A DNA stretch of 64,000 bases from the IMG/VR virus record IMGVR_UViG_3300011115_000708, positions 1 to 64,000 of that record. One strand, written 5' to 3'. The position numbers and the translations under genes were made by a program. Under the pieces are notes generated by a model. That model was not told where the DNA came from. It did not search any database and worked only from the letters and a program-made list of their open reading frames with translations. The stretch comes from a virus. Below, piece after piece: positions 1 through 64,000 of the stretch (positions are counted from its first letter, which is position 1; every line of letters begins with the position of its first letter).

Positions 1-1
1 T

Positions 2-340
2 CGGAGGTGGAGGGCAGACTTTGGGCATGAGGGGGCGAAGGTGTTGAGCGAGATCGAGGGCGGTGCGTGGGGTGGCAGACACACCAGGGGTGGGGGATTC
101 ACGGCAGACCTGGAGAAGTACCTGGCCGCATTCCTGAATGGGTGGACGGTGGTGAGGATCGGTGCTGGGCAGATCAACTCGGTGGTGGTGCAGGCGGTGA
201 TCGAGCAGGTGAGGACGAGGATGGGCGTGAGGGTGGGAGTGGGAGCGGCGGTGGGAGATAGCGCGGAGAGCGTGAGCCGTGGCGGTGATAGCGCCGAGAG
301 CGTAGCGGATAGCGCCGAGAGCGTGGAGTGGCTGCGGTGA
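2..340 (+). CDS. Vsr/DUF559-like endonuclease (5' truncated by window edge)
   Basis: Frame open from base 2: RRWRADF..EIEGGAWGGRHTRGGGF..DLEKY..A..NGWTVVRI, typical of this phage endonuclease family. Confidence 0.7.
   Translation, partial: RRWRADFGHEGAKVLSEIEGGAWGGRHTRGGGFTADLEKYLAAFLNGWTVVRIGAGQINSVVVQAVIEQVRTRMGVRVGVGAAVGDSAESVSRGGDSAESVADSAESVEWLR
257..324 (+). repeat. Three copies of 17-mer GATAGCGC(C/G)GAGAGCGT
   Basis: Copies at 257-273, 287-303 and 308-324; encode DSAESV repeats. Confidence 0.85.
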
Positions 341-581
341 ATTTTTTTGATTTTTTTTTCGTTTTTTTTCGACCGTCGATTTTTTCTGGTTTTTCCTCCA
401 GCCTGTCTGCGCTCGGCGGCCTCGGCGGCCTCGGCGGGTGGATCGGGCGGGTTGTCGGGCGGTGATCTGGATGGATGGGGCCGCGCTGGCGCTGGGCGGT
501 GTCTGTGGGCTCGTCTGGCGGCCTGTCTGGGACTGGACAGCGGAAATGGGGTGCGGCCTGCCTGAGGGCCGTTTGCGGCGC

Positions 582-613
582 AAAAAAAGGGAGGCCGTTT
601 CGGGCCTCCCTTT
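582..613 (-). terminator. Intrinsic terminator of the leftward early operon
   Basis: AAAGGGAGGCC-GTTTCG-GGCCTCCCTTT hairpin with an A7 tract on the left (U-tract on the minus strand). Confidence 0.75.
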
Positions 614-636
614 GATGGGATGGGGGGATCGGGCCG

Positions 637-813
637 TCAGTATCGGCCTCGGGCCGTGGCGGTGAGCCAAGCGGTGGCAAGGGCCGCGATAGCGGCGGTT
701 AGCCATGCCATGGTCTGCACCACTCGGCCACTCGGCTCTGGGATGAGCTGTCTGCGACGGATGGTCGGGTCTATGATCCGAATCGGGGCGCGGTATGGGT
801 CGGGGGTGATCAT
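637..813 (-). CDS. Small protein with C-terminal hydrophobic segment
   Basis: ATG at 813 overlaps the upstream stop; MAWLTAAIAALATAWLTA. Confidence 0.45.
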   Translation of the reverse strand: MITPDPYRAPIRIIDPTIRRRQLIPEPSGRVVQTMAWLTAAIAALATAWLTATARGRY

Positions 814-1142
814 AGTCCTGCAGGGTTGGCGGCTAGTAGGTTGCGGATCTCGGCGAGGGCCTCGGTGGTGTCGGGGTCTGGGCTGGCCATGTCGTCGATC
901 CAGTCGGCGGCCCATTGCAGGGCCGTGACTAGGTCGCCTAGGCGGTGGAGCTGGGCTGATAGGTCTTCGATCTCCTGCAGGATCTCGTGAACGGCCACAA
1001 GGTCGTTGCCTGCGAGCTGGTAGAGTCCAGCGCCTGCGAGAATGTTAATCTCCTCGGCGATGGGGGTGCGGGGCCTGTCTGCTGGGTTGTCTGTGTCGAC
1101 GCTTGTCCAGCCTGCTGGGGTGTCTGTCGGTGGTGTTGTCAT
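810..1142 (-). CDS. Hypothetical early protein (helical)
   Basis: 110-aa ORF in a co-oriented operon with an AC-rich leader. Confidence 0.6.
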   Translation of the reverse strand: MTTPPTDTPAGWTSVDTDNPADRPRTPIAEEINILAGAGLYQLAGNDLVAVHEILQEIEDLSAQLHRLGDLVTALQWAADWIDDMASPDPDTTEALAEIRNLLAANPAGL

Positions 1143-1162
1143 GGTGTTGTGGGGTGGGGTGG

Positions 1163-1540
1163 TTAGTATTCGGACGGCAGGAGGATCGTGGTGCCGTATC
1201 GTTCGCCGTGGCTGTTGGCGGCCTCAGTTATGATCCAGATCTTGAGGTTGTCGAACGAGGGCAGGTGGTAGGCTGAGATGATCCGTGCGCCCGTAATGAG
1301 GGCGCTCTCGTTGGCCTGCTTGTCCTCGTCGTCGAGGTCTCCCCAATCGCCGCTGATGTGGCAAAGGAGACAATGCCCGATCTCAAGCAAGGCTAGTTCG
1401 GTATGCTCAGCGATGAGGTGGCCCACCTCTTCGCTGTTGCGAATCGGGCCCGTGTCGAACTTGGATAACCCCAAGGTTGGTAGTGGCTTGGCTTGGTCTG
1501 CGGCGGCATGTTGCTCGTGGTCTGTTGCGTGGTGTATCAT
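1163..1540 (-). CDS. Conserved plasmid/ICE/phage protein of unknown function
   Basis: H..GDWGDLDDEDKQANE.AL..GARIISAY...IWIITEA....TTILLPSEY signature. Confidence 0.75.
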   Translation of the reverse strand: MIHHATDHEQHAAADQAKPLPTLGLSKFDTGPIRNSEEVGHLIAEHTELALLEIGHCLLCHISGDWGDLDDEDKQANESALITGARIISAYHLPSFDNLKIWIITEAANSHGERYGTTILLPSEY

Positions 1541-1625
1541 GTTGTTGTGTTGTTGTTTTGGTGGGATCTGTCTGCGATCCGCGAGCGCTGGGGGGTAGCG
1601 CTTTCGGCCCTCGCAAGGGGCCTCA

Positions 1626-2477
1626 TCAGGCGGTGGCGGCGGTTATGGTGAGGCCGTGCTCGGCGGCCCACCGGGTTATCGCCTGCCATGAACTGGCCGG
1701 GGTAGAGTCGTCTAGGTTGTTGGCAATCGGGAGAATCAGAGCCCCCGGCGGGAAAAGCTGGGCATCTTCGTTTGCGTCCCTTGAGAATCCGTAGCCGGAA
1801 TGAGTGAATTTTGCCCATCCATCAGATTCGTTCGCCTCCACTTGGCGGAAATATAAGCGGCGGTAAGTGGAAGGGCTGAGGGCTCCGGCTAACCTTGAAA
1901 GTTCCAGTGTATCTTCGGCCGCCTTGATTTGGATGATCACGGTTTGCTTGTGCTTGCTTGATCTGCTCGTCTCGGTCGAGAAGTGGCGGAAAAGTTCGCA
2001 GCGAATCACGTCATTTTCAAGCGCGTCAATAAGCCCACAAATTGCGGTTGCTTGGTTCGCGATGCTGCTTGCATTGGTTACGCAGCCAGAACTGCCGGGC
2101 ATGATGAGCGGCAAGACGGTTTTGCCTTTCCGCTCTCCGGGCGCTTTGCGAACCATGCTGCAAGGGTCGCCTGCTGCAGCTCGGGCTGCGTCCGGGAACA
2201 TCCCGGCAATATCGAAGCGCCGGGCGCGGCCTCGGGCTGTGGGTTTCGGCATGGCGGCCTTGGCTGTCTGGAGGGCTTTTAGCCCGGCTGGCCACCCAAG
2301 GCGCGCAAAGTCGAGTGCTTGCTGGAATGTTTCCGCCCCGGTAAAGTTGGTGCGCTCGTGGTTGTTTGTCTGCGTTCTTTGCTCGTAGCGAGCTTTGCGC
2401 CATGCTGGGCTTGCTTGGATCTTGGCGCAATCGTCTGCAAATGCTCCAAGGCTGTTGAATCGTTTGATGGTGTGCAT
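1626..2477 (-). CDS. VWA-like partner of AAA ATPase
   Basis: Directly downstream of a MoxR-type ATPase; degenerate MIDAS-like segment (SSGCV..S) and ...IKAAED.L.L..L..ALSP..YRRL.F; likely start ATG 2477. Confidence 0.55.
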   Translation of the reverse strand: MHTIKRFNSLGAFADDCAKIQASPAWRKARYEQRTQTNNHERTNFTGAETFQQALDFARLGWPAGLKALQTAKAAMPKPTARGRARRFDIAGMFPDAARAAAGDPCSMVRKAPGERKGKTVLPLIMPGSSGCVTNASSIANQATAICGLIDALENDVIRCELFRHFSTETSRSSKHKQTVIIQIKAAEDTLELSRLAGALSPSTYRRLYFRQVEANESDGWAKFTHSGYGFSRDANEDAQLFPPGALILPIANNLDDSTPASSWQAITRWAAEHGLTITAATA

Positions 2478-2481
2478 GGGG

Positions 2482-3765
2482 TTAGTTTGCGAGGGTGTAA
2501 GCAAGGGTTTCACGAGCTACGGCGGTTTCATTGTCAAGCCGGGTGCGGCTGTCTGCGTCCATACCTTCGAGGGATAGGTTGACGGCATCGCCTGCGGTCA
2601 TTCCTGCCCGGAGGGCTTTGCAAGTGCGGTACGTCATGCGAGGGCTGATCACGTGGCGAATTGAGTGGAGCCGGGCAGCGGCTCGAAGTGCTTGGACGTA
2701 TTGCGCTACGGCTTGGCCGTGCTGGTGGAGCGCTCCGGCAATTGTGTTTTCAAGCTGCGGGTCGTAGTCCATCGCGATTCGAGCAAATCTGTCCATTGTG
2801 GCGGCATCCAGTTGGTTCCGCCCGACATACTCGCGGGAGGCTCCTGCGCCCCATGTGTTGGCTGAGGCGATGCACCGGAAATCTGGGTGACGCTTCACGC
2901 TGCCATCCGGGAAATCAAATTTTCCGTTCGACAAGGCGGCGTTGAATGCCAGCAGGGCGGCAGGGTCGCTAGCGTCGATTTCGTCGAATAGGAACAAGCC
3001 GCCGTGCTCGAACGCTTCGCGGAATGCGGTTCTGATGGTGCGGCCTTGGGCATCCACGAACCCGGTCAGCTTGTACTCGCTGGCCACGGCTCCGGTAAAA
3101 TAAAATGGGGTTTCGAGCGCTTCGGCGCATTGCTCGGCAATAGTGGTTTTTCCGGCCCCGGCTGGGCCTGCAAGAAAGACAGAATCAAAGGCGACAACCT
3201 GCAAAATTCTTGGAAAGGCGCAATGTCTCAGCCCGGCGGGAAGCTCCCGGCGTGTCTGCGGTGCTCCTTCCACGAAAACCGTGGTTTGAGGCGACTGCTG
3301 TGAGTGTTCCGCGATGAGTTCCAAAATTCTTTTTTCGTCGAGCATCCCGGCGGCTTCCTCGCGGATGATCCTTAAAATTTCTTCTCGGTCGAGCGCTGGG
3401 GCCGCTGGTGTGAGGGTGGCTAGGAGTGCCTCAAGGGCGGCTGATGTGGCTGGGCTTGGTGTTGTCATAGTTGCGGGTGTTGTGGTTGGTGTGGTCTGTG
3501 GGAGTTCTTGGCGGGGTGGTGTGGTTGGTGTTGGCAGGGTTTGGGTGCCGTCTGTGCCTGTCAGCGGTGGCAGGCCTCCAACGGCGCGCATGGCGTTGAG
3601 GCGGGTGTTGCTGAGGTCATTATAGACCTCGGCAAGCTCGGCGGTCGGGAGGTTTGCAATCTGGGCATATCTGAGGCCCTTGGCGGTGAGCCACTTTCGG
3701 ATTGCTCCTCTGTTGGTCGAGTTCACTACGGTATGGCCGTCTCTGGTTGGTGTTGTGTCTGTCAT
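2482..3765 (-). CDS. AAA+ ATPase, MoxR/CbbQ/CobS-like (AAA_5)
   Basis: Walker A GPAGAGKT, Walker B FLFDEID, SANTWG, RNQLDAATMDRF. Confidence 0.9.
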   Translation of the reverse strand: MTDTTPTRDGHTVVNSTNRGAIRKWLTAKGLRYAQIANLPTAELAEVYNDLSNTRLNAMRAVGGLPPLTGTDGTQTLPTPTTPPRQELPQTTPTTTPATMTTPSPATSAALEALLATLTPAAPALDREEILRIIREEAAGMLDEKRILELIAEHSQQSPQTTVFVEGAPQTRRELPAGLRHCAFPRILQVVAFDSVFLAGPAGAGKTTIAEQCAEALETPFYFTGAVASEYKLTGFVDAQGRTIRTAFREAFEHGGLFLFDEIDASDPAALLAFNAALSNGKFDFPDGSVKRHPDFRCIASANTWGAGASREYVGRNQLDAATMDRFARIAMDYDPQLENTIAGALHQHGQAVAQYVQALRAAARLHSIRHVISPRMTYRTCKALRAGMTAGDAVNLSLEGMDADSRTRLDNETAVARETLAYTLAN

Positions 3766-3893
3766 GGTCTTGTTGTGGTTGGGGTTGGTTCGTTGTGGCC
3801 GTCATCGGCAAATCCGCCGACAAGGGCAAGGAGGCCCAAGAGGGCCGCGATGATCGCGGCTAGGGCCAAGTCGTGTTTTGTGTTGGTGTCCAT
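3762..3893 (-). CDS. 43-aa membrane protein (not in ORF track)
   Basis: MDTNTKHDLALAAIIAALLGLLALVGGFADD...; its TGA overlaps the ATPase ATG (ATGA). Confidence 0.55.
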   Translation of the reverse strand: MDTNTKHDLALAAIIAALLGLLALVGGFADDGHNEPTPTTTRP

Positions 3894-3927
3894 GGTCTGG
3901 GGCGTTGGCGCTCGGCCAACTCCGCGT

Positions 3928-3956
3928 GTGATACGGTTTCGAGGCCTGTCTGTCGA
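3928..3956 (-). promoter_or_regulatory. Sigma70-like promoter of the leftward operon
   Basis: TCGACA-N17-TATCAC on the minus strand, A-tracts upstream, CAGACAG overlapping the -35. Confidence 0.5.
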
Positions 3957-4044
3957 GGTTTTTATCTGGTTATTTTTTCTGGTGATTTTGTCGGGCTGTT
4001 TCGTGCTGGTTTTTAAGGGGTTTGAGCGTTAGTTGTCCTGGGTC

Positions 4045-4575
4045 ATGCACGAAAAAAACAAGGCGGGAGGTGGGTCTGCGGCGGCGGCTGGGGCCGTAGT
4101 CAATGGGCCTAGGGGGCGGTTTACGGGCGGGGCTGATCTCACTGACCAGCAAATTGCGTTCATTGAGCTGGTGGCCAATGGGAGGCCTCATCCTGCGGCG
4201 GCGGTGGCCGCTGGATATTCGGATTCGCGCGCTGGTTGGCGCTTACTACGCAATCCAGCCGTGGTCGCCGCCCTCAAGGAGCGGCAAGCGGCCCTCCTGT
4301 CTGGAGACCTGTCGGGCGTGGCCCTGTCTACGCTGCGCGCTGTCATGACTGACGAGACGGCCCCGGCGGCGGCGCGGGTGTCTGCGGCCAAGTGGACACT
4401 GGAGGCGGCTGGGCATGGCCTCGCGGCGGCGCTCGGGTCTGCGCGTCTGGGCCTCGACATTGCAGACAAGCCACTTTCGGCGCTCTCCCTGTCCGAGCTG
4501 GAGGCCATGGCGGAGCAAGCGGCGGCCTCGGTCGAGTCCATCAAGCGTGCGTCTGGCTCGGTGCTGGACGTTTGA
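4045..4575 (+). CDS. terS: Terminase small subunit (module A)
   Basis: LTDQQIAFIE....HPAAAVAAGYS...GWRLLRNPAV HTH typical of TerS. Confidence 0.65.
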   Translation: MHEKNKAGGGSAAAAGAVVNGPRGRFTGGADLTDQQIAFIELVANGRPHPAAAVAAGYSDSRAGWRLLRNPAVVAALKERQAALLSGDLSGVALSTLRAVMTDETAPAAARVSAAKWTLEAAGHGLAAALGSARLGLDIADKPLSALSLSELEAMAEQAAASVESIKRASGSVLDV

Positions 4576-4599
4576 CTACTAATCAAAGGCACATGCCCC

Positions 4600-5250
4600 G
4601 CAATTGCGCGCTAAGGGGTCTGTGGCGCGTCTGTCTGCGTTTTGGGGTATGTGTACCAATTCCAATTTCAAAGAGATTTTAGACTAACAGATCTCTAACA
4701 GATCTCTAACATGTTGAAAGTTGGCACGGAACGTGCGCGAAATGGATGTTTTCCTGTCTGCCTGCGCTCCCCGCGCGCCTGCGGCGCGGTTCCGCCTGCG
4801 GCGGGTTGGATGGTCTGCGCGGTCTGCGCGGTCTGAAAAGTCGGATGGCGGCGGAGCTCGGGGAGGCCGTCCGCCTGTCTGGGCCTGTCTGGCCTGCCTG
4901 TCTGAGCCTGCCTGTCTGAGCAGGCGGAGCCTGCGCCAAGCGGGGCGAAGCCCCGCGAGGGCGCGAAGGCGGCGGAGGCGGAGCGCGCGAAGCCGAGGCG
5001 GAGCCGAGGCGGCGCGAAATGTCGCTCGCTCGCTCCGCTCGCTCGTGGTCAGGCTCGCAGGCTCGCTTCCTGTTTTGACTTGCTCGCCTTGCTCGCTGTG
5101 AATAGCCTCACTGCGTTCGGGTGCTGTTCTGTTCTGCTCACTGCGTTCGCTTGGTTCGCTGCGCTCACTAGCCAGCGAGTGACCCCTGGCGGGGCCCCTC
5201 GGAGGATTTTCAGACTGGTTTCTTGGCCCCACCTAGAAAGTTTGGCTAGT
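4600..5250. repeat. Non-coding repeat/hairpin block; candidate genome terminus/pac or origin
   Basis: CTAACAGATCT tandem (4684-4711), GGTCTGCGC and CCTGTCTG arrays, GCTC repeats, CTCACTGCGTTCG twice (5107, 5137); sharp GC drop after it. Confidence 0.6.
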
Positions 5251-5278
5251 TTGAAAGTTCCCTACTGCATTTTTTTCC

Positions 5279-5306
5279 TTGCATTACAGACAGCAGACAA
5301 TAATCT
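5279..5306 (+). promoter_or_regulatory. Putative promoter of structural genes
   Basis: TTGCAT-N16-TAATCT, spacer begins TACAGACAG. Confidence 0.5.
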
Positions 5307-5312
5307 GCGCCC

Positions 5313-6302
5313 ATGCCAAAGCAAATTTTGAATGCCAATGGAGCAGCCGATGTGATCAATTGGTACGGCGGTGACGGAACCATGGCCGTATCTGGGCAGT
5401 TCAACAGCGGAAGCGTAAAGCTGCAAGTGTCAATCGACAATGGGGATTCCTGGTTTGATGCAAAAGATTCTGGAGGCAATTCATTGCTTTTAAGTGAAAA
5501 TGGTGCTATCAGTTTCTCAGTATCCCCATGTAAATTACGGGCAGTTATGGCGGGAGCTAGTGAAGCTGGAGGAACTCAACAAACCGAAACTCTCACTCTA
5601 GTAGGCCCATCTGCAGTGGCTGCTACTGTAGCGGTGTTGTTCCTGGCGAACCCAGCACTTGGCGACACCATCATGATTAGCAACGGAACGTCGAGAACCT
5701 ATACGTTCACATCAACAAGTGGAACCAACAACATCGTGAGGGGAGCAAACCTATCTGCCACACTCACGGCTATTGCCGCCAAGCTGGTTGCAGACGGATA
5801 CCCGACAGTGGCGAGCCTCGGAACTACCCTGACATTCACTGCGGCGACTGTTGGGACAGTAGGAAATGGTTACAATGTTCAGCTTGTAGGAGCATCACCA
5901 TTCTTCAGCGTAACTGGCAACTACAACTACTCTGGCGGGAAAGACGCTGGAGTCCTAACGGAATCTGGCAACATCACGCTTGAATTTGATTCTAGTTTCT
6001 TTGGATCATTTGTATTGTCTGTGCCAGTTCTAAAAGGAGACATCCGTGCAACCTGGGTTCAGAAGATTGCAAACGCTCTTCAGAACGAAAACCGAATTGG
6101 AAAAAATTACCAGGTCACAAACAACGGATCAATCATAACCATGACCTTCATCGGTTTAGACACATCGAATGACAGCACCTTGCGAGTAAGGGCCCTGAAT
6201 GGATCTCCAAGCCCAGGACTTCCAGCAACATACACGTCAGCAAATGGAACATTCGGTGTGACAACTCTTCCAATCGTAACGGTAGTAATCGAAGAGCGCT
6301 AA
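5313..6302 (+). CDS. Virion structural/decoration protein
   Basis: 329 aa, G/T/S/N-rich beta composition, first gene of the structural block. Confidence 0.6.
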   Translation: MPKQILNANGAADVINWYGGDGTMAVSGQFNSGSVKLQVSIDNGDSWFDAKDSGGNSLLLSENGAISFSVSPCKLRAVMAGASEAGGTQQTETLTLVGPSAVAATVAVLFLANPALGDTIMISNGTSRTYTFTSTSGTNNIVRGANLSATLTAIAAKLVADGYPTVASLGTTLTFTAATVGTVGNGYNVQLVGASPFFSVTGNYNYSGGKDAGVLTESGNITLEFDSSFFGSFVLSVPVLKGDIRATWVQKIANALQNENRIGKNYQVTNNGSIITMTFIGLDTSNDSTLRVRALNGSPSPGLPATYTSANGTFGVTTLPIVTVVIEER

Positions 6303-6320
6303 ACGAATCCAGCACCAAGC

Positions 6321-7139
6321 ATGTCAAACAAAGGAAAGTCTGATAACCTGACTGGACTAGGACTCAACGGTGTTGGGTCTGCGGGAATGGGATATTCTGG
6401 AATGGGATACGGGGGGATTGCTGGAATGCCGACTGGAGGTCTGACAGACAGAATTGTTGCACACTGGACTTTTAATGAGACATCTGGAGTTCGGTATGAT
6501 TCAGTTGGTGTGGCAAACCTCACGCCTCAATCAATCGACTCAACAACAGCAGCTTACATCCAAGGAATAATTGGTGGTGCTGTGAGCCTTAGTAACGAGA
6601 CTTACTTGGTTGGAGAATACCTTCTTCCACTTACGGGGAGAGCCGCATCATTCAGTGTTTGGATAAAGAGAAACATAGGCGAGGAAAATGGCTATGTTGA
6701 CTACTCATTATTCCTCCTCAATGAATACCCATCATTCTACATCACTGATATAGGGAAAGTTGACATTGGAATATCTCCAGGAGGAGGAACTGAAGAATGC
6801 AGGGTGAGAAGTCAGGTTAGCATCGACGACAACCAGTGGCATCATATCGTTGGGACAAGCGATGGCGACCTTCAGAAGATGTACATTGATGGAGTCCTTC
6901 ATAGGACTGGTGGAGATGAATACACTCTCATATCAGACACTCCAGGCGTAGACATGAGTCTGACATTCCCCGATCTTCCATATCGAGATGTTATTATCAA
7001 TGCAATTCTTCCAGTAGAAGACTTTGGAACAGCCCCATGTTCGGTTGACTCTTTCTCAGTCTGGAACAGGGAACTTTCAGCGGAAGAGGTAACTCAACTC
7101 TACAACGGTGGAGATGGGCTTGACTACGTCGATTACTGA
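6321..7139 (+). CDS. LamG/ConA-like domain virion protein
   Basis: IVAHWTFNETSG, SFSVWIK, DDNQWHHIVGT, MYIDGV, VWNRELSAEEVTQLYNGG. Confidence 0.85.
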   Translation: MSNKGKSDNLTGLGLNGVGSAGMGYSGMGYGGIAGMPTGGLTDRIVAHWTFNETSGVRYDSVGVANLTPQSIDSTTAAYIQGIIGGAVSLSNETYLVGEYLLPLTGRAASFSVWIKRNIGEENGYVDYSLFLLNEYPSFYITDIGKVDIGISPGGGTEECRVRSQVSIDDNQWHHIVGTSDGDLQKMYIDGVLHRTGGDEYTLISDTPGVDMSLTFPDLPYRDVIINAILPVEDFGTAPCSVDSFSVWNRELSAEEVTQLYNGGDGLDYVDY

Positions 7140-7164
7140 TAACCAACTTTAAGAAAAAAATCAA

Positions 7165-8622
7165 ATGAGTAGCGTACCACCAGACTATGTGAAGGCAGCG
7201 CCCTTCACCACCCTCGCCCAGCAGCCAATCACCACGGCAGGGCTTCCAGGCACACAGCTCGACAATGAGTTCGCCAACATCGCCATTACGGTGAACAAAA
7301 CAATTGATCGCCTGTCTGAACTACAGCAGGACGACGGCAAGCTCCGATCAAACGTAGTTACCATCAGATCGCTCTCGCCAGAAACAGCCGCAGCGATTGC
7401 AGCCGCAGGTTCCAACATCTACGGTGAGTGGGTGGCTGGCAAGTACTACAAACCAGGCGAAATCATCGTCTACGGATCAGACGGATACGCCTACATGGCC
7501 GCATCAGCTCACACGTCTGGGGTGGATTTCAACGCAGACTTCGCAAACAAGGTTTGGGCGATCTTGGGATGGAGGCCGACCACAAACAACCTGATCGTCA
7601 AGACATTCACTGGTGACGGAACAAGTCTCACTTTCAATCTACTGGTCAACCCAGTCAGCGAAACCAACACCCAGGTATTTGTCAATGGAGTGTACAAATC
7701 CAAGTCTGTCTATAATATCTCTGGAACCAATCTTGTCTTCACGGCAGGAAATGCTCCAGCCAATGCGGCAGCAATCGAAGTGGTGATCGGCGTAGCGGCA
7801 GAACTCATCAACAACATCGTCGACATTCCAGCAAACTCGGTCGGAAACAGTGCGATTATCGACCTAGCAGTTACGGGAGCCAAAATCGCAGACACTACCA
7901 TTACCACTGGAAAGCTCGCAGACCAGGCCGTGACTGCAGCCAAGATCGAAAACAACACCGTAACGTCAGGCAAGATTCAAGACCTTGCGGTAGTCGAGTC
8001 TAAATTGGCAAATGCAGCAGTGACAAACCAGAAGATTGCAACTGGAACCATCATCGAGTCCAACCTTGCAGATGCAGCAGTCGGATCAAACAAGATTGCT
8101 GCTGGAGCCATTGTGAACTCCAAGATGGCCTCCAACTCGGTTGGATCTACCAACTTGATTGATGGATCAGTGACAAGGTCTAAAATGGCAACAGAGGAAG
8201 TAATTCCAGTTGGGATGGTCATGCCTAGAGCTGCATATTCTGCACCAACTGGATGGTTATTGTGTGATGGATCAGCAGTTAGCAGGACGACATACTCAAC
8301 ATTGTTTTCCATTATTGGTGGGCTATATGGTGCTGGAGATGGAAGCACAACATTCAATGTTCCAAATCTTCAAGGAAAATTCCTGCGTGGATACCTATCT
8401 GGAACATCAGCAGCAATTGGGGCTACTCAAGCTGGAAATGTTGGTGACCACACCCATGATTTAAGCATACCATATGTCCAGTCTAGTCTTAGTGTTGGCA
8501 ACACGCTTGCTGGAGTGAGCCAAACAGCAAATCTTTCCAAAGTATTAACTACTGGAAATAGCAGCCAGACTGGAGAAACCCGTCCAATCAATATGGCAAT
8601 GCCATATTACATCAAATACTAA
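7165..8622 (+). CDS. Tail fibre with tail-collar domain
   Basis: 10-residue VT..KIA..A repeats; PTGWLLCDGSAVSRTTYSTLF...GDGSTTFNVPNLQGKFLRG; ETRPINMAMPYYIKY. Confidence 0.9.
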   Translation: MSSVPPDYVKAAPFTTLAQQPITTAGLPGTQLDNEFANIAITVNKTIDRLSELQQDDGKLRSNVVTIRSLSPETAAAIAAAGSNIYGEWVAGKYYKPGEIIVYGSDGYAYMAASAHTSGVDFNADFANKVWAILGWRPTTNNLIVKTFTGDGTSLTFNLLVNPVSETNTQVFVNGVYKSKSVYNISGTNLVFTAGNAPANAAAIEVVIGVAAELINNIVDIPANSVGNSAIIDLAVTGAKIADTTITTGKLADQAVTAAKIENNTVTSGKIQDLAVVESKLANAAVTNQKIATGTIIESNLADAAVGSNKIAAGAIVNSKMASNSVGSTNLIDGSVTRSKMATEEVIPVGMVMPRAAYSAPTGWLLCDGSAVSRTTYSTLFSIIGGLYGAGDGSTTFNVPNLQGKFLRGYLSGTSAAIGATQAGNVGDHTHDLSIPYVQSSLSVGNTLAGVSQTANLSKVLTTGNSSQTGETRPINMAMPYYIKY

Positions 8623-8656
8623 CTCTGCACCTCTTGTGAAACCAGACAAATAATCA

Positions 8657-10246
8657 ATGGCAAAGAAAACAAAAGAGCTGACTCCACTAGAACAAGCGGA
8701 GCTCAGACTCAAGGCCACAAACCGACTCATTGCATCAAAGAAGGCCCAGGACTCGCTGATCGAGTTCGTTCGGCTAATGATGCCAGACCCAGAAGATCCA
8801 GATGACGCATCGAAGTCGCGCTACGAGGTGGCCAAGCACCACCAGGTACTGGCAGCGGCGCTGGAGGAGGTTGAGAAGGGAACGATGCCAAGGCTCATCA
8901 TCACGCTCCCACCGCGTCACGGAAAAAGCCAGATTTCCTCCAAGGCATTCCCAGCCTGGTTCATGGGCCGCGATCCATACAGACAGATGATCGTGGCATC
9001 GTACTCTGCTACCATGGCCGAGGATTTCGGTCGAGAGGTAAGATCCTACATGCAGACAACTGCGTTCCAGCAGGTATTTCCAAACTTCCAGCTCCGCAAA
9101 GGCGGCGCAGCCGCAGACCGAGTTCAGTCTGAGCAAGGTGGTATCGGTGTTTTTGTCGGTGCTGGCGGCGCTCTAACAGGTCGTGGTGCTGACTGCCTCC
9201 TGATCGACGACCCAGTTAAAGACCGCGAGGACGCGAATAGCTCAACCATGCGCGAGAAGTTGTGGGGATGGTTCACTGACGTGGCCATGACCCGTCTGAT
9301 GGGCGGGATGGGGCGCGTGGTGATTATCATGACCCGCTGGCATGAAGACGACCTTGTCGGCAGGCTCACAGATCCAAGCAACACCCACTACAATGCAGAA
9401 GAGGCAAAGCAATGGAAGATCATCTCGTTTCCAGCGTTGGCGGAGAACGACGACATCATGGGTCGTGAGTTGGATGAGCCGCTTTGGCCGACCAGGATCA
9501 CCTACGAGTTCCTCAACTCCCAGCGCCGACTCAATCCAAGAGGATTTTCAGCCCTGTACCAGGGCCGTCCTGCCCCCGAGGAGGGGGACTTCTTCAAAAA
9601 AGACTGGCTCCACACATATCAGCCACTCGACCTCCCGAAGAACCTACGATATTACTGCGCGTCTGACCACGCCGTATCTACTGCCCAAGACCGCGACCCG
9701 ACGGTATTGATGACAGTTGGGGTGGATGAGGATGACAATATCTGGGTGTTGCCAGACGTGTTCTGGCGGCGGGTCGAGACAGACGACGTTGTGGACGGCA
9801 TGATCGACCTCATGGCGAGGCACAAGCCGCTCATCTGGTGGGCGGAACGCGGCCACATCTCCAAGTCCATCGGCCCATTCCTTCGCAAGCGCATGGCCGA
9901 GGAGGGCGTTTACTGCGCCGTTGAGGAGGTCGTACCAGTAAAGGACAAGCAGACGCGTGCACAGGCCATCAGAGGCCGAATGGCAATGGGTAAGGTGAGA
10001 TTCCCAGCATTCGTTCCATGGTGGGAGGCCGCTCGCCAGCAAATGCTCACGTTCCCTGCTGGAAAGCACGACGACTTTGTTGACACCTTAGCCTACATCG
10101 GCCTAGGGCTTGGCCGAATGACATCGGCATCGTCATCCAGGAAAGTGAAACCATCTCCAGCAGTTGGAACTCTGGCCTGGGTGAAGTCTAAATCGGACAG
10201 GGATAAGAAGGATGAGTTTATGAGGAAATCCATTGCAGGATTCTGA
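8657..10246 (+). CDS. terL: Terminase large subunit (module A)
   Basis: PPRHGKS Walker A, TGRGAD.LLIDDPVKD, MTRWHEDDL, FPAGKHDDFVD nuclease motif. Confidence 0.95.
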   Translation: MAKKTKELTPLEQAELRLKATNRLIASKKAQDSLIEFVRLMMPDPEDPDDASKSRYEVAKHHQVLAAALEEVEKGTMPRLIITLPPRHGKSQISSKAFPAWFMGRDPYRQMIVASYSATMAEDFGREVRSYMQTTAFQQVFPNFQLRKGGAAADRVQSEQGGIGVFVGAGGALTGRGADCLLIDDPVKDREDANSSTMREKLWGWFTDVAMTRLMGGMGRVVIIMTRWHEDDLVGRLTDPSNTHYNAEEAKQWKIISFPALAENDDIMGRELDEPLWPTRITYEFLNSQRRLNPRGFSALYQGRPAPEEGDFFKKDWLHTYQPLDLPKNLRYYCASDHAVSTAQDRDPTVLMTVGVDEDDNIWVLPDVFWRRVETDDVVDGMIDLMARHKPLIWWAERGHISKSIGPFLRKRMAEEGVYCAVEEVVPVKDKQTRAQAIRGRMAMGKVRFPAFVPWWEAARQQMLTFPAGKHDDFVDTLAYIGLGLGRMTSASSSRKVKPSPAVGTLAWVKSKSDRDKKDEFMRKSIAGF

Positions 10247-10281
10247 AAAATCAAGTAGAAAAATCGCAGACAACTTTCCTG

Positions 10282-10827
10282 ATGAACATTGCAGACATAT
10301 TCAGACAGATGCAGATAAGGCAGGAAACCACTCCTAGCCCGATATATACGCAGGAAAACTCATTTGGGTATCCAACAATCATGGTTGGTCAGGCAGAACA
10401 ACAAGCTGGAGGCCCTGGATTGATGAATTATTTCAAACAAAATCCACATGTTGCTGGTATGGCGTGGGGTGCTGGATCAAATGGATCTGATCCAAGCGTT
10501 CCAAGATCAGTTGTTGTAAATCCATTCAACAAGAACATGATCTTCCCAGAAAAAAGGCGTGGTCTGCAAATGATCGAGGCTGTCAGACACAAAATGGATG
10601 AAACTAACTACCAGCCAAACTTCCCAGTCTCTCCAGAGATGCAAGCATATCGTGAAGCAACATACGGCGCAAATGAGCCATATCGAACAGACGACACTGC
10701 TTTTAGGAACAGCATGATCTCCAGGGCTATGGTTGGCGATCTGCCGAAAGATCCAAGATACCCAATGCCAGCCGTAGAAAATGCAGCTCGACAATTTGAG
10801 CAAAAATACTTCCCATCACAACCGTAA
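10282..10827 (+). CDS. Hypothetical, possibly virion-associated protein
   Basis: 181-aa ORF between terL and portal; YFKQNPHVAGMA, EAVRHKM. Confidence 0.6.
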   Translation: MNIADIFRQMQIRQETTPSPIYTQENSFGYPTIMVGQAEQQAGGPGLMNYFKQNPHVAGMAWGAGSNGSDPSVPRSVVVNPFNKNMIFPEKRRGLQMIEAVRHKMDETNYQPNFPVSPEMQAYREATYGANEPYRTDDTAFRNSMISRAMVGDLPKDPRYPMPAVENAARQFEQKYFPSQP

Positions 10828-10829
10828 TC

Positions 10830-12971
10830 ATGATAGACGAAACCTCAATGAGTCCAGAAATGGAAGATCCTAGCGCATCACTTGGCCAAATCACTGAAGA
10901 AGTGGTGAAGAGCGGCATGGTTCGTGACAAGCCAGACATTGATAAGAGCCGCGAGGCGCTTGTCCAGAAATGGTCTGATAAAATTGCTGGAGCAAAGTCC
11001 CATTGGAGAGAAGATTTCGACCGAATGAAGGAGAACCAGGCATTTTTGCGTGGCGCTCAGTGGGATGGTGAGGAAGACGATGAAAAGTACCTAGCCAACG
11101 TGATTCAGCGGCACATCAACCAGCGCGTAGCCGCGCTCTACGCCAAGAACCCTAAGGTGGTAACCCGCAGACGGAAGACTCTCGACTTCAAGGAATGGGA
11201 CGGCAGCGTTGACTCGCTCAACACGCTCCAGGCGGCAGTACAGAACTCAATGATGAGCGGAATGCCGATTGATCCGCAGATTACCAACCTCCTCACAGAC
11301 ATCCAAAATGGATGCAATCGCAAGAAGATGATGCAGAAGGTGGCTGAAACGCTTCAGATCGTGTACGACTACACTCTGAACCAGCAGCTTCCTCCATTCA
11401 AGATCCAGATGAAGCAGCTTGTACGCCGTGTCTGCACCACTGGCATCGGCTACGTCAAACTCGGCTACACCAGGATCATGGAGCGCAGCCCAGACGACAC
11501 TGAGCGCATCAATGGAATGTCTGAACAGATTTCCAAACTTGAAGCTCTCATGGCCGACAAGAATGACGGCGAGATTGAGGATGATTCTCACAAGTTGGAA
11601 GAACTTCGCGGCATGCTGGAAGATTTTAAAACTCGGGACAAGGAAATTACCAGAGAGGGAATCACATTCGACTTCCCATCGTCAACCAGTATCATTATCG
11701 ATCCAGCATGCCGCCATCTTCGCACGTTCCTTGGAGCTCGATGGATCGCCGAGGAGTTCATCCTCACGGTTGATGACGTGAAGGAGATCTATGGCGTTGA
11801 CCTAAAGAATGCTGCAGACGTTACTAACTACGAGACTGGAATTCCAAACCTCAAGCAGAAGATCGAATCTCTGAATGGTGGACTTCGCAAGCGCGAGGTT
11901 GAGGGTGTCTGCGTATGGGTGATCTATGACAAGGGATCTGGTCAGACCATGACGATTGCGGATGGCTACAGCGATTTCCTGGTTGCTCCAAAAGAGCCAG
12001 ACGTGTTCATTGAGCGGTTCTGGCCAATCTTCCCGCTCACCTTCAACGAGGCCGAGGACGAGGAGAGCATCTTCCCACGCTCTGACGTGCATCTTCTCAA
12101 GCCACTGCAGATGGAATACAACCGCTGCCGCGAAGGATTGCGCCAGCACCGTATTGCTAGCCGTCCTAAGACGGCAGTGGCTGCAGGGCAACTTGATGAC
12201 GACGATATGGAGAAGCTCCAGTCGCACCCAGCGAATGCCGTGATTGTGCTGAACTCGCTTCCTCCAAATGGAGACGTGAATAAGCTGCTTCAGCCGATCA
12301 ACGGCCCACGCATTGACACGGCACTCTACGACACAGGCCCAATCTTTGAGGATCTTCTCCGCGTAGTCGGCCAGTCTGATGCATCCATCGGAGCTGCCCA
12401 GTCTGGCGTGACAGCAACTGGAGACTCGATTGCCGAACAGAACCGCACGGTAGCCCTAGCATCGAATGCAGACGATCTTGACGACATGCTGGTAGAACTT
12501 TCTCGCGCAGCGGGTCAGATCCTTTTGGCTGAAATGGATCAGCAGACGGTATTTAAGATCGTTGGCCCAGGCGCTGTCTGGCCTGAGTTGAGCAAGAAAG
12601 ACATTGCAGACGAGTTGATACTCGAAATCGAAGCTGGAAGCTCTGGCCGCCCAAACCGCGCAGCGGAAGTCGCCAACATGGAACGTCTAACTCCGCTTCT
12701 GCTCCAGATCCCTGGGGTTCGGCCAGACTGGCTCGTGAAGCAGATCATCAGCAGAATGGATGACCAACTTGATGTGGCTGAAGCATTTGCTGCCAATCTT
12801 CCGTCGATCATCGCCCAGAACGCCATGCAGAAACAGGCGCAAATCATGGGAGCTGGGATGCCACCAGGCCCAGGGTCGGAGGGTGGCGCTGATAACCAGG
12901 AAGCTCCACCTCAAGGCCCTGCTCCGCAGGGCGCTCCAGCTCAAATGCCGCAGACAATGGCGAATGCTTGA
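10830..12971 (+). CDS. Portal protein (podovirus-type)
   Basis: 713 aa, after terL and before scaffold; Q/P-rich C-tail; EIEAGSSGRPN. Confidence 0.85.
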   Translation: MIDETSMSPEMEDPSASLGQITEEVVKSGMVRDKPDIDKSREALVQKWSDKIAGAKSHWREDFDRMKENQAFLRGAQWDGEEDDEKYLANVIQRHINQRVAALYAKNPKVVTRRRKTLDFKEWDGSVDSLNTLQAAVQNSMMSGMPIDPQITNLLTDIQNGCNRKKMMQKVAETLQIVYDYTLNQQLPPFKIQMKQLVRRVCTTGIGYVKLGYTRIMERSPDDTERINGMSEQISKLEALMADKNDGEIEDDSHKLEELRGMLEDFKTRDKEITREGITFDFPSSTSIIIDPACRHLRTFLGARWIAEEFILTVDDVKEIYGVDLKNAADVTNYETGIPNLKQKIESLNGGLRKREVEGVCVWVIYDKGSGQTMTIADGYSDFLVAPKEPDVFIERFWPIFPLTFNEAEDEESIFPRSDVHLLKPLQMEYNRCREGLRQHRIASRPKTAVAAGQLDDDDMEKLQSHPANAVIVLNSLPPNGDVNKLLQPINGPRIDTALYDTGPIFEDLLRVVGQSDASIGAAQSGVTATGDSIAEQNRTVALASNADDLDDMLVELSRAAGQILLAEMDQQTVFKIVGPGAVWPELSKKDIADELILEIEAGSSGRPNRAAEVANMERLTPLLLQIPGVRPDWLVKQIISRMDDQLDVAEAFAANLPSIIAQNAMQKQAQIMGAGMPPGPGSEGGADNQEAPPQGPAPQGAPAQMPQTMANA

Positions 12972-12998
12972 GAAGAAAAAAACTCAGACAATTTACTG

Positions 12999-13026
12999 TT
13001 GACATACAGACAGAAAAAATTACTCT
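12999..13026 (+). promoter_or_regulatory. Promoter upstream of scaffold/capsid genes
   Basis: TTGACA-N16-TACTCT, spacer begins TACAGACAG. Confidence 0.6.
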
Positions 13027-13032
13027 CTACCC

Positions 13033-14061
13033 ATGACGGACACATATGAGTCAGATTCGTCATCTGACCACACACAAAACGCAACAGACAACGCTGCAGA
13101 CACGCAAGTAGATAGCAGCACAAACCAGGACGCAGAGCATCAGACAGATTCGTCCACTGTCGGCAGCAGCGAAAAACCAGGTTCACTCCTCGATCTCGTA
13201 AAAGATGTCGTGGAAAGGAACCAGGTCGTGGAATCGCAGACCACATCGGATGAGAAATCGGCAGACCAAGTCATTTCTGATGAACCAACGAAAGAAGAAG
13301 CCAATCCCGCATCGAGTGATGAAGTGGACGCAGACGCTCAGGACGGTTCAAAGGACGACGAAAAGCTCCCATTTAACAACCACCCACGTTTCAAGGCCCT
13401 GATTCAAGAGAAGAACTCCTACAAGGAGGATGCAGCTCACTTTCGGAATTTGTCGCATTTCATGCACGTCAACAGTCTGAGCGCCGATGAGGTGAATCAG
13501 GGGTTGGAGTTCTTGGCTGCGTTAAAATCCGATCCGATGAAGGCTCGTGAGATGATTGCTGGAACCAATAAGTATTTGGATCAAGTGGCAGGAGAAATCC
13601 TTCCAGATGATGTAAATGAAATGGTCGAAAATGGCGATATTAGTGAGGAGGCGGCAAAGCAATTTTCCAAAACCAAAGCTCAGCTCGCAATTGAGCAACA
13701 ACGTCAGGCAAATTTGCAGCAGCAGCAGCAAAATTACCAAGGCGAAATGGCTCGCAATCAAATCGTAGGTGCAATTGAGCAATGGGATCAGCAAGTGATG
13801 GCTCGCGACCCTGATTATCAGTCCAAACGCCAATTGGTATTGAAGAACCTGGAACTGGCACAGATGCGTCAACCAGCTCGCACACCTCAAGAAGCACTGG
13901 CATATGCCGATGCGGCTTATAAAGAGGCAAACGAGTACTTGAAGCACCTAATGCCAAAGAAAGTTGAAATCAAGCAACCAACTAGCGCTCAATCAGTGAA
14001 CCATGCAAAAGCCAAGCCTCAAACCTTGGAAGATGTAATTCGGCTTCACGTCAACGCTTAA
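13033..14061 (+). CDS. Capsid scaffolding protein
   Basis: Acidic disordered N-terminus, LPFNNHPRFK, coiled coil; lies between portal and capsid. Confidence 0.75.
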   Translation: MTDTYESDSSSDHTQNATDNAADTQVDSSTNQDAEHQTDSSTVGSSEKPGSLLDLVKDVVERNQVVESQTTSDEKSADQVISDEPTKEEANPASSDEVDADAQDGSKDDEKLPFNNHPRFKALIQEKNSYKEDAAHFRNLSHFMHVNSLSADEVNQGLEFLAALKSDPMKAREMIAGTNKYLDQVAGEILPDDVNEMVENGDISEEAAKQFSKTKAQLAIEQQRQANLQQQQQNYQGEMARNQIVGAIEQWDQQVMARDPDYQSKRQLVLKNLELAQMRQPARTPQEALAYADAAYKEANEYLKHLMPKKVEIKQPTSAQSVNHAKAKPQTLEDVIRLHVNA

Positions 14062-14079
14062 CCCTAACTAACTACTACC

Positions 14080-15198
14080 ATGGCCTTTACTCAGACCCAA
14101 ATGGATGCTGTTGCAAGCTACGCTCTCGACTTTTTTGTCAAAGGCGAGGCTTTCGACCAATCAATTCAAGATAAACCACTCCTTTCCGCTCTTCGCGGTA
14201 AGCAGAAAACCTTCTCAGGTGGAAAAGGAAAGATTTCCATTCCTGTTGTTGGAGACTACGCAGACACCGATGCTGGTCTTGTAACCCTCGCTCCTGGTGG
14301 AACCTTGGGTTCTGGCGATAATGCCACGAACTTCTTCAAGGGCTATCAGTACGATGATACTGTTGGATTCGTCAACCCGAACTCCGTCAAGCGTGCATCC
14401 TATGACTACGCTGAAATTCACGCTGGTATCAACGTGACATTCACCGAGCTCAAACAAGATGGTATCACCATTGTGGATAGCGCATTCGGTGACAAGACCG
14501 CAAAAGCAAGTGGTCGTGAGATCACCGCGCTGACTGGCTTGCTTGACCACAAGCTCGGATCGATGGCTGAAGGCTGGGCTCGTAAGATGAACCAGATGTT
14601 GTGGCGTACTGGAGCTCAAGACTCCAAGCAGTCGATTGGTCTTTTGGCCTTCATTGTTGATGCTCCAAGTGGATCTACGACCATCGGCGGCCTTAACCGC
14701 AGCACCTACGCATGGTGGCGTAACCGTGCCAGCCTTGGAATCTCTGCAGGTTCCGATGTGTTGACGCAAACGCTCCGTGCTGAAGTTCGCCAACTCACCC
14801 GTTATGGTGGCAAGCCAGACCTCATCCTCTGCGGATCGAAATTCCTCGATGCGCTTGAGAAAGAAGTCGCTGCCAAGGCGCTCTACTCGCAAAGCGGAGT
14901 TGCTGGAAGCAAGAACATTGCTTCGCCAAGCGTGACCATCACTGGTATCGGCACATTTGTGTACGATCCAACTCTTGATGACCTCACCGCTATCATGAAC
15001 AATACCATCGACTACTCGAAACGCTGCTACTTCATCGATACCAAGGCAATCAACCTGTACGTCATGGAAGGAGAGGACAACAAGATCCACTCCCCAGCGC
15101 GCCCAGAGACGAAATACGCTCTATACCGCTCGATGACCTGGACTGGTGGAATGGTCGCTAACCGCATGAATTCGTGCGGCGTGTACTCCATCGCCTAA
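14080..15198 (+). CDS. Major capsid protein (module A)
   Basis: 372 aa, strong codon bias, IGGLNRSTYAWWRN, followed by a terminator. Confidence 0.85.
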   Translation: MAFTQTQMDAVASYALDFFVKGEAFDQSIQDKPLLSALRGKQKTFSGGKGKISIPVVGDYADTDAGLVTLAPGGTLGSGDNATNFFKGYQYDDTVGFVNPNSVKRASYDYAEIHAGINVTFTELKQDGITIVDSAFGDKTAKASGREITALTGLLDHKLGSMAEGWARKMNQMLWRTGAQDSKQSIGLLAFIVDAPSGSTTIGGLNRSTYAWWRNRASLGISAGSDVLTQTLRAEVRQLTRYGGKPDLILCGSKFLDALEKEVAAKALYSQSGVAGSKNIASPSVTITGIGTFVYDPTLDDLTAIMNNTIDYSKRCYFIDTKAINLYVMEGEDNKIHSPARPETKYALYRSMTWTGGMVANRMNSCGVYSIA

Positions 15199-15205
15199 AC
15201 TAACT

Positions 15206-15245
15206 GGACAGGGGGAGAGAAATCTCCCCCTGCCCTTTATTTTCT
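15206..15245 (+). terminator. Intrinsic terminator after capsid gene
   Basis: CAGGGGGAGA-GAAA-TCTCCCCCTG followed by TTTATTTT. Confidence 0.85.
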
Positions 15246-15269
15246 CACAAAAATACATAGACACACATT

Positions 15270-15695
15270 ATGCAAAATTGCTCAGTAATCCTATCAATCG
15301 GTGGTGATATCACCAAGACCGTTCAAGTTGACAAAGTAAATCCAGCTCATGCCCTGGTTCTCATGCGCCTTCATGGCCGTGAATCTGTAGTTCGCATGCC
15401 TGGAACAACTGATGAATCCAACGAGGTTCATATGGAAGTCATCCAGCATCTTGCCTATACTTATGGCCCAGGAGTGATCGAGGATGTTTTTGGTAAGCAG
15501 TTATATGGAATCAAACTGCCAACCCGATTCTCTGAAATTCAGCTCTCAATTGCTGGAGAAAACGAAGAATCAGCTCCAGAACCAGAAGTGGCAACGGTGA
15601 AAAGAGGGCGCAAGCCAAAGGCTGTTGTTGACTCGGAACCTGCTTCCGATGATACTGAGCCAGCCGCAGACAGCGAAGATCCTGTCGAAGCCTAA
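15270..15695 (+). CDS. Hypothetical virion-morphogenesis protein
   Basis: 141-aa ORF in the structural operon. Confidence 0.6.
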   Translation: MQNCSVILSIGGDITKTVQVDKVNPAHALVLMRLHGRESVVRMPGTTDESNEVHMEVIQHLAYTYGPGVIEDVFGKQLYGIKLPTRFSEIQLSIAGENEESAPEPEVATVKRGRKPKAVVDSEPASDDTEPAADSEDPVEA

Positions 15696-15712
15696 GCCAC
15701 CCATAACGATCA

Positions 15713-16393
15713 ATGTCCACCACACTTGCTGAACTCGTCACGGCTGTAAGAGCCGAAATTGGTGATTCGACAAACATGTCGATGGGCATTGATTCTCTTC
15801 CTGCCATCAGGCAGACACTCAAGCGAGTCCAGGAAACCTACTACCTAGACTACGACTGGCCTCATCTCATTATTGATCGGGATGAAGACCTAATCGCTGG
15901 AGAGCGGTTCTACACGTTCAACTCTGACGTGAATTTTGACCGTATCTTCTCTACATGGGTGCGGGATGGTGACATGTGGATCAAGATGGACTACGGTATC
16001 GACCCAGAGCACTACAACTCGTCTGATCCAGATCTCCTCCAGAACGAGCCAGTCCCAACCAGGTGGAACTACTACGAAGACAACCAGTTTGAGGTATGGC
16101 CAACCCCATCCCAAGCTGGACGCATGCGGTTCCGATGCGTGAAGGCGCTTCCTCCGCTTGTCGCAGACACAGACATCTGTGTGCTTGACCCAAACCTTCT
16201 AATCCTAACGGTGGCGGCAGAGATGCTGGCTCGTTCGCGTTCGGAAGATGCTCAGCTCAAGTTGTCGCTTGCCAATAACCACTACCAGCGAATTAAGGGC
16301 CGTCTGCAGAAAACCAGGATGTTTGAAATGGGCAAGGCTCCATATGCAAGCACCAAACCAAGAAACTGGACGATCCGAGTACCTCGTAAATAA
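15713..16393 (+). CDS. Head-tail adaptor / tail tubular protein A-like
   Basis: TLAELVTAVRAE, YDWPHL, FEVWPTP; position and size. Confidence 0.7.
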   Translation: MSTTLAELVTAVRAEIGDSTNMSMGIDSLPAIRQTLKRVQETYYLDYDWPHLIIDRDEDLIAGERFYTFNSDVNFDRIFSTWVRDGDMWIKMDYGIDPEHYNSSDPDLLQNEPVPTRWNYYEDNQFEVWPTPSQAGRMRFRCVKALPPLVADTDICVLDPNLLILTVAAEMLARSRSEDAQLKLSLANNHYQRIKGRLQKTRMFEMGKAPYASTKPRNWTIRVPRK

Positions 16394-16395
16394 TC

Positions 16396-18207
16396 ATGGC
16401 CTACGTTTTTGTCAGCTCGTTCAAGAACGGCATTGATGCCAGGAGGAATAAACTCAATGCTCAGCAAGGCAGTTTTGTGTCTGCAAAGAATGTGCATATC
16501 AACCGAGGTGGTGAGATTGAAAAGCGCAAGGCATTCGTTGAGAAATACGTCCTTCCAGCGGGAAAAACCAAAGGGCTATACGCCAACAATTCTGGCGTGT
16601 TCGTATTCGGAACGGATGATCTTACTGGAATCAGTTTTCCAAGAGGGCTTGAGTATTATCGAATGACTGGTCAAACATCTGGCTACTCACTAGACCAGGT
16701 GATGTCGGTGGATTCATTCAACAACAAGCCGTATGTGTCTGCAAAGCTAACCAATACAACAGGGTCATATTTTGCTCATTTTTACGAACAAACATCAGGA
16801 GGCACAACATCAAATAGCCAGGTAACCGCATGGAGCACGATTGAAGATGCATCATCTTTTGCTCCAGTAAAAGAGATTGTAAAAGAACTGTCTGAGCTTA
16901 TGGATGTCGATCCAAATGCCACAGTTCAATTTGTGACTGGATCAGTAGCATCAGCAACAAGCCCATCTATCCTGATAACTGCAAGAACGGTAAATACTCA
17001 CCTAACAATCACGGCGCTTCCAGACTCAACAGTTGGTGGTGCTCTTGATGCCACTATTACTACAATAATAGCGGCAGCTCCTGGAGTAAAGGAAGTTCAA
17101 GAGGTGTCATTTTCTGGAGCAGTTGCAATTGGGACAGTGAATACCCTATTCAAGGTGACCATTACAAATGGTACTAGCTCAAATTCTTATTCAACAAGCT
17201 CAAGAGAAACTTTCAGTACTCATTTTATCAAGACATTCAAGACGAAGATGTATGCATCGTCTGGGTCACTGATGTACTTCAGCCACACAGCATCACCAAC
17301 TGATTGGGGAATAACATCAGTAAACAAATTCTCTGGATATGAAAATCTAGCCGCACAAATCGGATCATATACAAAATCAATTGGAGCAGCCAGCTATCAA
17401 AGCTACATGGCAATCTTTGCCAGAAGAAGCACTCAGATTTGGCAGATGGTTGCTGGAGCTCCAGTTGATAACCAGGTAGCCCAATTGATGGATGGAGTTG
17501 GGGCTGTTGCTCCTGGATCAATTTCTAGCTTTGGTGAGCTCGACGTATTCTTCTTGTCTGATACTGGAATTCGCTCATTGCGAGCCAGGGACTCATCCAA
17601 TGCAGCAGTCGTATTCGACATTGGTACATCCATTGATCCAATCGTGCAGGCAAAAATGACCACCACTGGATACCGAAAAACCAAGTTGGCCAAGGCGATC
17701 ATCGAACCAACCGATGGGCGCTACCTCATTGCAATCGGCAATACTGTTTTCGTCTACTCGTTCTTTCCAGCATCTGGAATATCGGCATGGACAACCTATG
17801 ATCTTGGTTTTGAAGTGGAGGACTGGGCAGTTCAAGACAACCGACTCTACTGCCGATCTGGGGAGAAGATCTACCTATACGGTGGTGACGACAACAATAC
17901 CTACGATTCGTCAGAGGCATCCGTGGAGCTTTCCTGGCTGTCTGCAGACAAACCAGCTCATAAGAAACGCTTCTACGGCCTGGATGTCTCTTGCGAAGGG
18001 ACTTGGACGGCCCAAATCAGTACTGATCCAGTAACAAATCAGTTCGTCACTACAGGATCTGTGATCGGCCAAAACTTCAGCCAGCCAAATTTCAGGATGT
18101 CTGCGCTCGGAACCCATATTGGCTTGAAGTTCTCTACCACAGATGCATCATTCTCACGGCTCTCATCCACATGCATTCACTTTGATTTCACTGACCCCGC
18201 ACGATAA
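16396..18207 (+). CDS. Tail tubular B / nozzle (P22 gp10-like) protein
   Basis: 603 aa, KNVHINRGGEIEKR, FFLSDTGIRSL, AWTTYD beta-propeller character. Confidence 0.7.
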   Translation: MAYVFVSSFKNGIDARRNKLNAQQGSFVSAKNVHINRGGEIEKRKAFVEKYVLPAGKTKGLYANNSGVFVFGTDDLTGISFPRGLEYYRMTGQTSGYSLDQVMSVDSFNNKPYVSAKLTNTTGSYFAHFYEQTSGGTTSNSQVTAWSTIEDASSFAPVKEIVKELSELMDVDPNATVQFVTGSVASATSPSILITARTVNTHLTITALPDSTVGGALDATITTIIAAAPGVKEVQEVSFSGAVAIGTVNTLFKVTITNGTSSNSYSTSSRETFSTHFIKTFKTKMYASSGSLMYFSHTASPTDWGITSVNKFSGYENLAAQIGSYTKSIGAASYQSYMAIFARRSTQIWQMVAGAPVDNQVAQLMDGVGAVAPGSISSFGELDVFFLSDTGIRSLRARDSSNAAVVFDIGTSIDPIVQAKMTTTGYRKTKLAKAIIEPTDGRYLIAIGNTVFVYSFFPASGISAWTTYDLGFEVEDWAVQDNRLYCRSGEKIYLYGGDDNNTYDSSEASVELSWLSADKPAHKKRFYGLDVSCEGTWTAQISTDPVTNQFVTTGSVIGQNFSQPNFRMSALGTHIGLKFSTTDASFSRLSSTCIHFDFTDPAR

Positions 18208-18225
18208 CCAATACCATTTGAAAAT

Positions 18226-18924
18226 ATGAGCAGTTTATTCGGAGGCGGAAGTAATAAGGCGGCAAATGAAGCAAACAAGCTGTCCAAACAGCAGTTTCAA
18301 TACCAAAAAGATCAGGCTGCTAAGGCAGAGGCTGATGCTTTGGCAAAACGTGCAAGCATCGAGAAGGGCCTTGGTGACATCTCCAACATCTTCTCTCAGT
18401 ACAATGATCCGTACTATGCTGGAATTTCGGAGAACTACAGACAATATGCCAACCCACAGCTTGAGAAGTCATTCCAGGAATCAAGTGGGAATATCACATC
18501 GAATCTTGCAAACAGAGGAAAACTTGGATCATCCACTGCCGTAAAGCAGTACGGTGATCTTGGCAGCACTTATGGCGCGATGCGCCAGCAGTCTGAGATG
18601 AAGGCTCAGGATTATGCCAACCAGCAACGACAAGCAATCAACCAGGCTCGTTCACAGACAATCGGCCAGCTTTACTCCTCTGAGTCGCCGCAGGCGGCGC
18701 TCCAGTCGGCCAATGCTTTCGTTCCACAGCTCAACGCTGGGCCATCGTTCAGCGCCATCGGTGACATCCTGAACCAAGCATCTAAATTTGCTGCCCAAGA
18801 CTACACATCTGCTCAATTCAGACCACAGGGTGGAATGCTCTTTGCCAATGAATACACTGGAAATAGCCGAAGCAACCCGAATGTGAACAAGCAAAACAAT
18901 GTTTCCACCTATACTGGGTACTGA
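18226..18924 (+). CDS. Internal virion (ejection) protein
   Basis: MSSLFGGG start, Q/A/S-rich helical sequence. Confidence 0.6.
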   Translation: MSSLFGGGSNKAANEANKLSKQQFQYQKDQAAKAEADALAKRASIEKGLGDISNIFSQYNDPYYAGISENYRQYANPQLEKSFQESSGNITSNLANRGKLGSSTAVKQYGDLGSTYGAMRQQSEMKAQDYANQQRQAINQARSQTIGQLYSSESPQAALQSANAFVPQLNAGPSFSAIGDILNQASKFAAQDYTSAQFRPQGGMLFANEYTGNSRSNPNVNKQNNVSTYTGY

Positions 18925-18931
18925 TGTCAAG

Positions 18932-19363
18932 ATGACCATCGACGAGTTTGAGGCTGCGATCATCGACGGCCCAAGAGTCGATTGCCCAGTCACCAACCGA
19001 TTCACCCCTGGTATGTACATCAGGGAAATCTTCATGCCAGCAGGTTCGTTTGTTACCAGCATGGAGCACAAGACCGAGCATCCTTTTGTAATCTCTAAGG
19101 GAAAAGTTATGGTCACCTCAGAAAATGAGGGCCAAGTCATCTATGAAGCGCCGCATTTAGGGATAACGGCTCCTGGAACCAGGAGAGCTCTCTACATTAT
19201 TGAGGACACTGTCTGGACAACATTCCACGTCACAGACGAGACAGACGTGGAGAAGATTGGTCTTGAAATTCTAGCTCCACACAATAACATCCTGATCGAA
19301 CCCAACCACCCATCGCTGAACGCGTGGAATGGAGGCAAGCAACCAACTAACCTCATCGAATAA
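18932..19363 (+). CDS. Cupin-like conserved podophage protein
   Basis: RFTPGMYIREIFMPAGS..TS..HKTEHPF.ISKG; start ATG 18932. Confidence 0.7.
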   Translation: MTIDEFEAAIIDGPRVDCPVTNRFTPGMYIREIFMPAGSFVTSMEHKTEHPFVISKGKVMVTSENEGQVIYEAPHLGITAPGTRRALYIIEDTVWTTFHVTDETDVEKIGLEILAPHNNILIEPNHPSLNAWNGGKQPTNLIE

Positions 19364-20184
19364 TGACCTGGGCAGTAACAGCAATTTCCGCAGCAGCCAT
19401 GGTGTCTGGAGCCATGGCCCAGCAGCATGCATCAAACCAGCGCAACAATGCGCTTTCAGTGGCAAGCCTTGCAGAGCAAAAGCGCCAGCGCGACATCATG
19501 CTGAAAAACTCAAGTCTGCAAAGCCAGCAGCAGCAAGATGAACTAAAAGCTCGTCAGACATTCCAGGATCAGGGGATGAAAGCGTTCGACTCCAACGCGG
19601 TAAAGTCAGACACAACTGCCCAGCAACAACAAATCGCGAATTCTCTTATTGCAGCGCAAAACGCTCAGCCAGTTGCCATCACTGGTGGCGCAACTCCCAC
19701 AGATACCGTGCAGACAGTCGGAGCAAATCCGATGGGATCAATTGGATCAAACACCTATGCTAATGACCTGGCCAAAGTGATGGCATACAACCAGGCTTAT
19801 GGAAACCAACAGGCAAATGCCCAAGCAGCACTGGCCGCCATGGATCGAGCCAACATGCTTGGCGGGGAGCGCCTCCAGCGGTCTGGAGAGCAGATCGGTA
19901 TGACCGCCAACCAGCTCAACGCACTCAATCGACCGATGCAGGCAAATCAGCTTCTCAGTAACGCATCTCAAAACCTGTACGGCAGCGATGCCAACATGGC
20001 ACAGCTCAAGGGTGGTGGATGGGATCTTTTCGGAAAGATTCTCTCAACTGCTGGCAGCGTTGGCCTTGGGGCTGCATCTGGCGGAGCGCTCGCCCCTGGC
20101 GGCGCTGGGTACAACACGGCGGCTGGACTCTACAACCAGACAGCGGGAAGATTGGGCGCAGCGCCAAAAGCATTCATCGTCTAA
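19363..20184 (+). CDS. Internal virion (ejection) protein
   Basis: MTWAVTAISAAA N-terminus, Q/A/N-rich, Gly-rich C-terminus. Confidence 0.6.
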   Translation: MTWAVTAISAAAMVSGAMAQQHASNQRNNALSVASLAEQKRQRDIMLKNSSLQSQQQQDELKARQTFQDQGMKAFDSNAVKSDTTAQQQQIANSLIAAQNAQPVAITGGATPTDTVQTVGANPMGSIGSNTYANDLAKVMAYNQAYGNQQANAQAALAAMDRANMLGGERLQRSGEQIGMTANQLNALNRPMQANQLLSNASQNLYGSDANMAQLKGGGWDLFGKILSTAGSVGLGAASGGALAPGGAGYNTAAGLYNQTAGRLGAAPKAFIV

Positions 20185-20196
20185 CAGACAAACATT

Positions 20197-21855
20197 ATGA
20201 GCAGCCTATCACCATATCAATCAGCATCACTTGGACAAGGAGTCCAGGGAGTTGGAAATGCCATCTCCACAATCTTTGACCCGCGCATTCAAATGCAGGC
20301 TCAACAAGCTCGCCTGGCTAACGAGGCCAATGCGCTTGAAGCCAAGTATAAGCCAGACGTGTACAGGTCACAGATCGCACAGAACAACGCGTCTGCGGCA
20401 GCAGCAGCAGCATCTGCAGAGAAGTATCGTGCCGAGACTGAAGCGGCTCGCCAACGTGCAGCATTTGGTCAAAGCGCTGCAAACCTTCAAGCACCACAAG
20501 GAGTTTTTCCTGGAGTTCCCTACGCTCCTGATGTTGTTGCTCCACCATCTCCTCAGGTGATGCAATCATTCCAAGACCAGAGAGCTCTTTACTCAAACCT
20601 TTATGGTGGTGGAGGAGCCAATGATCTTACTCAAGGAATGGCAAGAAATGCAGCTTTGAATGCCCAGGATGATTTAGCGGCTCGCCGTGCTGCGGTAGCA
20701 CTTAGCGGAAATCTTCCAAACATCAATCAGGCATTCATGCCAGAGTTCCAAGGTAAAGTCATTGCGGCTCAAGGAGCTAACGATATTGCTGTTCAAAATG
20801 CAAAGTCGCAAGGTGATCTTCAGAGTACTATTGCAAAGTCACAAGGTGACATGCAAAACACCATGATTGGTGATATTATCAAGGGAGCATTTGGATCTGG
20901 TGGCAGTGGATCTTCACTATCTCCTGGTATGAGCTCGATGAAACTTGAAGATCTTGACAAATACGTTCAAGGCAAGTTCTCAATTCCTGGTGAACCAATG
21001 AGTCCTGAAAACTTCCAAGCTGCGAATGCTTACAAGACAAGCATGGCTATGCTAATGGGTCAGGGAGTCGATCCAATGACCGCAGACAGCCTAGCATCTC
21101 AACATCATGGAGCTGCATCTTACTCAGATCCATTCTTTGGATCTCCACGCATGGAGACTGGCAAGGATTTCAACATGAATCCAATTAGTCCGTCAGAAGC
21201 TGCGGATATTGCTAGTAGAATCCGTGATGACAAGACGAAGGCTGGAATGGATAGAACTAGCCAAATCATGCAGATGATGTTTCAAAATGGGCAGATTCCA
21301 GGAGCTACTGGACTTGCTGCTCCAGGTGCATCAAATGTTCCTAATGTGGTTCCAGGAACTACCACACCAGCACCTACAGCTCCAAATCCAACCGTGTCTG
21401 CGGTTACTCCAGCGCCAGCCACCTTCACGCCACCGCAGACGCTTGGTCAGCAAGTTGCATCTGAAAAGAAATCAACCCAGCGCAAAAAGGATGTTGATTA
21501 CAACAAGGCCACAATGGAATCACTTAGGAAACAGGCTGATTCTGCAAAAGTTCCATTGGATCAGATTATCGCAACCGCGATGGCTGGTGGCCAGGAAAAT
21601 AAAGATGCTCTAGAAAGGGCGTTGGCTGTGCGCCCCCCATCGGTCACTACCAGTTTTGGTCAATCAGGAGCCAGTGTTGGCTTGGTTCCATTTACTAAAT
21701 ATGCTGGCCCGTCAATAAATGACATCCAGAATGCGGCAAGAGATCCAGAAATTCAAAAGATGTTTGGAATAAATCCAGATCTTGTGAATAATTACCTGCA
21801 GACAGGAAATGCTGGACAGACACAGGTTGGACGATTTACTGTGACCCCGCAATAA
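20197..21855 (+). CDS. Internal virion (ejection) protein
   Basis: 552 aa, A/Q-rich, in the ejection cluster. Confidence 0.6.
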   Translation: MSSLSPYQSASLGQGVQGVGNAISTIFDPRIQMQAQQARLANEANALEAKYKPDVYRSQIAQNNASAAAAAASAEKYRAETEAARQRAAFGQSAANLQAPQGVFPGVPYAPDVVAPPSPQVMQSFQDQRALYSNLYGGGGANDLTQGMARNAALNAQDDLAARRAAVALSGNLPNINQAFMPEFQGKVIAAQGANDIAVQNAKSQGDLQSTIAKSQGDMQNTMIGDIIKGAFGSGGSGSSLSPGMSSMKLEDLDKYVQGKFSIPGEPMSPENFQAANAYKTSMAMLMGQGVDPMTADSLASQHHGAASYSDPFFGSPRMETGKDFNMNPISPSEAADIASRIRDDKTKAGMDRTSQIMQMMFQNGQIPGATGLAAPGASNVPNVVPGTTTPAPTAPNPTVSAVTPAPATFTPPQTLGQQVASEKKSTQRKKDVDYNKATMESLRKQADSAKVPLDQIIATAMAGGQENKDALERALAVRPPSVTTSFGQSGASVGLVPFTKYAGPSINDIQNAARDPEIQKMFGINPDLVNNYLQTGNAGQTQVGRFTVTPQ

Positions 21856-21856
21856 G

Positions 21857-24800
21857 ATGCCAATCTACAATGTCACTGACCCGACGACTGGCCAATCTCT
21901 AAAGCTCACAGGGGATTCACCTCCTACCGAGCAAGAGCTTTCCCAGATTTTTGCAGCCCAGCCACCAAAACAAGCTGAGAATCCAATTGACAGGATCTTC
22001 AGACAGGGAGAGGAGCGCAGACAGAAAGCAGCAGAAGATGCGGCCAATGCTCCATCTATGCTTGGATCGTTTGCGCGCGGCGCGCGGGAGAGCATTGGGC
22101 CTGGAATTGGATCATTGGCTGGAATGACAATTGGAGCAGCCATGGCCCCTGCCACAGGTGGTTTATCAATGCTCATACCTCTTGGTGGAACGCTTATAGG
22201 AGGCGCTTTAGGAGGTATGGGACAAGGCGTAGTTGACCCAATGACCGCAGAGCGCGAGAAGGCTCTTCAACGTGATATGGCAACCAATCCAGTATCATCT
22301 TGGGTTGGTTCTGTATCTCCTATGGTGGCCGCAATGAAACCAAATATCTCTGGTATCGGAACGGCTCTGCGCTCGATGGAGGGCGCTGCCACTGCAGCCG
22401 AAAGAGCCGCTATCAGCGGAGCCAGGATCAACATGGCAGCAGGAGCGGGTATCGGCGGAGGACTCAACCTTGGCATGAATGCTCTTCACGGACAGCTTCC
22501 AACGCCAGGTAGCTTTGCTGGTGACGTGCTGCTTGGTGCGGCATTCAATGAGCCAAACCGTCTGGGACGCGCTCTCGGAATGCACTCGTCTGTGCGGCCA
22601 GTCATGCCTGGTGAAGCAGCGCAAACTGCAGCGCCAGCGGTAGCGCAGTTAGTTGCTCCAGTGGCAACTCCAGCGGCGGAAGCAGTGGCAGCGCCACCAG
22701 TAGTGGCAGCAGCTCCAGTATCCACTCGGCCAGGCTATCTAGGCCCAGAAGCGCCAACTGGCCCAGTTGTAATGCCTCCAGTCGTTGAGGGCCCTTCTGT
22801 TGGATTCCAAGGGGTAGAAGGCCCGAATCCTGGGACAATCTTCAATCCATCTGATTCAGCCGTGGTGGTAGCACCAGAAGTTCCAGCTTCACTTGGAGCC
22901 AATGGCAAACCCAAGAAGCAATATCAACTGAAGCCAAGAGAAGAGGCTGGTATGCCACCTAAAGCAGCGGAAGCTCCACCAGTACAGACAGGAACTGGTG
23001 AGGCGCTTTCACCAAGAGATGCTGCCATGGCTAAAATCAATTCTGAATACCAAGCTGCAGTTGACAAGGCTAACAATATCGAAAACCTATACGATAAAGG
23101 GAAAGCACTCAGAACAGCAGAGTTGTTTAGGAATGGAAAAATTGATAAGCTTAACAAGAATTTCCCACCTCCAGCAGAAGCGCCACCAGTTGCAGCAGAA
23201 GCTCCGACAGCTCCACAAGCTCCAGCGGTTTTAGCAGAACCTATAGTTTCAGCACCTGCTGAAACACCCAAGTTCACTCTTCCAGCAGAATTATCAAAAT
23301 CTTCACCACGATATGGATACAAAACTTCAAACTTTACCTTGGAGTTTGCATCGGATCTAGATCGCGCGGCATATGTATTAGCCAATGATTCAATCAGCGG
23401 AAAGAAATCAAAATCTGCAGACAAGTTCAGAAAAGCTATTGCAGACGCTGGACTTGACGAAGCTGCTGTAATCGAACATGGAAAAAAAGTTCGTGAAGTT
23501 CTTAAGAAAGACGCAGAAATAGCTCATGGCTATCAAGAGGATTCGATCTACATGCCCGACCAGGGTTTTGAACAACCACCTTCCGCAGCGAAACCCGCTG
23601 CAGTTGAACCGATAGTAACCAATGAAAACCAAACCGAAAACAATGTCCAAGGGCAAGCCAATGGGCAAGGGCAAGGGGAAACCCTGCTAACACCACCTGA
23701 GCCTCCCCCCGTTGCGGGGGAGGCCGCAACTTCAGAACCACTAACCACTAAGCCAAATGCCACTCAAGAAAGGAACCAGCAAGAAAGTAATATCGGAGAA
23801 CATCAAGCGGGAAATGAGCCACGGAAAACCCCAAAAGCAGGCGGTCGCAATCGCGCTGTCGCAGGCGGGGAAAAGCCGCAAGAAGTAGTAATCGACAACT
23901 CGATTCCGAAATGGGAGGGAGAAGTTCCAGAAGCTCTTAATTCAAAAGGAACATCCATTCCGACATCAACCCTGGAAGGAAATCTGAAATATGCCAGGAT
24001 TCAATATGATAAGGTAGTTGCTGATGGACGGCAAGCTACGCCAGAGCTAAGGACAAAAATTTCTCGTCTTGAAGCTCAAATTGCTAGCAGACCAAAATCA
24101 ATTAAGAGCCAGGCAATTGATATTATTGTAAAAAGCAATGGTGAATATCCAGTTATTGATGCAGCGATTGCGGCTGGAATGAAGCCACCACCACCTGGAC
24201 TCAAGCTAATTGAAAGCCACGCAAGAAAAGGCCATAAGCTAAAAACAAAATCAATAGAAAAAAGAACAAATGCAGATTGGGATGGTCACGTTCCAATCAT
24301 CGAAGCTCCAGCAGGAGTTGCAAGAGAGGTTCTGAAAAGAGTGTATGGTGGTAAAAGATCAACTGGAAAAGAGCCATCTACTGTAGCCAGTGAACTTGGA
24401 ATGACTACCAGTGAGATGTGGGCAAAGCTAAGGGCTGAGCTCGATCTTGTCTCCAGAGGTGGAGAAACTCCGATTGAGGAGCGCATGAGCGAGTATCTCG
24501 GAAAAAATAATGCCGAAGAGCAGGCTCTAAACTTTGGTAATTCCGCATTAGAACCCTCACCTGGAAAAGAGCCAACACCTGTCAGCGCACTTGAAAAGGG
24601 CGATACCATGGTGATTGATGGTGAGGAGGTGAAGGTGGTAAGCACCACTGAAAACGCAGACGGATCGAGCACTGCGGTGTTGAGAGATGGTGAGAAATTT
24701 GGAGATCAGCGAGTGAATAGCGCAGACAACAATGATCTCTACGTTGACAAGACACCAGACCAGTTTGCCCAGGAGCAGTCTGCAAAAGCATATGACGAAG

Positions 24801-27800
24801 CCACTGCTGCTGAAAAGGAGCAGATGATGGCCGAGCAGGCAAAGCAGGAGGATAAGGCATCCGCATCAACAGAATCCAAGCCATATGATCCAAAAGCAAT
24901 CTCATCGCTTCGCGAGCAAGAACGGTATCTTGTAGATAAGCTATGGAATATGAGGAATGGCAATAAGGGAGTGCGAGTTACAGAAGAAGCCCTAGTTAAT
25001 ACGGAAAAAGCGATTGAAAGTGTTAGGGCTGATATTGAGAAATACAGCCAGCAAAATAAGCCAGTTTCACCAACTGAGGAAGCTCCAGCGTCAGCGGCAA
25101 AGCCAACCGAGTCTCCGCAGGAAATAAAGAACTTCAACAACAGATCTCTGCTTGAGCCACAGGAGGGCGGAGACGCATTTGTCCTACAACAAGAGCAGAC
25201 AGTAGATGGAGCTGCTGTCACGCAGGCTGCGGAGCAGGCAAAGGCCAATGAGGCCCTAAACAACTCTCTCCAGCGGAACATCGACTTCGACAAACCAGTT
25301 GAGCCAGGACTTCTTCAGTCGGCAATTGATGCAATTGATGGTCAAATTAAGGCTACGCAAAATTATCAAAAGTCTAATAGGGGACGAGTAAGTTCATTTC
25401 CTGTAGACATCATTGGAGCCCAGGCGTATGAGGCCGTGCTCCAGGTTCTAAAGGCATCACTCAAAGCTGGCCAATCTATCAATAAAGCCGTTGCGTCTGC
25501 GATGGCAACTATCAAGAATACCAAGATCACTAATGAAGAGCGAAGGGCGATTGAAGGAGAATTAAAGTCTCATGCCGTAAAGGTTACTGAGCTTGCCAAG
25601 GGCAATGATGCAAACATGAAGGTTCAGATCGGCCTAATCGCAGAGTCGATGAAGGATGCTACTGGTAAGCCTGGAAATAGGCTCGGTATCAAAAATGAGC
25701 TCGTCAAAAAGTTCCCAGACCAGGCTGAGTACATCAAAAAGAATCTCAACCGCATCATGGATGAGATGGTGGCGCAGGAAGACCTCATCTCAAAATCCAA
25801 GAGTGCATCATCAAAGGAATGGGGAGCATGGGGGCGCGAGCGTGTCGCTCAACTTAATGAGATCTACAGCGATGCTCGGAGCGGTCTGTCTGCAAATAAA
25901 GCTGCGAAAGCAGTTCGCGCAATCCATGATCATCTTTTTACCAATATGGGCAAAAGGATGCATGATATTGCCGATGGTGTGCAGACAGGTAGGGCCAGCA
26001 AAGCTGGAAAGACATATGCTGAAAAGCACTTTATGCTCAAGCCAGGTGAGGATGGAGTGAATATGGTTAGCACTGATATTCTCCAGGAAACCGACTCAAA
26101 CAAACTTCTCAACCAACTCGGAAGACACCTTGATGAACTCAAGGCATCACCAGATTTTGTCAGCATTGCAGACGCAAAGAAATCTGGATTCCTTGAGCGA
26201 GTGATCGAGCATGTGGTTGATCCATCGCGTGATGGAGAGCTTGCCAAAAACCCAACGCTCAAAAAGAGCGTGGAGTTCTTCTCAGCAATTCGCGGACAAG
26301 TTCTCAATTACCTCAAGCAAAACAACATCGAAATTGGTGATCTTGGCCCACGTTCAATGAGCCGATCCATGGATGCGGTTAAGGTATTTTCAAACCGAGC
26401 TGCGTTTTTGAAAGATGCTGCATCGGCTTACGAAGCGAAGTGGGGAGCGGAGCTTCGCATCCTTGCAGCAAAAGCAGCAAAAGCTGGCCCTGGAAGCAAA
26501 GAGCAAAAAGCATTCCTCAAACGTACCGCTGAAATAAACAAGCTCGACTCAAAAGAATTTGCCAACCGATACCTGACGGCCATCGAGGCAGGTGAGCGTG
26601 GTCTTACCTCAGACGGAAATGACTTTTATTCCAATGAAGGTGGCCTCACACCAAACATCTTTAAGGCTCGCGAGTTCGGCCAAGAAGCCGAAACATTCCT
26701 GAGGAAGTACATGATCAATGATCCATTTCAGATGATCAAAAATGAAGTCGTTGCCGCAACTAGGGCTGTGACAAAAGCCAGACTGCTGGGTGGCTTCAAT
26801 GAAAAAGGTGAATTTGACAATCTTGGTGGATGGAAGAAACTTCGTGCAGACCTGGAGGCTGAAGGAAATGGTGACATGGTTCCGCTGTATCAGCAGACTC
26901 TCAAAAACTATCTCAACGTCAAAGGCACAGACAACCAGACAAGCCAGAGCATACTACAAGGCATTCATGGCCTTACGCAGCTAACCTATCTATCAAGAGC
27001 CGCAGTATCATCGTTAGGAGAACCAACTATGGTTGGCGTGAGAGCTGGAAGTCTGCGAGAAGCTGCAAGAGCTAATGTTGAAACAGCAAAAAATTTCGTT
27101 AAGCTGATCCGCAGAGCAAAGCCATCTGAAAGCATCATCATTGCGGAAGCTCTAGGTGAGATCAAGATTGGCCAACATGCAATGATGGGAAGTGAGTCAA
27201 TCAACAATGCTTTCAGTGGTCGTGGGTTATTTGGGAATCTTGTTAGCCAATTCCATGAGAAGACATTTCTAACAGATTTGACAAATGCCACTATGGCCGC
27301 ATCAATGGATGTTGGTAAGGCGTTCATCAACATGAACCTCAAGCTAATAAAAGAAGGTGGAGCTCTAAGCCGTCTGTCTTTGCAAGGATTACGCGAAATC
27401 GGAATCAGCAGGGAAGATCTTCCAATGATGCAGGAGTTTGCTGCCAGATTTGATAAGGAACCAAACTGGTCAAAGCTCGTCCTGGAAGACAGCCCAGCAG
27501 CCGCGAAGTTCCGCGATGCACTCACGTTGTTCAAGCGCACTGGAGGCGCTCTTGACCCTACCAGAGCCTCGAAAACAATGGCATCTACCAATCCGCTTGC
27601 CAGTTTGTTCTATTCGTTGAGTGGATACCTTTACGAGTTCCACGACAAGATTACTAGGCGTTATTTAGCAAGAGGAAAAGCCATGATCACTGGAAAGATG
27701 ATGATGGAAGGTAAAATGCAAAAACTCAAAGGGCCAGAGCGATGGGCAATCTTTGGGGAGATTGCAAAAGGAGCCGTGGCGCTCTATTCGACCCAATATG

Positions 27801-28276
27801 CAATTCAGTTGATCCGCGAAAACCTCTACGCAGACCCAGAGCGCATCGCCAAGGATAAGCGCAGAACTCCTGGTCAAATAGCCAAGCTCAGGGCTGCCGC
27901 TGCTCTCTCGCGCTCGTCTGTGTTCGGCCCATACGACAGCATCTTCAACGCCATCACCCAAGCTCGCTACCAGCGCGATCCAGCTACCACCCTCCTTGGT
28001 GCTGAGATTGGTGGAATCTCAGACCTATTTGGCCAAGTTGCCAACATGATCCAGGGAGAGCGCAATGCTAAAGGAACCAATACCGCAGAGCGGAAATTGA
28101 CCAGAAGCCTCTACAATATGACCGTGGCTCCTGCAGTGGGAGCATTGGCGGCCACCATGCCTGGATATGCAGTTCCATCTACCCTAATTCAAGCTGCCTA
28201 CCATCCAGCAATCAGAGAACAATTTGTCAAAGGAGTGGCTGGGCCCCCAGTATTGCCTAAAATGCCAGCGAAATAA
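21857..28276 (+). CDS. Giant internal virion/DNA-ejection protein
   Basis: 2139 aa; [23 protein letters not shown] start, Gly/Ala membrane-like segments, Pro/Ala linker; last gene before lysis. Confidence 0.7.
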
Positions 28277-28278
28277 TC

Positions 28279-28306
28279 TTGCAGACAGGCCATTATTCGC
28301 TAATCT
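28279..28306 (+). promoter_or_regulatory. Putative lysis-cassette promoter
   Basis: TTGCAG-N16-TAATCT with CAGACAG overlapping the -35. Confidence 0.45.
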
Positions 28307-28320
28307 CACCACGCAAACAT

Positions 28321-28485
28321 ATGAAAACCATCCTATTATCGTATCTAAAGCAAGAATCCACTTGGCGTGGACTATTCCAATTTGCTACAGCAATCGGAAT
28401 CGGTCTGCGTCCAGACCAATCTGCTGCAATTCTTTCTGTAGGAATCGCCGCCGTGGGGGCCATCAACACGTTCAAGAATAAATGA
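28321..28485 (+). CDS. Holin (module A)
   Basis: 54 aa, YLKQESTWRGL followed by two hydrophobic helices; coupled to the endolysin. Confidence 0.75.
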   Translation: MKTILLSYLKQESTWRGLFQFATAIGIGLRPDQSAAILSVGIAAVGAINTFKNK

Positions 28486-29033
28486 GCGTAAAAGAGATCC
28501 AATCAAAGATTGGAGCAACTCCAGATGGTGAGTGGGGGCCTAGAAGCAAGGCTCTGTGCAAGATCCATCTCCATGATCTGATGCCATCACCAAACCCATG
28601 GCCATCAGATGACACGCTCTCTATGACGCGATTCTACGGCGAGGCTGGCGAGCGCAATCTCGTCAACCTGGACGTGTCTGAGTTTGGCGTGAAGTACGAT
28701 GGTCAGCACGTCAAAACGATTCGCTGCAACAAGAAAGTGGCCGAATCGCTGGGTCGAATCATTGAGGCTATTGCAAACAGCGAATGGGCCTACATGCTTC
28801 AGCGGTTTGATGGATGCTACAACTACCGAAAGATGCGCGGAGGAAACTCACTTTCAATCCACTCATGGGGCGCTGCGGTTGACTTCGATGCTGGCAATAA
28901 CATGAACAACCAGGCATGGCCAGAAAGCGCCACCATGCCGCTCGGTGTGATGGAGATTTTTGCTCGTGAAGGATGGATTTCGGCAGGGGCATTTTGGGGG
29001 CGTGATGCGATGCATTTTCAAGCGACAAAATAA
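28482..29033 (+). CDS. Endolysin, M15-family peptidase
   Basis: GCYNYRKMRGG..LSIHSWGAAVDFD...DAMHFQ zinc-binding motif. Confidence 0.9.
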   Translation: MSVKEIQSKIGATPDGEWGPRSKALCKIHLHDLMPSPNPWPSDDTLSMTRFYGEAGERNLVNLDVSEFGVKYDGQHVKTIRCNKKVAESLGRIIEAIANSEWAYMLQRFDGCYNYRKMRGGNSLSIHSWGAAVDFDAGNNMNNQAWPESATMPLGVMEIFAREGWISAGAFWGRDAMHFQATK

Positions 29034-29037
29034 AATC

Positions 29038-29220
29038 ATGGACGAGAACTATTCATTTGTTTTTAGGTCGGCATCCATCTCAATAATGAACTCATTGGCC
29101 GTGACAATCTCTTTTCTTCCGCAGATAGAGCAATGGCTAAGGATCACATCTTTATTAACAGCAATCACTTACACACTGATTCTCTCGGTAAAAGCCTTGG
29201 CTAAAAAAAAATCCAAATAA
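29038..29220 (+). CDS. Small lysis-associated membrane protein
   Basis: 60 aa, two hydrophobic segments, basic C-terminus. Confidence 0.55.
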   Translation: MDENYSFVFRSASISIMNSLAVTISFLPQIEQWLRITSLLTAITYTLILSVKALAKKKSK

Positions 29221-29272
29221 TTTCAGAAAGTGGTTGACCTACCGCAAAAAGCAGTAGAGTCTCCTGCTGCCG

Positions 29273-29494
29273 ATGAAACCAAAGCTGACCATAAAATCCA
29301 TCGTGAATCATTTCGGTGGTGCTACCCAGCTATCAAGACTCCTGTCAAAAGGATGTGAAGTTAGCAAATCTAGCAGAACTGTTGAATCGTGGATTTACAG
29401 GGATTCCATCCCTGCAAAGAAACTGATGGACTTGGTTTTGCTTGGTGACAAGATCGGAAAGCCGCTGGTGCTTGACCAGCACATCCAAAAATAA
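29273..29494 (+). CDS. Cro-like HTH regulator
   Basis: IVNHFGGATQLSRLL....SRTVESWIYRDSIP. Confidence 0.7.
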   Translation: MKPKLTIKSIVNHFGGATQLSRLLSKGCEVSKSSRTVESWIYRDSIPAKKLMDLVLLGDKIGKPLVLDQHIQK

Positions 29495-29497
29495 AAA

Positions 29498-29908
29498 ATG
29501 ACACACACTGAAGAGTTGGTCGCTAGTCGAAAGGCTATCGAAGAGAAGATTGCGGGTTTGAAATCCGAGATCAAAGAAATTGACAGAGCACTTGAGTATA
29601 TCGCTTGGCCAGTAATGGAACAGCGTCTGCTTACAGACAACAAAGACCACGGTGAGTTCAAGCTCAATGTGGACGGGATTGTCATCAAGGGCGCTGTCAG
29701 GAAGTCAGTAAGTTGGGATTCAGAAAAGCTGAAGAGCATCGCAAGCACATTGCACCCAGAAGATGCTGCTGAGATTTTCGATGTGAAAGTCTCTATCCCA
29801 GAGAAGAATTATCAAATCCTCGTTGAATGCGAGCATCCATCTCTAGGAGACATCATGATGGCTCGCGAAGTTAAACTGTCACCATTTACCATTAAAATTG
29901 AAGCATGA
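29498..29908 (+). CDS. Conserved recombination-module protein
   Basis: N-terminal coiled coil, KSVSWDSEKL; immediately upstream of the Sak4-like gene. Confidence 0.6.
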   Translation: MTHTEELVASRKAIEEKIAGLKSEIKEIDRALEYIAWPVMEQRLLTDNKDHGEFKLNVDGIVIKGAVRKSVSWDSEKLKSIASTLHPEDAAEIFDVKVSIPEKNYQILVECEHPSLGDIMMAREVKLSPFTIKIEA

Positions 29909-30801
29909 ACGGAATCGTAAAGGCTGACGACCGCCTAAAGGCTCGTCCAAAAATCAACATCGCATTGTTCGGACAAAGCGGTGTCGGCAAAACCACCCAA
30001 GCTCGTACTCTCGTTCCAGAGAGGACTCTGTTTGTGGATCTTGAAGCAGGAACCCTTGCTATCTCTGGATGGGCTGGGGACGTGTTTGACGTGCGGGAGT
30101 TCGCCAAGAACATTGGCGCTCACCCGTGGGAGATGACCCGTGCTCTCGCCGTGTACATCGGCGGCGCAGATCCAGCAGACCGTAGTGGATTCTATTCCAA
30201 GGCTGTCTACGATAAGGTGGTAGAGGTGTTCGGTGATCCTGCGAGCATGGACAAGTACGACACTGTGTTCATTGACTCCATCACCGTGGCTTCACGCTGG
30301 TGCTTCTCATGGGCACAGACACAGCCAGAGGCGATCAGTGAGAAGAATGGCAAGCCAGACACCAGAGGGGCCTACGGACTCCTTGGACGCGAAATGGTGC
30401 GCTGGTTGACCCACCTTCAGCACAGCCCTAAATCAATCATCGTGGTCGGCATCCTCGACCGAGTCGAAGACGACCTCAAGCGAGTGTCGTACTCTCCTCA
30501 GATCGAGGGCGGTAAGACTGGCCGAGAAATCAATGGGATCTTCGATCAGGTAATGACAATCGACTACCTGTACGATGATCTTGGAAAGCCAGTGATTTCC
30601 GCAGACGGAAAGAAGCAAAGGTGCATCTATTGCACCCAGGACAACAAGTTCAACTTCCCAGCTAAGGATCGGTCTGGACGACTCGACTCAATCGAGCCGC
30701 CAGACATCGCCTATCTGATGAACAAGATCCACAATGGCCCTCGTCTCGACGAAAAAATCATCACCACAATCCAAACACCAACAGTCTCATCTGACCAATA
30801 A
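29905..30801 (+). CDS. Sak4-like ATPase (AAA_24) single-strand annealing protein
   Basis: GQSGVGKT, VDLEAG, VFIDSIT, PAKDRSG. Confidence 0.85.
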   Translation: MNGIVKADDRLKARPKINIALFGQSGVGKTTQARTLVPERTLFVDLEAGTLAISGWAGDVFDVREFAKNIGAHPWEMTRALAVYIGGADPADRSGFYSKAVYDKVVEVFGDPASMDKYDTVFIDSITVASRWCFSWAQTQPEAISEKNGKPDTRGAYGLLGREMVRWLTHLQHSPKSIIVVGILDRVEDDLKRVSYSPQIEGGKTGREINGIFDQVMTIDYLYDDLGKPVISADGKKQRCIYCTQDNKFNFPAKDRSGRLDSIEPPDIAYLMNKIHNGPRLDEKIITTIQTPTVSSDQ

Positions 30802-30819
30802 CCAAACCAAACTACTACC

Positions 30820-31407
30820 ATGTTCAACTCAAAATCTGGAATCCAAGAATCGGCTGCAATTATCCCAGCAGCTACCACATCCAAGGCCGTTCTCATCGTC
30901 CGCGAGCTTAAGACCTCGCAGAAGAGTGGAGCAACCTACCTCGACATCGAGCTTCGATTGGTGGGAGGAAATTACGAAGGCCGCCGTGTCTATGACATGA
31001 TCATGAATCCATTCTGCCCACTCGCCAGCGAAGGTGGAAAGAAAATGGGAATCCTTGGACTCACCCGTATTTGTGAGGCAATCGGAATCTTCAAGATTGG
31101 AGATGAAGCATCCTACACACGCTATGAAGGTCGTGGAATCCATGACGTAATCAACGATATTGAAGGTCAAACCGTAGCGGTGAAGCTCAAGATCGAGAAG
31201 GGTGAGGATGGCCGCGCAGACCGCAACAAGGTCAGCGAATGGCTTACACCTAACCCGCTGTCTGGCGGAGCGCACAAGTCGTGGGTAGAGCTTCATACTG
31301 GAACTCCCAATCCAGCGACTCGCTCAACGGCATTCACTCCGAATCCAACCAGCCAAAATGGAGACACCCCAGCATGGCTAAATGGCCCAGGGAAAGATCC
31401 GTTTTGA
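30820..31407 (+). CDS. ssDNA-binding protein (DUF669-like)
   Basis: Follows Sak4; YLDIELRLVGGNYEGRRVYD, C-terminal PAWL...DPF. Confidence 0.7.
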   Translation: MFNSKSGIQESAAIIPAATTSKAVLIVRELKTSQKSGATYLDIELRLVGGNYEGRRVYDMIMNPFCPLASEGGKKMGILGLTRICEAIGIFKIGDEASYTRYEGRGIHDVINDIEGQTVAVKLKIEKGEDGRADRNKVSEWLTPNPLSGGAHKSWVELHTGTPNPATRSTAFTPNPTSQNGDTPAWLNGPGKDPF

Positions 31408-31425
31408 TATGATAAATTGAAAAAA

Positions 31426-31580
31426 TTGGCAGCAAATGCAGACAGAAGTGAAATTGCACTCGCATTTGTTGCCAAATACTTACAAACTACAGCGTCCAGC
31501 AGTCAGAGATGGTGTCTGGGGAGAACCCAGAACGGGTATTTCTCGTGCGATTCCTTGTGAAATACTGACTGCTGGACGCT
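31426..31580 (+). ncRNA. Structured intergenic element (hairpin plus three-way junction)
   Basis: TTGGCAGCAAATGC/GCATTTGTTGCCAA; AGCGTCCAGCAGTCA/TGACTGCTGGACGCT enclosing TCTGGG/CCCAGA and GTATTTC/GAAATAC stems. Confidence 0.55.
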
Positions 31581-31595
31581 CTTCTTTACAAAAAG

Positions 31596-31913
31596 ATGAG
31601 AAAAATCGAATTCGCCATTCAAATTACGAATTGGCTCGCAAGACAGGACGACTTCAGTCCAATCCACGCACTCTGTTTGATGTGCGTTTCAGACGGTAGA
31701 ACCACAGTTGCTCGCATCCTCGGCAGAATAAGCGGAGTTAATGAGGTTGACATGAGAGATGCCGTTATTGACCTCCACAAATCTGGCTACATCGAATGTG
31801 ATCACGGCAAGAAGAATCACATTGGATCTCCCAAGTGTGAATGCTGGCTCTCGACTCGGGGAGCAATTGTGATTTCAAAAATCCTTAACCCAGCAAAAAA
31901 AGATGCAGCTTAG
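31596..31913 (+). CDS. Winged-helix-like protein
   Basis: ...AVIDLHKSGYIE...WLSTRG pattern. Confidence 0.5.
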   Translation: MRKIEFAIQITNWLARQDDFSPIHALCLMCVSDGRTTVARILGRISGVNEVDMRDAVIDLHKSGYIECDHGKKNHIGSPKCECWLSTRGAIVISKILNPAKKDAA

Positions 31914-33573
31914 ACCACGGCAAGTAACATTCGTTGACCGCTGCCATGCCGCACTGGAATCCAAGGGGAACACCATCGGTGTGGCCACGGTTGGATTCGG
32001 CAAGACGATTGCGTTGTCTGCGCTCGCAGCCAAGTACAAAACTGGGGTGATCCTCCAGCACCGAATCGAACTGCTTGAGCAGAATCGTGACAAGTTCAAG
32101 CGGGTGGCCCCAGGAATGAAGGTGGCCACCTTTGCCGCAGACCACAAACGGTGGGCCGAGGACGGCCATACGTTTGCCATGATGCAGTCGCTTGTGGGAA
32201 ACCTAGATATGATGAAGCCAGTGGACATCGTCGTCATCGACGAGTCACACCATGCCGAATCCAGTTCGTACAAGAAGATCGTGTCTGAGTGCAAGAACCT
32301 CAACCCAGACGTGAAGATCCTGGGAGTGACGGCTACGCCTGAGCGCGGTGACGGCAAGGGGCTGAAGTCCATCTTCTCCAATGTCGCAGACATCGTCACA
32401 CTCCAAGAGATGATTGACTCACGCTTCCTAGTGAAGCCGCGCACCTACATCATCGACATGGGTGTGAAGGACAAGCTGGGGGATTTGAAGAAGGGCAGCG
32501 CTGAATTTAACATGGATGCTGCCGCCACTCTCATGGATGTGGAACCAGTCACCACTGAGGTGATAAAGAACTGGATGACACTGGCACAGGATCGTCGGAC
32601 GATTGGCTTCGCCACCACAGTGGCTCACTCGATCAAGATGACCGAGGCATTCGTACAGGCTGGTGTGAGAGCAGAACACGTCGATGGGACTACGCCATCC
32701 AGAGAGCGCAAAGCAATCTGGAAGCGTCTGCGGACAGGTGAGACTCGCGTTGTCTGGAACTGCGCCGTGGCAACCGAGGGATTCGACGAACCAGGAATCG
32801 GCTGCGTCATCCTCAATCGGCCATCAATGCACCGATCCACGATGATCCAGATGATCGGTCGCGGTCTGCGTACCATTTCTGAGCCACAAAACTACCCTGG
32901 ACTCATCAAAGACGACTGCATCATACTGGACTTTGGTGCTTCGCTTCTCACTCATGGAAGCCTAGAAGCCAATACCAGCATTGAGGAGAATGTCTTCAAG
33001 GATGGCGAGGCTCCAACGAAGGAATGCCCAGAGTGCAATTCCGAGATTCCATCTGGATGCAAAACCTGCCCGATCTGTGAGTACGAGTTTCAGACAGGGC
33101 CGAAATCCGAGAAGGAACAGTACGGAAATTTTGAGATGACCGAGGTGGATCTTCTCAAGCTGTCGCCGTATAGATGGGAGGAAATCTTCACAAACCAAGT
33201 CATTGTTGCAGAAGCAATGACAGCAAGCGCGATTCTCGTTAATTTTCGAGGCACATGGATGGCCTACGGCTTTCGTCTCGACGGTGATCGCAAGACAATG
33301 AAGCTCATCACTGTGAGCCATGAGCGCTTAAACGCGCTGTCGATGGCAGACGACTTCCTCCGCGAGTTCGGTGACGCTACAGCAGCCAAGAAATCAAAGC
33401 GGTGGCTAAATGAGCAGTTATCTGACAAGCAAGCTGCAGTTCTTGGGATAGTAGCCGATCCAACAAAATCAGTGTTTGCCCTAAAGATGAATCGTTATGA
33501 GGCATGCTGTAGAATCACTTGGAAGTTTAATGAGGAAAAAATAAAGAGAAGTATTATGGCGATAAATTCTTGA
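31903..33573 (+). CDS. SF2 DEAD/DEAH helicase with zinc ribbon
   Basis: LRPRQ, TVGFGKT, IDESHH, TATPER, TEGFD, QMIGRGLR, CPEC..CPIC. Confidence 0.92.
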   Translation: MQLRPRQVTFVDRCHAALESKGNTIGVATVGFGKTIALSALAAKYKTGVILQHRIELLEQNRDKFKRVAPGMKVATFAADHKRWAEDGHTFAMMQSLVGNLDMMKPVDIVVIDESHHAESSSYKKIVSECKNLNPDVKILGVTATPERGDGKGLKSIFSNVADIVTLQEMIDSRFLVKPRTYIIDMGVKDKLGDLKKGSAEFNMDAAATLMDVEPVTTEVIKNWMTLAQDRRTIGFATTVAHSIKMTEAFVQAGVRAEHVDGTTPSRERKAIWKRLRTGETRVVWNCAVATEGFDEPGIGCVILNRPSMHRSTMIQMIGRGLRTISEPQNYPGLIKDDCIILDFGASLLTHGSLEANTSIEENVFKDGEAPTKECPECNSEIPSGCKTCPICEYEFQTGPKSEKEQYGNFEMTEVDLLKLSPYRWEEIFTNQVIVAEAMTASAILVNFRGTWMAYGFRLDGDRKTMKLITVSHERLNALSMADDFLREFGDATAAKKSKRWLNEQLSDKQAAVLGIVADPTKSVFALKMNRYEACCRITWKFNEEKIKRSIMAINS

Positions 33574-33607
33574 CTTTAATTCTAGGAAAAAATAGAACCT
33601 CCGAGAC

Positions 33608-33943
33608 ATGAAATTATTCAAGCCGAAAAGCCAAGACATGGGCGAAATTCATCTTGCTATTGCCAAGGAAATCTTGTCCCTAATCGACCCGCCAATCTCA
33701 ATTGCATTGGTATTGAAGAACAGGCCGAGCCACTACATCTCCTCATGGAGAAATGTGCTCTTCCACGTCTTTAACAAGAACATGGGAGTCAACCAGTCAT
33801 CAATCGCCATGTGGTTCAAGGTGACAGAACGCACGGTGTGCAGGGGAATCAATCTCACAAAAGAAGTGCTCTCAAAAGAATCAGATGAGGCACAGCAACT
33901 GAAAGAAATCATCAAAAAATCAATCGAGAAAACAACAAAATGA
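33608..33943 (+). CDS. HTH protein (DnaA C-terminal-like)
   Basis: R..LFHV......QSSIAMWFKVTERTVCRGI. Confidence 0.5.
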   Translation: MKLFKPKSQDMGEIHLAIAKEILSLIDPPISIALVLKNRPSHYISSWRNVLFHVFNKNMGVNQSSIAMWFKVTERTVCRGINLTKEVLSKESDEAQQLKEIIKKSIEKTTK

Positions 33944-34689
33944 TCCAGGAACAAATCGACAAAGCAATGATCGCCAAGCAGATGGCGCAAGAAAAAAGAA
34001 CCTACCTTGGAGCCTCGCGTTGGGGTGAAGAGTGCATGAGAAGGTTGGCTTACGAGTATCACCACACTCCCGCAGACGGAGAGGAAGACTTCCCAGGCAA
34101 GATCCTGCGAATCTTCGACATGGGACATGATGGTGAGACTCGCATGACCGAGTACATGCGTCTGGCTGGATTCGATCTTATCACCGAGAAGGCGAACGGC
34201 GGACAGATGGGATTCTACGCCATGGACGGCAAGCTAAAAGGACATTGCGATGGGGTTATTACAGGAGGCCCAGTGGATCTGCCGTATCCGCTAATCTGGG
34301 AGCACAAGGCGCTCAACGACAAAAGCTGGGCAGACACGAAAAAGAAGGGCGTGAAGGAAAGCAAGCCAGTTTACTGGAGCCAGATCCAAACCTACTGCGC
34401 CTACCTCGATATTCCCAATGGCGGTCTGTTCACGGCCATCAACCGCAACACAGGGGAAATCTACTCAGAGCACGTCGAATTTGACCCAGTTGCGGCACAG
34501 GCGCTTTCAGACAAGGCAATTAGGATCGTACAGACACGAATCCCAGAAGAGATGCCAAAGATGAGCAATGATCCGTGCTTCTTCAAATGCGGTTGGTGCT
34601 CATTTAGAAAGCGTTGCCACAACATCAAGGAGATGACCATCTCAACTCCAGCCGCAGCAGCTAAAGAATTTCCATCCTGGCTCAAATGA
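33940..34689 (+). CDS. Cas4-like PD-(D/E)xK exonuclease
   Basis: YLGASRWGEECMR, GHCDG, WEHKA, QIQTY, C..C...KRC iron-sulfur ligands. Confidence 0.85.
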   Translation: MIQEQIDKAMIAKQMAQEKRTYLGASRWGEECMRRLAYEYHHTPADGEEDFPGKILRIFDMGHDGETRMTEYMRLAGFDLITEKANGGQMGFYAMDGKLKGHCDGVITGGPVDLPYPLIWEHKALNDKSWADTKKKGVKESKPVYWSQIQTYCAYLDIPNGGLFTAINRNTGEIYSEHVEFDPVAAQALSDKAIRIVQTRIPEEMPKMSNDPCFFKCGWCSFRKRCHNIKEMTISTPAAAAKEFPSWLK

Positions 34690-36965
34690 TCAACCAAGAG
34701 GACATCACCACTTACTTGTCCTGCCTATTTGCCAATCATGTCTGGGACAAGGACGAGTTCCTTATTACCAGAGGAGTTGGCGAGAAAGGTACGAGACAAG
34801 AGGGAATTTACGCTGAAGACCAGCATTTCCAGCCAGCCTTATTCTCGATCACAGACGCGTTGTTCTCCAGCGCCGAGCGGTATCGGGATCACTTAGTCGG
34901 CATGTTTGTCATCCCTGCAATCTTGAACGATTCAAGGGCCAAGGAGGAAAATGTGAAGCTGCTTCCAGCACTCATCCTTGATCTGGATGATGTGCCAGCA
35001 CAGCAGGCGATTGAGTGGCTTGAGGAAGAAATTGGATCGCCGTCGATGGTGGTGGCAAGCGGAGGCAATAATCAGTACGGCCCAAAGCTCCACGCCTACT
35101 ACGTCTTTGACGAGCCGCTTCCACCAGCGAACGTACTGCCACTGGTGACCAACCTAGCATCCATGCTTGGAGCAGACCCGAGTTTTGCCAGAAGGACTCA
35201 ACCGATCCGAATCCCAGGAACGATCCACCAGAAGAATGGAGAAGCGAGCTCAGTCAAGTTGTTGTCATGGAGCTCAGACACGTTCTCAGAGGATGAACTG
35301 ATCGAGAAGATCAAGAAGGCCGACCCATCGCCATGGGCATCTTCCAAGACGATGATGCCGATTGTATCGGCTGGCGTATCGTTCTCATCCACGACATCAA
35401 CAGACAGCTCGGCCTTGCTAACCACTACCATCCGCGAGGGTGGAATGGATGGGATCACTCGATGGGATGCCTTCTCAAAGGTGGCTGGACACTACCTCAG
35501 GGTGTGCCGCGAAGGCGGCATAAGCGAAGCGGAAGCATTCGCTGCTGTCTGCGGATGGACACTGGCTCACATGAGCCCACCGTGGCCAGAGGATCGTATT
35601 AAGCAGGAGTTCCGCGCTCTTCTCACAAGGGAGGTTGGAATCCGTGGCCCAATGCCAGAGATGAAGGCGTACCAGCCAATCGTGTCGGCATCTCACAAAT
35701 CAGATGGACTTAAAGCCTGGGCCGCTCACCGATGGGTGACCGCACCAATTCCGCAACACACGTTCCTGGTGGATGCACTTGTCATCAAGGGCGAGCCACA
35801 CTTGTTTGTTGCCGAGGGCGGTGCTGGAAAGACATTCCTCATCGCAGACTTGGCTATGAAGATCGCAGCTTGGCAGGATGGTGACGACACCGACTGGTGC
35901 GGCCAGAAGATCAAGAGCGGTGGTACATCAGTGCTGATCCTATGCGAGGACTCGCAGACAGAGATGCATATTCGCCTGATGGAGTTGGACAAGACTGGCC
36001 TGATCCAGAAAGCTGGTGACAAGCTCATCGTGATGCCGATGACGGCAATCGGCGGATCATTCCCGCTCACCGAGCGGAATCCAAAGACTGGACTCTCCAC
36101 CACCAGCCAGCGCTGGAGCGAAATGCTTGGTCTGTTGAAACAGCTACCAGACATCGCGCTGGTTGCCATCGACACGCTCAATTCGATCACCCACGGCGAT
36201 GAGAACTCGGCAGTGATTATCTCCGAGATGATGCGTGAGGCACACCGTGTATGCGGCGAGCTTGGCGCTGCCCTTGTGATCAACCACCACCTTCGTAAGT
36301 CGAACGAGCCGATCAAGAGCCTAGAGGATCTGCGGGATTCAATCCGTGGATCTACTGCTATTCCATCCTACTTCCGAATCAATTTCGGGATGTTCAGAGC
36401 GAATGACTGGGAGCGCAGATGCAAGGCGCTCAACGTGAAGCCAAATAAGAATGCGATCTGGCGCATGGGAATCGCCAAGTGTAACATCATGGGTCTAATT
36501 GAAGATGAGCGCACCTTGGTGCGAGTCAATGGCGGCGTAGTGGACATGACCAAGCAAGATCCATTCTCCAAGGCAGACACTGGAGAGCGAGTTTCCTGGC
36601 TCGTCTTAGCATCACAGATTGCGGCCCAGGATGGATATCCATTCAGCATGGGCGGCAAGGGGGCATCCAACGGCTACTATGTCAGACGGAACCAGCTTCC
36701 AGAGATGCTAGTGAAGCTAGGGCCAATCGAGATTGGCAAGATATTCGATGCGGCCATGGCTGGAAAGCAGCTCGTATTCGCAACTGCAAAAGGTGGAGCG
36801 TCTGCGAAATGGATCGATGTCCCCAGCGGCCCATACGCCAAGAATGACTCTGGTGAGGAGCTTGCCAAGGGTTCTTGGAAGTTCCCAGACTGGAACGAGT
36901 GGGTTTACGATCCATCTCAAGGAATCTGCGTGAAGAAAAAGAAAAATAACGAGATGACTTTGTGA
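34686..36965 (+). CDS. Primase-helicase (RepB-like primase plus AAA_25/RepA helicase)
   Basis: LDLD, PSMVVASGG, LHAYY, PIRIPGT; AEGGAGKT, IDTLN, NHHLRK, IRGS. Confidence 0.85.
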   Translation: MINQEDITTYLSCLFANHVWDKDEFLITRGVGEKGTRQEGIYAEDQHFQPALFSITDALFSSAERYRDHLVGMFVIPAILNDSRAKEENVKLLPALILDLDDVPAQQAIEWLEEEIGSPSMVVASGGNNQYGPKLHAYYVFDEPLPPANVLPLVTNLASMLGADPSFARRTQPIRIPGTIHQKNGEASSVKLLSWSSDTFSEDELIEKIKKADPSPWASSKTMMPIVSAGVSFSSTTSTDSSALLTTTIREGGMDGITRWDAFSKVAGHYLRVCREGGISEAEAFAAVCGWTLAHMSPPWPEDRIKQEFRALLTREVGIRGPMPEMKAYQPIVSASHKSDGLKAWAAHRWVTAPIPQHTFLVDALVIKGEPHLFVAEGGAGKTFLIADLAMKIAAWQDGDDTDWCGQKIKSGGTSVLILCEDSQTEMHIRLMELDKTGLIQKAGDKLIVMPMTAIGGSFPLTERNPKTGLSTTSQRWSEMLGLLKQLPDIALVAIDTLNSITHGDENSAVIISEMMREAHRVCGELGAALVINHHLRKSNEPIKSLEDLRDSIRGSTAIPSYFRINFGMFRANDWERRCKALNVKPNKNAIWRMGIAKCNIMGLIEDERTLVRVNGGVVDMTKQDPFSKADTGERVSWLVLASQIAAQDGYPFSMGGKGASNGYYVRRNQLPEMLVKLGPIEIGKIFDAAMAGKQLVFATAKGGASAKWIDVPSGPYAKNDSGEELAKGSWKFPDWNEWVYDPSQGICVKKKKNNEMTL

Positions 36966-37007
36966 AAAACGATTGACAGATAACTATGAAAAGCTCTCGA
37001 TAGGCAT

Positions 37008-37202
37008 ATGGAACGTAGCGAATATAAAGGGCGCAAGTTTTTTGTTGCCTATCGAGAACAAGACCGATCTTTTCGGGTTGACACTCCAGATGGATATTTC
37101 ATCTTCGACAAGAAAACCACACCAAGAAGCGCACAGCTTCAAGCCGATTACCTGAAACAAAAATATGAGCGATCCACACAGCGCAGGGAAGGGGACGAAT
37201 AG
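37008..37202 (+). CDS. Hypothetical protein
   Basis: 64-aa ORF in a co-oriented small-gene cluster. Confidence 0.4.
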   Translation: MERSEYKGRKFFVAYREQDRSFRVDTPDGYFIFDKKTTPRSAQLQADYLKQKYERSTQRREGDE

Positions 37203-37359
37203 ACGAGCCTATAGCTCTCAAGCATGGCATGACAACTTTGACAAGATTGACTTCTCAAAGAAGCCATTCATGGATGAGGTGAAGAAGGTCTGCAATACGG
37301 TTGGAAACTGTCAGTGTGCAGATACAGGAAACGAGATGACCCTTGATGAGATTAAGTGA
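37165..37359 (+). CDS. Small conserved phage protein
   Basis: AGKG..RR......W..NFDKI motif. Confidence 0.55.
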   Translation: MSDPHSAGKGTNRRAYSSQAWHDNFDKIDFSKKPFMDEVKKVCNTVGNCQCADTGNEMTLDEIK

Positions 37360-37491
37360 TGAAAGTAAAACAACAGACAACATGAAAGAAATACTAACAT
37401 ACGCAGGAATATGGGTCGTTGCATCAATCGTGACGATGGTCTTCTGGAATAAATTCGTGGATCATGATGACGAAGATAACTGGCCCAAAAT

Positions 37492-38136
37492 ATGAAAAAC
37501 AATGATCCAAAGGGTGCAATTGGCGACACCAAATCACCGCTAGGGCTAATTCCATCCTGCGCGATGGAACAGACAGCGTGGGTACATAAACTTGGAGCCA
37601 AGAAATACGGCCCATACAACTGGCGCAAGACTGGTGTCTGCGCTACTACCTATGTCAATGCCATCATGCGGCATCTCAATGCCTGGAAGGACGGCGAAAC
37701 ACTAGATCCAGAGAGTGGTTTCTCCCACCTGGCTCACATTGCCGCATCCTGCAATATCTTGATGGACGCAGACCACTGTGGAACTCTTGACGATGACCGA
37801 GACATTACCCCAGACAATCAGGTAGCATTCGATGATTTAACTCCTGTGAAGTCGTTGCCAGACGAGATGTACGACTTCATGAAAGAAGGTGATCGTGTCT
37901 GTGAAGGTGATGAAGGGTATTCTGATACTGGAGACTATTGGTTTGTCACCGCCTTCAAGACTAAGGACAACTACCGAGTTCCGAAAGGAAGAAAGTACCG
38001 CCGTATAAAGAATGGTGGATTAGAGAAAGAAAGCGTGTCTGCAGATGAATGCAAATGCGGTAGAATCAAGATCAAGCATTTCCTTTTAGGAGTAATCTGC
38101 GAAGACTGCGAAGTAAAATGGCAAGACCCATACTAA
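37492..38136 (+). CDS. dATP/dGTP diphosphohydrolase-domain protein (DUF5664-like)
   Basis: DPKGAIG..K.PLGLIP, LGAKKYGPYNWR, RHLNAW.DGE.LDPESG.SHLAH. Confidence 0.8.
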   Translation: MKNNDPKGAIGDTKSPLGLIPSCAMEQTAWVHKLGAKKYGPYNWRKTGVCATTYVNAIMRHLNAWKDGETLDPESGFSHLAHIAASCNILMDADHCGTLDDDRDITPDNQVAFDDLTPVKSLPDEMYDFMKEGDRVCEGDEGYSDTGDYWFVTAFKTKDNYRVPKGRKYRRIKNGGLEKESVSADECKCGRIKIKHFLLGVICEDCEVKWQDPY

Positions 38137-38294
38137 TGAAACACCCATGCTCACTTTGCGGATCAACGAATTGGCCCGATCCAGAATCACTTTGTCCGTT
38201 ATGCGATGGGCCTGCCGAACCTGGCCCAGATCCAGATGAGGACTGCCCAGACCACGACTCGCATGACGAAACTATTTATCAAGAAAATATATGA
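38136..38294 (+). CDS. Small Cys-rich acidic protein (not in ORF track)
   Basis: MKHPCSLCG...CPLCDG; start and stop overlap both neighbours. Confidence 0.45.
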   Translation: MKHPCSLCGSTNWPDPESLCPLCDGPAEPGPDPDEDCPDHDSHDETIYQENI

Positions 38295-38602
38295 GTGATA
38301 CACCAGAAACAGATAATCAATCATTCGTTGCAGAACATAACCTCGGTAAAGAACTATGCGTCGAGGCGTGGTTTTGTGAAATCATGGAACGCGAACGAGA
38401 TGCGTGGAAATTGAACTCTCAATCAAATCGTGATGAATATCATAGATTGATGATTGAAGTAGATGATCAGAATTTTCTAATTAAGAACATCATCAAATTA
38501 CTGGAAATACCGGAGAATCTATCTAAGGCAGAACATGGTGCTAAAATACATAGAACCATCAAAGAACTGCTTGAGATAAAAAAATACTGCAAAGTACCCT
38601 AA
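38291..38602 (+). CDS. MSDTPETD-family hypothetical protein
   Basis: MSDTPETD...ERERD. Confidence 0.6.
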   Translation: MSDTPETDNQSFVAEHNLGKELCVEAWFCEIMERERDAWKLNSQSNRDEYHRLMIEVDDQNFLIKNIIKLLEIPENLSKAEHGAKIHRTIKELLEIKKYCKVP

Positions 38603-38607
38603 CACAA

Positions 38608-38683
38608 CCAGCGATGGACTTGATCGAAGTCGCCTCGACCGATAAACGAGGAAACGCAGGTAGAGAATCCTGCTCGCTGACCA
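38608..38683 (+). ncRNA. tRNA-like cloverleaf (degenerate tRNA, possible GAT anticodon)
   Basis: 76 nt: CAGCGA/TCGCTG acceptor followed by ACCA, GACTT/AAGTC, CCTCG/CGAGG and GCAGG/CCTGC arms; loops non-canonical. Confidence 0.55.
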
Positions 38684-38717
38684 CTTTTATGAGAGAACAA
38701 AACAACGACGACGAACC

Positions 38718-39080
38718 ATGAACAATCCACCAATGACCGAACCCGAAGCGAGAACCGTGGCACTCCTTCGGATGCACTTTGGCTGCACTTTCGGAAAACT
38801 CGCTATGTGCTGCCAAGCATTATGGGATGCTAACCGCTGTGAGGAAATTACTGGATACCGATATGGCTCCCCAATGGGGCAAGCTATGGTAATCGCAATG
38901 GAAGATCACTTCCAGCTAGAACGCTGCGAGTCTGACAACATGAGCATGGGCGAGCAACGATGCGCAACTTGCGGACTGTCTCAGGTGGCAATTAGCCGAT
39001 CGCACGATACGCCCAAGCAATGCGGGTTCTGCGGAGAGTTTGCTTCGATGTGGAATTCTATCAATCCGAACGAACCATGA
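38718..39080 (+). CDS. Hypothetical protein with C-terminal zinc finger
   Basis: CATC...CGFC; flanked by a 14-bp direct repeat. Confidence 0.6.
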   Translation: MNNPPMTEPEARTVALLRMHFGCTFGKLAMCCQALWDANRCEEITGYRYGSPMGQAMVIAMEDHFQLERCESDNMSMGEQRCATCGLSQVAISRSHDTPKQCGFCGEFASMWNSINPNEP

Positions 39081-39403
39081 ACATTATCCTAAATAAAGAA
39101 CAGGAAGACAGCATTGTTATAAGCTATCAAGAAGCTATTACTGCTGCAATTAAAGCTGCAGTAGATAAAGAACTTAGCTCAATTAGGAATGATTGGAAAA
39201 TTCATGATCAAGTTCAACAATTTGTGCGAAAACAGTTTGGAGAAATGTTGAACTCAATTATTGCTGAAAAGCTAATAGAACGAGAGTTAGTTGAAGAACT
39301 GGTTAAAGAAAAACTAGCATCCTCAATTAAAAGTCGTCTTACCAAACAACTAAATGCTTTGTCAAAAGCAGAAATAGCAATTGAACACGAAGGAGATTTA
39401 TGA
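39077..39403 (+). CDS. Hypothetical helical protein (AT-rich)
   Basis: ATGA-coupled ORF. Confidence 0.55.
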   Translation: MNIILNKEQEDSIVISYQEAITAAIKAAVDKELSSIRNDWKIHDQVQQFVRKQFGEMLNSIIAEKLIERELVEELVKEKLASSIKSRLTKQLNALSKAEIAIEHEGDL

Positions 39404-39666
39404 ATAAAGAAAACGCACATTTATACCTACCGCTTGTGCAAGCACTGGCAGAAGGGAAAACGATTCAATTCAATCAAGGCGACGCATGGATAGACGCTGC
39501 AACTAATGCTGATTTCAAGTGGTTGGACAGTCCTGACAATTACCGCGTGAAGCCAGAACCGCGCACATGGAGTTTCTGGTTAGATAAAAAAGGAAATTTG
39601 TGGCATTACCACATAACTCCACTTGCTGATTGGAAACGCATCACCGTGCAGGAGGTGCTGGAATGA
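39400..39666 (+). CDS. Hypothetical conserved phage protein
   Basis: MNKENAHLYLPLVQALAEGKTIQ...YRVKPEPR. Confidence 0.6.
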   Translation: MNKENAHLYLPLVQALAEGKTIQFNQGDAWIDAATNADFKWLDSPDNYRVKPEPRTWSFWLDKKGNLWHYHITPLADWKRITVQEVLE

Positions 39667-39863
39667 GCGACACGCCAGAAACAGATGCGGCAGAAATCGT
39701 TCTTTCTCCATTAGAAGGCGATCAGTGGGTTCGAGCTGACGTTGCCCGTAGGCTAGAACGCGAGCGTAATATAGCTTTTGCTGACATCAATTTGCTTTGC
39801 GACAAAGTATTGGAATTGAATACACTGCTGCAAGCACATGGAATTATCGAACACGAAAACTAA
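39663..39863 (+). CDS. MSDTPETD-family hypothetical protein
   Basis: MSDTPETD...ARRLERERN. Confidence 0.6.
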   Translation: MSDTPETDAAEIVLSPLEGDQWVRADVARRLERERNIAFADINLLCDKVLELNTLLQAHGIIEHEN

Positions 39864-39864
39864 A

Positions 39865-40215
39865 ATGACTGACAAACAAATAAACCAACGGATCGCGGAA
39901 GCGTGTGGGTGGAAATTGAAATCAAATGGATTAAATCCCATGTGGTCTTGGCAAAATGAATCTCTAACTCACAGAATAAAGTGGGTAGCTAACAAAGAAA
40001 TGGCTTCTCAAGGAGTATTGCCAAACTATGTAAACGACCTAAACGCCATGCACGAAGTTCAGAAGGTGCTAACAAATACTCAATGGGGAGTTTATGTTAA
40101 TTACCTAACTGCTACCACAAAACATGATTACAGACGAGCGTGTGCTGAGGCATCCGCTCGCCAACGAGCAGAAGCCTTCCTAAGGACACTTGGAAGATGG
40201 GAGGAGGAAGTATGA
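39865..40215 (+). CDS. Phage ABA-sandwich-like protein
   Basis: INQRIAEACGW...PNYVNDLNAMHE...ARQRAEAFLRTLG. Confidence 0.6.
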   Translation: MTDKQINQRIAEACGWKLKSNGLNPMWSWQNESLTHRIKWVANKEMASQGVLPNYVNDLNAMHEVQKVLTNTQWGVYVNYLTATTKHDYRRACAEASARQRAEAFLRTLGRWEEEV

Positions 40216-40294
40216 ATGCGAAACATCACGCTTTCAGGAGAATCAATACTTTCAGCATTTGCTGAAATCGACAAAACTTACCAAACACAAAACG

Positions 40295-40546
40295 ATGGAA
40301 ATTGAACTACAAATCTGGAAATCAAAAGCAGAAGGTTATTTGCAAGACTACCTCGATGCTCTGAAGCGCATGGATAAGATCTCAGCCGATCGCGACCTCT
40401 GGAAAGCTGAAGCGACTCGCTGGCGCGATATGTATCTCCAGTACGACGAAATGCTGGAGGGACAAGTGCAAGAATCAGTGAACAAGATCAACAAGATCTG
40501 GGAAGATCTCAATGAGCTCAAAAAGAAAGTCGAGGACGAACTGTGA
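40295..40546 (+). CDS. Coiled-coil hypothetical protein
   Basis: ATG 40295 after an AC-rich leader. Confidence 0.5.
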   Translation: MEIELQIWKSKAEGYLQDYLDALKRMDKISADRDLWKAEATRWRDMYLQYDEMLEGQVQESVNKINKIWEDLNELKKKVEDEL

Positions 40547-41124
40547 GAATAAACCCAATACACGCGCAGCGTGACCTAGATAAAGTCAAGATGCAGTGGT
40601 GTAGGACTTGCAAGACTGATAAGCCTACATCGGCATTCTATAAGTGCCATCGCACCAAGTGCATGGACTGCAAGCGTGAGGAGAAACGACTGAAGCTACG
40701 CAACACAGTCAAAGACTTCTGTCACTCATGCAGCACATGGAAACCAGAGACATCGTTCGGAGTAAATACCCGAGGTGATGAGCGACTGAAGACCTGCAAG
40801 TCATGCACAAAGGCAAAGGATGATCGGATGCCAGCAAGCATTAGAGAGATCCAGATTAAGCCACTGCCGGTCATCTCTAAGGAGAATCGATGGCATCTGC
40901 ACCAAGGTACTGTGACGCTCTTCATCGTAGGCCCAGGAGAGTTCGCCATGCACAAGTGTTCCGAGCCAGTTTACCGAGGAAAAATTGGCACTCCCGAGGA
41001 GCGGGAGATTGCCAAGACCGCGATTGCCATGCTCAATGCCGACATCCAGAATAATCTTGACGCTGGGCCGGAAGCAATTCAAGAAACACTCATCAAGGCG
41101 AAAGCCAAACATCAAACAAAATGA
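40543..41124 (+). CDS. Zinc-finger protein
   Basis: Two CxxC..K....F.....CxxC units. Confidence 0.6.
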   Translation: MRINPIHAQRDLDKVKMQWCRTCKTDKPTSAFYKCHRTKCMDCKREEKRLKLRNTVKDFCHSCSTWKPETSFGVNTRGDERLKTCKSCTKAKDDRMPASIREIQIKPLPVISKENRWHLHQGTVTLFIVGPGEFAMHKCSEPVYRGKIGTPEEREIAKTAIAMLNADIQNNLDAGPEAIQETLIKAKAKHQTK

Positions 41125-42122
41125 CATGGATACTACCAAAGCAGTTACACACGTTAGCCTCTGTGCAGGGTACGGAGGCATTGATCTCGGACTCAACAGA
41201 GCAATCCCAAATTTACTCACAGTTGCTTTTAGTGAGATCGAAGCATTCGCCTGTGCAAACTTGGTCTCGAAAATGGAAGCGGGACTCATGGACTGCGCTC
41301 CTGTGTGGACGGATCTTAAAAACTTCCCATACGAGCAATTTCACGGACGAGTGGACATCCTTTCTGGGGGTTACCCATGTCAGCCATTCTCAGCAGCAGG
41401 GAAGCGAGCGGGAGCAGACGACCCAAGACACCTCTGGCCTTTTATCGCAGAAGGAATTCGACTTATGCGACCCAAGATGTGCTTCTTCGAGAATGTCGAA
41501 GGACACATTACGTTGGGACTCTCCAGCGTCATCAGCGACTTGGAAGAACTGGGTTACAAGGTGTCGTGGGGAGTATTCAGCGCGGCTGAATGCGGTGCGC
41601 CACACCAACGGAAGCGTGTCTTCATCTTGGCCTACTGCCAGCAGCAGGGATTGGAAGGATTCAGCGGGCATGGCAACCTCGTCAATCAACAAGGATGGAT
41701 CGGACAGGAACCGGATCGATCAACTGCCAAGGGCAGTATTTCACGATCATGGGAGGTCGTTAGTTGGGCAGCCGACTGCAATGAGGATGACGAATGCTCA
41801 ATCTGCGGACTTGAATACGCAGAAGAATGCCAATGCTTTGGCCCAACGCAAGACGGCATTGAGTATGAAGAATTCGATGGGGTCTTGTATGGGCGACCAG
41901 AACAATTCTGGCCGAGCAGACCAACTCAGCCACAATTTCCAGGAGAACCACCAAGAGTCAATCAAGCTCAATCCACGTTGGGTAGAGACATTGATGGGAC
42001 TTCCAGTAGGATGGACACTCCCGAGTTGTACACAACCTGTGACAATCGAACCGACGAGTTACGATTGCTTGGCAACGGAGTCGTGCCAGCAGTTACCGAG
42101 CGAGCATTTAGAACTCTTTTAA
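41121..42122 (+). CDS. C5 methyltransferase beta subunit in the overlapping frame (motif IX)
   Basis: 333-aa open alternate frame with WPTASSRDWKD and LNPRWVETLMGLPVGWT; ATG coupled to the upstream stop. Confidence 0.75.
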   Translation: MTWILPKQLHTLASVQGTEALISDSTEQSQIYSQLLLVRSKHSPVQTWSRKWKRDSWTALLCGRILKTSHTSNFTDEWTSFLGVTHVSHSQQQGSEREQTTQDTSGLLSQKEFDLCDPRCASSRMSKDTLRWDSPASSATWKNWVTRCRGEYSARLNAVRHTNGSVSSSWPTASSRDWKDSAGMATSSINKDGSDRNRIDQLPRAVFHDHGRSLVGQPTAMRMTNAQSADLNTQKNANALAQRKTALSMKNSMGSCMGDQNNSGRADQLSHNFQENHQESIKLNPRWVETLMGLPVGWTLPSCTQPVTIEPTSYDCLATESCQQLPSEHLELF

Positions 42123-42142
42123 CTGAACTACTCAATGACTGA
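41126..42142 (+). CDS. C5 cytosine methyltransferase, alpha subunit (motifs I-VIII and X)
   Basis: SLCAGYGG, GGYPCQPFS, FFENV, GAPHQRKRVF, LRLLGNGVVP. Confidence 0.92.
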   Translation: MDTTKAVTHVSLCAGYGGIDLGLNRAIPNLLTVAFSEIEAFACANLVSKMEAGLMDCAPVWTDLKNFPYEQFHGRVDILSGGYPCQPFSAAGKRAGADDPRHLWPFIAEGIRLMRPKMCFFENVEGHITLGLSSVISDLEELGYKVSWGVFSAAECGAPHQRKRVFILAYCQQQGLEGFSGHGNLVNQQGWIGQEPDRSTAKGSISRSWEVVSWAADCNEDDECSICGLEYAEECQCFGPTQDGIEYEEFDGVLYGRPEQFWPSRPTQPQFPGEPPRVNQAQSTLGRDIDGTSSRMDTPELYTTCDNRTDELRLLGNGVVPAVTERAFRTLLTELLND

Positions 42143-42416
42143 ATCACAACTAGAAAAGAAGGTCTGTGCATGGGCCAAGGACTGTGGCATCTCGACGCTA
42201 AAGCTCTCTGGGCCAAATGACCGAGGAAAAGCAGACCGGATGTTCATGAAGCATGGTAAGATCATGTTCTTGGAGTTCAAAGCAGCAGGTAAGAAACCAA
42301 CTGCACTTCAGCAACGATTCCTCAAGCAACGCGTGGACGATGGGTTCGTCGCTGGATGGACTGACGACTATGTTGAGGCAATCGACATCCTCTGCAAATT
42401 CTTCCTGTATGAGTGA
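42135..42416 (+). CDS. VRR-NUC nuclease
   Basis: ESQLEK, G.ADR, FLEFKAAGKKPTALQ. Confidence 0.85.
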   Translation: MTESQLEKKVCAWAKDCGISTLKLSGPNDRGKADRMFMKHGKIMFLEFKAAGKKPTALQQRFLKQRVDDGFVAGWTDDYVEAIDILCKFFLYE

Positions 42417-43758
42417 AGATTTCAAACCATTCCCATACCAACCTGCGATGGTCGATTGGTGTGTCGATAATTCATCCTCGGCATTGTTCGTATCTCCAGG
42501 CAAGGGCAAGACAGTCTGCACACTCGCGGCGATCGACCGATTGATGCGGTCTGGCGAAAGCCGAGGTGCGCTCATCATCGCCCCGCTGCGCGTCTGCTCG
42601 ATTACTTGGCCAAACCAAGTCGAGCGTTGGAACCACTCAAAACGGTTCCGCGTTGCCCACCTGCGGACGAAAGAAGGGATGCAAGCATGGCAAGATGGGT
42701 CTGCTGATATCTACCTCATCAACTCCGAGCAACTGATCGCCAAAGCACCGATCCTGTTCAAGGGCAAGGTGCTGCCAGTAGACACTTTGGTCATCGACGA
42801 GTTAAGCCTCGCCAAGAACCCAACTAGCAAGCGGTTCAAGACGCTGCGGAAGTACCTGCCGATGTTCAAGCAGAGAATCGGGTTGACCGGCACTCCTGTG
42901 CCGAACAATTATCTCGACCTGTACGGACAGATCCGTCTGCTCGATGACGGCAAGCGACTCGGAAAGTCATTTTCTGAGTACAAGAGTAAGTTCTTTTACC
43001 CTGCGGACTATATGGGCTATACCTTCAAACTTAGCCCAGGAGCGAAGGAGGAGATCGATGCGCTCCTCAGCGACCTCTGCTTGGTCATCATTGGCGACGA
43101 GAGCGACCTTCCAGCATCCTCGGTGGTCGATGTGCCAGTAACCCTCCCAACAGACGCTAGGAAGGCGTACAGGACGCTTGAGAAGGAGTTGTTGATCGAG
43201 ATCAAGGACAAGGAGGTTGTCGCCCTCACAGCAGCAACCTTGTGCAACAAACTGCTCCAGATCACCGGAGGCGCGGTCTACGACGACGAGAAATCGGTCG
43301 TGCCTATCCACACTGCCAAGATCGAGGTACTGCGGAAGATCCGCAAGCAGCACAAGGACGAGCCGATCCTCGTCTTGACTGCGTTCAAGCATGAGTCTGC
43401 TCGGATCTTGGCTGAGATCGAAGGAGCCGAGATGTTCGATGAACGCCGGTTGCAGGACTGGCAGGATGGCAAGATCAAGACATGGGTGGCAGACCCTCGT
43501 AGTTTGTCACATGGGATCGATGGACTCCAGAAGTCCGGAAGGATAGCAGTCTGGTTTACGCTGACGTACTCCAACGAGACGTACATCCAGACCAATGCTC
43601 GATTGATCCGTACTGGTCAGTCTGCTGAGACGCTGATCTACCGGCTAACCGCGACCAACACGATCGACGATGCAGTAGCCGAGGCACTGCGGGAGAAGAC
43701 CAACACGCAGAGCGGTCTGATGAGTGCGCTCAAGGCACTCCAGACGATGCAGGGATAA
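42409..43758 (+). CDS. SNF2-family helicase
   Basis: PFPYQ, PGKGKT, VIDELS, LTGTP, HGIDGLQ, QTNARLIRTGQ. Confidence 0.9.
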   Translation: MSEDFKPFPYQPAMVDWCVDNSSSALFVSPGKGKTVCTLAAIDRLMRSGESRGALIIAPLRVCSITWPNQVERWNHSKRFRVAHLRTKEGMQAWQDGSADIYLINSEQLIAKAPILFKGKVLPVDTLVIDELSLAKNPTSKRFKTLRKYLPMFKQRIGLTGTPVPNNYLDLYGQIRLLDDGKRLGKSFSEYKSKFFYPADYMGYTFKLSPGAKEEIDALLSDLCLVIIGDESDLPASSVVDVPVTLPTDARKAYRTLEKELLIEIKDKEVVALTAATLCNKLLQITGGAVYDDEKSVVPIHTAKIEVLRKIRKQHKDEPILVLTAFKHESARILAEIEGAEMFDERRLQDWQDGKIKTWVADPRSLSHGIDGLQKSGRIAVWFTLTYSNETYIQTNARLIRTGQSAETLIYRLTATNTIDDAVAEALREKTNTQSGLMSALKALQTMQG

Positions 43759-43818
43759 AAGGCTGAGATCGCCCTAAGACGATCTCGAAAGCTCATTTCA
43801 CACATGGTGGATGAGCAG

Positions 43819-43906
43819 AAAAAATGCAGGGGCAGTCACCTATCACCCGATAGAACCACCCCTGCACCCATGAACATGAAACAAGAAACAGAAACGCTAG
43901 TCTCCA
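43819..43906 (-). ncRNA. Candidate small RNA between convergent operons
   Basis: TTGACA-N16-TATCTT promoter (43913-43940), U-rich body, TGCAGGGG/CCCCTGCA stem followed by U6. Confidence 0.45.
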
Positions 43907-43941
43907 AAACGGAAGATACTCGGATCTAGCCTCTTGTCAAC

Positions 43942-44415
43942 TTAAACAGTAAAGCGGATCACCGAGCGGATCTTGCTCGCATCCCTGCGCTTCCTGTAGA
44001 CTCCATCTCCCTCTCTATCACCACCAGAGTTAGTGTTGCCTTCCACGGTCTGAACCATGCCGTTCTTGTCGATGTCGGCAACGCAAATTCCTATGTGCGA
44101 GAAGGTAAATACGACGATGTCTCCTCTGCGGATGTCGTTCTTGTGGGGCTTATGCAACTTGACCGAATCATCGACCGATAAGCACCATTTCTCGAAATCC
44201 CATGCTCCAGCAGTCTCTGGGCGCGGGAACGTGTATTTCTCGCCACCGAGAGAATGCTCTACGCACCAGCATACGAATGCGGCACACCATGCCCAAGGCC
44301 CAGAAGGCAACCATGTCGAGCGTTGGTATTCCTCGATCTTGGCCCCGCCATTGGTTTTCGTCTCACGCACACCCACCTGCGATTCCGCGGTCTTCGCTAG
44401 TTGTTCAGCAATCAT
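43942..44415 (-). CDS. Endolysin, CHAP domain (module B)
   Basis: AESQVGVRE, AWCAAFVCW, SHIGI, TVEGNTN. Confidence 0.9.
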   Translation of the reverse strand: MIAEQLAKTAESQVGVRETKTNGGAKIEEYQRSTWLPSGPWAWCAAFVCWCVEHSLGGEKYTFPRPETAGAWDFEKWCLSVDDSVKLHKPHKNDIRRGDIVVFTFSHIGICVADIDKNGMVQTVEGNTNSGGDREGDGVYRKRRDASKIRSVIRFTV

Positions 44416-44642
44416 GCCTTTCGGTAAAGGTTGGCAAGACTACCGTCAATCGAAATTTTCCGTTTAGTGAGCATTCCCTGCGCGACAAGACGAGCAAGTT
44501 GCTGCTGTGCCGTATGTCTGTTAATCCGAGTTTTGACGATGTACTCAGCAAGTGTGAACTCATCATCCATCCTGTCATGGCTGATGTGCTGAGAGATTGC
44601 AAACTCAAGGCTGGATAATGCTTTTTGCGTTTTAGTTTTCAT
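44412..44642 (-). CDS. Small winged-helix protein
   Basis: EFTLAEY...RHTAQQQLARLVAQGMLTKR. Confidence 0.55.
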   Translation of the reverse strand: MKTKTQKALSSLEFAISQHISHDRMDDEFTLAEYIVKTRINRHTAQQQLARLVAQGMLTKRKISIDGSLANLYRKA

Positions 44643-44733
44643 ATGTCAATGTTTTGGCGATTTGTTTACACGTCTGTAATAACGTATAAAGAATTGGACG
44701 AAAAGTGGGTGTATTCGGGTATTGTATCACACG

Positions 44734-45465
44734 TTACAGAACTCCCATCGGAGAGATCCATTGTCCACCCTCATTGATGACGTGCCAGGCGTTCCACTGT
44801 CCGGTCTTGCTGTTGATCATTCCGTACAACCATCCTTGTCGCCACGCGAGTTTGGCAGGAGTTCGATCTGCATAGGTCATCAAGTCGATGTCAGCAAGGC
44901 ATCCTACCGAGTATGATGCTTGACCGTCAATGTGTCTGGCAATATATGTATCTGGACGGTGACAATGACCGCAAATGTTCGGCCCCCAATTATCATGGTG
45001 TGATCGAGAAGGAGATACCGTAGCGCGGAACCCATGAATGAGTTTCGGGCCGCCCTCGGGCATCTGGAGATACTTGGAGACGTGGTACGGAACCCACTTG
45101 ATCTTGAGCTTGCGGAACTCTTGCTCTGCTGCCTCCGCGAGGTTAGCGCAATGCTCACGCAAGATGCCGTCGGAACAATGAGTAGAGTGCAGCCATATCC
45201 TGTCATCATGATTTCCCAAAGTAAGGAATCCTGGCCGATACTCGGACAAGAACTGCATACCTGCATTGAAGTCCTCGGAGATTCCAAGTGCCTTCTCCTC
45301 GACCGAGCATCCTCGCCTCAGACTAGGAGCGTCGATGAAGTCACCGAGGTGAATCCGGTGATGCGGTTTCCATTCGGCAACGAAGTCGAAGAACTTCTTC
45401 TTTGCGCTCTCGCACACTAGGTTTCCATGCGAGTCACCGCAGACAACGAATTTTTTCCAACTCAT
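44734..45465 (-). CDS. Calcineurin-like metallophosphoesterase
   Basis: GDSHG, LGDFID, GNHD, IHG, GHCH. Confidence 0.9.
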   Translation of the reverse strand: MSWKKFVVCGDSHGNLVCESAKKKFFDFVAEWKPHHRIHLGDFIDAPSLRRGCSVEEKALGISEDFNAGMQFLSEYRPGFLTLGNHDDRIWLHSTHCSDGILREHCANLAEAAEQEFRKLKIKWVPYHVSKYLQMPEGGPKLIHGFRATVSPSRSHHDNWGPNICGHCHRPDTYIARHIDGQASYSVGCLADIDLMTYADRTPAKLAWRQGWLYGMINSKTGQWNAWHVINEGGQWISPMGVL

Positions 45466-45764
45466 GATTTACTGATTTTGTTCATTAACGTATCTAACGC
45501 GGGAAAGAAAATGTTCTCGATTGAACGAACGATTGGTTCCTCTTCGATCCGTTCAGACCATGAATGCCCTGCTACAGCTAGTGATGCGTGTAGCATCTCA
45601 TGCCTAATCGTGTCAAGGAGCATCTTGTCGCTCTTTAGGCACTCGCGGGAGATTCTGATCTCCTTATCGTCGAACGACATCTCACCATAGTCGTCCATCT
45701 TCTTGATGACGATACGGAATCGAATCCCACCTATACAGATGGATCTTGGTGGCTTGAATGCCAC
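45462..45764 (-). CDS. Small HExxH zincin-like protein
   Basis: DTIRHEMLHA...EE. Confidence 0.7.
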   Translation of the reverse strand: MAFKPPRSICIGGIRFRIVIKKMDDYGEMSFDDKEIRISRECLKSDKMLLDTIRHEMLHASLAVAGHSWSERIEEEPIVRSIENIFFPALDTLMNKISKS

Positions 45765-45765
45765 A

Positions 45766-45927
45766 TCAGTCCTTCTTAAAGGCGTTGATCAAGCCAACGA
45801 GTGCAGTACCACCGGCAATGATCGCAGCAGCCTGTGCAGGTTGAAGGATGATGCCGAACGCAGTGGTGATCTGGATAAGTCCGCGCCATGTGGACTCCAT
45901 TTTCAAGTAATCGATCAAGGTCTTCAT
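45766..45927 (-). CDS. Holin (module B; not in ORF track)
   Basis: MKTLIDYLKMESTWRGLIQITTAFGIILQPAQAAAIIAGGTALVGLINAFKKD, homologous to 28321-28485. Confidence 0.8.
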   Translation of the reverse strand: MKTLIDYLKMESTWRGLIQITTAFGIILQPAQAAAIIAGGTALVGLINAFKKD

Positions 45928-46112
45928 TATTTTAGGTTCTTACGAATGATTGATGCGGCTGAGAGAACTGAGACAAGGATACCTGCAACAAGAGCAACGG
46001 TCTGCAACCAAGGGTTGAGATCGCCTGGGAGAGTTGCGACAATGCTGGCAAGCGGTGCTGATACACCAACGATTCCTTTGCCGGCGAGTGGCAGATGATC
46101 AAATGGATTCAT
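45927..46112 (-). CDS. Small lysis-associated membrane protein
   Basis: 61 aa, two hydrophobic segments, basic tail. Confidence 0.6.
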   Translation of the reverse strand: MNPFDHLPLAGKGIVGVSAPLASIVATLPGDLNPWLQTVALVAGILVSVLSAASIIRKNLK

Positions 46113-46419
46113 CAGCAGGTTGAACGAGTTCGACAACTGGCGCGACGTACAGCACACTGCCATCCGGTTGCGGTTGGTAGATACTCAGATCAAACGCAGG
46201 AGCGGTGTGGTCGAGCTTGGCTACGGTGAGCGCAGCGTGGAACGCAGAATAAGCGGTGAGTGCAGCAACCGCGTTCTTACCGAACACCTCCAGCACCGCT
46301 GGATCAGCAGCGAGCGAATGCAGGTGTTTGAGTCGAGCTTCAACGAACGAGATCGTGTCGGCAGTTACCTGCTCGATCTCAGCGGCAGCGCGGAAGGCGG
46401 GAGTGATTGAGGTGTACAT
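46099..46419 (-). CDS. Hypothetical protein downstream of tail fibre
   Basis: 106-aa co-oriented ORF. Confidence 0.55.
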   Translation of the reverse strand: MYTSITPAFRAAAEIEQVTADTISFVEARLKHLHSLAADPAVLEVFGKNAVAALTAYSAFHAALTVAKLDHTAPAFDLSIYQPQPDGSVLYVAPVVELVQPADESI

Positions 46420-46428
46420 GAGTGTTAA

Positions 46429-48852
46429 TTATACTGGTTGGACAAAACGGATATTTGCCACCATATAGGCAAATGAAGCAAGTGGAGATGAGACATTGTT
46501 AATTGCTGCTCGCATACACGCACCAGATCTAACATTAAGATTGTTATGAAGTCGATTGATTCCAGTAATGGATAATACTACCGTACCACCAATCGACAAT
46601 TCACAACCGTAAGTAGATCCGCTAACCGTATTACGCAACTGGATATCATAAGCTTGTCCAGCAGTTATTTCAACAGCAGTAGAAGAAATTTTTGAAAATG
46701 CTCCATTTGAGGTAAATGCACCGTTGCCTGTTGACCCTACTAGATTAAAAGTCGTTGAAGTAACACCAGCAACTTCAAAAATTCCGTTTGCAGCAGTGTT
46801 ACCACCTACGTTTACAACCTCAACAAAGTCACCATTTGCTAATCCGTGTGACGAGCAAGTGATTTGAATTGGAGATGCGTTTGTCGCTCCAGTAATAAAG
46901 TTTGACTCATAACCCGCTCTTACTTTACCAATTACTCGCGCTTGATAAATTGTTGTGCTGCCAGATTTTTTGTTGAGCCGTATTCCAAAACCATTGCATC
47001 CAAATGCGGGAACAGTTAATCCACCAGCAAAAAGCTCTCCTACCGCAATGCGAAGAATATCATCTTCCGCAGTGCTACGAGCAAGTATTAGCTTGAAGTA
47101 TACAGACCAAGGAATCGAGAAATCAATAATAGTTCCATTTCCAGTTTCGGGAAAGTAGGTATAACTTTTGCCAGTCTCAACGATTGAAGGAGTCTGGATT
47201 ATAATTCCGTACTGACTGCCAGCAGTAGTTCCTGCTGCGTATCCAACGACGTAAGTCGGCCCCGTATAACTTCCAATACCAATACCGTTTACCGCTGTGC
47301 TTATTGCAGAAGGTGTGGAGGTAACAGGAAACTCTGCGATTGTTTTGTATCGAGCATCCCCATCATTGCGGTTAATCAGATCAGTTGCTCCTGCTGTGCC
47401 AGTTACATTTACTGCTGTTGGGCGAGCGGTGTTCGTAAACGCTGCGGTTCCAGCAAATGTCTGGTTGCCAGAGAACGACTGGTTATTGGAGAGTGTTGCA
47501 GTCTGGCGAGTAGTGCCGTTGATCTGCACAAACGATCCAGCAGTTGTAGTCCATACATCTCCATTTACAGGCGATGTTGGTGCTGCGCCGTGCGGCAGCT
47601 TTAAGTTGGCAGTAGTAGTAGTTGATGCAACAGTTGCCAGTATTCCACCAACATTCAAATTTTTTGTGATATAAGCTCCACCAGTCATCCGCAATGCGCC
47701 ACTTGAAAATGACGTTGATTGCTCTGGATTACTGAGCGAAACTATTTGGTTGAATGTCTGATCAGCAGTAAATGTCTGCGATTGATTGCTTAGAGCAATA
47801 GTTCCAGTTGCCCATGACGGAAATGAATATGAATAAGTACTTCCAATCGAATTAGAGAAATTGATTGATCTGTTTATGTTTAGCTCAATACTACCAGCAG
47901 TAGTTCCGATAGAGAAACTTCCACCAGCAACTCCACCTTCAGCAAATTCATCAAGTATTTGATCGTAAAGATTCAAATTTGATGCGCTAACATTTGTTGC
48001 TGATACATCTACTGCATTTACAGTATTAAAAGATGAATCGCCCAAATGATTTCTCAGTACTATAGTATCAATAGTTGCAGCAGAAGCAGCATCCGTAATA
48101 TCTGTACTGACAAGATAACGATTTTCCCACAGGGTAGCTCCACGCATCAATGCTTGTCCTTCAAGCGGAGTGGTGATGTCCACATCAGAAAGCTCGGTAA
48201 GCTCAAATCCATTCTGCACATGGACGTTAAGCTCAACGATCGTGTTGCCATTGATTCGGGTAATCACACCGAGATAGACTTGGTGGTAGGGAGCAGATGG
48301 TTTATTCGCCAATCCAAACAGCAGTCCACCAGCAGTAGTTGGTGAGAGCCAGATCGGATCTCCCTCGACGATGCCTGTTGGCTTAGAGATGCTCACCGTC
48401 AATCGACCCTCGGTTACAACGTAGCCGAACGCATTGTTGGCAAGTGTGGAGACGTTGATGCCGATCGTCTTGCTTGATGTCGCCTCAACGTCTGCCTTGG
48501 CGAGACCAATGATGATATTGGCTCCAGACGCTCCAGTGACGTATACAGCTTGTCCAGCAGCGATTGATTGTCCTGCCTTGGCGTAAAGCTCGAGACCAGT
48601 TGCCTTGCCTTCCACATGAGGTGCTGTGACCGTGCCAGTGAAGATTGGCGATGCGAGGTTGGCTTTTAGGTCAAGCGCAGTCTGGAGGTCGGTCTGGCTC
48701 GACAACGTGCCGGTAATCGATCCCCATGTATTGATGCCAGCAGCACCGGTTGGGCCTTGATTGATATAGACGATCGTTGGTTGATTGCCACCACCGATCA
48801 AGACCGAGGTAGGCCCAGAGAACGCTTCGATCTCAACAGTTTGAAGACTCAT
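46429..48852 (-). CDS. Tail fibre / receptor-binding protein
   Basis: WGSITGTLSSQTDLQTAL, GFELTELSDV, SSGALRMTGG, ITGATNASP...HGLANGD modules. Confidence 0.8.
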   Translation of the reverse strand: MSLQTVEIEAFSGPTSVLIGGGNQPTIVYINQGPTGAAGINTWGSITGTLSSQTDLQTALDLKANLASPIFTGTVTAPHVEGKATGLELYAKAGQSIAAGQAVYVTGASGANIIIGLAKADVEATSSKTIGINVSTLANNAFGYVVTEGRLTVSISKPTGIVEGDPIWLSPTTAGGLLFGLANKPSAPYHQVYLGVITRINGNTIVELNVHVQNGFELTELSDVDITTPLEGQALMRGATLWENRYLVSTDITDAASAATIDTIVLRNHLGDSSFNTVNAVDVSATNVSASNLNLYDQILDEFAEGGVAGGSFSIGTTAGSIELNINRSINFSNSIGSTYSYSFPSWATGTIALSNQSQTFTADQTFNQIVSLSNPEQSTSFSSGALRMTGGAYITKNLNVGGILATVASTTTTANLKLPHGAAPTSPVNGDVWTTTAGSFVQINGTTRQTATLSNNQSFSGNQTFAGTAAFTNTARPTAVNVTGTAGATDLINRNDGDARYKTIAEFPVTSTPSAISTAVNGIGIGSYTGPTYVVGYAAGTTAGSQYGIIIQTPSIVETGKSYTYFPETGNGTIIDFSIPWSVYFKLILARSTAEDDILRIAVGELFAGGLTVPAFGCNGFGIRLNKKSGSTTIYQARVIGKVRAGYESNFITGATNASPIQITCSSHGLANGDFVEVVNVGGNTAANGIFEVAGVTSTTFNLVGSTGNGAFTSNGAFSKISSTAVEITAGQAYDIQLRNTVSGSTYGCELSIGGTVVLSITGINRLHNNLNVRSGACMRAAINNVSSPLASFAYMVANIRFVQPV

Positions 48853-49187
48853 GCTGGTCGTGTTACGAGTTTGCGGAATTTAGCAGTGCCTCCTGCAATG
48901 AAGATCACGTTGCCGGTTGGAGTGTCGAGGACAACGTCCCAGTAGTAAGTGCCAGGATCGACCGCGAGAGTCTGCTCATCGGTCTTGCTTACCAAGATCA
49001 CTCCGTTGTCCGGTGTTGGGATTGTCGGTGACAGGTCGAGGGTGACCGTGGACGAGGTAACGCTAGAACGGATCTGACCTCGGGCTGAGTAGCCGGTCAG
49101 CGGGAATGCCGCTCCTGTTTCGTCCTTGCATGAGAACGTCATTGTGAGCGTCTCTCCGCTGTAAAAGTCAAGATTCGTCCCCGCCAT
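48849..49187 (-). CDS. Tail-fibre adaptor-like protein
   Basis: PLTGYSARGQIR, GTYYWDVVL. Confidence 0.6.
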   Translation of the reverse strand: MAGTNLDFYSGETLTMTFSCKDETGAAFPLTGYSARGQIRSSVTSSTVTLDLSPTIPTPDNGVILVSKTDEQTLAVDPGTYYWDVVLDTPTGNVIFIAGGTAKFRKLVTRPA

Positions 49188-49240
49188 GACGCATCGTTAT
49201 CGTAAAGGAACCTAGATTGCAAGGGAGACGAGGATCGTCT

Positions 49241-50515
49241 TCATTTCCAGAGCAGTGTTCCTTCGTGGATCTGCTGGATGATTCCATCGCTATCGCAATA
49301 GCTCAGAGGGATGTATTTGACGGTGCTTGTGTTGGCTGGCAGAGTTGGCTCAGAAAAAGGCCCACGAACCCCTGTGACGCTACCAGCCGCTAAGTCTAAG
49401 GCGATGAACGTGTAAAGCGAAAGTGGAGAAGCGGCATTGAGCTGTATTACAACTGAGAAGTCTTCACCGCTGTTGAATGTGTCTTTTCCGTAAGTGGTTG
49501 CAATATAGATTCCACTAGGGTCGATCAGCTTCGATTCAGCACGCTGGGCGATTACTGATCCATAGTCAGTTAGCGTTGCAATGCCAGAGTCATTGATGGC
49601 TACGTTGTATGTGCCATCAGTCCATTTTTGAGATGACACCTCGGTCATCTCTGTGGGAAATGACATTACGTCAGAGTAAGCTGAGAGTTCTGTGTAAACT
49701 GAACCACCTTCATAGACGACCTGAACAGTGAAGGGCAAGCCTCCGGTATTAAGTGAGTCTCCATAAGCTGTTGAAGTTCCTGTGAATGTATTTCTCCCAG
49801 ATGGGGTAATGTAAGGAGGAGATGCCCCGCCAGGACATGACAATGTAAAATCCCAAGCAGTCCCCGCCAGCGGAGCTTCTACAATAACCTTCGCCCAAGT
49901 GGGTGATGCAGTCGTCTTCGTGAATGACGCAGTACCAGAACCAGAAACTGATCCAGTATTGATGACTACAGAACCATTGTACTCAACCTTAAAGGTGTCT
50001 GGAATAGGGTTTGCCTCGTAATACAGGGTAACGACGCCAGTGTCTGCCCCTAGGTCTACGATGAACTCTCCACCGCCTACACCACCATTCTGCTGCGAGG
50101 CATTGCACGCTATTCTTCCGTAGATCGGAATTGATCCTGCTGGCGCGGTAAAGATTACGTCGTCTGAGTCTCTAAACTCAACAACTCCAGTAGATGCATT
50201 GATGGTCAAATTGAATGGCACATCGGTTCTTGAGCTTATGTCTTCAGAACTCCATGTTTGATTAGTGAACTGCTTCATCCATCCATATGGGATTGTTGAG
50301 TTGGGAGAGTTCTTGATGAATAGGTTCCTTCCCGACCCACCTGCAAATCGAGGTGCAAAAGTTGTGGCTGTAGTATCAGGGTCTGGCGATGCGGCTTGAA
50401 CATCAGTTTTGCCAACGAAAAAGCTCCCAGTTGTCGCTGATGTGATGTCGATAACACTTCCAGTGTTTACCGTTAAGTCACCTATCGGGTCCCTGTTTAT
50501 CGTGAATTGTGGCAT
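49241..50515 (-). CDS. Minor tail protein
   Basis: 424 aa, T/S/G-rich, in the tail cluster. Confidence 0.6.
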   Translation of the reverse strand: MPQFTINRDPIGDLTVNTGSVIDITSATTGSFFVGKTDVQAASPDPDTTATTFAPRFAGGSGRNLFIKNSPNSTIPYGWMKQFTNQTWSSEDISSRTDVPFNLTINASTGVVEFRDSDDVIFTAPAGSIPIYGRIACNASQQNGGVGGGEFIVDLGADTGVVTLYYEANPIPDTFKVEYNGSVVINTGSVSGSGTASFTKTTASPTWAKVIVEAPLAGTAWDFTLSCPGGASPPYITPSGRNTFTGTSTAYGDSLNTGGLPFTVQVVYEGGSVYTELSAYSDVMSFPTEMTEVSSQKWTDGTYNVAINDSGIATLTDYGSVIAQRAESKLIDPSGIYIATTYGKDTFNSGEDFSVVIQLNAASPLSLYTFIALDLAAGSVTGVRGPFSEPTLPANTSTVKYIPLSYCDSDGIIQQIHEGTLLWK

Positions 50516-50517
50516 GG

Positions 50518-52212
50518 TTAAACGTAGACGATATTGTCCTGTGAGGTTTTTCTGATCTTGTCAACGATCGTTCGGTAGTCGTTTCGAGGAGGACATCCAA
50601 GGTTGATCGTAGTAGATCCTGTCTTAATATCAAGTATCTCGCTCTCAACAAGTGCGCCCATGGATGTGAATGCTGGCAGCGAGTTGCTGATGTTGATTCT
50701 ATTGCCTCGGTATCTTGTGCCGCCAACGTCCTCTTGGACAAGATTGATTGATCCTTCGTACGGCAGCCAACTCTGTGCTGCTTGAAGGAATGCAGCGAGT
50801 CCTGCTGGCGGGAAGATGAAGGAGTAATCTGATGGAGCGTACACGGTCCCGCCAGTTGCTGTAGTTGCCTTAACAGCCATGCTGAATGGCGTTGCTCTTA
50901 TTAACAATGATCGATTTTCTGGGTAAGCACCAGTCCCTTGAAATCCACTTGTATTTATTGACCAACCAATAGTTTTAGAAAAGTAATCATCAGGTATTGA
51001 GATTGATGGTGTTCCATACCCATTATCTCTGTATTGCGCCCAAATTAGCCAACCGCTTAGAGTGGCATCAATAACTGGGGTGGTTATCCATGAGGGAACT
51101 GAGGCAGTTGTTAGGATCTTGTATGTCGAATTGAGTTCTGTACCTTGTGCGTTTTTTAATGAGTTACCAGGTAATGAAAAGGCATTTAATGTTGCGTACC
51201 TTGCCTGACCAAACTCTTGTCTGATGTTCCATAGATTTGCTGCATAATACCCAAATCCAATTGGCATATGCGCAACACCGGCATTGGCTTTTGCAATATC
51301 AAGCATTTGGCTTGATGACCTGTCAACAACGGTGATGTTGGCTGTGTCGTACTTGAAGTTTGGTAGGTAGGTATCAAGCTCAGGCCCAGAGATAGTCAGA
51401 ACCTGCCTTGTTTCTCTAGGCCCAGATCCAGATTCCTGCTTGACGAATTGTGTGAGTCCAGTGCTAGATCTTGTGACGTATGGTAATGACACGTTCGACA
51501 CTTGAAGCTCGATGATGGGATTGATGTCGATCGATGTAATCGGATCGGTTGCAGCATTGAATGTGACGGAGCCAGCACTTGCCGTCCTACGCTCAACGTA
51601 CATTCTGGCTGGGGTTACCGAGTAGTCGAACCAGACCATAGTATCTGGCACAAGTCTCACAAGCTCAGATAGAACCTGCCCGCAGGTTGACTGGTTGAGC
51701 GTGATCCTCGGGAAGGTGGTCATCGTTGCGCAGTTTGATCCAGCACCGGTCGTAGCAACTGGAACTCCGAGTGCTGCACATCGGTCGATCACAGAGTGAA
51801 TGCTTGTCCTTAGATCTTGACCAGTGGACGCAGAGCCAAAGACTGCGCTCAATCGTTCAGCGGTGTTACCCGCGCCGTCCTGTAAGTTCGTTGTGAACCC
51901 AATGCGCTCCATCCACCACCAAGGCCCAGAGACGGTTACCTGGACTTGCTGTGAATCGCTGCTGATCGCGTTACGCACGTTGGTCACAGTGCCGTGGAAG
52001 AACTGTACACCATCACGATACAACGTCATCGACTGCTTCAGTTCTGGGATCGTAGCCGAGGTGATCGCCTCTGGTGAAATCGAGAACGTGAAGGTGTCCT
52101 CGGCAAGAGACTTGAATGCAAGTTGCGCTGAGTCGATCTGAGCAGCCTCAAGAGAACGGACTGTTGCGTCGAACGTCTTCCCTGACTCTCCTTTGATTGT
52201 CCATGCGATCAT
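50518..52212 (-). CDS. Tail tip/hub protein
   Basis: Follows tape measure; LYRDGVQFFHGTVT, VTVSGPWWWME. Confidence 0.6.
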   Translation of the reverse strand: MIAWTIKGESGKTFDATVRSLEAAQIDSAQLAFKSLAEDTFTFSISPEAITSATIPELKQSMTLYRDGVQFFHGTVTNVRNAISSDSQQVQVTVSGPWWWMERIGFTTNLQDGAGNTAERLSAVFGSASTGQDLRTSIHSVIDRCAALGVPVATTGAGSNCATMTTFPRITLNQSTCGQVLSELVRLVPDTMVWFDYSVTPARMYVERRTASAGSVTFNAATDPITSIDINPIIELQVSNVSLPYVTRSSTGLTQFVKQESGSGPRETRQVLTISGPELDTYLPNFKYDTANITVVDRSSSQMLDIAKANAGVAHMPIGFGYYAANLWNIRQEFGQARYATLNAFSLPGNSLKNAQGTELNSTYKILTTASVPSWITTPVIDATLSGWLIWAQYRDNGYGTPSISIPDDYFSKTIGWSINTSGFQGTGAYPENRSLLIRATPFSMAVKATTATGGTVYAPSDYSFIFPPAGLAAFLQAAQSWLPYEGSINLVQEDVGGTRYRGNRINISNSLPAFTSMGALVESEILDIKTGSTTINLGCPPRNDYRTIVDKIRKTSQDNIVYV

Positions 52213-53960
52213 CGTGCTGGTAAAGTATTTGATTTCGTTGCTTGCAAGTTATCGAGCTTGCGATTGAGTGCATCGTAATCAAGTTTCATCTTGGAGAAAT
52301 CAGTAATCATTCTGGTGATTACTTGAGTTTGACCACTATTTGCTTCATTGATTTTAGCAGATAGTGTTGCCAATGATGCAGCAGTTTGAGTTGCTTCGCC
52401 AACTTTGATCTCATGGTCAGCAACTGCTGTTTTGAGTTGCTCCATCGCTTGCTTCTCACCAGTTGTCTCTGGCTTTACACCATCAATCAATTTTGTGATT
52501 GTCTCAGCTTTTGCCTTTCCTTCTTCTTCAATCTTGGTAATGCTTGCAATTACATTATCTTGATTGAAGGTATTAGCGAGAGTTGTGAGTTGCATCGACA
52601 CCTGTTGTGCCGTTGATTCAAAATTGGTCTTTGCGTTTTGGGATTCAACAAGTGCTATGTTTAAATCTTTAGTAAGAGATCCATTGTCACTTACTTGACT
52701 CTGAAGTTCTTTGATTGCTGCTTCAAGAACAGGAATTCTTTGGACGAATTCTGGATTTTTCATTTCCCTTTGAGCATTCTTTGCAGCTTCGCTAGGGAAT
52801 TGTGATCTAATAAGTCCTCCAATGGCACCACCATATGATGCTGCTTTTGCTATTTCAGCTTGAGTAGCTTTTTGCTCAGATATATTTTGAAGAACTGTCA
52901 ACTGGTTCTTTAAATTCTCAAGCTCCTTCTCGCTTTCAGATAGAATCTTTTGTTGTTCTGCGAATGCTTGAGTTTTCTGAGCAAGTGTATCATCTGCTGC
53001 TTTCTTTGTTTTTTCAGCAGCAGATTGCTTTGCTTTTTCTTCAGCAACCTTATTGTTGTACTCTTGCGTTCTTATCGCTTCATTCTCTGCTGCATAGAAA
53101 TCGATGATCTGTTTTGGATCATAGGTCTTACCCATCATCTCCTGCAACTTGATCTGAGCAGCATTTAGCGATTTGGAGTTCTGCAATGCAGCAAGTGAAA
53201 ATTCGCCTTCAGCTTTTGCGATTTCAACGAATTTCTGTCTAAGTGCTTCTGCTATCGATTGAGAGTTAGACAATGCGGAATAACCCATATCGTAATCCTC
53301 ACTCAATGTTTTTGCCGCAAGTGCTGCACCTTCATCAATGGCTTTAGCTAGGAAGTCTGCGCGTTCCTTAGCCTTCTCCATCGAGTCACCAATGCCACTG
53401 AATACCTTGTATGCCACAAGACCAACAGCAACAAGCGCACCAGCGATTGCTCCTTGTGGCCCAAATGCTCCGAGGAACTGCGGAAGTTGTTGACCTAATG
53501 CAGTAAGTGCAGATGTTCCAGCAGATACCTGTGTAGCAAAGTCAGCAACCTGGTAGCCTGCTTGTTGAACCTTGATTGCAGCACCTCTTGCTGATTTAGT
53601 TGAGGATACTGAATCTTCTCTTGCAGCATTCTCTGCTGCTTTACTAGCCTTCTTTTCTTCTGCGGCTTGCAGTCGTTCTACTGCTGCTTGCTCACGCTTG
53701 AGTGCTGCCTCCTTGCGTTGAGATGCCATCTCAGCCTGTTTGGCCTCACGTTCTGTCCTGCGTTGAGCAACTCCTGCTGCACGTTCGGCAGCAGCCTCTG
53801 CGCGTGCTTGACGAGCAGCATCACGTTCGGCCTTTGCTTGTGCCGTTGCCTCAGCCTTAGCTATTGCAGCCTCAGTCTGCTGAATGCTTTTCGTAGCCTT
53901 ATCAGCACCAGACGTGTTTGCCGTGGTGTTGATGTTGATGTCAATTTTCTTGTTCGCCAT
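52209..53960 (-). CDS. Tape measure protein
   Basis: Ala/Lys/Glu coiled coil, QQAGYQVADFATQVSAGTSAL.ALGQQLPQ. Confidence 0.85.
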   Translation of the reverse strand: MANKKIDININTTANTSGADKATKSIQQTEAAIAKAEATAQAKAERDAARQARAEAAAERAAGVAQRRTEREAKQAEMASQRKEAALKREQAAVERLQAAEEKKASKAAENAAREDSVSSTKSARGAAIKVQQAGYQVADFATQVSAGTSALTALGQQLPQFLGAFGPQGAIAGALVAVGLVAYKVFSGIGDSMEKAKERADFLAKAIDEGAALAAKTLSEDYDMGYSALSNSQSIAEALRQKFVEIAKAEGEFSLAALQNSKSLNAAQIKLQEMMGKTYDPKQIIDFYAAENEAIRTQEYNNKVAEEKAKQSAAEKTKKAADDTLAQKTQAFAEQQKILSESEKELENLKNQLTVLQNISEQKATQAEIAKAASYGGAIGGLIRSQFPSEAAKNAQREMKNPEFVQRIPVLEAAIKELQSQVSDNGSLTKDLNIALVESQNAKTNFESTAQQVSMQLTTLANTFNQDNVIASITKIEEEGKAKAETITKLIDGVKPETTGEKQAMEQLKTAVADHEIKVGEATQTAASLATLSAKINEANSGQTQVITRMITDFSKMKLDYDALNRKLDNLQATKSNTLPAR

Positions 53961-53961
53961 C

Positions 53962-54753
53962 TTATGGTGAGGTGAGTCGTCCTTTGACTGAGGTATTCAA
54001 GATCACTGATGTGCCGATCTGGGTAACTGCCACATCGACGCTGGCATCGTAGAAAAGCATATCGTTCATCAATGTCCATTCTGATGCTGCTGTTGTAGAT
54101 GCTGATGTTGGAGCAGCAGTAATTCCAGTGCAAGTCCCATTTGCAATCGCTATATTCAATGTTGAATCATTTGCAGCATATGGACTCTTGCGAGTAAGCA
54201 CAAGATCTGCTCCAGTTCCACTCACATTAAAATATTGCTGGACTGGAGGATATGTTAAAAAAAACAATCTTACAGTTTCCATCCATTGGGATGGTGTTTG
54301 ATTAACAGTAACGGGAATTGAAAAAATAAATGACGCAAAATCAAGACCTGCTCCTGTTAAAGTAACATAAGCATTACCTGCTCCTGTAATAGTACCTAAT
54401 CCAGTTGCAGTCTCGACTTGGCGCGTCCCCATTGTTGTTGGGTATGGTTGGCTGAGTCTCACAGTCAATCCAGACTGATTCGATAATCGAACCGGCATGG
54501 TCTGCACGAAGTAAGAAACCCAGCGTTGATACTGATATGACGATCCATCGATAAGTTGGAACCTCGATGTGAACGAGGCAGATACCATCGTGCCAGGACG
54601 AAAGAACTGACGACCATATGTCCCGCCAATGTACGAGACATCTTGGAAGCTGTAGTTGCTGCTGATGTTGAGACCAGATGTCTCTGCGCCTTGACCTTGA
54701 TCCCATCCGGCAAGGTCAATTATCTTATCTCCTATGAATGCGGCTGCATACAT
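53962..54753 (-). CDS. Tail protein with inserted beta domain
   Basis: Between tail tube and tape measure; AT-rich internal segment. Confidence 0.55.
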   Translation of the reverse strand: MYAAAFIGDKIIDLAGWDQGQGAETSGLNISSNYSFQDVSYIGGTYGRQFFRPGTMVSASFTSRFQLIDGSSYQYQRWVSYFVQTMPVRLSNQSGLTVRLSQPYPTTMGTRQVETATGLGTITGAGNAYVTLTGAGLDFASFIFSIPVTVNQTPSQWMETVRLFFLTYPPVQQYFNVSGTGADLVLTRKSPYAANDSTLNIAIANGTCTGITAAPTSASTTAASEWTLMNDMLFYDASVDVAVTQIGTSVILNTSVKGRLTSP

Positions 54754-54755
54754 TA

Positions 54756-55667
54756 TTAGACTGCTGCAATCGTGAACAATGCGTTCGGAACTCCAGAAGT
54801 GAACGTGCGCTTCGCTGCCATCGTCAACTTGCCAAGGCGATTCTCAGTTGGTGAGAATCTGCGATCGATGCTGATGATTTGCACCGTAGCATCGTAGTTG
54901 AGACCACCAGTTACGCTTGTCGAAACGTCTAGTGTGACCGCTGATAACTCCTCACCGGCATCGAGTGAGTCGAAGTAGGTATCAAAGAACGAAGAACTCA
55001 CACCAATCGGTGTACAACTGATCGTTGATCCGATATTGCCAAGTGCCATCGTGACGGTTCCAATTCCATCGACAACCACTGGAGTCAATGCAAGATCAAA
55101 TGAGATCTCGAATCCATCAGACGAATAGAATGGCGTTCCAGCGGCAAGAGTTGCAGCGTAGGGAGCAGCAATAATCAATGCTGGATCAAATGCTGTTCCA
55201 ATTGAGTTCCCACCAGTACCAACGTAGGTATAGTACGATGTGAGAGCATTTGGGTTAGCCGAATTCTTGACTAGGCCGGTGAACTGAACCGATCCAAGTT
55301 GCGTATTGTTTGCCGTGCAGCGCAGTGTCGGCAGCTTGGTGATCGCGGCGTTGTGGATCGTATAAATTGCATCAACCGAGGTGATTACAAGTGCCTTATC
55401 GCTTGCTCCGTAGATCGATGTGCCAATCGTAGTATTTCCGTATGGGAAGAGAGTTGTGAGTGCTTCGATCTCGCCAACTGGCTCAAACTCGATAACGACC
55501 TGCATATCGGTCTTGGACTTGCCAACCATACCATAAGCATCGACTTCCTTATCGAAGGTCGATTGGTTCATGGTGAGAGTCACTCCACCTTTAGAGTAGA
55601 AGGTTGCAGAATCGTAAACGATCTTGCATGGGCCGCGAACAATGGTAGTGCGATCAAAAGTTGCCAT
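54756..55667 (-). CDS. Major tail tube protein
   Basis: 303 aa, IVRGPCKI...SKGGVTLT; position. Confidence 0.65.
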   Translation of the reverse strand: MATFDRTTIVRGPCKIVYDSATFYSKGGVTLTMNQSTFDKEVDAYGMVGKSKTDMQVVIEFEPVGEIEALTTLFPYGNTTIGTSIYGASDKALVITSVDAIYTIHNAAITKLPTLRCTANNTQLGSVQFTGLVKNSANPNALTSYYTYVGTGGNSIGTAFDPALIIAAPYAATLAAGTPFYSSDGFEISFDLALTPVVVDGIGTVTMALGNIGSTISCTPIGVSSSFFDTYFDSLDAGEELSAVTLDVSTSVTGGLNYDATVQIISIDRRFSPTENRLGKLTMAAKRTFTSGVPNALFTIAAV

Positions 55668-55672
55668 AATAC

Positions 55673-56152
55673 TTATCTAGTTGGGGATGTGTTGCTTAGT
55701 CCGATTGGAATTGTGAATGAGACTGCTTGCTGAAGCATTGAATCATTCGATTGCTGTGAAACTGAGTTGAAGAGCATAACACCACCGGAGAGAGGTTGAT
55801 CATCAGCATCCATCGGTTGAGTGTGATGGATGATGCGGCATACTGCCTCAGCGATCTCGGTTGCGCTAGGAACTTTCGCTGCCTTAGACCTCCAAACTGA
55901 TGGTATTTCAGAGACTGTCACTCTGAACTTCGCATCTGACAAGTATGGGCCAGGCGTGTTCTGACTGTCGGTCTCTGCTGACTCGAAATTGACAAGAACG
56001 AATGCACCGGCAGTCTGCATCGCGTTGAGGATGGATTTCTCGACATCCTTGTGATCCTCGACGAGTACTGGGATCTTTGGTGCTGTTCTAAAGTAGTCGT
56101 GAGTTGCGAGGGTCTCAGCAATGCTCTCGACGATTTGACGTATGATGGTCAT
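55673..56152 (-). CDS. Tail terminator/completion protein
   Basis: Position between adaptor and tube; size. Confidence 0.55.
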   Translation of the reverse strand: MTIIRQIVESIAETLATHDYFRTAPKIPVLVEDHKDVEKSILNAMQTAGAFVLVNFESAETDSQNTPGPYLSDAKFRVTVSEIPSVWRSKAAKVPSATEIAEAVCRIIHHTQPMDADDQPLSGGVMLFNSVSQQSNDSMLQQAVSFTIPIGLSNTSPTR

Positions 56153-56601
56153 GGTGCGCTTGTGAAGTCCATGAGTGCCGCTCCACCGTATCTGAACGGT
56201 GACGAGCTTGAGTAGGCAAATGCGGACGATCCAGCGTCATCTGAATCGGCATCGTTCTTCGATAGGTCGTCCAGATAGTTCTCAGCAGACTCAACCGAGA
56301 TCTTGCGATCTTCACCATTGAACTCAGCGAGTGATGGGAATGCTTCCGAGAGGAGACGACGAGCAAGTGCGTAGCCGTGTCTGTGCGCCCCAGGAGGGAC
56401 GTAGAGACCCGTGTTGGTAACTTGTACCAGTCCACGCTTTCTACGTCCCGCATTGACCCGTGAGACAATCTCTTGGGCGATCTGCCCGAGGATGTCGTTT
56501 AGTTTGGTTTCTGGCGTTGGTGACTCTGCAAGTAATGCTTCAAACTCGTCAGATGCGAGTCTGTCCTTGATGCCATCAATAGTCAGTAGAGTCCAAGCCA
56601 T
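56149..56601 (-). CDS. Head-tail adaptor (Mu gp36/DUF1320-like)
   Basis: MAWTLLT.D.IKDRL...A..YLDDL; position after the capsid genes. Confidence 0.6.
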   Translation of the reverse strand: MAWTLLTIDGIKDRLASDEFEALLAESPTPETKLNDILGQIAQEIVSRVNAGRRKRGLVQVTNTGLYVPPGAHRHGYALARRLLSEAFPSLAEFNGEDRKISVESAENYLDDLSKNDADSDDAGSSAFAYSSSSPFRYGGAALMDFTSAP

Positions 56602-56603
56602 AT

Positions 56604-56653
56604 AAAAGAGTGCCTCGGACTAGGGGAAAAACGACAAAACCCTAATCCGAGGC
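56604..56653 (-). terminator. Terminator after capsid genes
   Basis: GCCTCGGA.TAGGG...CCCTA.TCCGAGGC stem followed by TTTT on the minus strand. Confidence 0.7.
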
Positions 56654-56665
56654 TATATTTGTTCC

Positions 56666-57067
56666 TTAGAACAAGAGTTTAGCTACCATGTTGCCAGCAA
56701 TCGTTCCAGCACTTAGAGTCATCGTTTGCGCGATGCGAACATAGCGTCGAGTGTTTGCAGGAACGCGGAAGCGAATAGTCTTAGCTGCAACTCCGACACC
56801 ACCAGCGGCAGTTTGAGTTGTAGAGATTGCAGGATCTACAGCAGCAAAGGTCACATTATCAGCACTGTCTTCCAGTGCGTAAGTGATAATTTTTGCGTTA
56901 GTAATTCCAGAAGAAGCAGGAGCAGAAAGCTCGAAAACGACTTTCTCTACATCGCCACCAATGACCTGTTCAAGGTCAAAGCCAGCGGTGTTTGCTCCAG
57001 CTTGAGCGATTGCGACCGTACTTGTAAAAGCAGCGTCTTGATTATTGCGATTGAATTCGTATGCCAT
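56666..57067 (-). CDS. Capsid decoration/cement protein
   Basis: 133 aa, follows capsid; LEDSADNVTFA, RRYVRI. Confidence 0.6.
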   Translation of the reverse strand: MAYEFNRNNQDAAFTSTVAIAQAGANTAGFDLEQVIGGDVEKVVFELSAPASSGITNAKIITYALEDSADNVTFAAVDPAISTTQTAAGGVGVAAKTIRFRVPANTRRYVRIAQTMTLSAGTIAGNMVAKLLF

Positions 57068-57086
57068 ATAGGTGTTCTATTTAGAG

Positions 57087-58022
57087 TTAGGCGAATGTCT
57101 CGGTATCGGAGATCGAGTCCGTGACGATGATTGGAATTCCGAACGACTCAGTTGCAAGACCATTGAGAAGACCACCGAAGGACTCTTGCTTGGTGTTGGG
57201 AGTAGTGGAACGACTGATTGACAACTGGAATGCCGAGCGACGACTCATCAAGAAGTGAGTAGGCTTGACACCAACTGGGAACTGACGAAGCAGATCGAGC
57301 AACTTGGCATCGGTGCAGGTTGTTCCAGTAGCAGTACCAAGGTTCTTGATACGACCGACAGCATACTTGTTGGCGCACTGAAGACCAACCCATGCGGTAA
57401 GGTCAGCAATGTAAGCAGCGAAGCGTTTGCCATTTCCATCAGATGCGTCACCTTCGCGGAATGCGCTCAGATCGATGGTCGTGTTCTGACCATAGACGTA
57501 TTGCACACCTTGCGAACCAGCAGCGATTGCGTATACAGACGAGCAAGCACTACCGGAACCTTGTGTTCCATCAACAACAACACTACCAAGAGTGCTGACG
57601 AGTGCTTGAAGACCAGGGAATCCTTTTCCGTCTTGTGACGTTCCGTAGATGGTTTGTTGACCGACTTTGTACAGGGCTTCAGCCATGACACCGCGTGCTT
57701 CAAGTGCTTGATAAGCAACTGCACCGTCGATATAGGCGTTTGCAGCAGCCTTATCACACTCAACGCGAGCGGACAGGAGGAATGCTTCGATCGTGCGTTC
57801 GGTGAACTGCGATTTCACTGCGTCCGTTCCTTCGTTCAAGGCGCGGAAAGCAACCGTAGGACGACCGGTACGAGCGGAGATCTTGTAGGATGTACCAGGA
57901 ATGGTACGAGCAGGGATGATCGTAGTTTCTGGTGCAACGGTGGCGACTTCTTCGATCAAGCCCACTGCCATATCAGCAGAGTTGAGCTTGGCGAGGTCTA
58001 ATAGGGTAAGGTTATTAGCCAT
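57087..58022 (-). CDS. Major capsid protein (module B)
   Basis: LTLLDLAK, GLIEEV, FRALNEG, KGFPGL, FGIPIIVTDSI. Confidence 0.85.
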   Translation of the reverse strand: MANNLTLLDLAKLNSADMAVGLIEEVATVAPETTIIPARTIPGTSYKISARTGRPTVAFRALNEGTDAVKSQFTERTIEAFLLSARVECDKAAANAYIDGAVAYQALEARGVMAEALYKVGQQTIYGTSQDGKGFPGLQALVSTLGSVVVDGTQGSGSACSSVYAIAAGSQGVQYVYGQNTTIDLSAFREGDASDGNGKRFAAYIADLTAWVGLQCANKYAVGRIKNLGTATGTTCTDAKLLDLLRQFPVGVKPTHFLMSRRSAFQLSISRSTTPNTKQESFGGLLNGLATESFGIPIIVTDSISDTETFA

Positions 58023-58034
58023 TGGTGTTGTGTA

Positions 58035-59000
58035 TTAGGATTGAGATTGTGCGCGGATCGCTGCTTCAACGCGAGCGAGACCGGTGAGTTGTGGTGCATC
58101 CTCGGTACGACCAGCGAGGATCGTGTTGCCCGAGAGAGCATCTTTGCCTGGAAGTGAAGCAAGCACTTTGATTGCCTTCTCGTCAGCAAGGATCGAGTTA
58201 AGCCAGAATGACTTGGCATCTTCGTCTTGTGGAGCGATGCGACCAGCAAGAATAGCTTCTTCGATCGCGTGTTCAGCAGATGCTGATGCTTTCGACGAGA
58301 GTTGCTTCTTGAGAGCAGCGTTCTCTTCTTCGAGTGCCATGAACTTGTCCTTCAAGGTGGTGTAGTCATTGCTTGCAGCAACTGATGCTGCCTCGACGGT
58401 TTCGGCATTGAGAGCAACTTCGCGGAGATTGGCGAGTGCTGCTTTCGCGGTTTCCAAGGCAGTTTCTGGCGATTCACTCGCTTCGACAAGCCCCAGTTCG
58501 ACTAGGTGGTTGATATCCATAATTAGTTCTGTGTGTGATGCGGCGATGCGCGGGATTTCTTCAAACGCTGGATCATTGACCAACGAGCCAATCTCACCGC
58601 GAGGTGGGAGACCAGATGGAACACCAGTATCTGAAAGCAGAAAAGTCGGGGAGAAGTACGAGTAGTCTTTGCCTTCGATCGCCTTGCGACCGGCTTCCGT
58701 CCATTCGACATCGAGGACAAGACCTACCCCAGACTCGTAGCGAAATTCTTTAGGAATGAATGAAGCTGGGCCTTGCTTGTGATCGAATCCGGCGAATGGA
58801 CGGACATTGGATTCAAACCTCTTGCCAAGATCTTCAGCGAAGGATGCAGCGATGCGCTCATCGATCTGAACGTCAACACGCTTAGGCTTGCCTCCAACAG
58901 TAGCGGAGATTGAGTGATGACCTTCTGGAAGATATACGATAGTTCCTTCTGACGTGGAAATGTCAGATTGGAATGCTGCTTGCGTAATTGATCCACTCAT
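58035..59000 (-). CDS. Mu-like I protease/scaffold
   Basis: GFDH, VEWTEAG..AIEGKDYSYFSPTF, SLVNDPAF; likely start ATG 59000. Confidence 0.85.
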   Translation of the reverse strand: MSGSITQAAFQSDISTSEGTIVYLPEGHHSISATVGGKPKRVDVQIDERIAASFAEDLGKRFESNVRPFAGFDHKQGPASFIPKEFRYESGVGLVLDVEWTEAGRKAIEGKDYSYFSPTFLLSDTGVPSGLPPRGEIGSLVNDPAFEEIPRIAASHTELIMDINHLVELGLVEASESPETALETAKAALANLREVALNAETVEAASVAASNDYTTLKDKFMALEEENAALKKQLSSKASASAEHAIEEAILAGRIAPQDEDAKSFWLNSILADEKAIKVLASLPGKDALSGNTILAGRTEDAPQLTGLARVEAAIRAQSQS

Positions 59001-59043
59001 CGGGTCTTCATTACCACATAACTTGGAAAAACCCAAATGGAAC

Positions 59044-59664
59044 TTACTGAAGATTGGAGAGGATGTGATCAACTGCTGAATCGATGAAGATATTGACATA
59101 GGTTTCTTCTGGTGGGAGTGCTGTGGGCCAAGGCTTTTGATTGACTGACTTCCTTAGCGAGTAGATCGGTGTGATTCCACCTTGCTCATCCTTGCGAGCA
59201 AGAACTCCCTTGGCAGCGAATAGTGGTGCGATCGATCGTGAGTAGTCTTTTGCGAGTACTCCATGAGCAGTTGGATGGATTGGGATCGTGAGGAACTTCT
59301 TGCGCTTTGCAGTGATCACTCCACCAGTCACTTTGTGAGCAAATCCAGTAGTGCTATTCGATATTGTTGCTGTTTGGCTAGTGACTCTTCCTACGTTCCA
59401 TCCAGACTCAACTAGCTTCCACCAGTCTGTCAGCTTGCGTCCTGGTCCATGAGTCGGCAACGATGTGTTGAGCCATGTGGCTCTACCTGCCGTCGTGTAG
59501 TATCCCTTGATCGCGATCAATGCGGACTGCGCTCCAACCTTTAGTGCCTCTTGGCGAACAGTAGGAGACATCGCTTGAATGAGATCTGTCTTGATCTCGT
59601 CAAGTCCAGAGACGTTGATGTTGATACCAACGAACCCTTTACCGATTGTCGAGCTTGTCTGCAT
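59044..59664 (-). CDS. Virion morphogenesis protein (Mu gpG-like)
   Basis: GGVITAKRKKFLTIP, LRKSV; position. Confidence 0.6.
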   Translation of the reverse strand: MQTSSTIGKGFVGININVSGLDEIKTDLIQAMSPTVRQEALKVGAQSALIAIKGYYTTAGRATWLNTSLPTHGPGRKLTDWWKLVESGWNVGRVTSQTATISNSTTGFAHKVTGGVITAKRKKFLTIPIHPTAHGVLAKDYSRSIAPLFAAKGVLARKDEQGGITPIYSLRKSVNQKPWPTALPPEETYVNIFIDSAVDHILSNLQ

Positions 59665-59897
59665 TATTGATCGAGACCGGCGATGATCGAGTTTGCGATT
59701 TCGTTCTCAAGCGCATCAGTCAGTGCCTTGGTATCCAACTGACCGAATAGTTGTGGGATCTTCTCAACCACTGACTCAACCTCCTTGTAGAACGCACCAA
59801 CCGTCATCCGCTCGCTCTTGTCGAGCAAGTCGGCAATGATTGAATCGATTGGATTCAACCATGCACTTGCCACATCGAGTATCTCTTGGTCATTCAT
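59664..59897 (-). CDS. Small helical protein resembling the C-terminus of Mu-type portals
   Basis: WLNPI...LL......F...V...IPQLF.QLD..AL..AL.....A.L. Confidence 0.5.
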   Translation of the reverse strand: MNDQEILDVASAWLNPIDSIIADLLDKSERMTVGAFYKEVESVVEKIPQLFGQLDTKALTDALENEIANSIIAGLDQ

Positions 59898-61575
59898 TGC
59901 GTTGAGCATTTAGGATCTTCTTCGCCCATGCGAATCCTTCATCACCACCCCATCCGTTCCATGCTTGCCATCCTTTGCCCTTCTCGTCCCATGTCGATCC
60001 CTGCTTATCCACTTCGTGACGAGCGAAGAACGATAGCATCCGCTTGACCGTGTCGGTAGATAGCTCGACGCGGTTGGAGATGTCCCTTGCGCGAGCGAGA
60101 CCAACGCCGGTCATACCACGCTCACTCATCGGCTTGATCCTGCGGATCTCAAGTGCCTTGCGGGCGTTCTCAGCCATTGCCTCAGTTGGTTGAAAGCCTG
60201 TGGCAGCACTCTCAACTTGCATTGTCAATGGGTCGATGCCTGGATCTGATGGTGGCAGATCAAGTGGAACTCCAAGATCCGTTGGAGATGGCATCGGTGA
60301 TGCAACTGGTGGAATATCTCCTGTGAACAATGGTTCGCCTGGGATCGGCTCGGGAATACCTAGTTCCTCGTAGACATACTTCAATGTCATCGGCACACCG
60401 ATCTCCTTGTAGATCTTCATCCGTTCTGCGATCGCCTTTTGATCCTTCGCGTGTGGGATCTCCAAGCAGCAGTACGGCATATCCTCGGCAGATACTTCGC
60501 CAAAGTTCATGCGGACAATCGCTGGGATCAACTGGCTGTTGATGATCGATGCAACCCACTCGGATACCATCTTCAAGACATCTGCGCGAATGCCAGCGTG
60601 GACATCACCCAATGCTCTAGATCCTGTATTCGTATTGTCAGTCGTGAGCGTTTGGCCGAGGAGCAAGATGTCGCAAGCCTTGTCAGCAACATCCATCAAG
60701 TGCGACTGCGGCAAGTTCGATGCGTCTCCATTGGCTGCTGAGTGGATCTCGTACTCCACTCCTGGCCCAAACGCTGCCCAACCGCTTGAGCCGATCGACT
60801 CCAGCATCTCCTGTGCCTTGTTGAGTGCGTCCTCAGTGCCGTCGGTCTTCGCGGTACGCGTTGGAATACCGAACAACTGAGCATACTGCATCAACCATCC
60901 GAGACCATAGACTGCTCCGAGCCAATGCTTCGTGAGCGTCCGTAAGTTTGCAGCATGGATCGGGTGTGTGCCACCTTGACTCCAGACACCGATCAAGAAG
61001 CGATCAAGTGGAAAGTCCTCAAGCGTTGAGTAGTTGACACCGAGTGGAGCGATCATCAGACGATCGATCTCCATGTTCATCGATGGGTAGGCCAAGTATT
61101 TCGCTGGAACCGGCGCATAGCATCGAGGTGACACAATCCCATTCTCGATCTTCCAGATGATCTCAAGCACCGAGATGCCCTTGGCATATGCGTCGATCAG
61201 TGCCTTGACCATGCCCGAGTTGTCGAGTTCCCAGTATCCTGGGCGCGGCGCGAATGACTCCATCGCACGTTCGACTGTCTCGTAGATCAAGAGTGCTTGT
61301 GGAGTTGCCTCCTCCATGCCTTCGCGGATGCCTGGCTTGATCTCGATCTCAAGTCGTGCAACAGCACCGGAAATCTCATTGAGTGCCTTGCGAAGTCTAG
61401 GCCAAGTATCTAGCATCAAGCGGAATAGACGGTCTTGGTCTTCCAGTTTGCCTGTGCGAACATTACGCAGAATTGCGCGGATCTGATCTGGCGTTACGTT
61501 CGCCAAATCATAGTCGTTTGTCCTATAGTTTACTGGAATAGGCCAAACTACACCCTTACGCTCATCCTTGGTCAT
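59890..61575 (-). CDS. Portal protein (Mu gp29/DUF935-like) with extra C-terminal domain
   Basis: DAYAKGISVLEI.W, YAQLFGIP, LLGQTLTT, GSRALGDVH, INSQLI. Confidence 0.9.
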   Translation of the reverse strand: MTKDERKGVVWPIPVNYRTNDYDLANVTPDQIRAILRNVRTGKLEDQDRLFRLMLDTWPRLRKALNEISGAVARLEIEIKPGIREGMEEATPQALLIYETVERAMESFAPRPGYWELDNSGMVKALIDAYAKGISVLEIIWKIENGIVSPRCYAPVPAKYLAYPSMNMEIDRLMIAPLGVNYSTLEDFPLDRFLIGVWSQGGTHPIHAANLRTLTKHWLGAVYGLGWLMQYAQLFGIPTRTAKTDGTEDALNKAQEMLESIGSSGWAAFGPGVEYEIHSAANGDASNLPQSHLMDVADKACDILLLGQTLTTDNTNTGSRALGDVHAGIRADVLKMVSEWVASIINSQLIPAIVRMNFGEVSAEDMPYCCLEIPHAKDQKAIAERMKIYKEIGVPMTLKYVYEELGIPEPIPGEPLFTGDIPPVASPMPSPTDLGVPLDLPPSDPGIDPLTMQVESAATGFQPTEAMAENARKALEIRRIKPMSERGMTGVGLARARDISNRVELSTDTVKRMLSFFARHEVDKQGSTWDEKGKGWQAWNGWGGDEGFAWAKKILNAQRNE

Positions 61576-61620
61576 TGGAACGCTTTACACTAATTGATTG
61601 AAGTTGTCACGCATAACGCT

Positions 61621-62985
61621 TCAGAACTTGTTGAACCCACCGACGATCGGTGCTGTGAACGGAGTGCGACCAACCCTAGTGATAGCTTGGCCGGTGATAG
61701 CTCCGTTCATCTCTGGGCCACAGACGATGCACCCGAGAAGTGCGTCAGCACGGTCGGGTGACTTGAGTCCCATGATGCGCATCGTCTCCTTCGCTTGTAC
61801 ACGCAACTTGCCATTCTCACTCCACTCGGTCTTCCGCGTGGTCAACTGGTTGAATGTGATCGGATCAAGGTTGCCGAGGTTCACTCGTCCTCGCTCGATC
61901 TCACGACATCCAACGTGCCAGACCTCACCAATCAAGTTCGCGTACTCGTTCGGTTCACGACTTCTCGATCCTCCATGAAACCGATTGATCCTCCACCCTT
62001 GCTCTGCCATCGCATCTATCATCACTGAGCCGAGACCATCGGCATCACCCCAGATCATCGATGGTTTCAGTTGTTCCTTCTCGAATAGCTTGATGAACTG
62101 ACGAACGCCCTGCATCGTGTCTTTCTCGACCCATGTGCGCGAGATCCGAGCCGAGTTACCTCTTCGGACTGCAAGCACGTTCTCGTCTCGACCGGCAGCG
62201 AAGTCACAGAACGCAACGATGTGACCATCGAGCGGTTCGGGTTGCTCGTCGATCGCCTTGAGAAGCCTATCACTTGATATCAGAAGTCGGTCGATGTCCT
62301 CCGCAAACTCAGCTAAGTGCATCGACCTGTAGATCGGATGGTTCTCACCATAGATCGACAAGTCTCGATCACGTTTCTCCTGCGGAATGTGAGCGCACTG
62401 GTCAGACCGAACCTTCACCCGCTTCCAGTGCGATGCTTCTTCAAACTGCGACCTATAGAACCAACCAACTGGTGCGCCTGGACTCGATGTCGCTAGGATG
62501 CGCGAGCAAGTACAGCGATCGACCGCGGTCTTGATGCTGTCTGGGATTGTCTTCGCCTCGTCAAGAACGTACAGCACCGGCGAGTCGGCAGTTGCGTGGT
62601 AGCCTTCCGCTCGTCCCGCGTTATCAGTCGAGAACCCGCTTGCCCATCCACCTTGCGGAGTCTTGATCTCGGCTTGGTTCCAGATCCACCCGTCGAACAT
62701 CGGGTTGCCTCGGTACAATTCCATCGCGGGCCAAAGTTGCAGCAATACCTGCCTCCACGACCCAGACGTGATGACAACCCTCCCTTTCGGGTAGTTCGCA
62801 AGGAACCACAAGATCGTCGGTGCAATGATCGCCGCAGTCTTCCCCGATCCGTTCGCAGCAACCACAGATGTCCGAACGTCGTCGTTGATATAACGGAACG
62901 CTTGCATCTGCCAATCGTATGGCTTTAGACCGAGTACGCCAAACGCGAATGGGCCTAGCTCAATAGTCGGTTTCGGTAGTTGCAT
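61621..62985 (-). CDS. terL: Terminase large subunit (module B)
   Basis: PYDWQ, AANGSGKT, VLDEAK, CDFAAGRD, KSPDRADA. Confidence 0.92.
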   Translation of the reverse strand: MQLPKPTIELGPFAFGVLGLKPYDWQMQAFRYINDDVRTSVVAANGSGKTAAIIAPTILWFLANYPKGRVVITSGSWRQVLLQLWPAMELYRGNPMFDGWIWNQAEIKTPQGGWASGFSTDNAGRAEGYHATADSPVLYVLDEAKTIPDSIKTAVDRCTCSRILATSSPGAPVGWFYRSQFEEASHWKRVKVRSDQCAHIPQEKRDRDLSIYGENHPIYRSMHLAEFAEDIDRLLISSDRLLKAIDEQPEPLDGHIVAFCDFAAGRDENVLAVRRGNSARISRTWVEKDTMQGVRQFIKLFEKEQLKPSMIWGDADGLGSVMIDAMAEQGWRINRFHGGSRSREPNEYANLIGEVWHVGCREIERGRVNLGNLDPITFNQLTTRKTEWSENGKLRVQAKETMRIMGLKSPDRADALLGCIVCGPEMNGAITGQAITRVGRTPFTAPIVGGFNKF

Positions 62986-63451
62986 CCCAACGCTTTCTGA
63001 AGTCTTCCAACTGCTTGTTCTCGATCTGGACGTTCTCCATCGACGACGTGTTCACGTTCACCATGATGTCTGGGTTCTTGCCAACCTCAGACCAACGCGC
63101 ACGACACTTCATCCAGAAGATACACGCTGGCAATGCCGTGCGCTTGTCGTCTCCCATCGCAATGTCGTAAAGTCGTTGTGCAACCGAGGTCGTCGCCTTC
63201 GTCTGTCCCAGAAGGAACTCTTCCTTGTAGTGACGCTCGATCGTGTTGTCGTCGATGCCGATCTGCGCTGCCATCATCCGCAGTGGGATGCCGAGACCTG
63301 CCATCTTCTCGACCAACGCACTGTTGATCTCGGTCTTGACGTGCGGCTTGAACTTACCGTCTGGAAGTCGTTCAATCTTCTTCCCATCAACCTCGGTAGC
63401 TTCTACCTCGATGATGTGTGGCTCTGGATCTAGCTTTTTTCTCTTACTCAT
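62960..63451 (-). CDS. terS: Terminase small subunit (module B)
   Basis: VEKMAGLG...MAAQIGIDD.TI..HY.EE...G, ACIFWMKCRARW. Confidence 0.75.
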   Translation of the reverse strand: MSKRKKLDPEPHIIEVEATEVDGKKIERLPDGKFKPHVKTEINSALVEKMAGLGIPLRMMAAQIGIDDNTIERHYKEEFLLGQTKATTSVAQRLYDIAMGDDKRTALPACIFWMKCRARWSEVGKNPDIMVNVNTSSMENVQIENKQLEDFRKRWDATTETDY

Positions 63452-63454
63452 AGA

Positions 63455-64000
63455 TTACCTTCCCATCTTGCTACGCAGAAAGTCAAGCGACACCGATCCG
63501 TCGGCGTTCAAGACCTGCTGACCAAACCGATCAACGAGACGCTGACGTGCCTTGATCGCAATGTCGTCTGGTACGTCCTTCATCTCTGCCTTGACTCCGC
63601 TCATCATCGCTTGCGCTGGCTTTACCCCGAACATCGATACGTTCGGTGGGTTGATCCGCTGACCATCTACAATCACACCAAGACGGATTGCCTCGCGTCT
63701 TGAGATAAATTCTTGCACCATGTACGAGTTGAACCCATACGGCCCCCAAGGGACAACGAACCCACCAATATCAGCACCATTCTGGAATAACCAGAAGTTG
63801 AAGTCGTCCAACCGACGAACCTCACCCTCAGCCGCAACGTGCCTCGGACGCTTGATGATCGCACCTGGCCGCCGAACGAACCGAGCCGCAGGGAAAGCAT
63901 TGAGCAGCGTAGGGTCTCCCACGATCCTCTGCCAGTTAGCGAACGTCTGCGCTTGCTCGATGTTCGTGTTGAAGATTAGCTTGAGCCGTGATGCACCGGC
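63455..64000 (-). CDS. Mu gpF-like head morphogenesis protein (5' beyond window)
   Basis: Frame open to the window edge: SRLKLIFNTN, RPRH, PWGPYGFNS. Confidence 0.7.
   Translation of the reverse strand, partial: AGASRLKLIFNTNIEQAQTFANWQRIVGDPTLLNAFPAARFVRRPGAIIKRPRHVAAEGEVRRLDDFNFWLFQNGADIGGFVVPWGPYGFNSYMVQEFISRREAIRLGVIVDGQRINPPNVSMFGVKPAQAMMSGVKAEMKDVPDDIAIKARQRLVDRFGQQVLNADGSVSLDFLRSKMGR

Follow-up and report, generated by a model that had tools for sequence, protein, structure and literature searches.

Does an 81,028-bp viral contig that carries two unrelated sets of virion genes represent one phage or two? The window analyzed here, bases 1–64000 of the contig, holds both sets, and PHROG and Pfam searches confirmed them at about the places where the original prediction, made from the letters of the window, had put them. 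Two TerS, TerL, portal, capsid and endolysin genes were all found, with module A on the plus strand and module B on the minus strand. The contig is very probably an assembly chimera of two separate co-occurring phages, called alpha and beta, that were joined through a shared 2-kb cassette, R. Alpha and beta each have their own packaging, head, tail, lysis and replication genes.

PHROG matches and composition define a GC-rich segment of alpha (679–5300, ~0.6 GC). It encodes a phrog_1909 protein (1626–2513, −), a CobS/MoxR-like AAA ATPase (2482–3765, −) and, as the first gene of module A, a TerS-like protein (4033–4575, +; PHROG 641/51, E 1e-7). The podovirus-like virion module A extends from 5313 to 29033 on the plus strand by PHROG and Pfam. 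It contains a tail fiber (7165–8622), TerL (8657–10246; phrog_38, E 1e-110), the portal (10830–12971), the major head protein, or capsid (14080–15198), a short tail fiber (18899–19363) and an endolysin (28482–29033), all plus-strand genes with PHROG matches. The plus-strand protein at 15713–16393 belongs to the SU10-type adaptor family (PF24175) with 52 bits against a Pfam cut-off of 27. Module A has this adaptor family in common with SU10-like podoviruses, and other module A proteins, namely those of 603, 552 and 2,139 residues (the last at 21857–28276, +), have no family match. A PDB sequence search with the module A capsid and the 603-residue protein gave no matches. The original prediction had assigned podovirus architecture, with no tape measure, to module A; PHROG and Pfam gave no tape-measure or tube match between 15.2 and 28.3 kb, and the predicted tail-tubular and ejection labels found no family matches. 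The alpha replication/early module follows on the plus strand (29273–38135). PHROG matches there are to a Sak4-like protein (29905–30801), a helicase (31903–33573; phrog_16), a Cas4-type exonuclease (33940–34689), a primase/helicase-like protein (34686–36965) and a MazG-like protein (37492–38136), all on the plus strand.

Beta has an early arm on the plus strand (40164–43758) with PHROG matches to an HNH/Lar-like protein (40543–41124), a C5 DNA methyltransferase (41121–42142) and an SNF2-type helicase (42253–43758; phrog_62); this enzyme and the alpha helicase account for the two helicases that had been predicted. The late arm is the long-tailed virion module B, which was delineated with PHROG, Pfam, PDB and Atlas searches, occupies 43942–64000 of the minus strand in the window and extends past it to 64411. 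All its genes lie on the minus strand. PHROG matches locate an endolysin (43942–44415), a fiber (46429–48852), TerL (61621–62985) and TerS (62960–63451). The portal (59890–61575) matches Portal_Mu with an E value of 5e-64, the Mu-like protease I is found by Pfam at 58035–59099, and the capsid protein (57087–58022) belongs to the GP7 capsid family in Pfam and matches 3j40 and 3j4u in a PDB sequence search. The portal and protease fit the Mu-type head of the original prediction; its tail tube (54756–55667) corresponds to a structure-based fold lead in the Atlas (Phage_tube_2 clusters, TM 0.72), and its tape measure (52209–53960) to an Atlas lead and a weak match to PHROG 1538 (E 3e-8, ~100 residues). 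A PDB sequence search with the tube protein gave no matches, and no sheath family matched among the scanned module B open reading frames. A Mu-type portal and protease together with a tail tube indicate that beta is probably siphovirus-like. Module B has a capsid like those of epsilon15 and BPP-1 (3j40, 3j4u), but the tail-tube fold lead is unlike these short-tailed phages. Portal_Mu and the Mu-like protease I are shared with Mu, but a Mu transposase was not found. The beta portal gave partial C-terminal matches to genome contigs of a Betaproteobacteria MAG and a Chitinophagaceae MAG that are too weak to name a host. The two predicted holin/endolysin sets were recovered in their endolysins; in a crude scan of hydropathy, no small open reading frame next to either endolysin stood out as a holin.

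Self-blastn of the whole contig gave the order X1–A–R–B–R–C–X2, in which X1 and X2 are the contig ends and not the sequencing runs named below. R is a direct repeat, and inspection of mismatch positions shows that 38136–40163 and 73646–75673 are exactly identical over 2,028 bp; the proteins encoded by the two copies are 100% identical pairwise. The first copy, R1 (38136–40163, +), is a shared cassette of small uncharacterized genes that begins at an ATG and is followed by ~140 bp of diverged homology, to 40301. The second copy lies outside the window and hence was invisible to the original prediction, which had held a chimera through shared small genes to be the most economical explanation. 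The analysis supports that choice and identifies the shared genes as the exact repeat. The predicted join region of 37–42 kb contains the repeat, which is the join; the convergence of strands at 43.8 kb is inside beta. The R copies precisely bracket beta as a self-contained 35,510-bp unit (40164–73645 plus R, in circular order). The contig minus beta closes on itself as the 44,840-bp podovirus-like genome of alpha (679–38135, R and 75674–81028), with closure at the overlap of the contig ends. This overlap spans ~690 bp (1–678 and 80343–81028) at 92.5% identity with indels by self-blastn. The left end, X1 (1–678, +), holds the C-terminal part of a phrog_503 gene (PHROG 503 match at 2–340, +; E 4.5e-21), the same family is matched at 80058–80690, and X1 marks the point where the alpha genome wraps round. 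The two genomes add up to 80,350 bp (44,840 + 35,510), which is the whole contig minus X1. This repeat layout was observed directly. No exact terminal repeats, direct (10–599 bp) or inverted, were found on the contig, a tRNA search gave no match, and neither did an Rfam search of 37900–40500.

Two circles that share R would give a figure-of-eight assembly graph, and the contig would be one walk through it. The assembler would have entered R from alpha, switched from alpha to beta at R1, circled beta once, crossed R again and resumed alpha, and the walk would have ended on reaching a stretch of the alpha circle that varies between strains (X, 92% identity). We infer this exact behavior of the assembler and, likewise, the absence of any molecule that joins alpha to beta. 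Chimeric virome contigs arise through regions common to co-existing phages (Roux et al. 2017, PMC5610896; Phables, PMC10104058). The present case resembles these contigs (PMC5610896, PMC10104058) in that two distinct genomes from one sample are joined via a highly similar stretch, and their depths differ and add up there. It is unlike a simple end-to-end fusion because the walk goes round a whole circular genome, which doubles the shared stretch and makes one phage look nested inside the other.

Read depth was taken as k-mer depth from Logan contigs, which are k-mer assemblies. Run X1, labeled viral metagenome, contains 100% of the sampled words and is the probable source virome, not an independent sample. 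A coverage step at 38–40.5 kb had been set in advance as the deciding test, and it was found. In run X1 the alpha flank (30001–38197) has a depth of 25.8x and lies on one 29,023-bp Logan contig, the R interior (38393–40163) has 93.9x, and beta to the right of R (41125–50000) has 66.6x on a 10,866-bp Logan contig. Alpha and beta thus differ 2.6-fold at the R borders, and the depth within R is approximately the sum of 25.8 and 66.6. This additive step is a direct observation. Beta to the left of R has a depth of 64.3x on a 5,883-bp Logan contig whose loose end is 73615–73644 of the contig, and because this Logan contig enters R from the identical sequence, beta closes as its own circle; closure of each half as a circle had been named beforehand as a mark of a chimera. 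The Logan contigs break at the R borders and give the flanks of R separately, not their pairing on single molecules. Inside R a two-allele bubble (38314–38393) has depths of 73.6x and 22.8x in run X1, and at least 1,771 bp of R form one unbranched Logan contig. The allele depths track those of beta and alpha, to which the alleles would respectively belong, and the major allele is present in both R copies of the contig.

Three runs from two other studies (X2, X3 and X4) cover 38005–50000 and have near-zero depth over 30001–38004, so beta and R were observed in samples from which the neighboring 8 kb of alpha are missing. In run X4, the sequence preceding 38136 ends in the last 10 letters of the beta flank. 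The C5 DNA methyltransferase is missing from the beta variants of runs X2 and X4, where 1,014 bp are cleanly skipped between 41119/41120 and 42134/42135. Three features that mark a chimera were present: near-identical sequence at the join, depth that differs on its two sides and is additive within it, and R and beta occurring independently in X2, X3 and X4.

One crossover between two circles within a shared, identical tract of 2 kb would produce precisely this layout as well. A genuine cointegrate, formed by Campbell-type homologous recombination at R during co-infection, would place a real alpha::beta molecule beside an excess of free beta, and the depths permit up to 25.8x of such a molecule plus ~41x of free beta. 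The virome contains both phages, and the unbranched stretch of R provides a substrate for recombination. Against this, at 66.6x versus 25.8x, at least ~60% of the beta copies would lack an alpha partner in a 1:1 pairing, and beta and R occur in the three other runs where 30001–38004 has near-zero depth. A molecule of 80 kb would also exceed heads built for ~45 kb or ~35 kb, as judged from the genome sizes and the viral-metagenome label, and the contig has the major allele of the bubble twice, as a walk through a collapsed repeat would. A cointegrate is therefore an improbable explanation of the contig, and it is equally doubtful that a real, low-abundance alpha::beta molecule arose by recombination at R in one co-infected host. 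If it did, a short-tailed and a long-tailed phage would have been caught exchanging whole genome arms.

The compositional split between the genomes was likewise observed directly. CCGG occurs 0 or 1 times in every part of alpha, including 75674–81028, against ~177 expected, and module A has none in 23.8 kb against ~89 expected. Beta has 73 CCGG sites, 33 of them in the late arm. GGCC is depleted only in beta, with 31 sites in the late arm against ~78 expected. Tetranucleotide use at the right contig end correlates with alpha at r 0.77–0.86 versus r 0.62–0.63 with beta. The CCGG patterns are opposite in the two phages, with near-total avoidance in alpha and many sites and a carried C5 methyltransferase in beta.

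Could both modules nevertheless belong to a single phage genome of 81 kb from which two virion types are made? Both look intact on one deposited contig. In a single genome, depth is not expected to change 2.6-fold right at the edges of the repeat and to be additive within it, and beta would not be found in runs with near-zero depth on 30001–38004. Near-total CCGG avoidance in alpha and its absence in beta would be pointless in a long-standing genome, and every essential function is doubled with unrelated genes. The ends are also not those of a single genome, in which a terminal repeat or circular overlap would be identical; an overlap at 92.5% with indels fits neither a genuine terminal repeat nor clean circular closure. 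Finally, the relatives have one module each. The idea of one genome building two virion types, which the original prediction had listed, is not supported by the depth step and the runs with beta, and it is extremely unlikely. The two virion modules in one genome are most likely an artifact and not a new kind of phage.

Database searches place the two genomes among separate relatives. Megablast of both halves against a phage record collection gave no match; in IMG/VR, the proposed search for relatives of each half found relatives with one module each. The contig L002 is colinear with the alpha replication/early module at 85% nucleotide identity, and in it module A, replication genes and R-like genes adjoin one another. 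The 45.4-kb contig L128 lacks a 35-kb insert and carries, in this order, the primase, the phrog_503 gene, TerS, TerL-A and portal-A; none of the remaining phrog_503 relatives has further genes in common with the contig. L002 and L128 are alpha-type relatives that carry no beta; no near-identical alpha free of beta was found. The beta early arm is colinear with L004 and L005 at 80–89% nucleotide identity, and in many IMG/VR contigs the genes at 71–73 kb lie directly upstream of the helicase at 42–43.7 kb, in agreement with the order of the beta circle. No independent contig was found with the exact join of the alpha left flank, R and right-hand part, an exact 36-mer of the alpha-specific junction from R into the right-hand part had no match in IMG/VR, and an exact 55-mer of the right end of R had none in JGI metagenome contigs. 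The R gene at 39838–40215 has only distant relatives in IMG/VR (36–44% identity), the R gene at 39020–39403 had none in a protein search of metagenome contigs, and the protein at 76305–76961 had none in IMG/VR.

The first 5.3 kb are GC-rich (~0.6) and compositionally odd, as might be seen if the contig were a neighboring or nested pair of prophages in a bacterial chromosome. However, this part encodes phage-family proteins, and the same GC-rich block lies upstream of TerS/TerL-A in the phage relatives L033, L034 and L007. When ~90 open reading frames, among them nearly all those of at least 200 residues, were compared with PHROGs, none matched an integrase, a transposase or a bacterial housekeeping gene. 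The two ends of the contig also overlap, and the run with the most complete word match is labeled viral metagenome. A prophage pair has hardly any probability.

Tailed phages are modular mosaics, and the lambdoid short-tailed P22 and long-tailed lambda have early-gene modules in common. Alpha and beta resemble this pair in their unrelated virion modules and shared early/replication genes, with one exchange boundary at a gene start (the R ATG). Mosaicism accounts for R in both genomes but not for both virion modules on one molecule. Taken as one virus, the 81-kb record would inflate genome-size estimates, merge populations, and confuse taxonomy and host prediction; it should be split into genomes of 44.8 kb and 35.5 kb. 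In some IMG/VR relatives the alpha-type virion module is accompanied by replication genes of the beta type, and among relatives the same replication module occurs with either virion module. That two phages of one virome have unrelated virions and yet are identical over at least 1.77 kb of early-gene DNA is ordinary but clean biology.

When essentially all of the larger ORFs were scanned against PHROG and Pfam, two unrelated virion gene sets were identified on the contig, as the original prediction had claimed. Module A is on the plus strand and encodes a TerS-like protein (4033-4575), a tail fibre (7165-8622), TerL (8657-10246; phrog_38, E 1e-110), a portal (10830-12971), a major head protein (14080-15198), an SU10-type adaptor (15713-16393; PF24175, above cut-off), a short fibre (18899-19363), a 2,139-aa protein without a family match (21857-28276) and an endolysin (28482-29033). 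It is followed by a replication block with a Sak4-like protein, a Cas4-type exonuclease, a MazG-like protein, a phrog_16 helicase (31903-33573) and a primase/helicase-like protein (34686-36965). Module B is on the minus strand and encodes TerS (62960-63451), TerL (61621-62985), a Mu-type portal (59890-61575; PF06074, E 5e-64), a Mu-like protease I (58035-59099), a GP7-family capsid protein with PDB sequence matches to epsilon15 gp7 (3j40) and BPP-1 (3j4u) (57087-58022), a putative tail tube whose Atlas model resembles tail-tube clusters (TM 0.72; 54756-55667), a tape-measure-like protein with a weak match (52209-53960), a fibre (46429-48852) and an endolysin (43942-44415). No confirmation was obtained for the holins or for the "tail-tubular/ejection" names. 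"Podovirus" for module A and "siphovirus" for module B are reasonable, partly tested labels. The gene content of the modules is real, but their union in one 81-kb genome is most likely not.

The window covers positions 1-64000 of one 81,028-bp contig, and self-comparison of the whole contig detected a direct repeat (38132-40301 = 73642-75802) whose second copy is outside the window. The two copies are identical letter for letter over 2,028 bp (38136-40163; the repeat R), starting exactly at an ATG, and the ~140 bp that follow are still homologous but diverged. R encodes six or seven small proteins, each 100% identical to its counterpart in the other copy. Contig bases 1-678 match the last 686 with 92.5% identity in direct orientation, and a phrog_503 protein is encoded at both ends. 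The layout of the contig is thus X1–A–R–B–R–C–X2, where X1 and X2 are the similar ends, and it resolves into two circles with all bases accounted for: a 44,840-bp circle (alpha: 679-38135 + R + 75674-81028) carrying module A with its own replication genes, and a 35,510-bp circle (beta: 40164-73645 + R). Each circle is plausibly a complete phage. There are no exact terminal repeats on the contig, direct or inverted, megablast against the phage record collection returned no close relative, and ARAGORN detected no tRNA. Short motifs recur within R (38291-38315 / 39664-39687 and 38387-38416 / 39891-39921), and segment 38609-38683 has neither a tRNA by ARAGORN nor an Rfam match at E up to 1. In both genomes R is followed, after a few hundred bases, by an HNH/Lar-like zinc-finger gene (40543-41124 and 76305-76961; 54% aa identity), and one could speculate that endonuclease-driven gene conversion underlies the uniformity of the adjacent 2 kb.

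Read depth was assessed by placing on 30001-50000 the Logan contigs of sequencing run X1, a 2018 viral metagenome that is a possible source of the record and contains every word sampled from 35001-45000 (100%). The alpha flank is a single 29,023-bp Logan contig at 25.8x that stops 60 bases inside R, the R interior (38393-40163) is a single 1,771-bp contig at 93.9x, and beta from 41125 rightward is a 10,866-bp contig at 66.6x. The original prediction had named a coverage step as the test against a single genome, and the step is present: 25.8x to 93.9x to 66.6x. A 5,883-bp contig at 64.3x joins R at 38136 from non-alpha sequence, and its loose end is identical to positions 73615-73644, the other end of beta. 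Both beta flanks thus have 64-67x, and the 93.9x seen in R compares with 92.4x expected as the sum of the flanks. Within R, a two-allele bubble at 38314-38393 has depths of 73.6x and 22.8x, which track those of beta and alpha and suggest that the alleles belong to them in that order. The deposited contig carries the major allele in both copies of R, which looks like the expected outcome of a walk over a collapsed repeat.

The record is best handled as a pair of phages, one podovirus-like (44.8 kb) and one long-tailed with a Mu-type portal (35.5 kb), that were most likely stitched together via the shared 2-kb cassette. Virome assembly is documented to yield chimeric contigs where co-existing viruses have similar regions (PMC5610896, PMC10104058), which also weighs against a real alpha::beta cointegrate. 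The depths would be the same with a cointegrate at up to 25.8x alongside free beta, and Logan k-mer contigs break at R, so flank linkage on single molecules is not readable from them. Most beta is demonstrably free, an 80-kb molecule from a virion preparation would be too large for heads that suit genomes of 35-45 kb, and the shared major allele resembles graph collapse; we consider the cointegrate quite improbable.

The second alternative, one long-standing 81-kb genome with both virion modules, is most likely incorrect; the depth step and additive depth in R argue against it, as does restriction-site composition, because purging CCGG from only half of a molecule brings no gain to parts that have long been joined. 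Segment-by-segment counts over the whole contig gave no CCGG in 5301-38135 or 75674-81028 and one in 1-1620 plus 3351-5300, where ~177 are expected in alpha. The exception is a 1.7-kb island (1621-3350) with 25 sites. Beta (40164-73645) has 73 CCGG sites and carries a C5 methyltransferase, and GGCC has the opposite pattern, being depleted in beta only. The signature changes at the borders of R, and the far right contig end is alpha-like. Tetranucleotide use agrees weakly with the split. Region 1-5300 has an unusual composition, with a GC of ~0.6, a GC skew of +0.17 to +0.26 and a tetranucleotide r of only 0.4 against the rest of alpha; it nevertheless has a conserved place upstream of TerS and avoids CCGG except in the island, which has 74% nt identity to relative L007 from IMG/VR.

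Three runs from two other studies, X2 (seawater) and X3 and X4 (riverine), cover 38005-50000 and have essentially zero depth over 30001-38004. In X4 the sequence ahead of 38136 finishes in TCCTTGGACT, the final ten letters of the beta 73.6-kb flank. R and beta thus occur there without the adjoining 8 kb of alpha. Runs X2 and X4 have another sequence at 38314-38393. The beta C5 methyltransferase gene (41120-42134) is polymorphic for presence, with a clean 1,014-bp skip in X2 and X4, and most of it is also absent from relative L004.

IMG/VR relatives have the gene orders of the separate circles. A 45.4-kb contig (L128) is arranged as primase, phrog_503 gene, TerS, fibre, TerL-A (64% aa) and portal-A, with ~1.8 kb between the primase and the phrog_503 gene, which is the alpha circle order without the 35-kb insert. 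The beta circle order is seen in many beta-type contigs (L014, L021, L024, L028, L029), in which the 71-73 kb genes precede the helicase by 1-2 kb. The 24.5-38.2 kb stretch has a colinear counterpart in L002 (85% nt identity), which continues into R-like genes. None of the relatives compared has both virion modules, and exact-match and protein searches of IMG/VR and JGI metagenome contigs for the R junction gave nothing useful. Three contigs from different metagenomes (L033, L034, L007), compared with 1163-12971, 42253-43758 and contig positions 68129-73179, have early genes of the beta type, helicase (67% aa identity) and primase (47%) connected directly to an alpha-type set made up of a CobS-like pair, TerS, TerL-A (81%) and portal-A (65%). 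This arrangement indicates that, among these phages, one replication module is combined with either type of virion module. The relatives place alpha and beta in one mosaic gene pool, which is why they share R. The result is useful mainly for curation, and the pair neatly illustrates how phages whose virions are unrelated have come to share a module very recently.

The early arm of beta runs on the plus strand from 70.4-73.6 kb through R, the HNH gene and the C5 methyltransferase to an SNF2-type helicase ending at 43758, and the late arm runs on the minus strand, beginning with the primase (68129-70366) and TerS and reaching the endolysin at 43942. The strand convergence at 43.8 kb is therefore within beta, and it is genuine: L004, L005 and L031, from different metagenomes, have the same helicase-to-endolysin arrangement at 72-89% nt identity. 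The late arm (43942-64000) and primase (to 70366) are inverted in beta, as in these close relatives, compared with the more distant L011, L020 and L021, where the helicase adjoins a co-directional primase.

Follow-up and report, generated by a model that had tools for sequence, protein, structure and literature searches.

The window analyzed here is the first 64,000 nucleotides of an 81,028-bp viral contig. It raises the question of why the tetranucleotide CCGG is missing from one long tract and frequent beyond it. An earlier note, made by eye, had described a gap at about 4370–38509, and a direct count confirmed it: there is no CCGG from 4364 to 38509 (34,146 nt), where 66–132 sites are expected. 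The number expected in 4371–38509, at a GC content of 0.50, is 132 with a zero-order model, 86 with a first-order Markov model, and 66 with a maximal-order Markov model; the figure of about 130 given in the note for uniform composition is correct for the zero-order case. The window holds 68 CCGG sites, of which 25 lie in 1671–3347 and one at 4363. Past the tract, the sites are at 38510, 40867, 41068, and 41711, with 38 more up to 63996. The return at 38510 and the high frequency from 40867 onwards had also been described, and both are borne out, with 73 sites in the phage that we call B (40302–73644 of the contig). In the whole contig, CCGG is missing too from 74020–81028 and from 1–1670.

Phage A and the purge of CCGG

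Phage A is a podophage of about 45.5 kb, and the CCGG-free tract makes up its core. The features of A are as follows.

1–1670: left contig end, phage A (GC 0.63; 0 CCGG vs. 10–12 expected)
1626–2513: DUF7192 (CobT-like) gene, covered by the island
1671–3347, minus strand: CCGG-dense island within phage A (25 sites, 19 in CCSGG context)
2482–3765: AAA_5 (CobS-like) gene, its C-terminal two thirds covered by the island
4364–38509: CCGG-free tract, core of phage A (genes annotated with Pfam)
8657–10246: TerL (Pfam)
10830–12971: portal (Pfam)
14080–15198: capsid (Pfam)
15713–16393: SU10-type adaptor (Pfam)
21857–28276: 2139-aa protein
37492–38136: MazZ-like gene, end of the replication module

The tract also contains tail fibre genes, an M15 peptidase gene, and the replication module that ends at the MazZ-like gene. 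A Z-genome reading of this last gene was rejected, as A avoids many sites containing A/T, which would be needless for a 2-aminoadenine genome. A scan of the long ORFs of A detected no methyltransferase or restriction nuclease; the nuclease-like matches in the scanned proteins were a Cas4-type exonuclease and a weak Lar-like/endonuclease VII match only. ARAGORN found no tRNA genes within the window. Bases 2–678 recur at 80343–81028 of the contig with 92% identity.

Counting observed against expected 4-mers, the check proposed in the note, places CCGG lowest of all in A by far, the next lowest ratio being 0.62. Synonymous shuffles (n=100), in which the amino-acid sequence and the codon usage of each gene were held constant, predict 79.5±7.2 sites with a minimum of 61; the observed number is 0. 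The codons reveal how the sites are avoided. NCC codons ahead of glycine (GGN) number 0 of 215 in A versus 21% elsewhere, CCG ahead of G 0 of 205 versus 23%, and CGG after a C-ending codon 0 of 152 versus 13%. The sub-words are near normal in A (CCG 396 vs. 468, CGG 573 vs. 583, CG normal), which shows that only the full tetramer is depleted. Two relatives at 86–91% nucleotide identity to A have 2 CCGG against 31 expected (L002) and 0 against 27 (L003). The purge is thus maintained in diverged relatives, which argues for ongoing selection. Contigs L276 and L277, with a TerL 81% identical to that of A, have normal CCGG, and the purge is therefore confined to the near clade. Context-dependent synonymous codon choice, tetramer specificity, and conservation in the 86–91% identical relatives together support the view that CCGG was lost through selection against a restriction site.

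The purge in A extends to further sites: GGWCC (0 observed vs. 47 expected), GRCGYC (0 vs. 26), GGYRCC (0 vs. 26), CAGCTG (0 vs. 17), CGATCG (0 vs. 9), and AAGCTT (1 vs. 15). At least 14 unrelated palindromes are purged, some without CG. Such multi-site avoidance is the pattern of a phage whose host is rich in R-M systems.

The start coordinate in the earlier note omitted the CCGG-dense island at 1671–3347, which interrupts the CCGG-free tract. The region 1553–3323 aligns at about 74% nucleotide identity to phage contigs L193–L195, which have a GC content of 0.60–0.62 and normal CCGG. The alignment suggests that A probably acquired the island recently, from a relative rich in GC. In all, A re-imported 27 CCGG sites: 25 in the island, the one at 4363, and the single site of the cassette described below. 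Since these 27 sites are present, CCGG restriction is not absolute in the current host of A, unless the imports are very recent. The note had proposed that A has long lived in a host restricting CCGG. The selective purge agrees with the restricting host; the long residence fits less well with a purge limited to the near clade and with 27 sites re-imported.

By TerL, the cultured phage closest to A is the Microcystis phage Mae-Yong1326-1 (OP028995.1; 50.7% identity). Its layout is like that of A, with TerL, portal, capsid, a giant internal protein, CobS/CobT, and a RecA-family ATPase. It differs from A in its GC content of 0.72 and its abundant CCGG (870 sites), and it is therefore uninformative on the host or the site avoidance of A. 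A host among the cyanobacteria is no more than a lead. Megablast of A and of B against cultured phages gave no match, and a scan of genome contigs with the portal of B gave only weak partial matches, to an unrelated Betaproteobacteria MAG and a Chitinophagaceae MAG.

Two phages joined by a shared cassette

Self-comparison of the contig showed that A and B share an identical cassette of 2,028 bp. Most likely, two phages, A (ca. 45.5 kb) and B (ca. 35.5 kb), were assembled as a figure 8 into the 81,028-bp contig.

38136–40163, plus strand: shared cassette and join of the genomes (second copy at 73645–75672 of the contig; GC 0.43)
40302–64000, continuing to 73644 of the contig: phage B, CCGG near normal
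42253–43758, plus strand: SNF2 helicase of B
57087–58022, minus strand: GP7-type capsid of B
59890–61575, minus strand: Mu-type portal of B

In X1, the probable source run, the depth is 25.8 on the A side, 66.6 on the B side, and 93.9 in the cassette, which is the sum of both. Runs X5–X10 contain only small parts of the stretch and do not enter the evidence. A contig with the depth of B runs into the cassette at 38136, coming from the far end of B. Homologues of the B methyltransferase with 89–91% identity are found on contigs of at most 34.5 kb. These depths and these contigs indicate that A and B are separate replicons. The boundary at about 38.5–40.8 kb proposed from CCGG alone holds up, as the switch in CCGG coincides with the cassette, whose only site is the one at 38510. 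The sharp change in avoidance profile, taken with contig depths, reveals a probable chimera that could have been mistaken for a single viral genome of 81 kb.

The CCGG content of B is slightly low, with 84–90 sites expected in 40302–73644. CCSGG is absent (0 observed vs. 25 expected), and CCGG outside this context is at 50 against 56. As CCGG elsewhere is normal, the mild deficit comes wholly from the purge of CCSGG. B purges CCSGG, GGWCC, GRCGYC, GGYRCC, RGCGCY, RCATGY, and CTGCAG. Avoided by both phages are GGWCC, GRCGYC, GGYRCC, GGATCC, TTCGAA, and CCSGG; A alone avoids CCGG and CGATCG. RGCGCY (1 vs. 21), RCATGY (1 vs. 13), CTGCAG (0 vs. 15), and AGCT (68 vs. 123) are avoided in B and tolerated in A. 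Because A, in whose scanned ORFs no methyltransferase was detected, tolerates the sites avoided only by B, different selective histories are required in any case. The suggestion that B has a different history is the better fit of the two offered in the note, given that the differences in avoidance run both ways. The set of avoided sites mirrors the restriction repertoire of the host and could serve in host assignment.

The C5 methyltransferase of phage B

B encodes a C5 cytosine methyltransferase, with two features of interest.

41126–42142, plus strand: alpha chain of the methyltransferase (P0001, 338 aa; PF00145, TIGR00675)
41964–42017, plus strand: motif IX, KLNPRWVETLMGLPVGWT, in the +1 frame inside the alpha gene (frame of ORF 41121–42122); putative beta chain

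The alpha chain matches PF00145 (E=3e-37) and TIGR00675 (105.5 bits, over its cut-off). Motifs I (FxGxG type), IV (PCQ), VI (ENV), VIII (QRR/QRK), and X (GNxVxP) are recognizable in P0001 and invariant in the alignment of homologues. The protein has a Cys-rich variable region and is collinear with its homologues, and judged by its sequence the gene is intact. Comparison of the variable region with solved methyltransferases gave no match beyond the catalytic core. B-like phages vary in this gene, some having it and others not; an exact deletion is seen in L165 and in contigs of runs X2 and X4.

Motif IX is missing from the alpha chain. At 60 of the 80 homologue loci it is placed in the +1 frame, at a constant offset of 98 nt from motif X. 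The variability at motif IX sits on the third positions of the +1 frame (0.28 vs. 0.05 and 0.015), and at motif X it sits on those of frame 0. The alpha gene has one stop in the +1 frame against 7.9 expected (minimum of 3 in 500 shuffles). This arrangement is the rare alpha/beta overlapping-frame architecture of the M.EcoHK31I type, with two predicted chains. A double programmed frameshift was set aside for this documented arrangement of overlapping genes. M.EcoHK31I is a natural alpha/beta heterodimeric C5 methyltransferase that recognizes YGGCCR, and the one characterized enzyme of such architecture (PMC2836561). Its alpha chain likewise carries motifs I–VIII and X, with motif IX in another frame inside the alpha gene. 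Here, unlike in M.EcoHK31I, the +1 frame is open across the entire alpha gene and is not merely a short internal ORF, and many homologues have in it the motif WxTPxAxDxKxG, which we read as part of a target-recognition domain. The comparison with M.EcoHK31I is one of architecture.

Explanations for the CCGG contrast and known systems

The explanation that we favor, and consider fairly probable, is that A was purged of CCGG by a Type II enzyme of its host and that the difference between A and B reflects host-strain ranges and restriction repertoires, and not the methyltransferase. Host strains of the recent lineage of A would carry a putative CCGG-cutting enzyme (HpaII/MspI type), and selection would have removed every recognition site, almost wholly through synonymous codon choice. 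B would be a separate phage, with the shared cassette and the many sites avoided in common pointing to overlapping host populations. The lineage of B would have been selected against the CCSGG subset alone within CCGG and, beyond the sites avoided in common with A, against others of its own. The contrast in CCGG would then stem from differences in host-strain range and in restriction repertoire.

The note had also raised the possibility that B is shielded by its own enzyme. In this model one CCGG-cutting enzyme confronts both phages, and A escapes through having no sites, B through methylation of CCGG. In its favor, the gene at 41126–42142 is intact in B, and no counterpart was detected in A; the identical 2-kb cassette and the many common avoided sites make it probable that the two phages share hosts; and few C-containing sites are avoided by A yet kept by B, CCGG being one of them. 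The natural variants argue against protection by this enzyme. L165, at 83–89% nucleotide identity to B, lacks the gene and still has 16 CCGG against 20 expected, although it is only 7.6 kb long and a methyltransferase could lie elsewhere in its genome. Ten of the sites are common to L165 and B, five are found only in L165 and seven only in B, a turnover that looks neutral. The same deletion in runs X2 and X4 goes with a normal frequency of CCGG. A homologue at 60% identity, its variable region unlike that of the B enzyme, occurs in L026 and L030, yet these have 1 CCGG against 21–36 expected. The CCSGG subset is fully purged in B itself, and CGATCG and CYCGRG are as good candidate targets as CCGG. 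M.EcoHK31I, of the same alpha/beta architecture, recognizes a different site, as given above. With variants lacking the gene that keep CCGG, and phages with a homologue that avoid it, protection of B by methylation is unlikely. The variants with and without the gene are a ready test of which site the enzyme protects. Fully separate histories of A and B are less simple, since the identical cassette argues that they meet in the same cell. Both phages may infect the same cells and face the CCGG-cutting enzyme, with B and its methyltransferase-less variants surviving by an unrecognized anti-restriction function other than methylation; we hold this to be quite unlikely. A candidate gene would be among the unannotated early genes of B adjoining the cassette. 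If true, A and B would be a natural pair of strategies against one enzyme and offer a handle on a new anti-restriction protein.

Mutational decay, in which the host methylated CCGG and deamination of 5-methylcytosine eroded the sites, is very improbable. CCAG and CTGG are slightly over expectation in A (329 vs. 283 and 315 vs. 286), but the other CCGN and NCGG words are all raised equally. Decay would also leave residual sites and not 0 of about 80, and it sits poorly with the purge of the other palindromes, including those without CG. An artefact of a chimeric contig, devoid of biological meaning, would draw on the very probable figure-8 walk through the shared repeat (depths of 26×, 66×, and 94×). 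This accounts for adjacent compositions but not for one genome without CCGG, and independent contigs of the A clade are equally purged, while those of the B clade carry the signature of B; we regard such an artefact as highly improbable. It is scarcely credible that A encodes its own CCGG-specific nuclease against host DNA and escapes cleavage because its own DNA lacks the site. Nothing direct favors such a nuclease, although several proteins of A are unassigned to a family; none of the A proteins scanned matched a restriction-endonuclease family, and the island with its 25 sites would be self-cut.

Purging by a host enzyme, our favored explanation, places A within a known phenomenon. A search of the literature on cyanophage site avoidance and on the set of avoided motifs found nothing useful. 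Avoidance of palindromes in phage genomes is classical, with examples among coliphages, Bacillus phages, and cyanophages. As in those cases, a short palindrome is wholly absent from A, through synonymous positions and in a lineage-specific manner, and many other Type II sites are avoided as well. A differs from the usual cases in the number of purged sites, in the 27 recently re-imported ones, and in sitting beside a co-occurring phage that contrasts with it and carries an identical cassette. Restriction-site avoidance as such is ordinary, and A does not depart in any essential from the known cases; it is a very clean case, with about 80 sites removed by codon choice alone and more than 12 other palindromes also avoided. 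Multispecific protective C5 methyltransferases are known from the Bacillus phages SPR and phi3T. The enzyme of B is similarly phage-borne and has no adjacent restriction gene. Unlike those enzymes, it is dispensable in close relatives, whose CCGG content is unchanged.

CCGG in phage A

The contig joins two phages, A and B. The window contains 68 CCGG sites: 25 at 1671-3347, one at 4363, zero from 4364 to 38509, then one at 38510 and others from 40867 onward. CCGG is also missing at 74020-81028 and 1-1670 of the contig. For 4371-38509 (GC 0.50), the expected number is 132 at zero order, 86 under a first-order Markov model and 66 under a maximal-order one; the tract itself has none, and among all 4-mers CCGG is depleted most, by a wide margin. 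Synonymous codons were also permuted within each of the 26 predicted A genes, preserving proteins and per-gene codon usage. These shuffles gave 79.5 ± 7.2 CCGG (minimum 61, n=100), against 0 observed. The absence over ~34 kb of A, read by eye in the earlier note, is thus real and highly significant. An ordinary frequency had been named there as a possible refutation; the computed count is zero, with CCGG lowest among the 4-mers.

Codon choice in A carries the same signature. Four-fold-box codons preceding a Gly codon have a CC ending in 0/215 cases, against 21% elsewhere; CCG precedes a G-starting codon in 0/205 (23% elsewhere), and CGG follows a C-ending codon in 0/152 (13% elsewhere). CCG, CGG and CG occur at ordinary levels, so the depletion is specific to the tetramer and a product of selection rather than of composition or simple deamination decay.

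Two A-clade IMG/VR contigs (86-91% nt identity) have 2 CCGG vs 31 expected and 0 vs 27 expected, so the selection has been maintained over about 10% divergence. Metagenome contigs with an 81% identical TerL (GC 0.61-0.63) show normal CCGG (128 vs 142 and 122 vs 128 expected), and several remoter relatives have lost it independently; the purge therefore belongs to the near A clade and is not ancient. The codon-choice pattern, tetramer specificity and persistence across ~10% divergence bear out the proposed purge of a restriction site by selection. Restriction-site avoidance, an ordinary phenomenon, is well supported for A; the host and its CCGG-cutting enzyme are both putative.

The A genome has regained CCGG: 25 sites in an island at 1671-3347, one at 4363 and one in the segment shared with B (the cassette). 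In the island, 19/25 are in CCSGG context. It takes in the CobT-like gene plus the last (C-terminal) two thirds of the CobS-like ATPase gene; GC-rich phages with normal CCGG align to it at ~74% nt identity. The ATPase ORF remains open through the junction, so the island has the look of a recombinant gene rather than of a misassembly.

Two phages and a common cassette

The record is a single contig of 81,028 bp, and the window is its bases 1-64000. Sides A and B carry two complete, unrelated sets of virion and replication genes:

Side A: T4-type TerL, portal, SU10-type capsid and adaptor, 2139-aa protein, M15 peptidase, AAA_24, helicase, AAA_25 ATPase, MazZ-like gene, CobS/CobT-like pair
37492-38136: the MazZ-like gene, last of A ahead of the cassette, with a match to the dATP/dGTP diphosphohydrolase N-terminal domain (PF18909, E = 1e-28)
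38136-40163 and 73645-75672: cassette, exact direct repeat of 2,028 bp (self-comparison), with the same lone CCGG at offset 374 in both copies
Side B: Mu-type portal and protease, GP7-type capsid, Bbp16, SNF2 helicase, BT4734-type primase, C5 methyltransferase (alpha gene, 41126-42142, +)

Depth comes from Logan contigs aligned to 31000-48000, taken from the run that is probably the source. It is 25.8 on the A side, 64-67 (66.6 as a single value) on the B side and 93.9 in the cassette, the sum of both. A contig at B depth enters the cassette at 38136 from the far end of B. Among the closest homologues of the B methyltransferase (89-91%), the longest reported contig is 34.5 kb. We take A, of ~45.5 kb (75.8-81.0 kb together with 1-38.1 kb), and B, of ~35.5 kb, to be distinct phages that differ in abundance and have the cassette in common. 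In the most likely reading, the 81-kb record was assembled as a figure 8 through this cassette; a cointegrate truly joining A and B may exist as a rare form. The A/B boundary, placed at 38.5-40.8 kb from CCGG, was essentially right and is set more exactly by the cassette.

The contig ends overlap at 92% identity (2-678 vs 80343-81028; final ~90 nt identical); possible sources are a terminal repeat that has diverged, or an assembly that wraps around through two variants of a strain. A source-run contig at depth 22.8, about that of A, omits 78 nt in cassette ORF 38291-38602 (38314-38393); the true A copy may differ from the one that the record gives at both places. The PF18909 gene of A had no visible PurZ-like partner. 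A 2-aminoadenine genome was rejected for A, which avoids A/T-containing sites. ARAGORN found no tRNA or tmRNA in the whole window, including 38609-38683.

Host histories and the B methyltransferase

Sites avoided by A and B (observed vs expected; null, synonymous shuffles)
Both, GGWCC: A 0 vs 47; B 2 vs 41
Both, GRCGYC: A 0 vs 26; B 1 vs 21
Both, GGYRCC: A 0 vs 26; B 1 vs 19
Both, CCSGG: A 0 vs 27; B 0 vs 25
A alone, CCGG outside CCSGG context: A 0 vs 55; B 50 vs 56
A alone, CGATCG: A 0 vs 9; B 29 vs 15
A alone, CYCGRG: A 4 vs 16; B 20 vs 18
B alone, RGCGCY: A 47 vs 34; B 1 vs 21
B alone, RCATGY: A 20 vs 20; B 1 vs 13
B alone, YGGCCR: A 51 vs 38; B 7 vs 24
B alone, CTGCAG: A 19 vs 16; B 0 vs 15
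B alone, AGCT: A 160 vs 164; B 68 vs 123

GGATCC, TTCGAA, AAGCTT and CAGCTG are also avoided in A and B alike. B-clade contigs from other samples carry the B profile, and A-clade contigs carry that of A. The common avoided set and the identical cassette indicate that the hosts of A and B overlap, in a population with many Type II restriction systems; the sets private to each phage mean that the two lineages met different enzyme repertoires. B (40302-64000) has a strong excess of GATC (274 vs 186 expected; z = +9.8); its CGATCG is in excess too.

The earlier note explained the CCGG retained in B either by a different history or by protection through its methyltransferase. The gene is intact and aligns collinearly with a large family, and its score places it among the C5 methyltransferases; its variable region gave no match to solved structures. 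L165, an IMG/VR contig with 83-89% nt identity to B, lacks precisely this gene, with the junction at an ATGAC microhomology (window 41121-42134; L165:1262-1266), and the same 1,014-nt skip occurs in Logan contigs of two more runs from separate studies. B-like phages are therefore polymorphic for presence of the gene, through a deletion or insertion of exactly 1,014 nt. L165 nevertheless keeps CCGG (16 vs 20 expected; 10 common with B, 5 its own, 7 B-only), with the same turnover as L004, a relative bearing the methyltransferase. Conversely, L026 and L030, two IMG/VR contigs sharing the host-type profile, avoid CCGG (1 vs 21-36 expected) despite a 60% identical homologue, which has another variable region. 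Every CCSGG has been removed from B, so carrying CCGG is not safe for its DNA in general. The results thus lend no support to protection by the methyltransferase. The A/B contrast is better accounted for by different host-strain histories, and the private avoided sets run both ways: sites purged by B are tolerated in A, though no methyltransferase was detected in A among the ORFs scanned. Under the logic of 'A avoids, B keeps', CGATCG and CYCGRG are candidate methyltransferase targets equally as good as CCGG. L026 and L030 (GC 0.44-0.45) avoid the union of A and B sites: CCGG, GGWCC, GRCGYC, RGCGCY, RCATGY and CTGCAG.

Motif IX of the methyltransferase

Motifs I-VIII and X are read in frame 0, and motif IX (KLNPRWVETLMGLPVGWT, 41964-42017) is read in the +1 frame. 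This split recurs at 60/80 homologue loci, with motif X offset from motif IX by a constant 98 nt. Across 55 distinct sequences, variability falls at +1-frame third positions in the motif IX stretch (0.28 vs 0.05 and 0.015) and, around motif X, at third positions of frame 0 (0.43). Read in the +1 frame, the alpha gene contains 1 stop vs 7.9 expected (minimum 3, 500 shuffles). Judged by these patterns, each frame shows coding-type substitutions around its own motif, and the +1 frame is kept stop-free over the whole alpha gene; its ORF (41121-42122) would encode a putative beta chain. In the homologue of L026 and L030, frame 0 contains a long stretch of low complexity.

C5 methyltransferases with overlapping alpha and beta frames appear to be widespread in phage metagenomes. 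In M.EcoHK31I (specificity YGGCCR), motif IX sits on a beta chain, which is encoded within the alpha gene in another frame (PMC2836561). By sequence, the B methyltransferase matches this alpha/beta overlapping-gene architecture.
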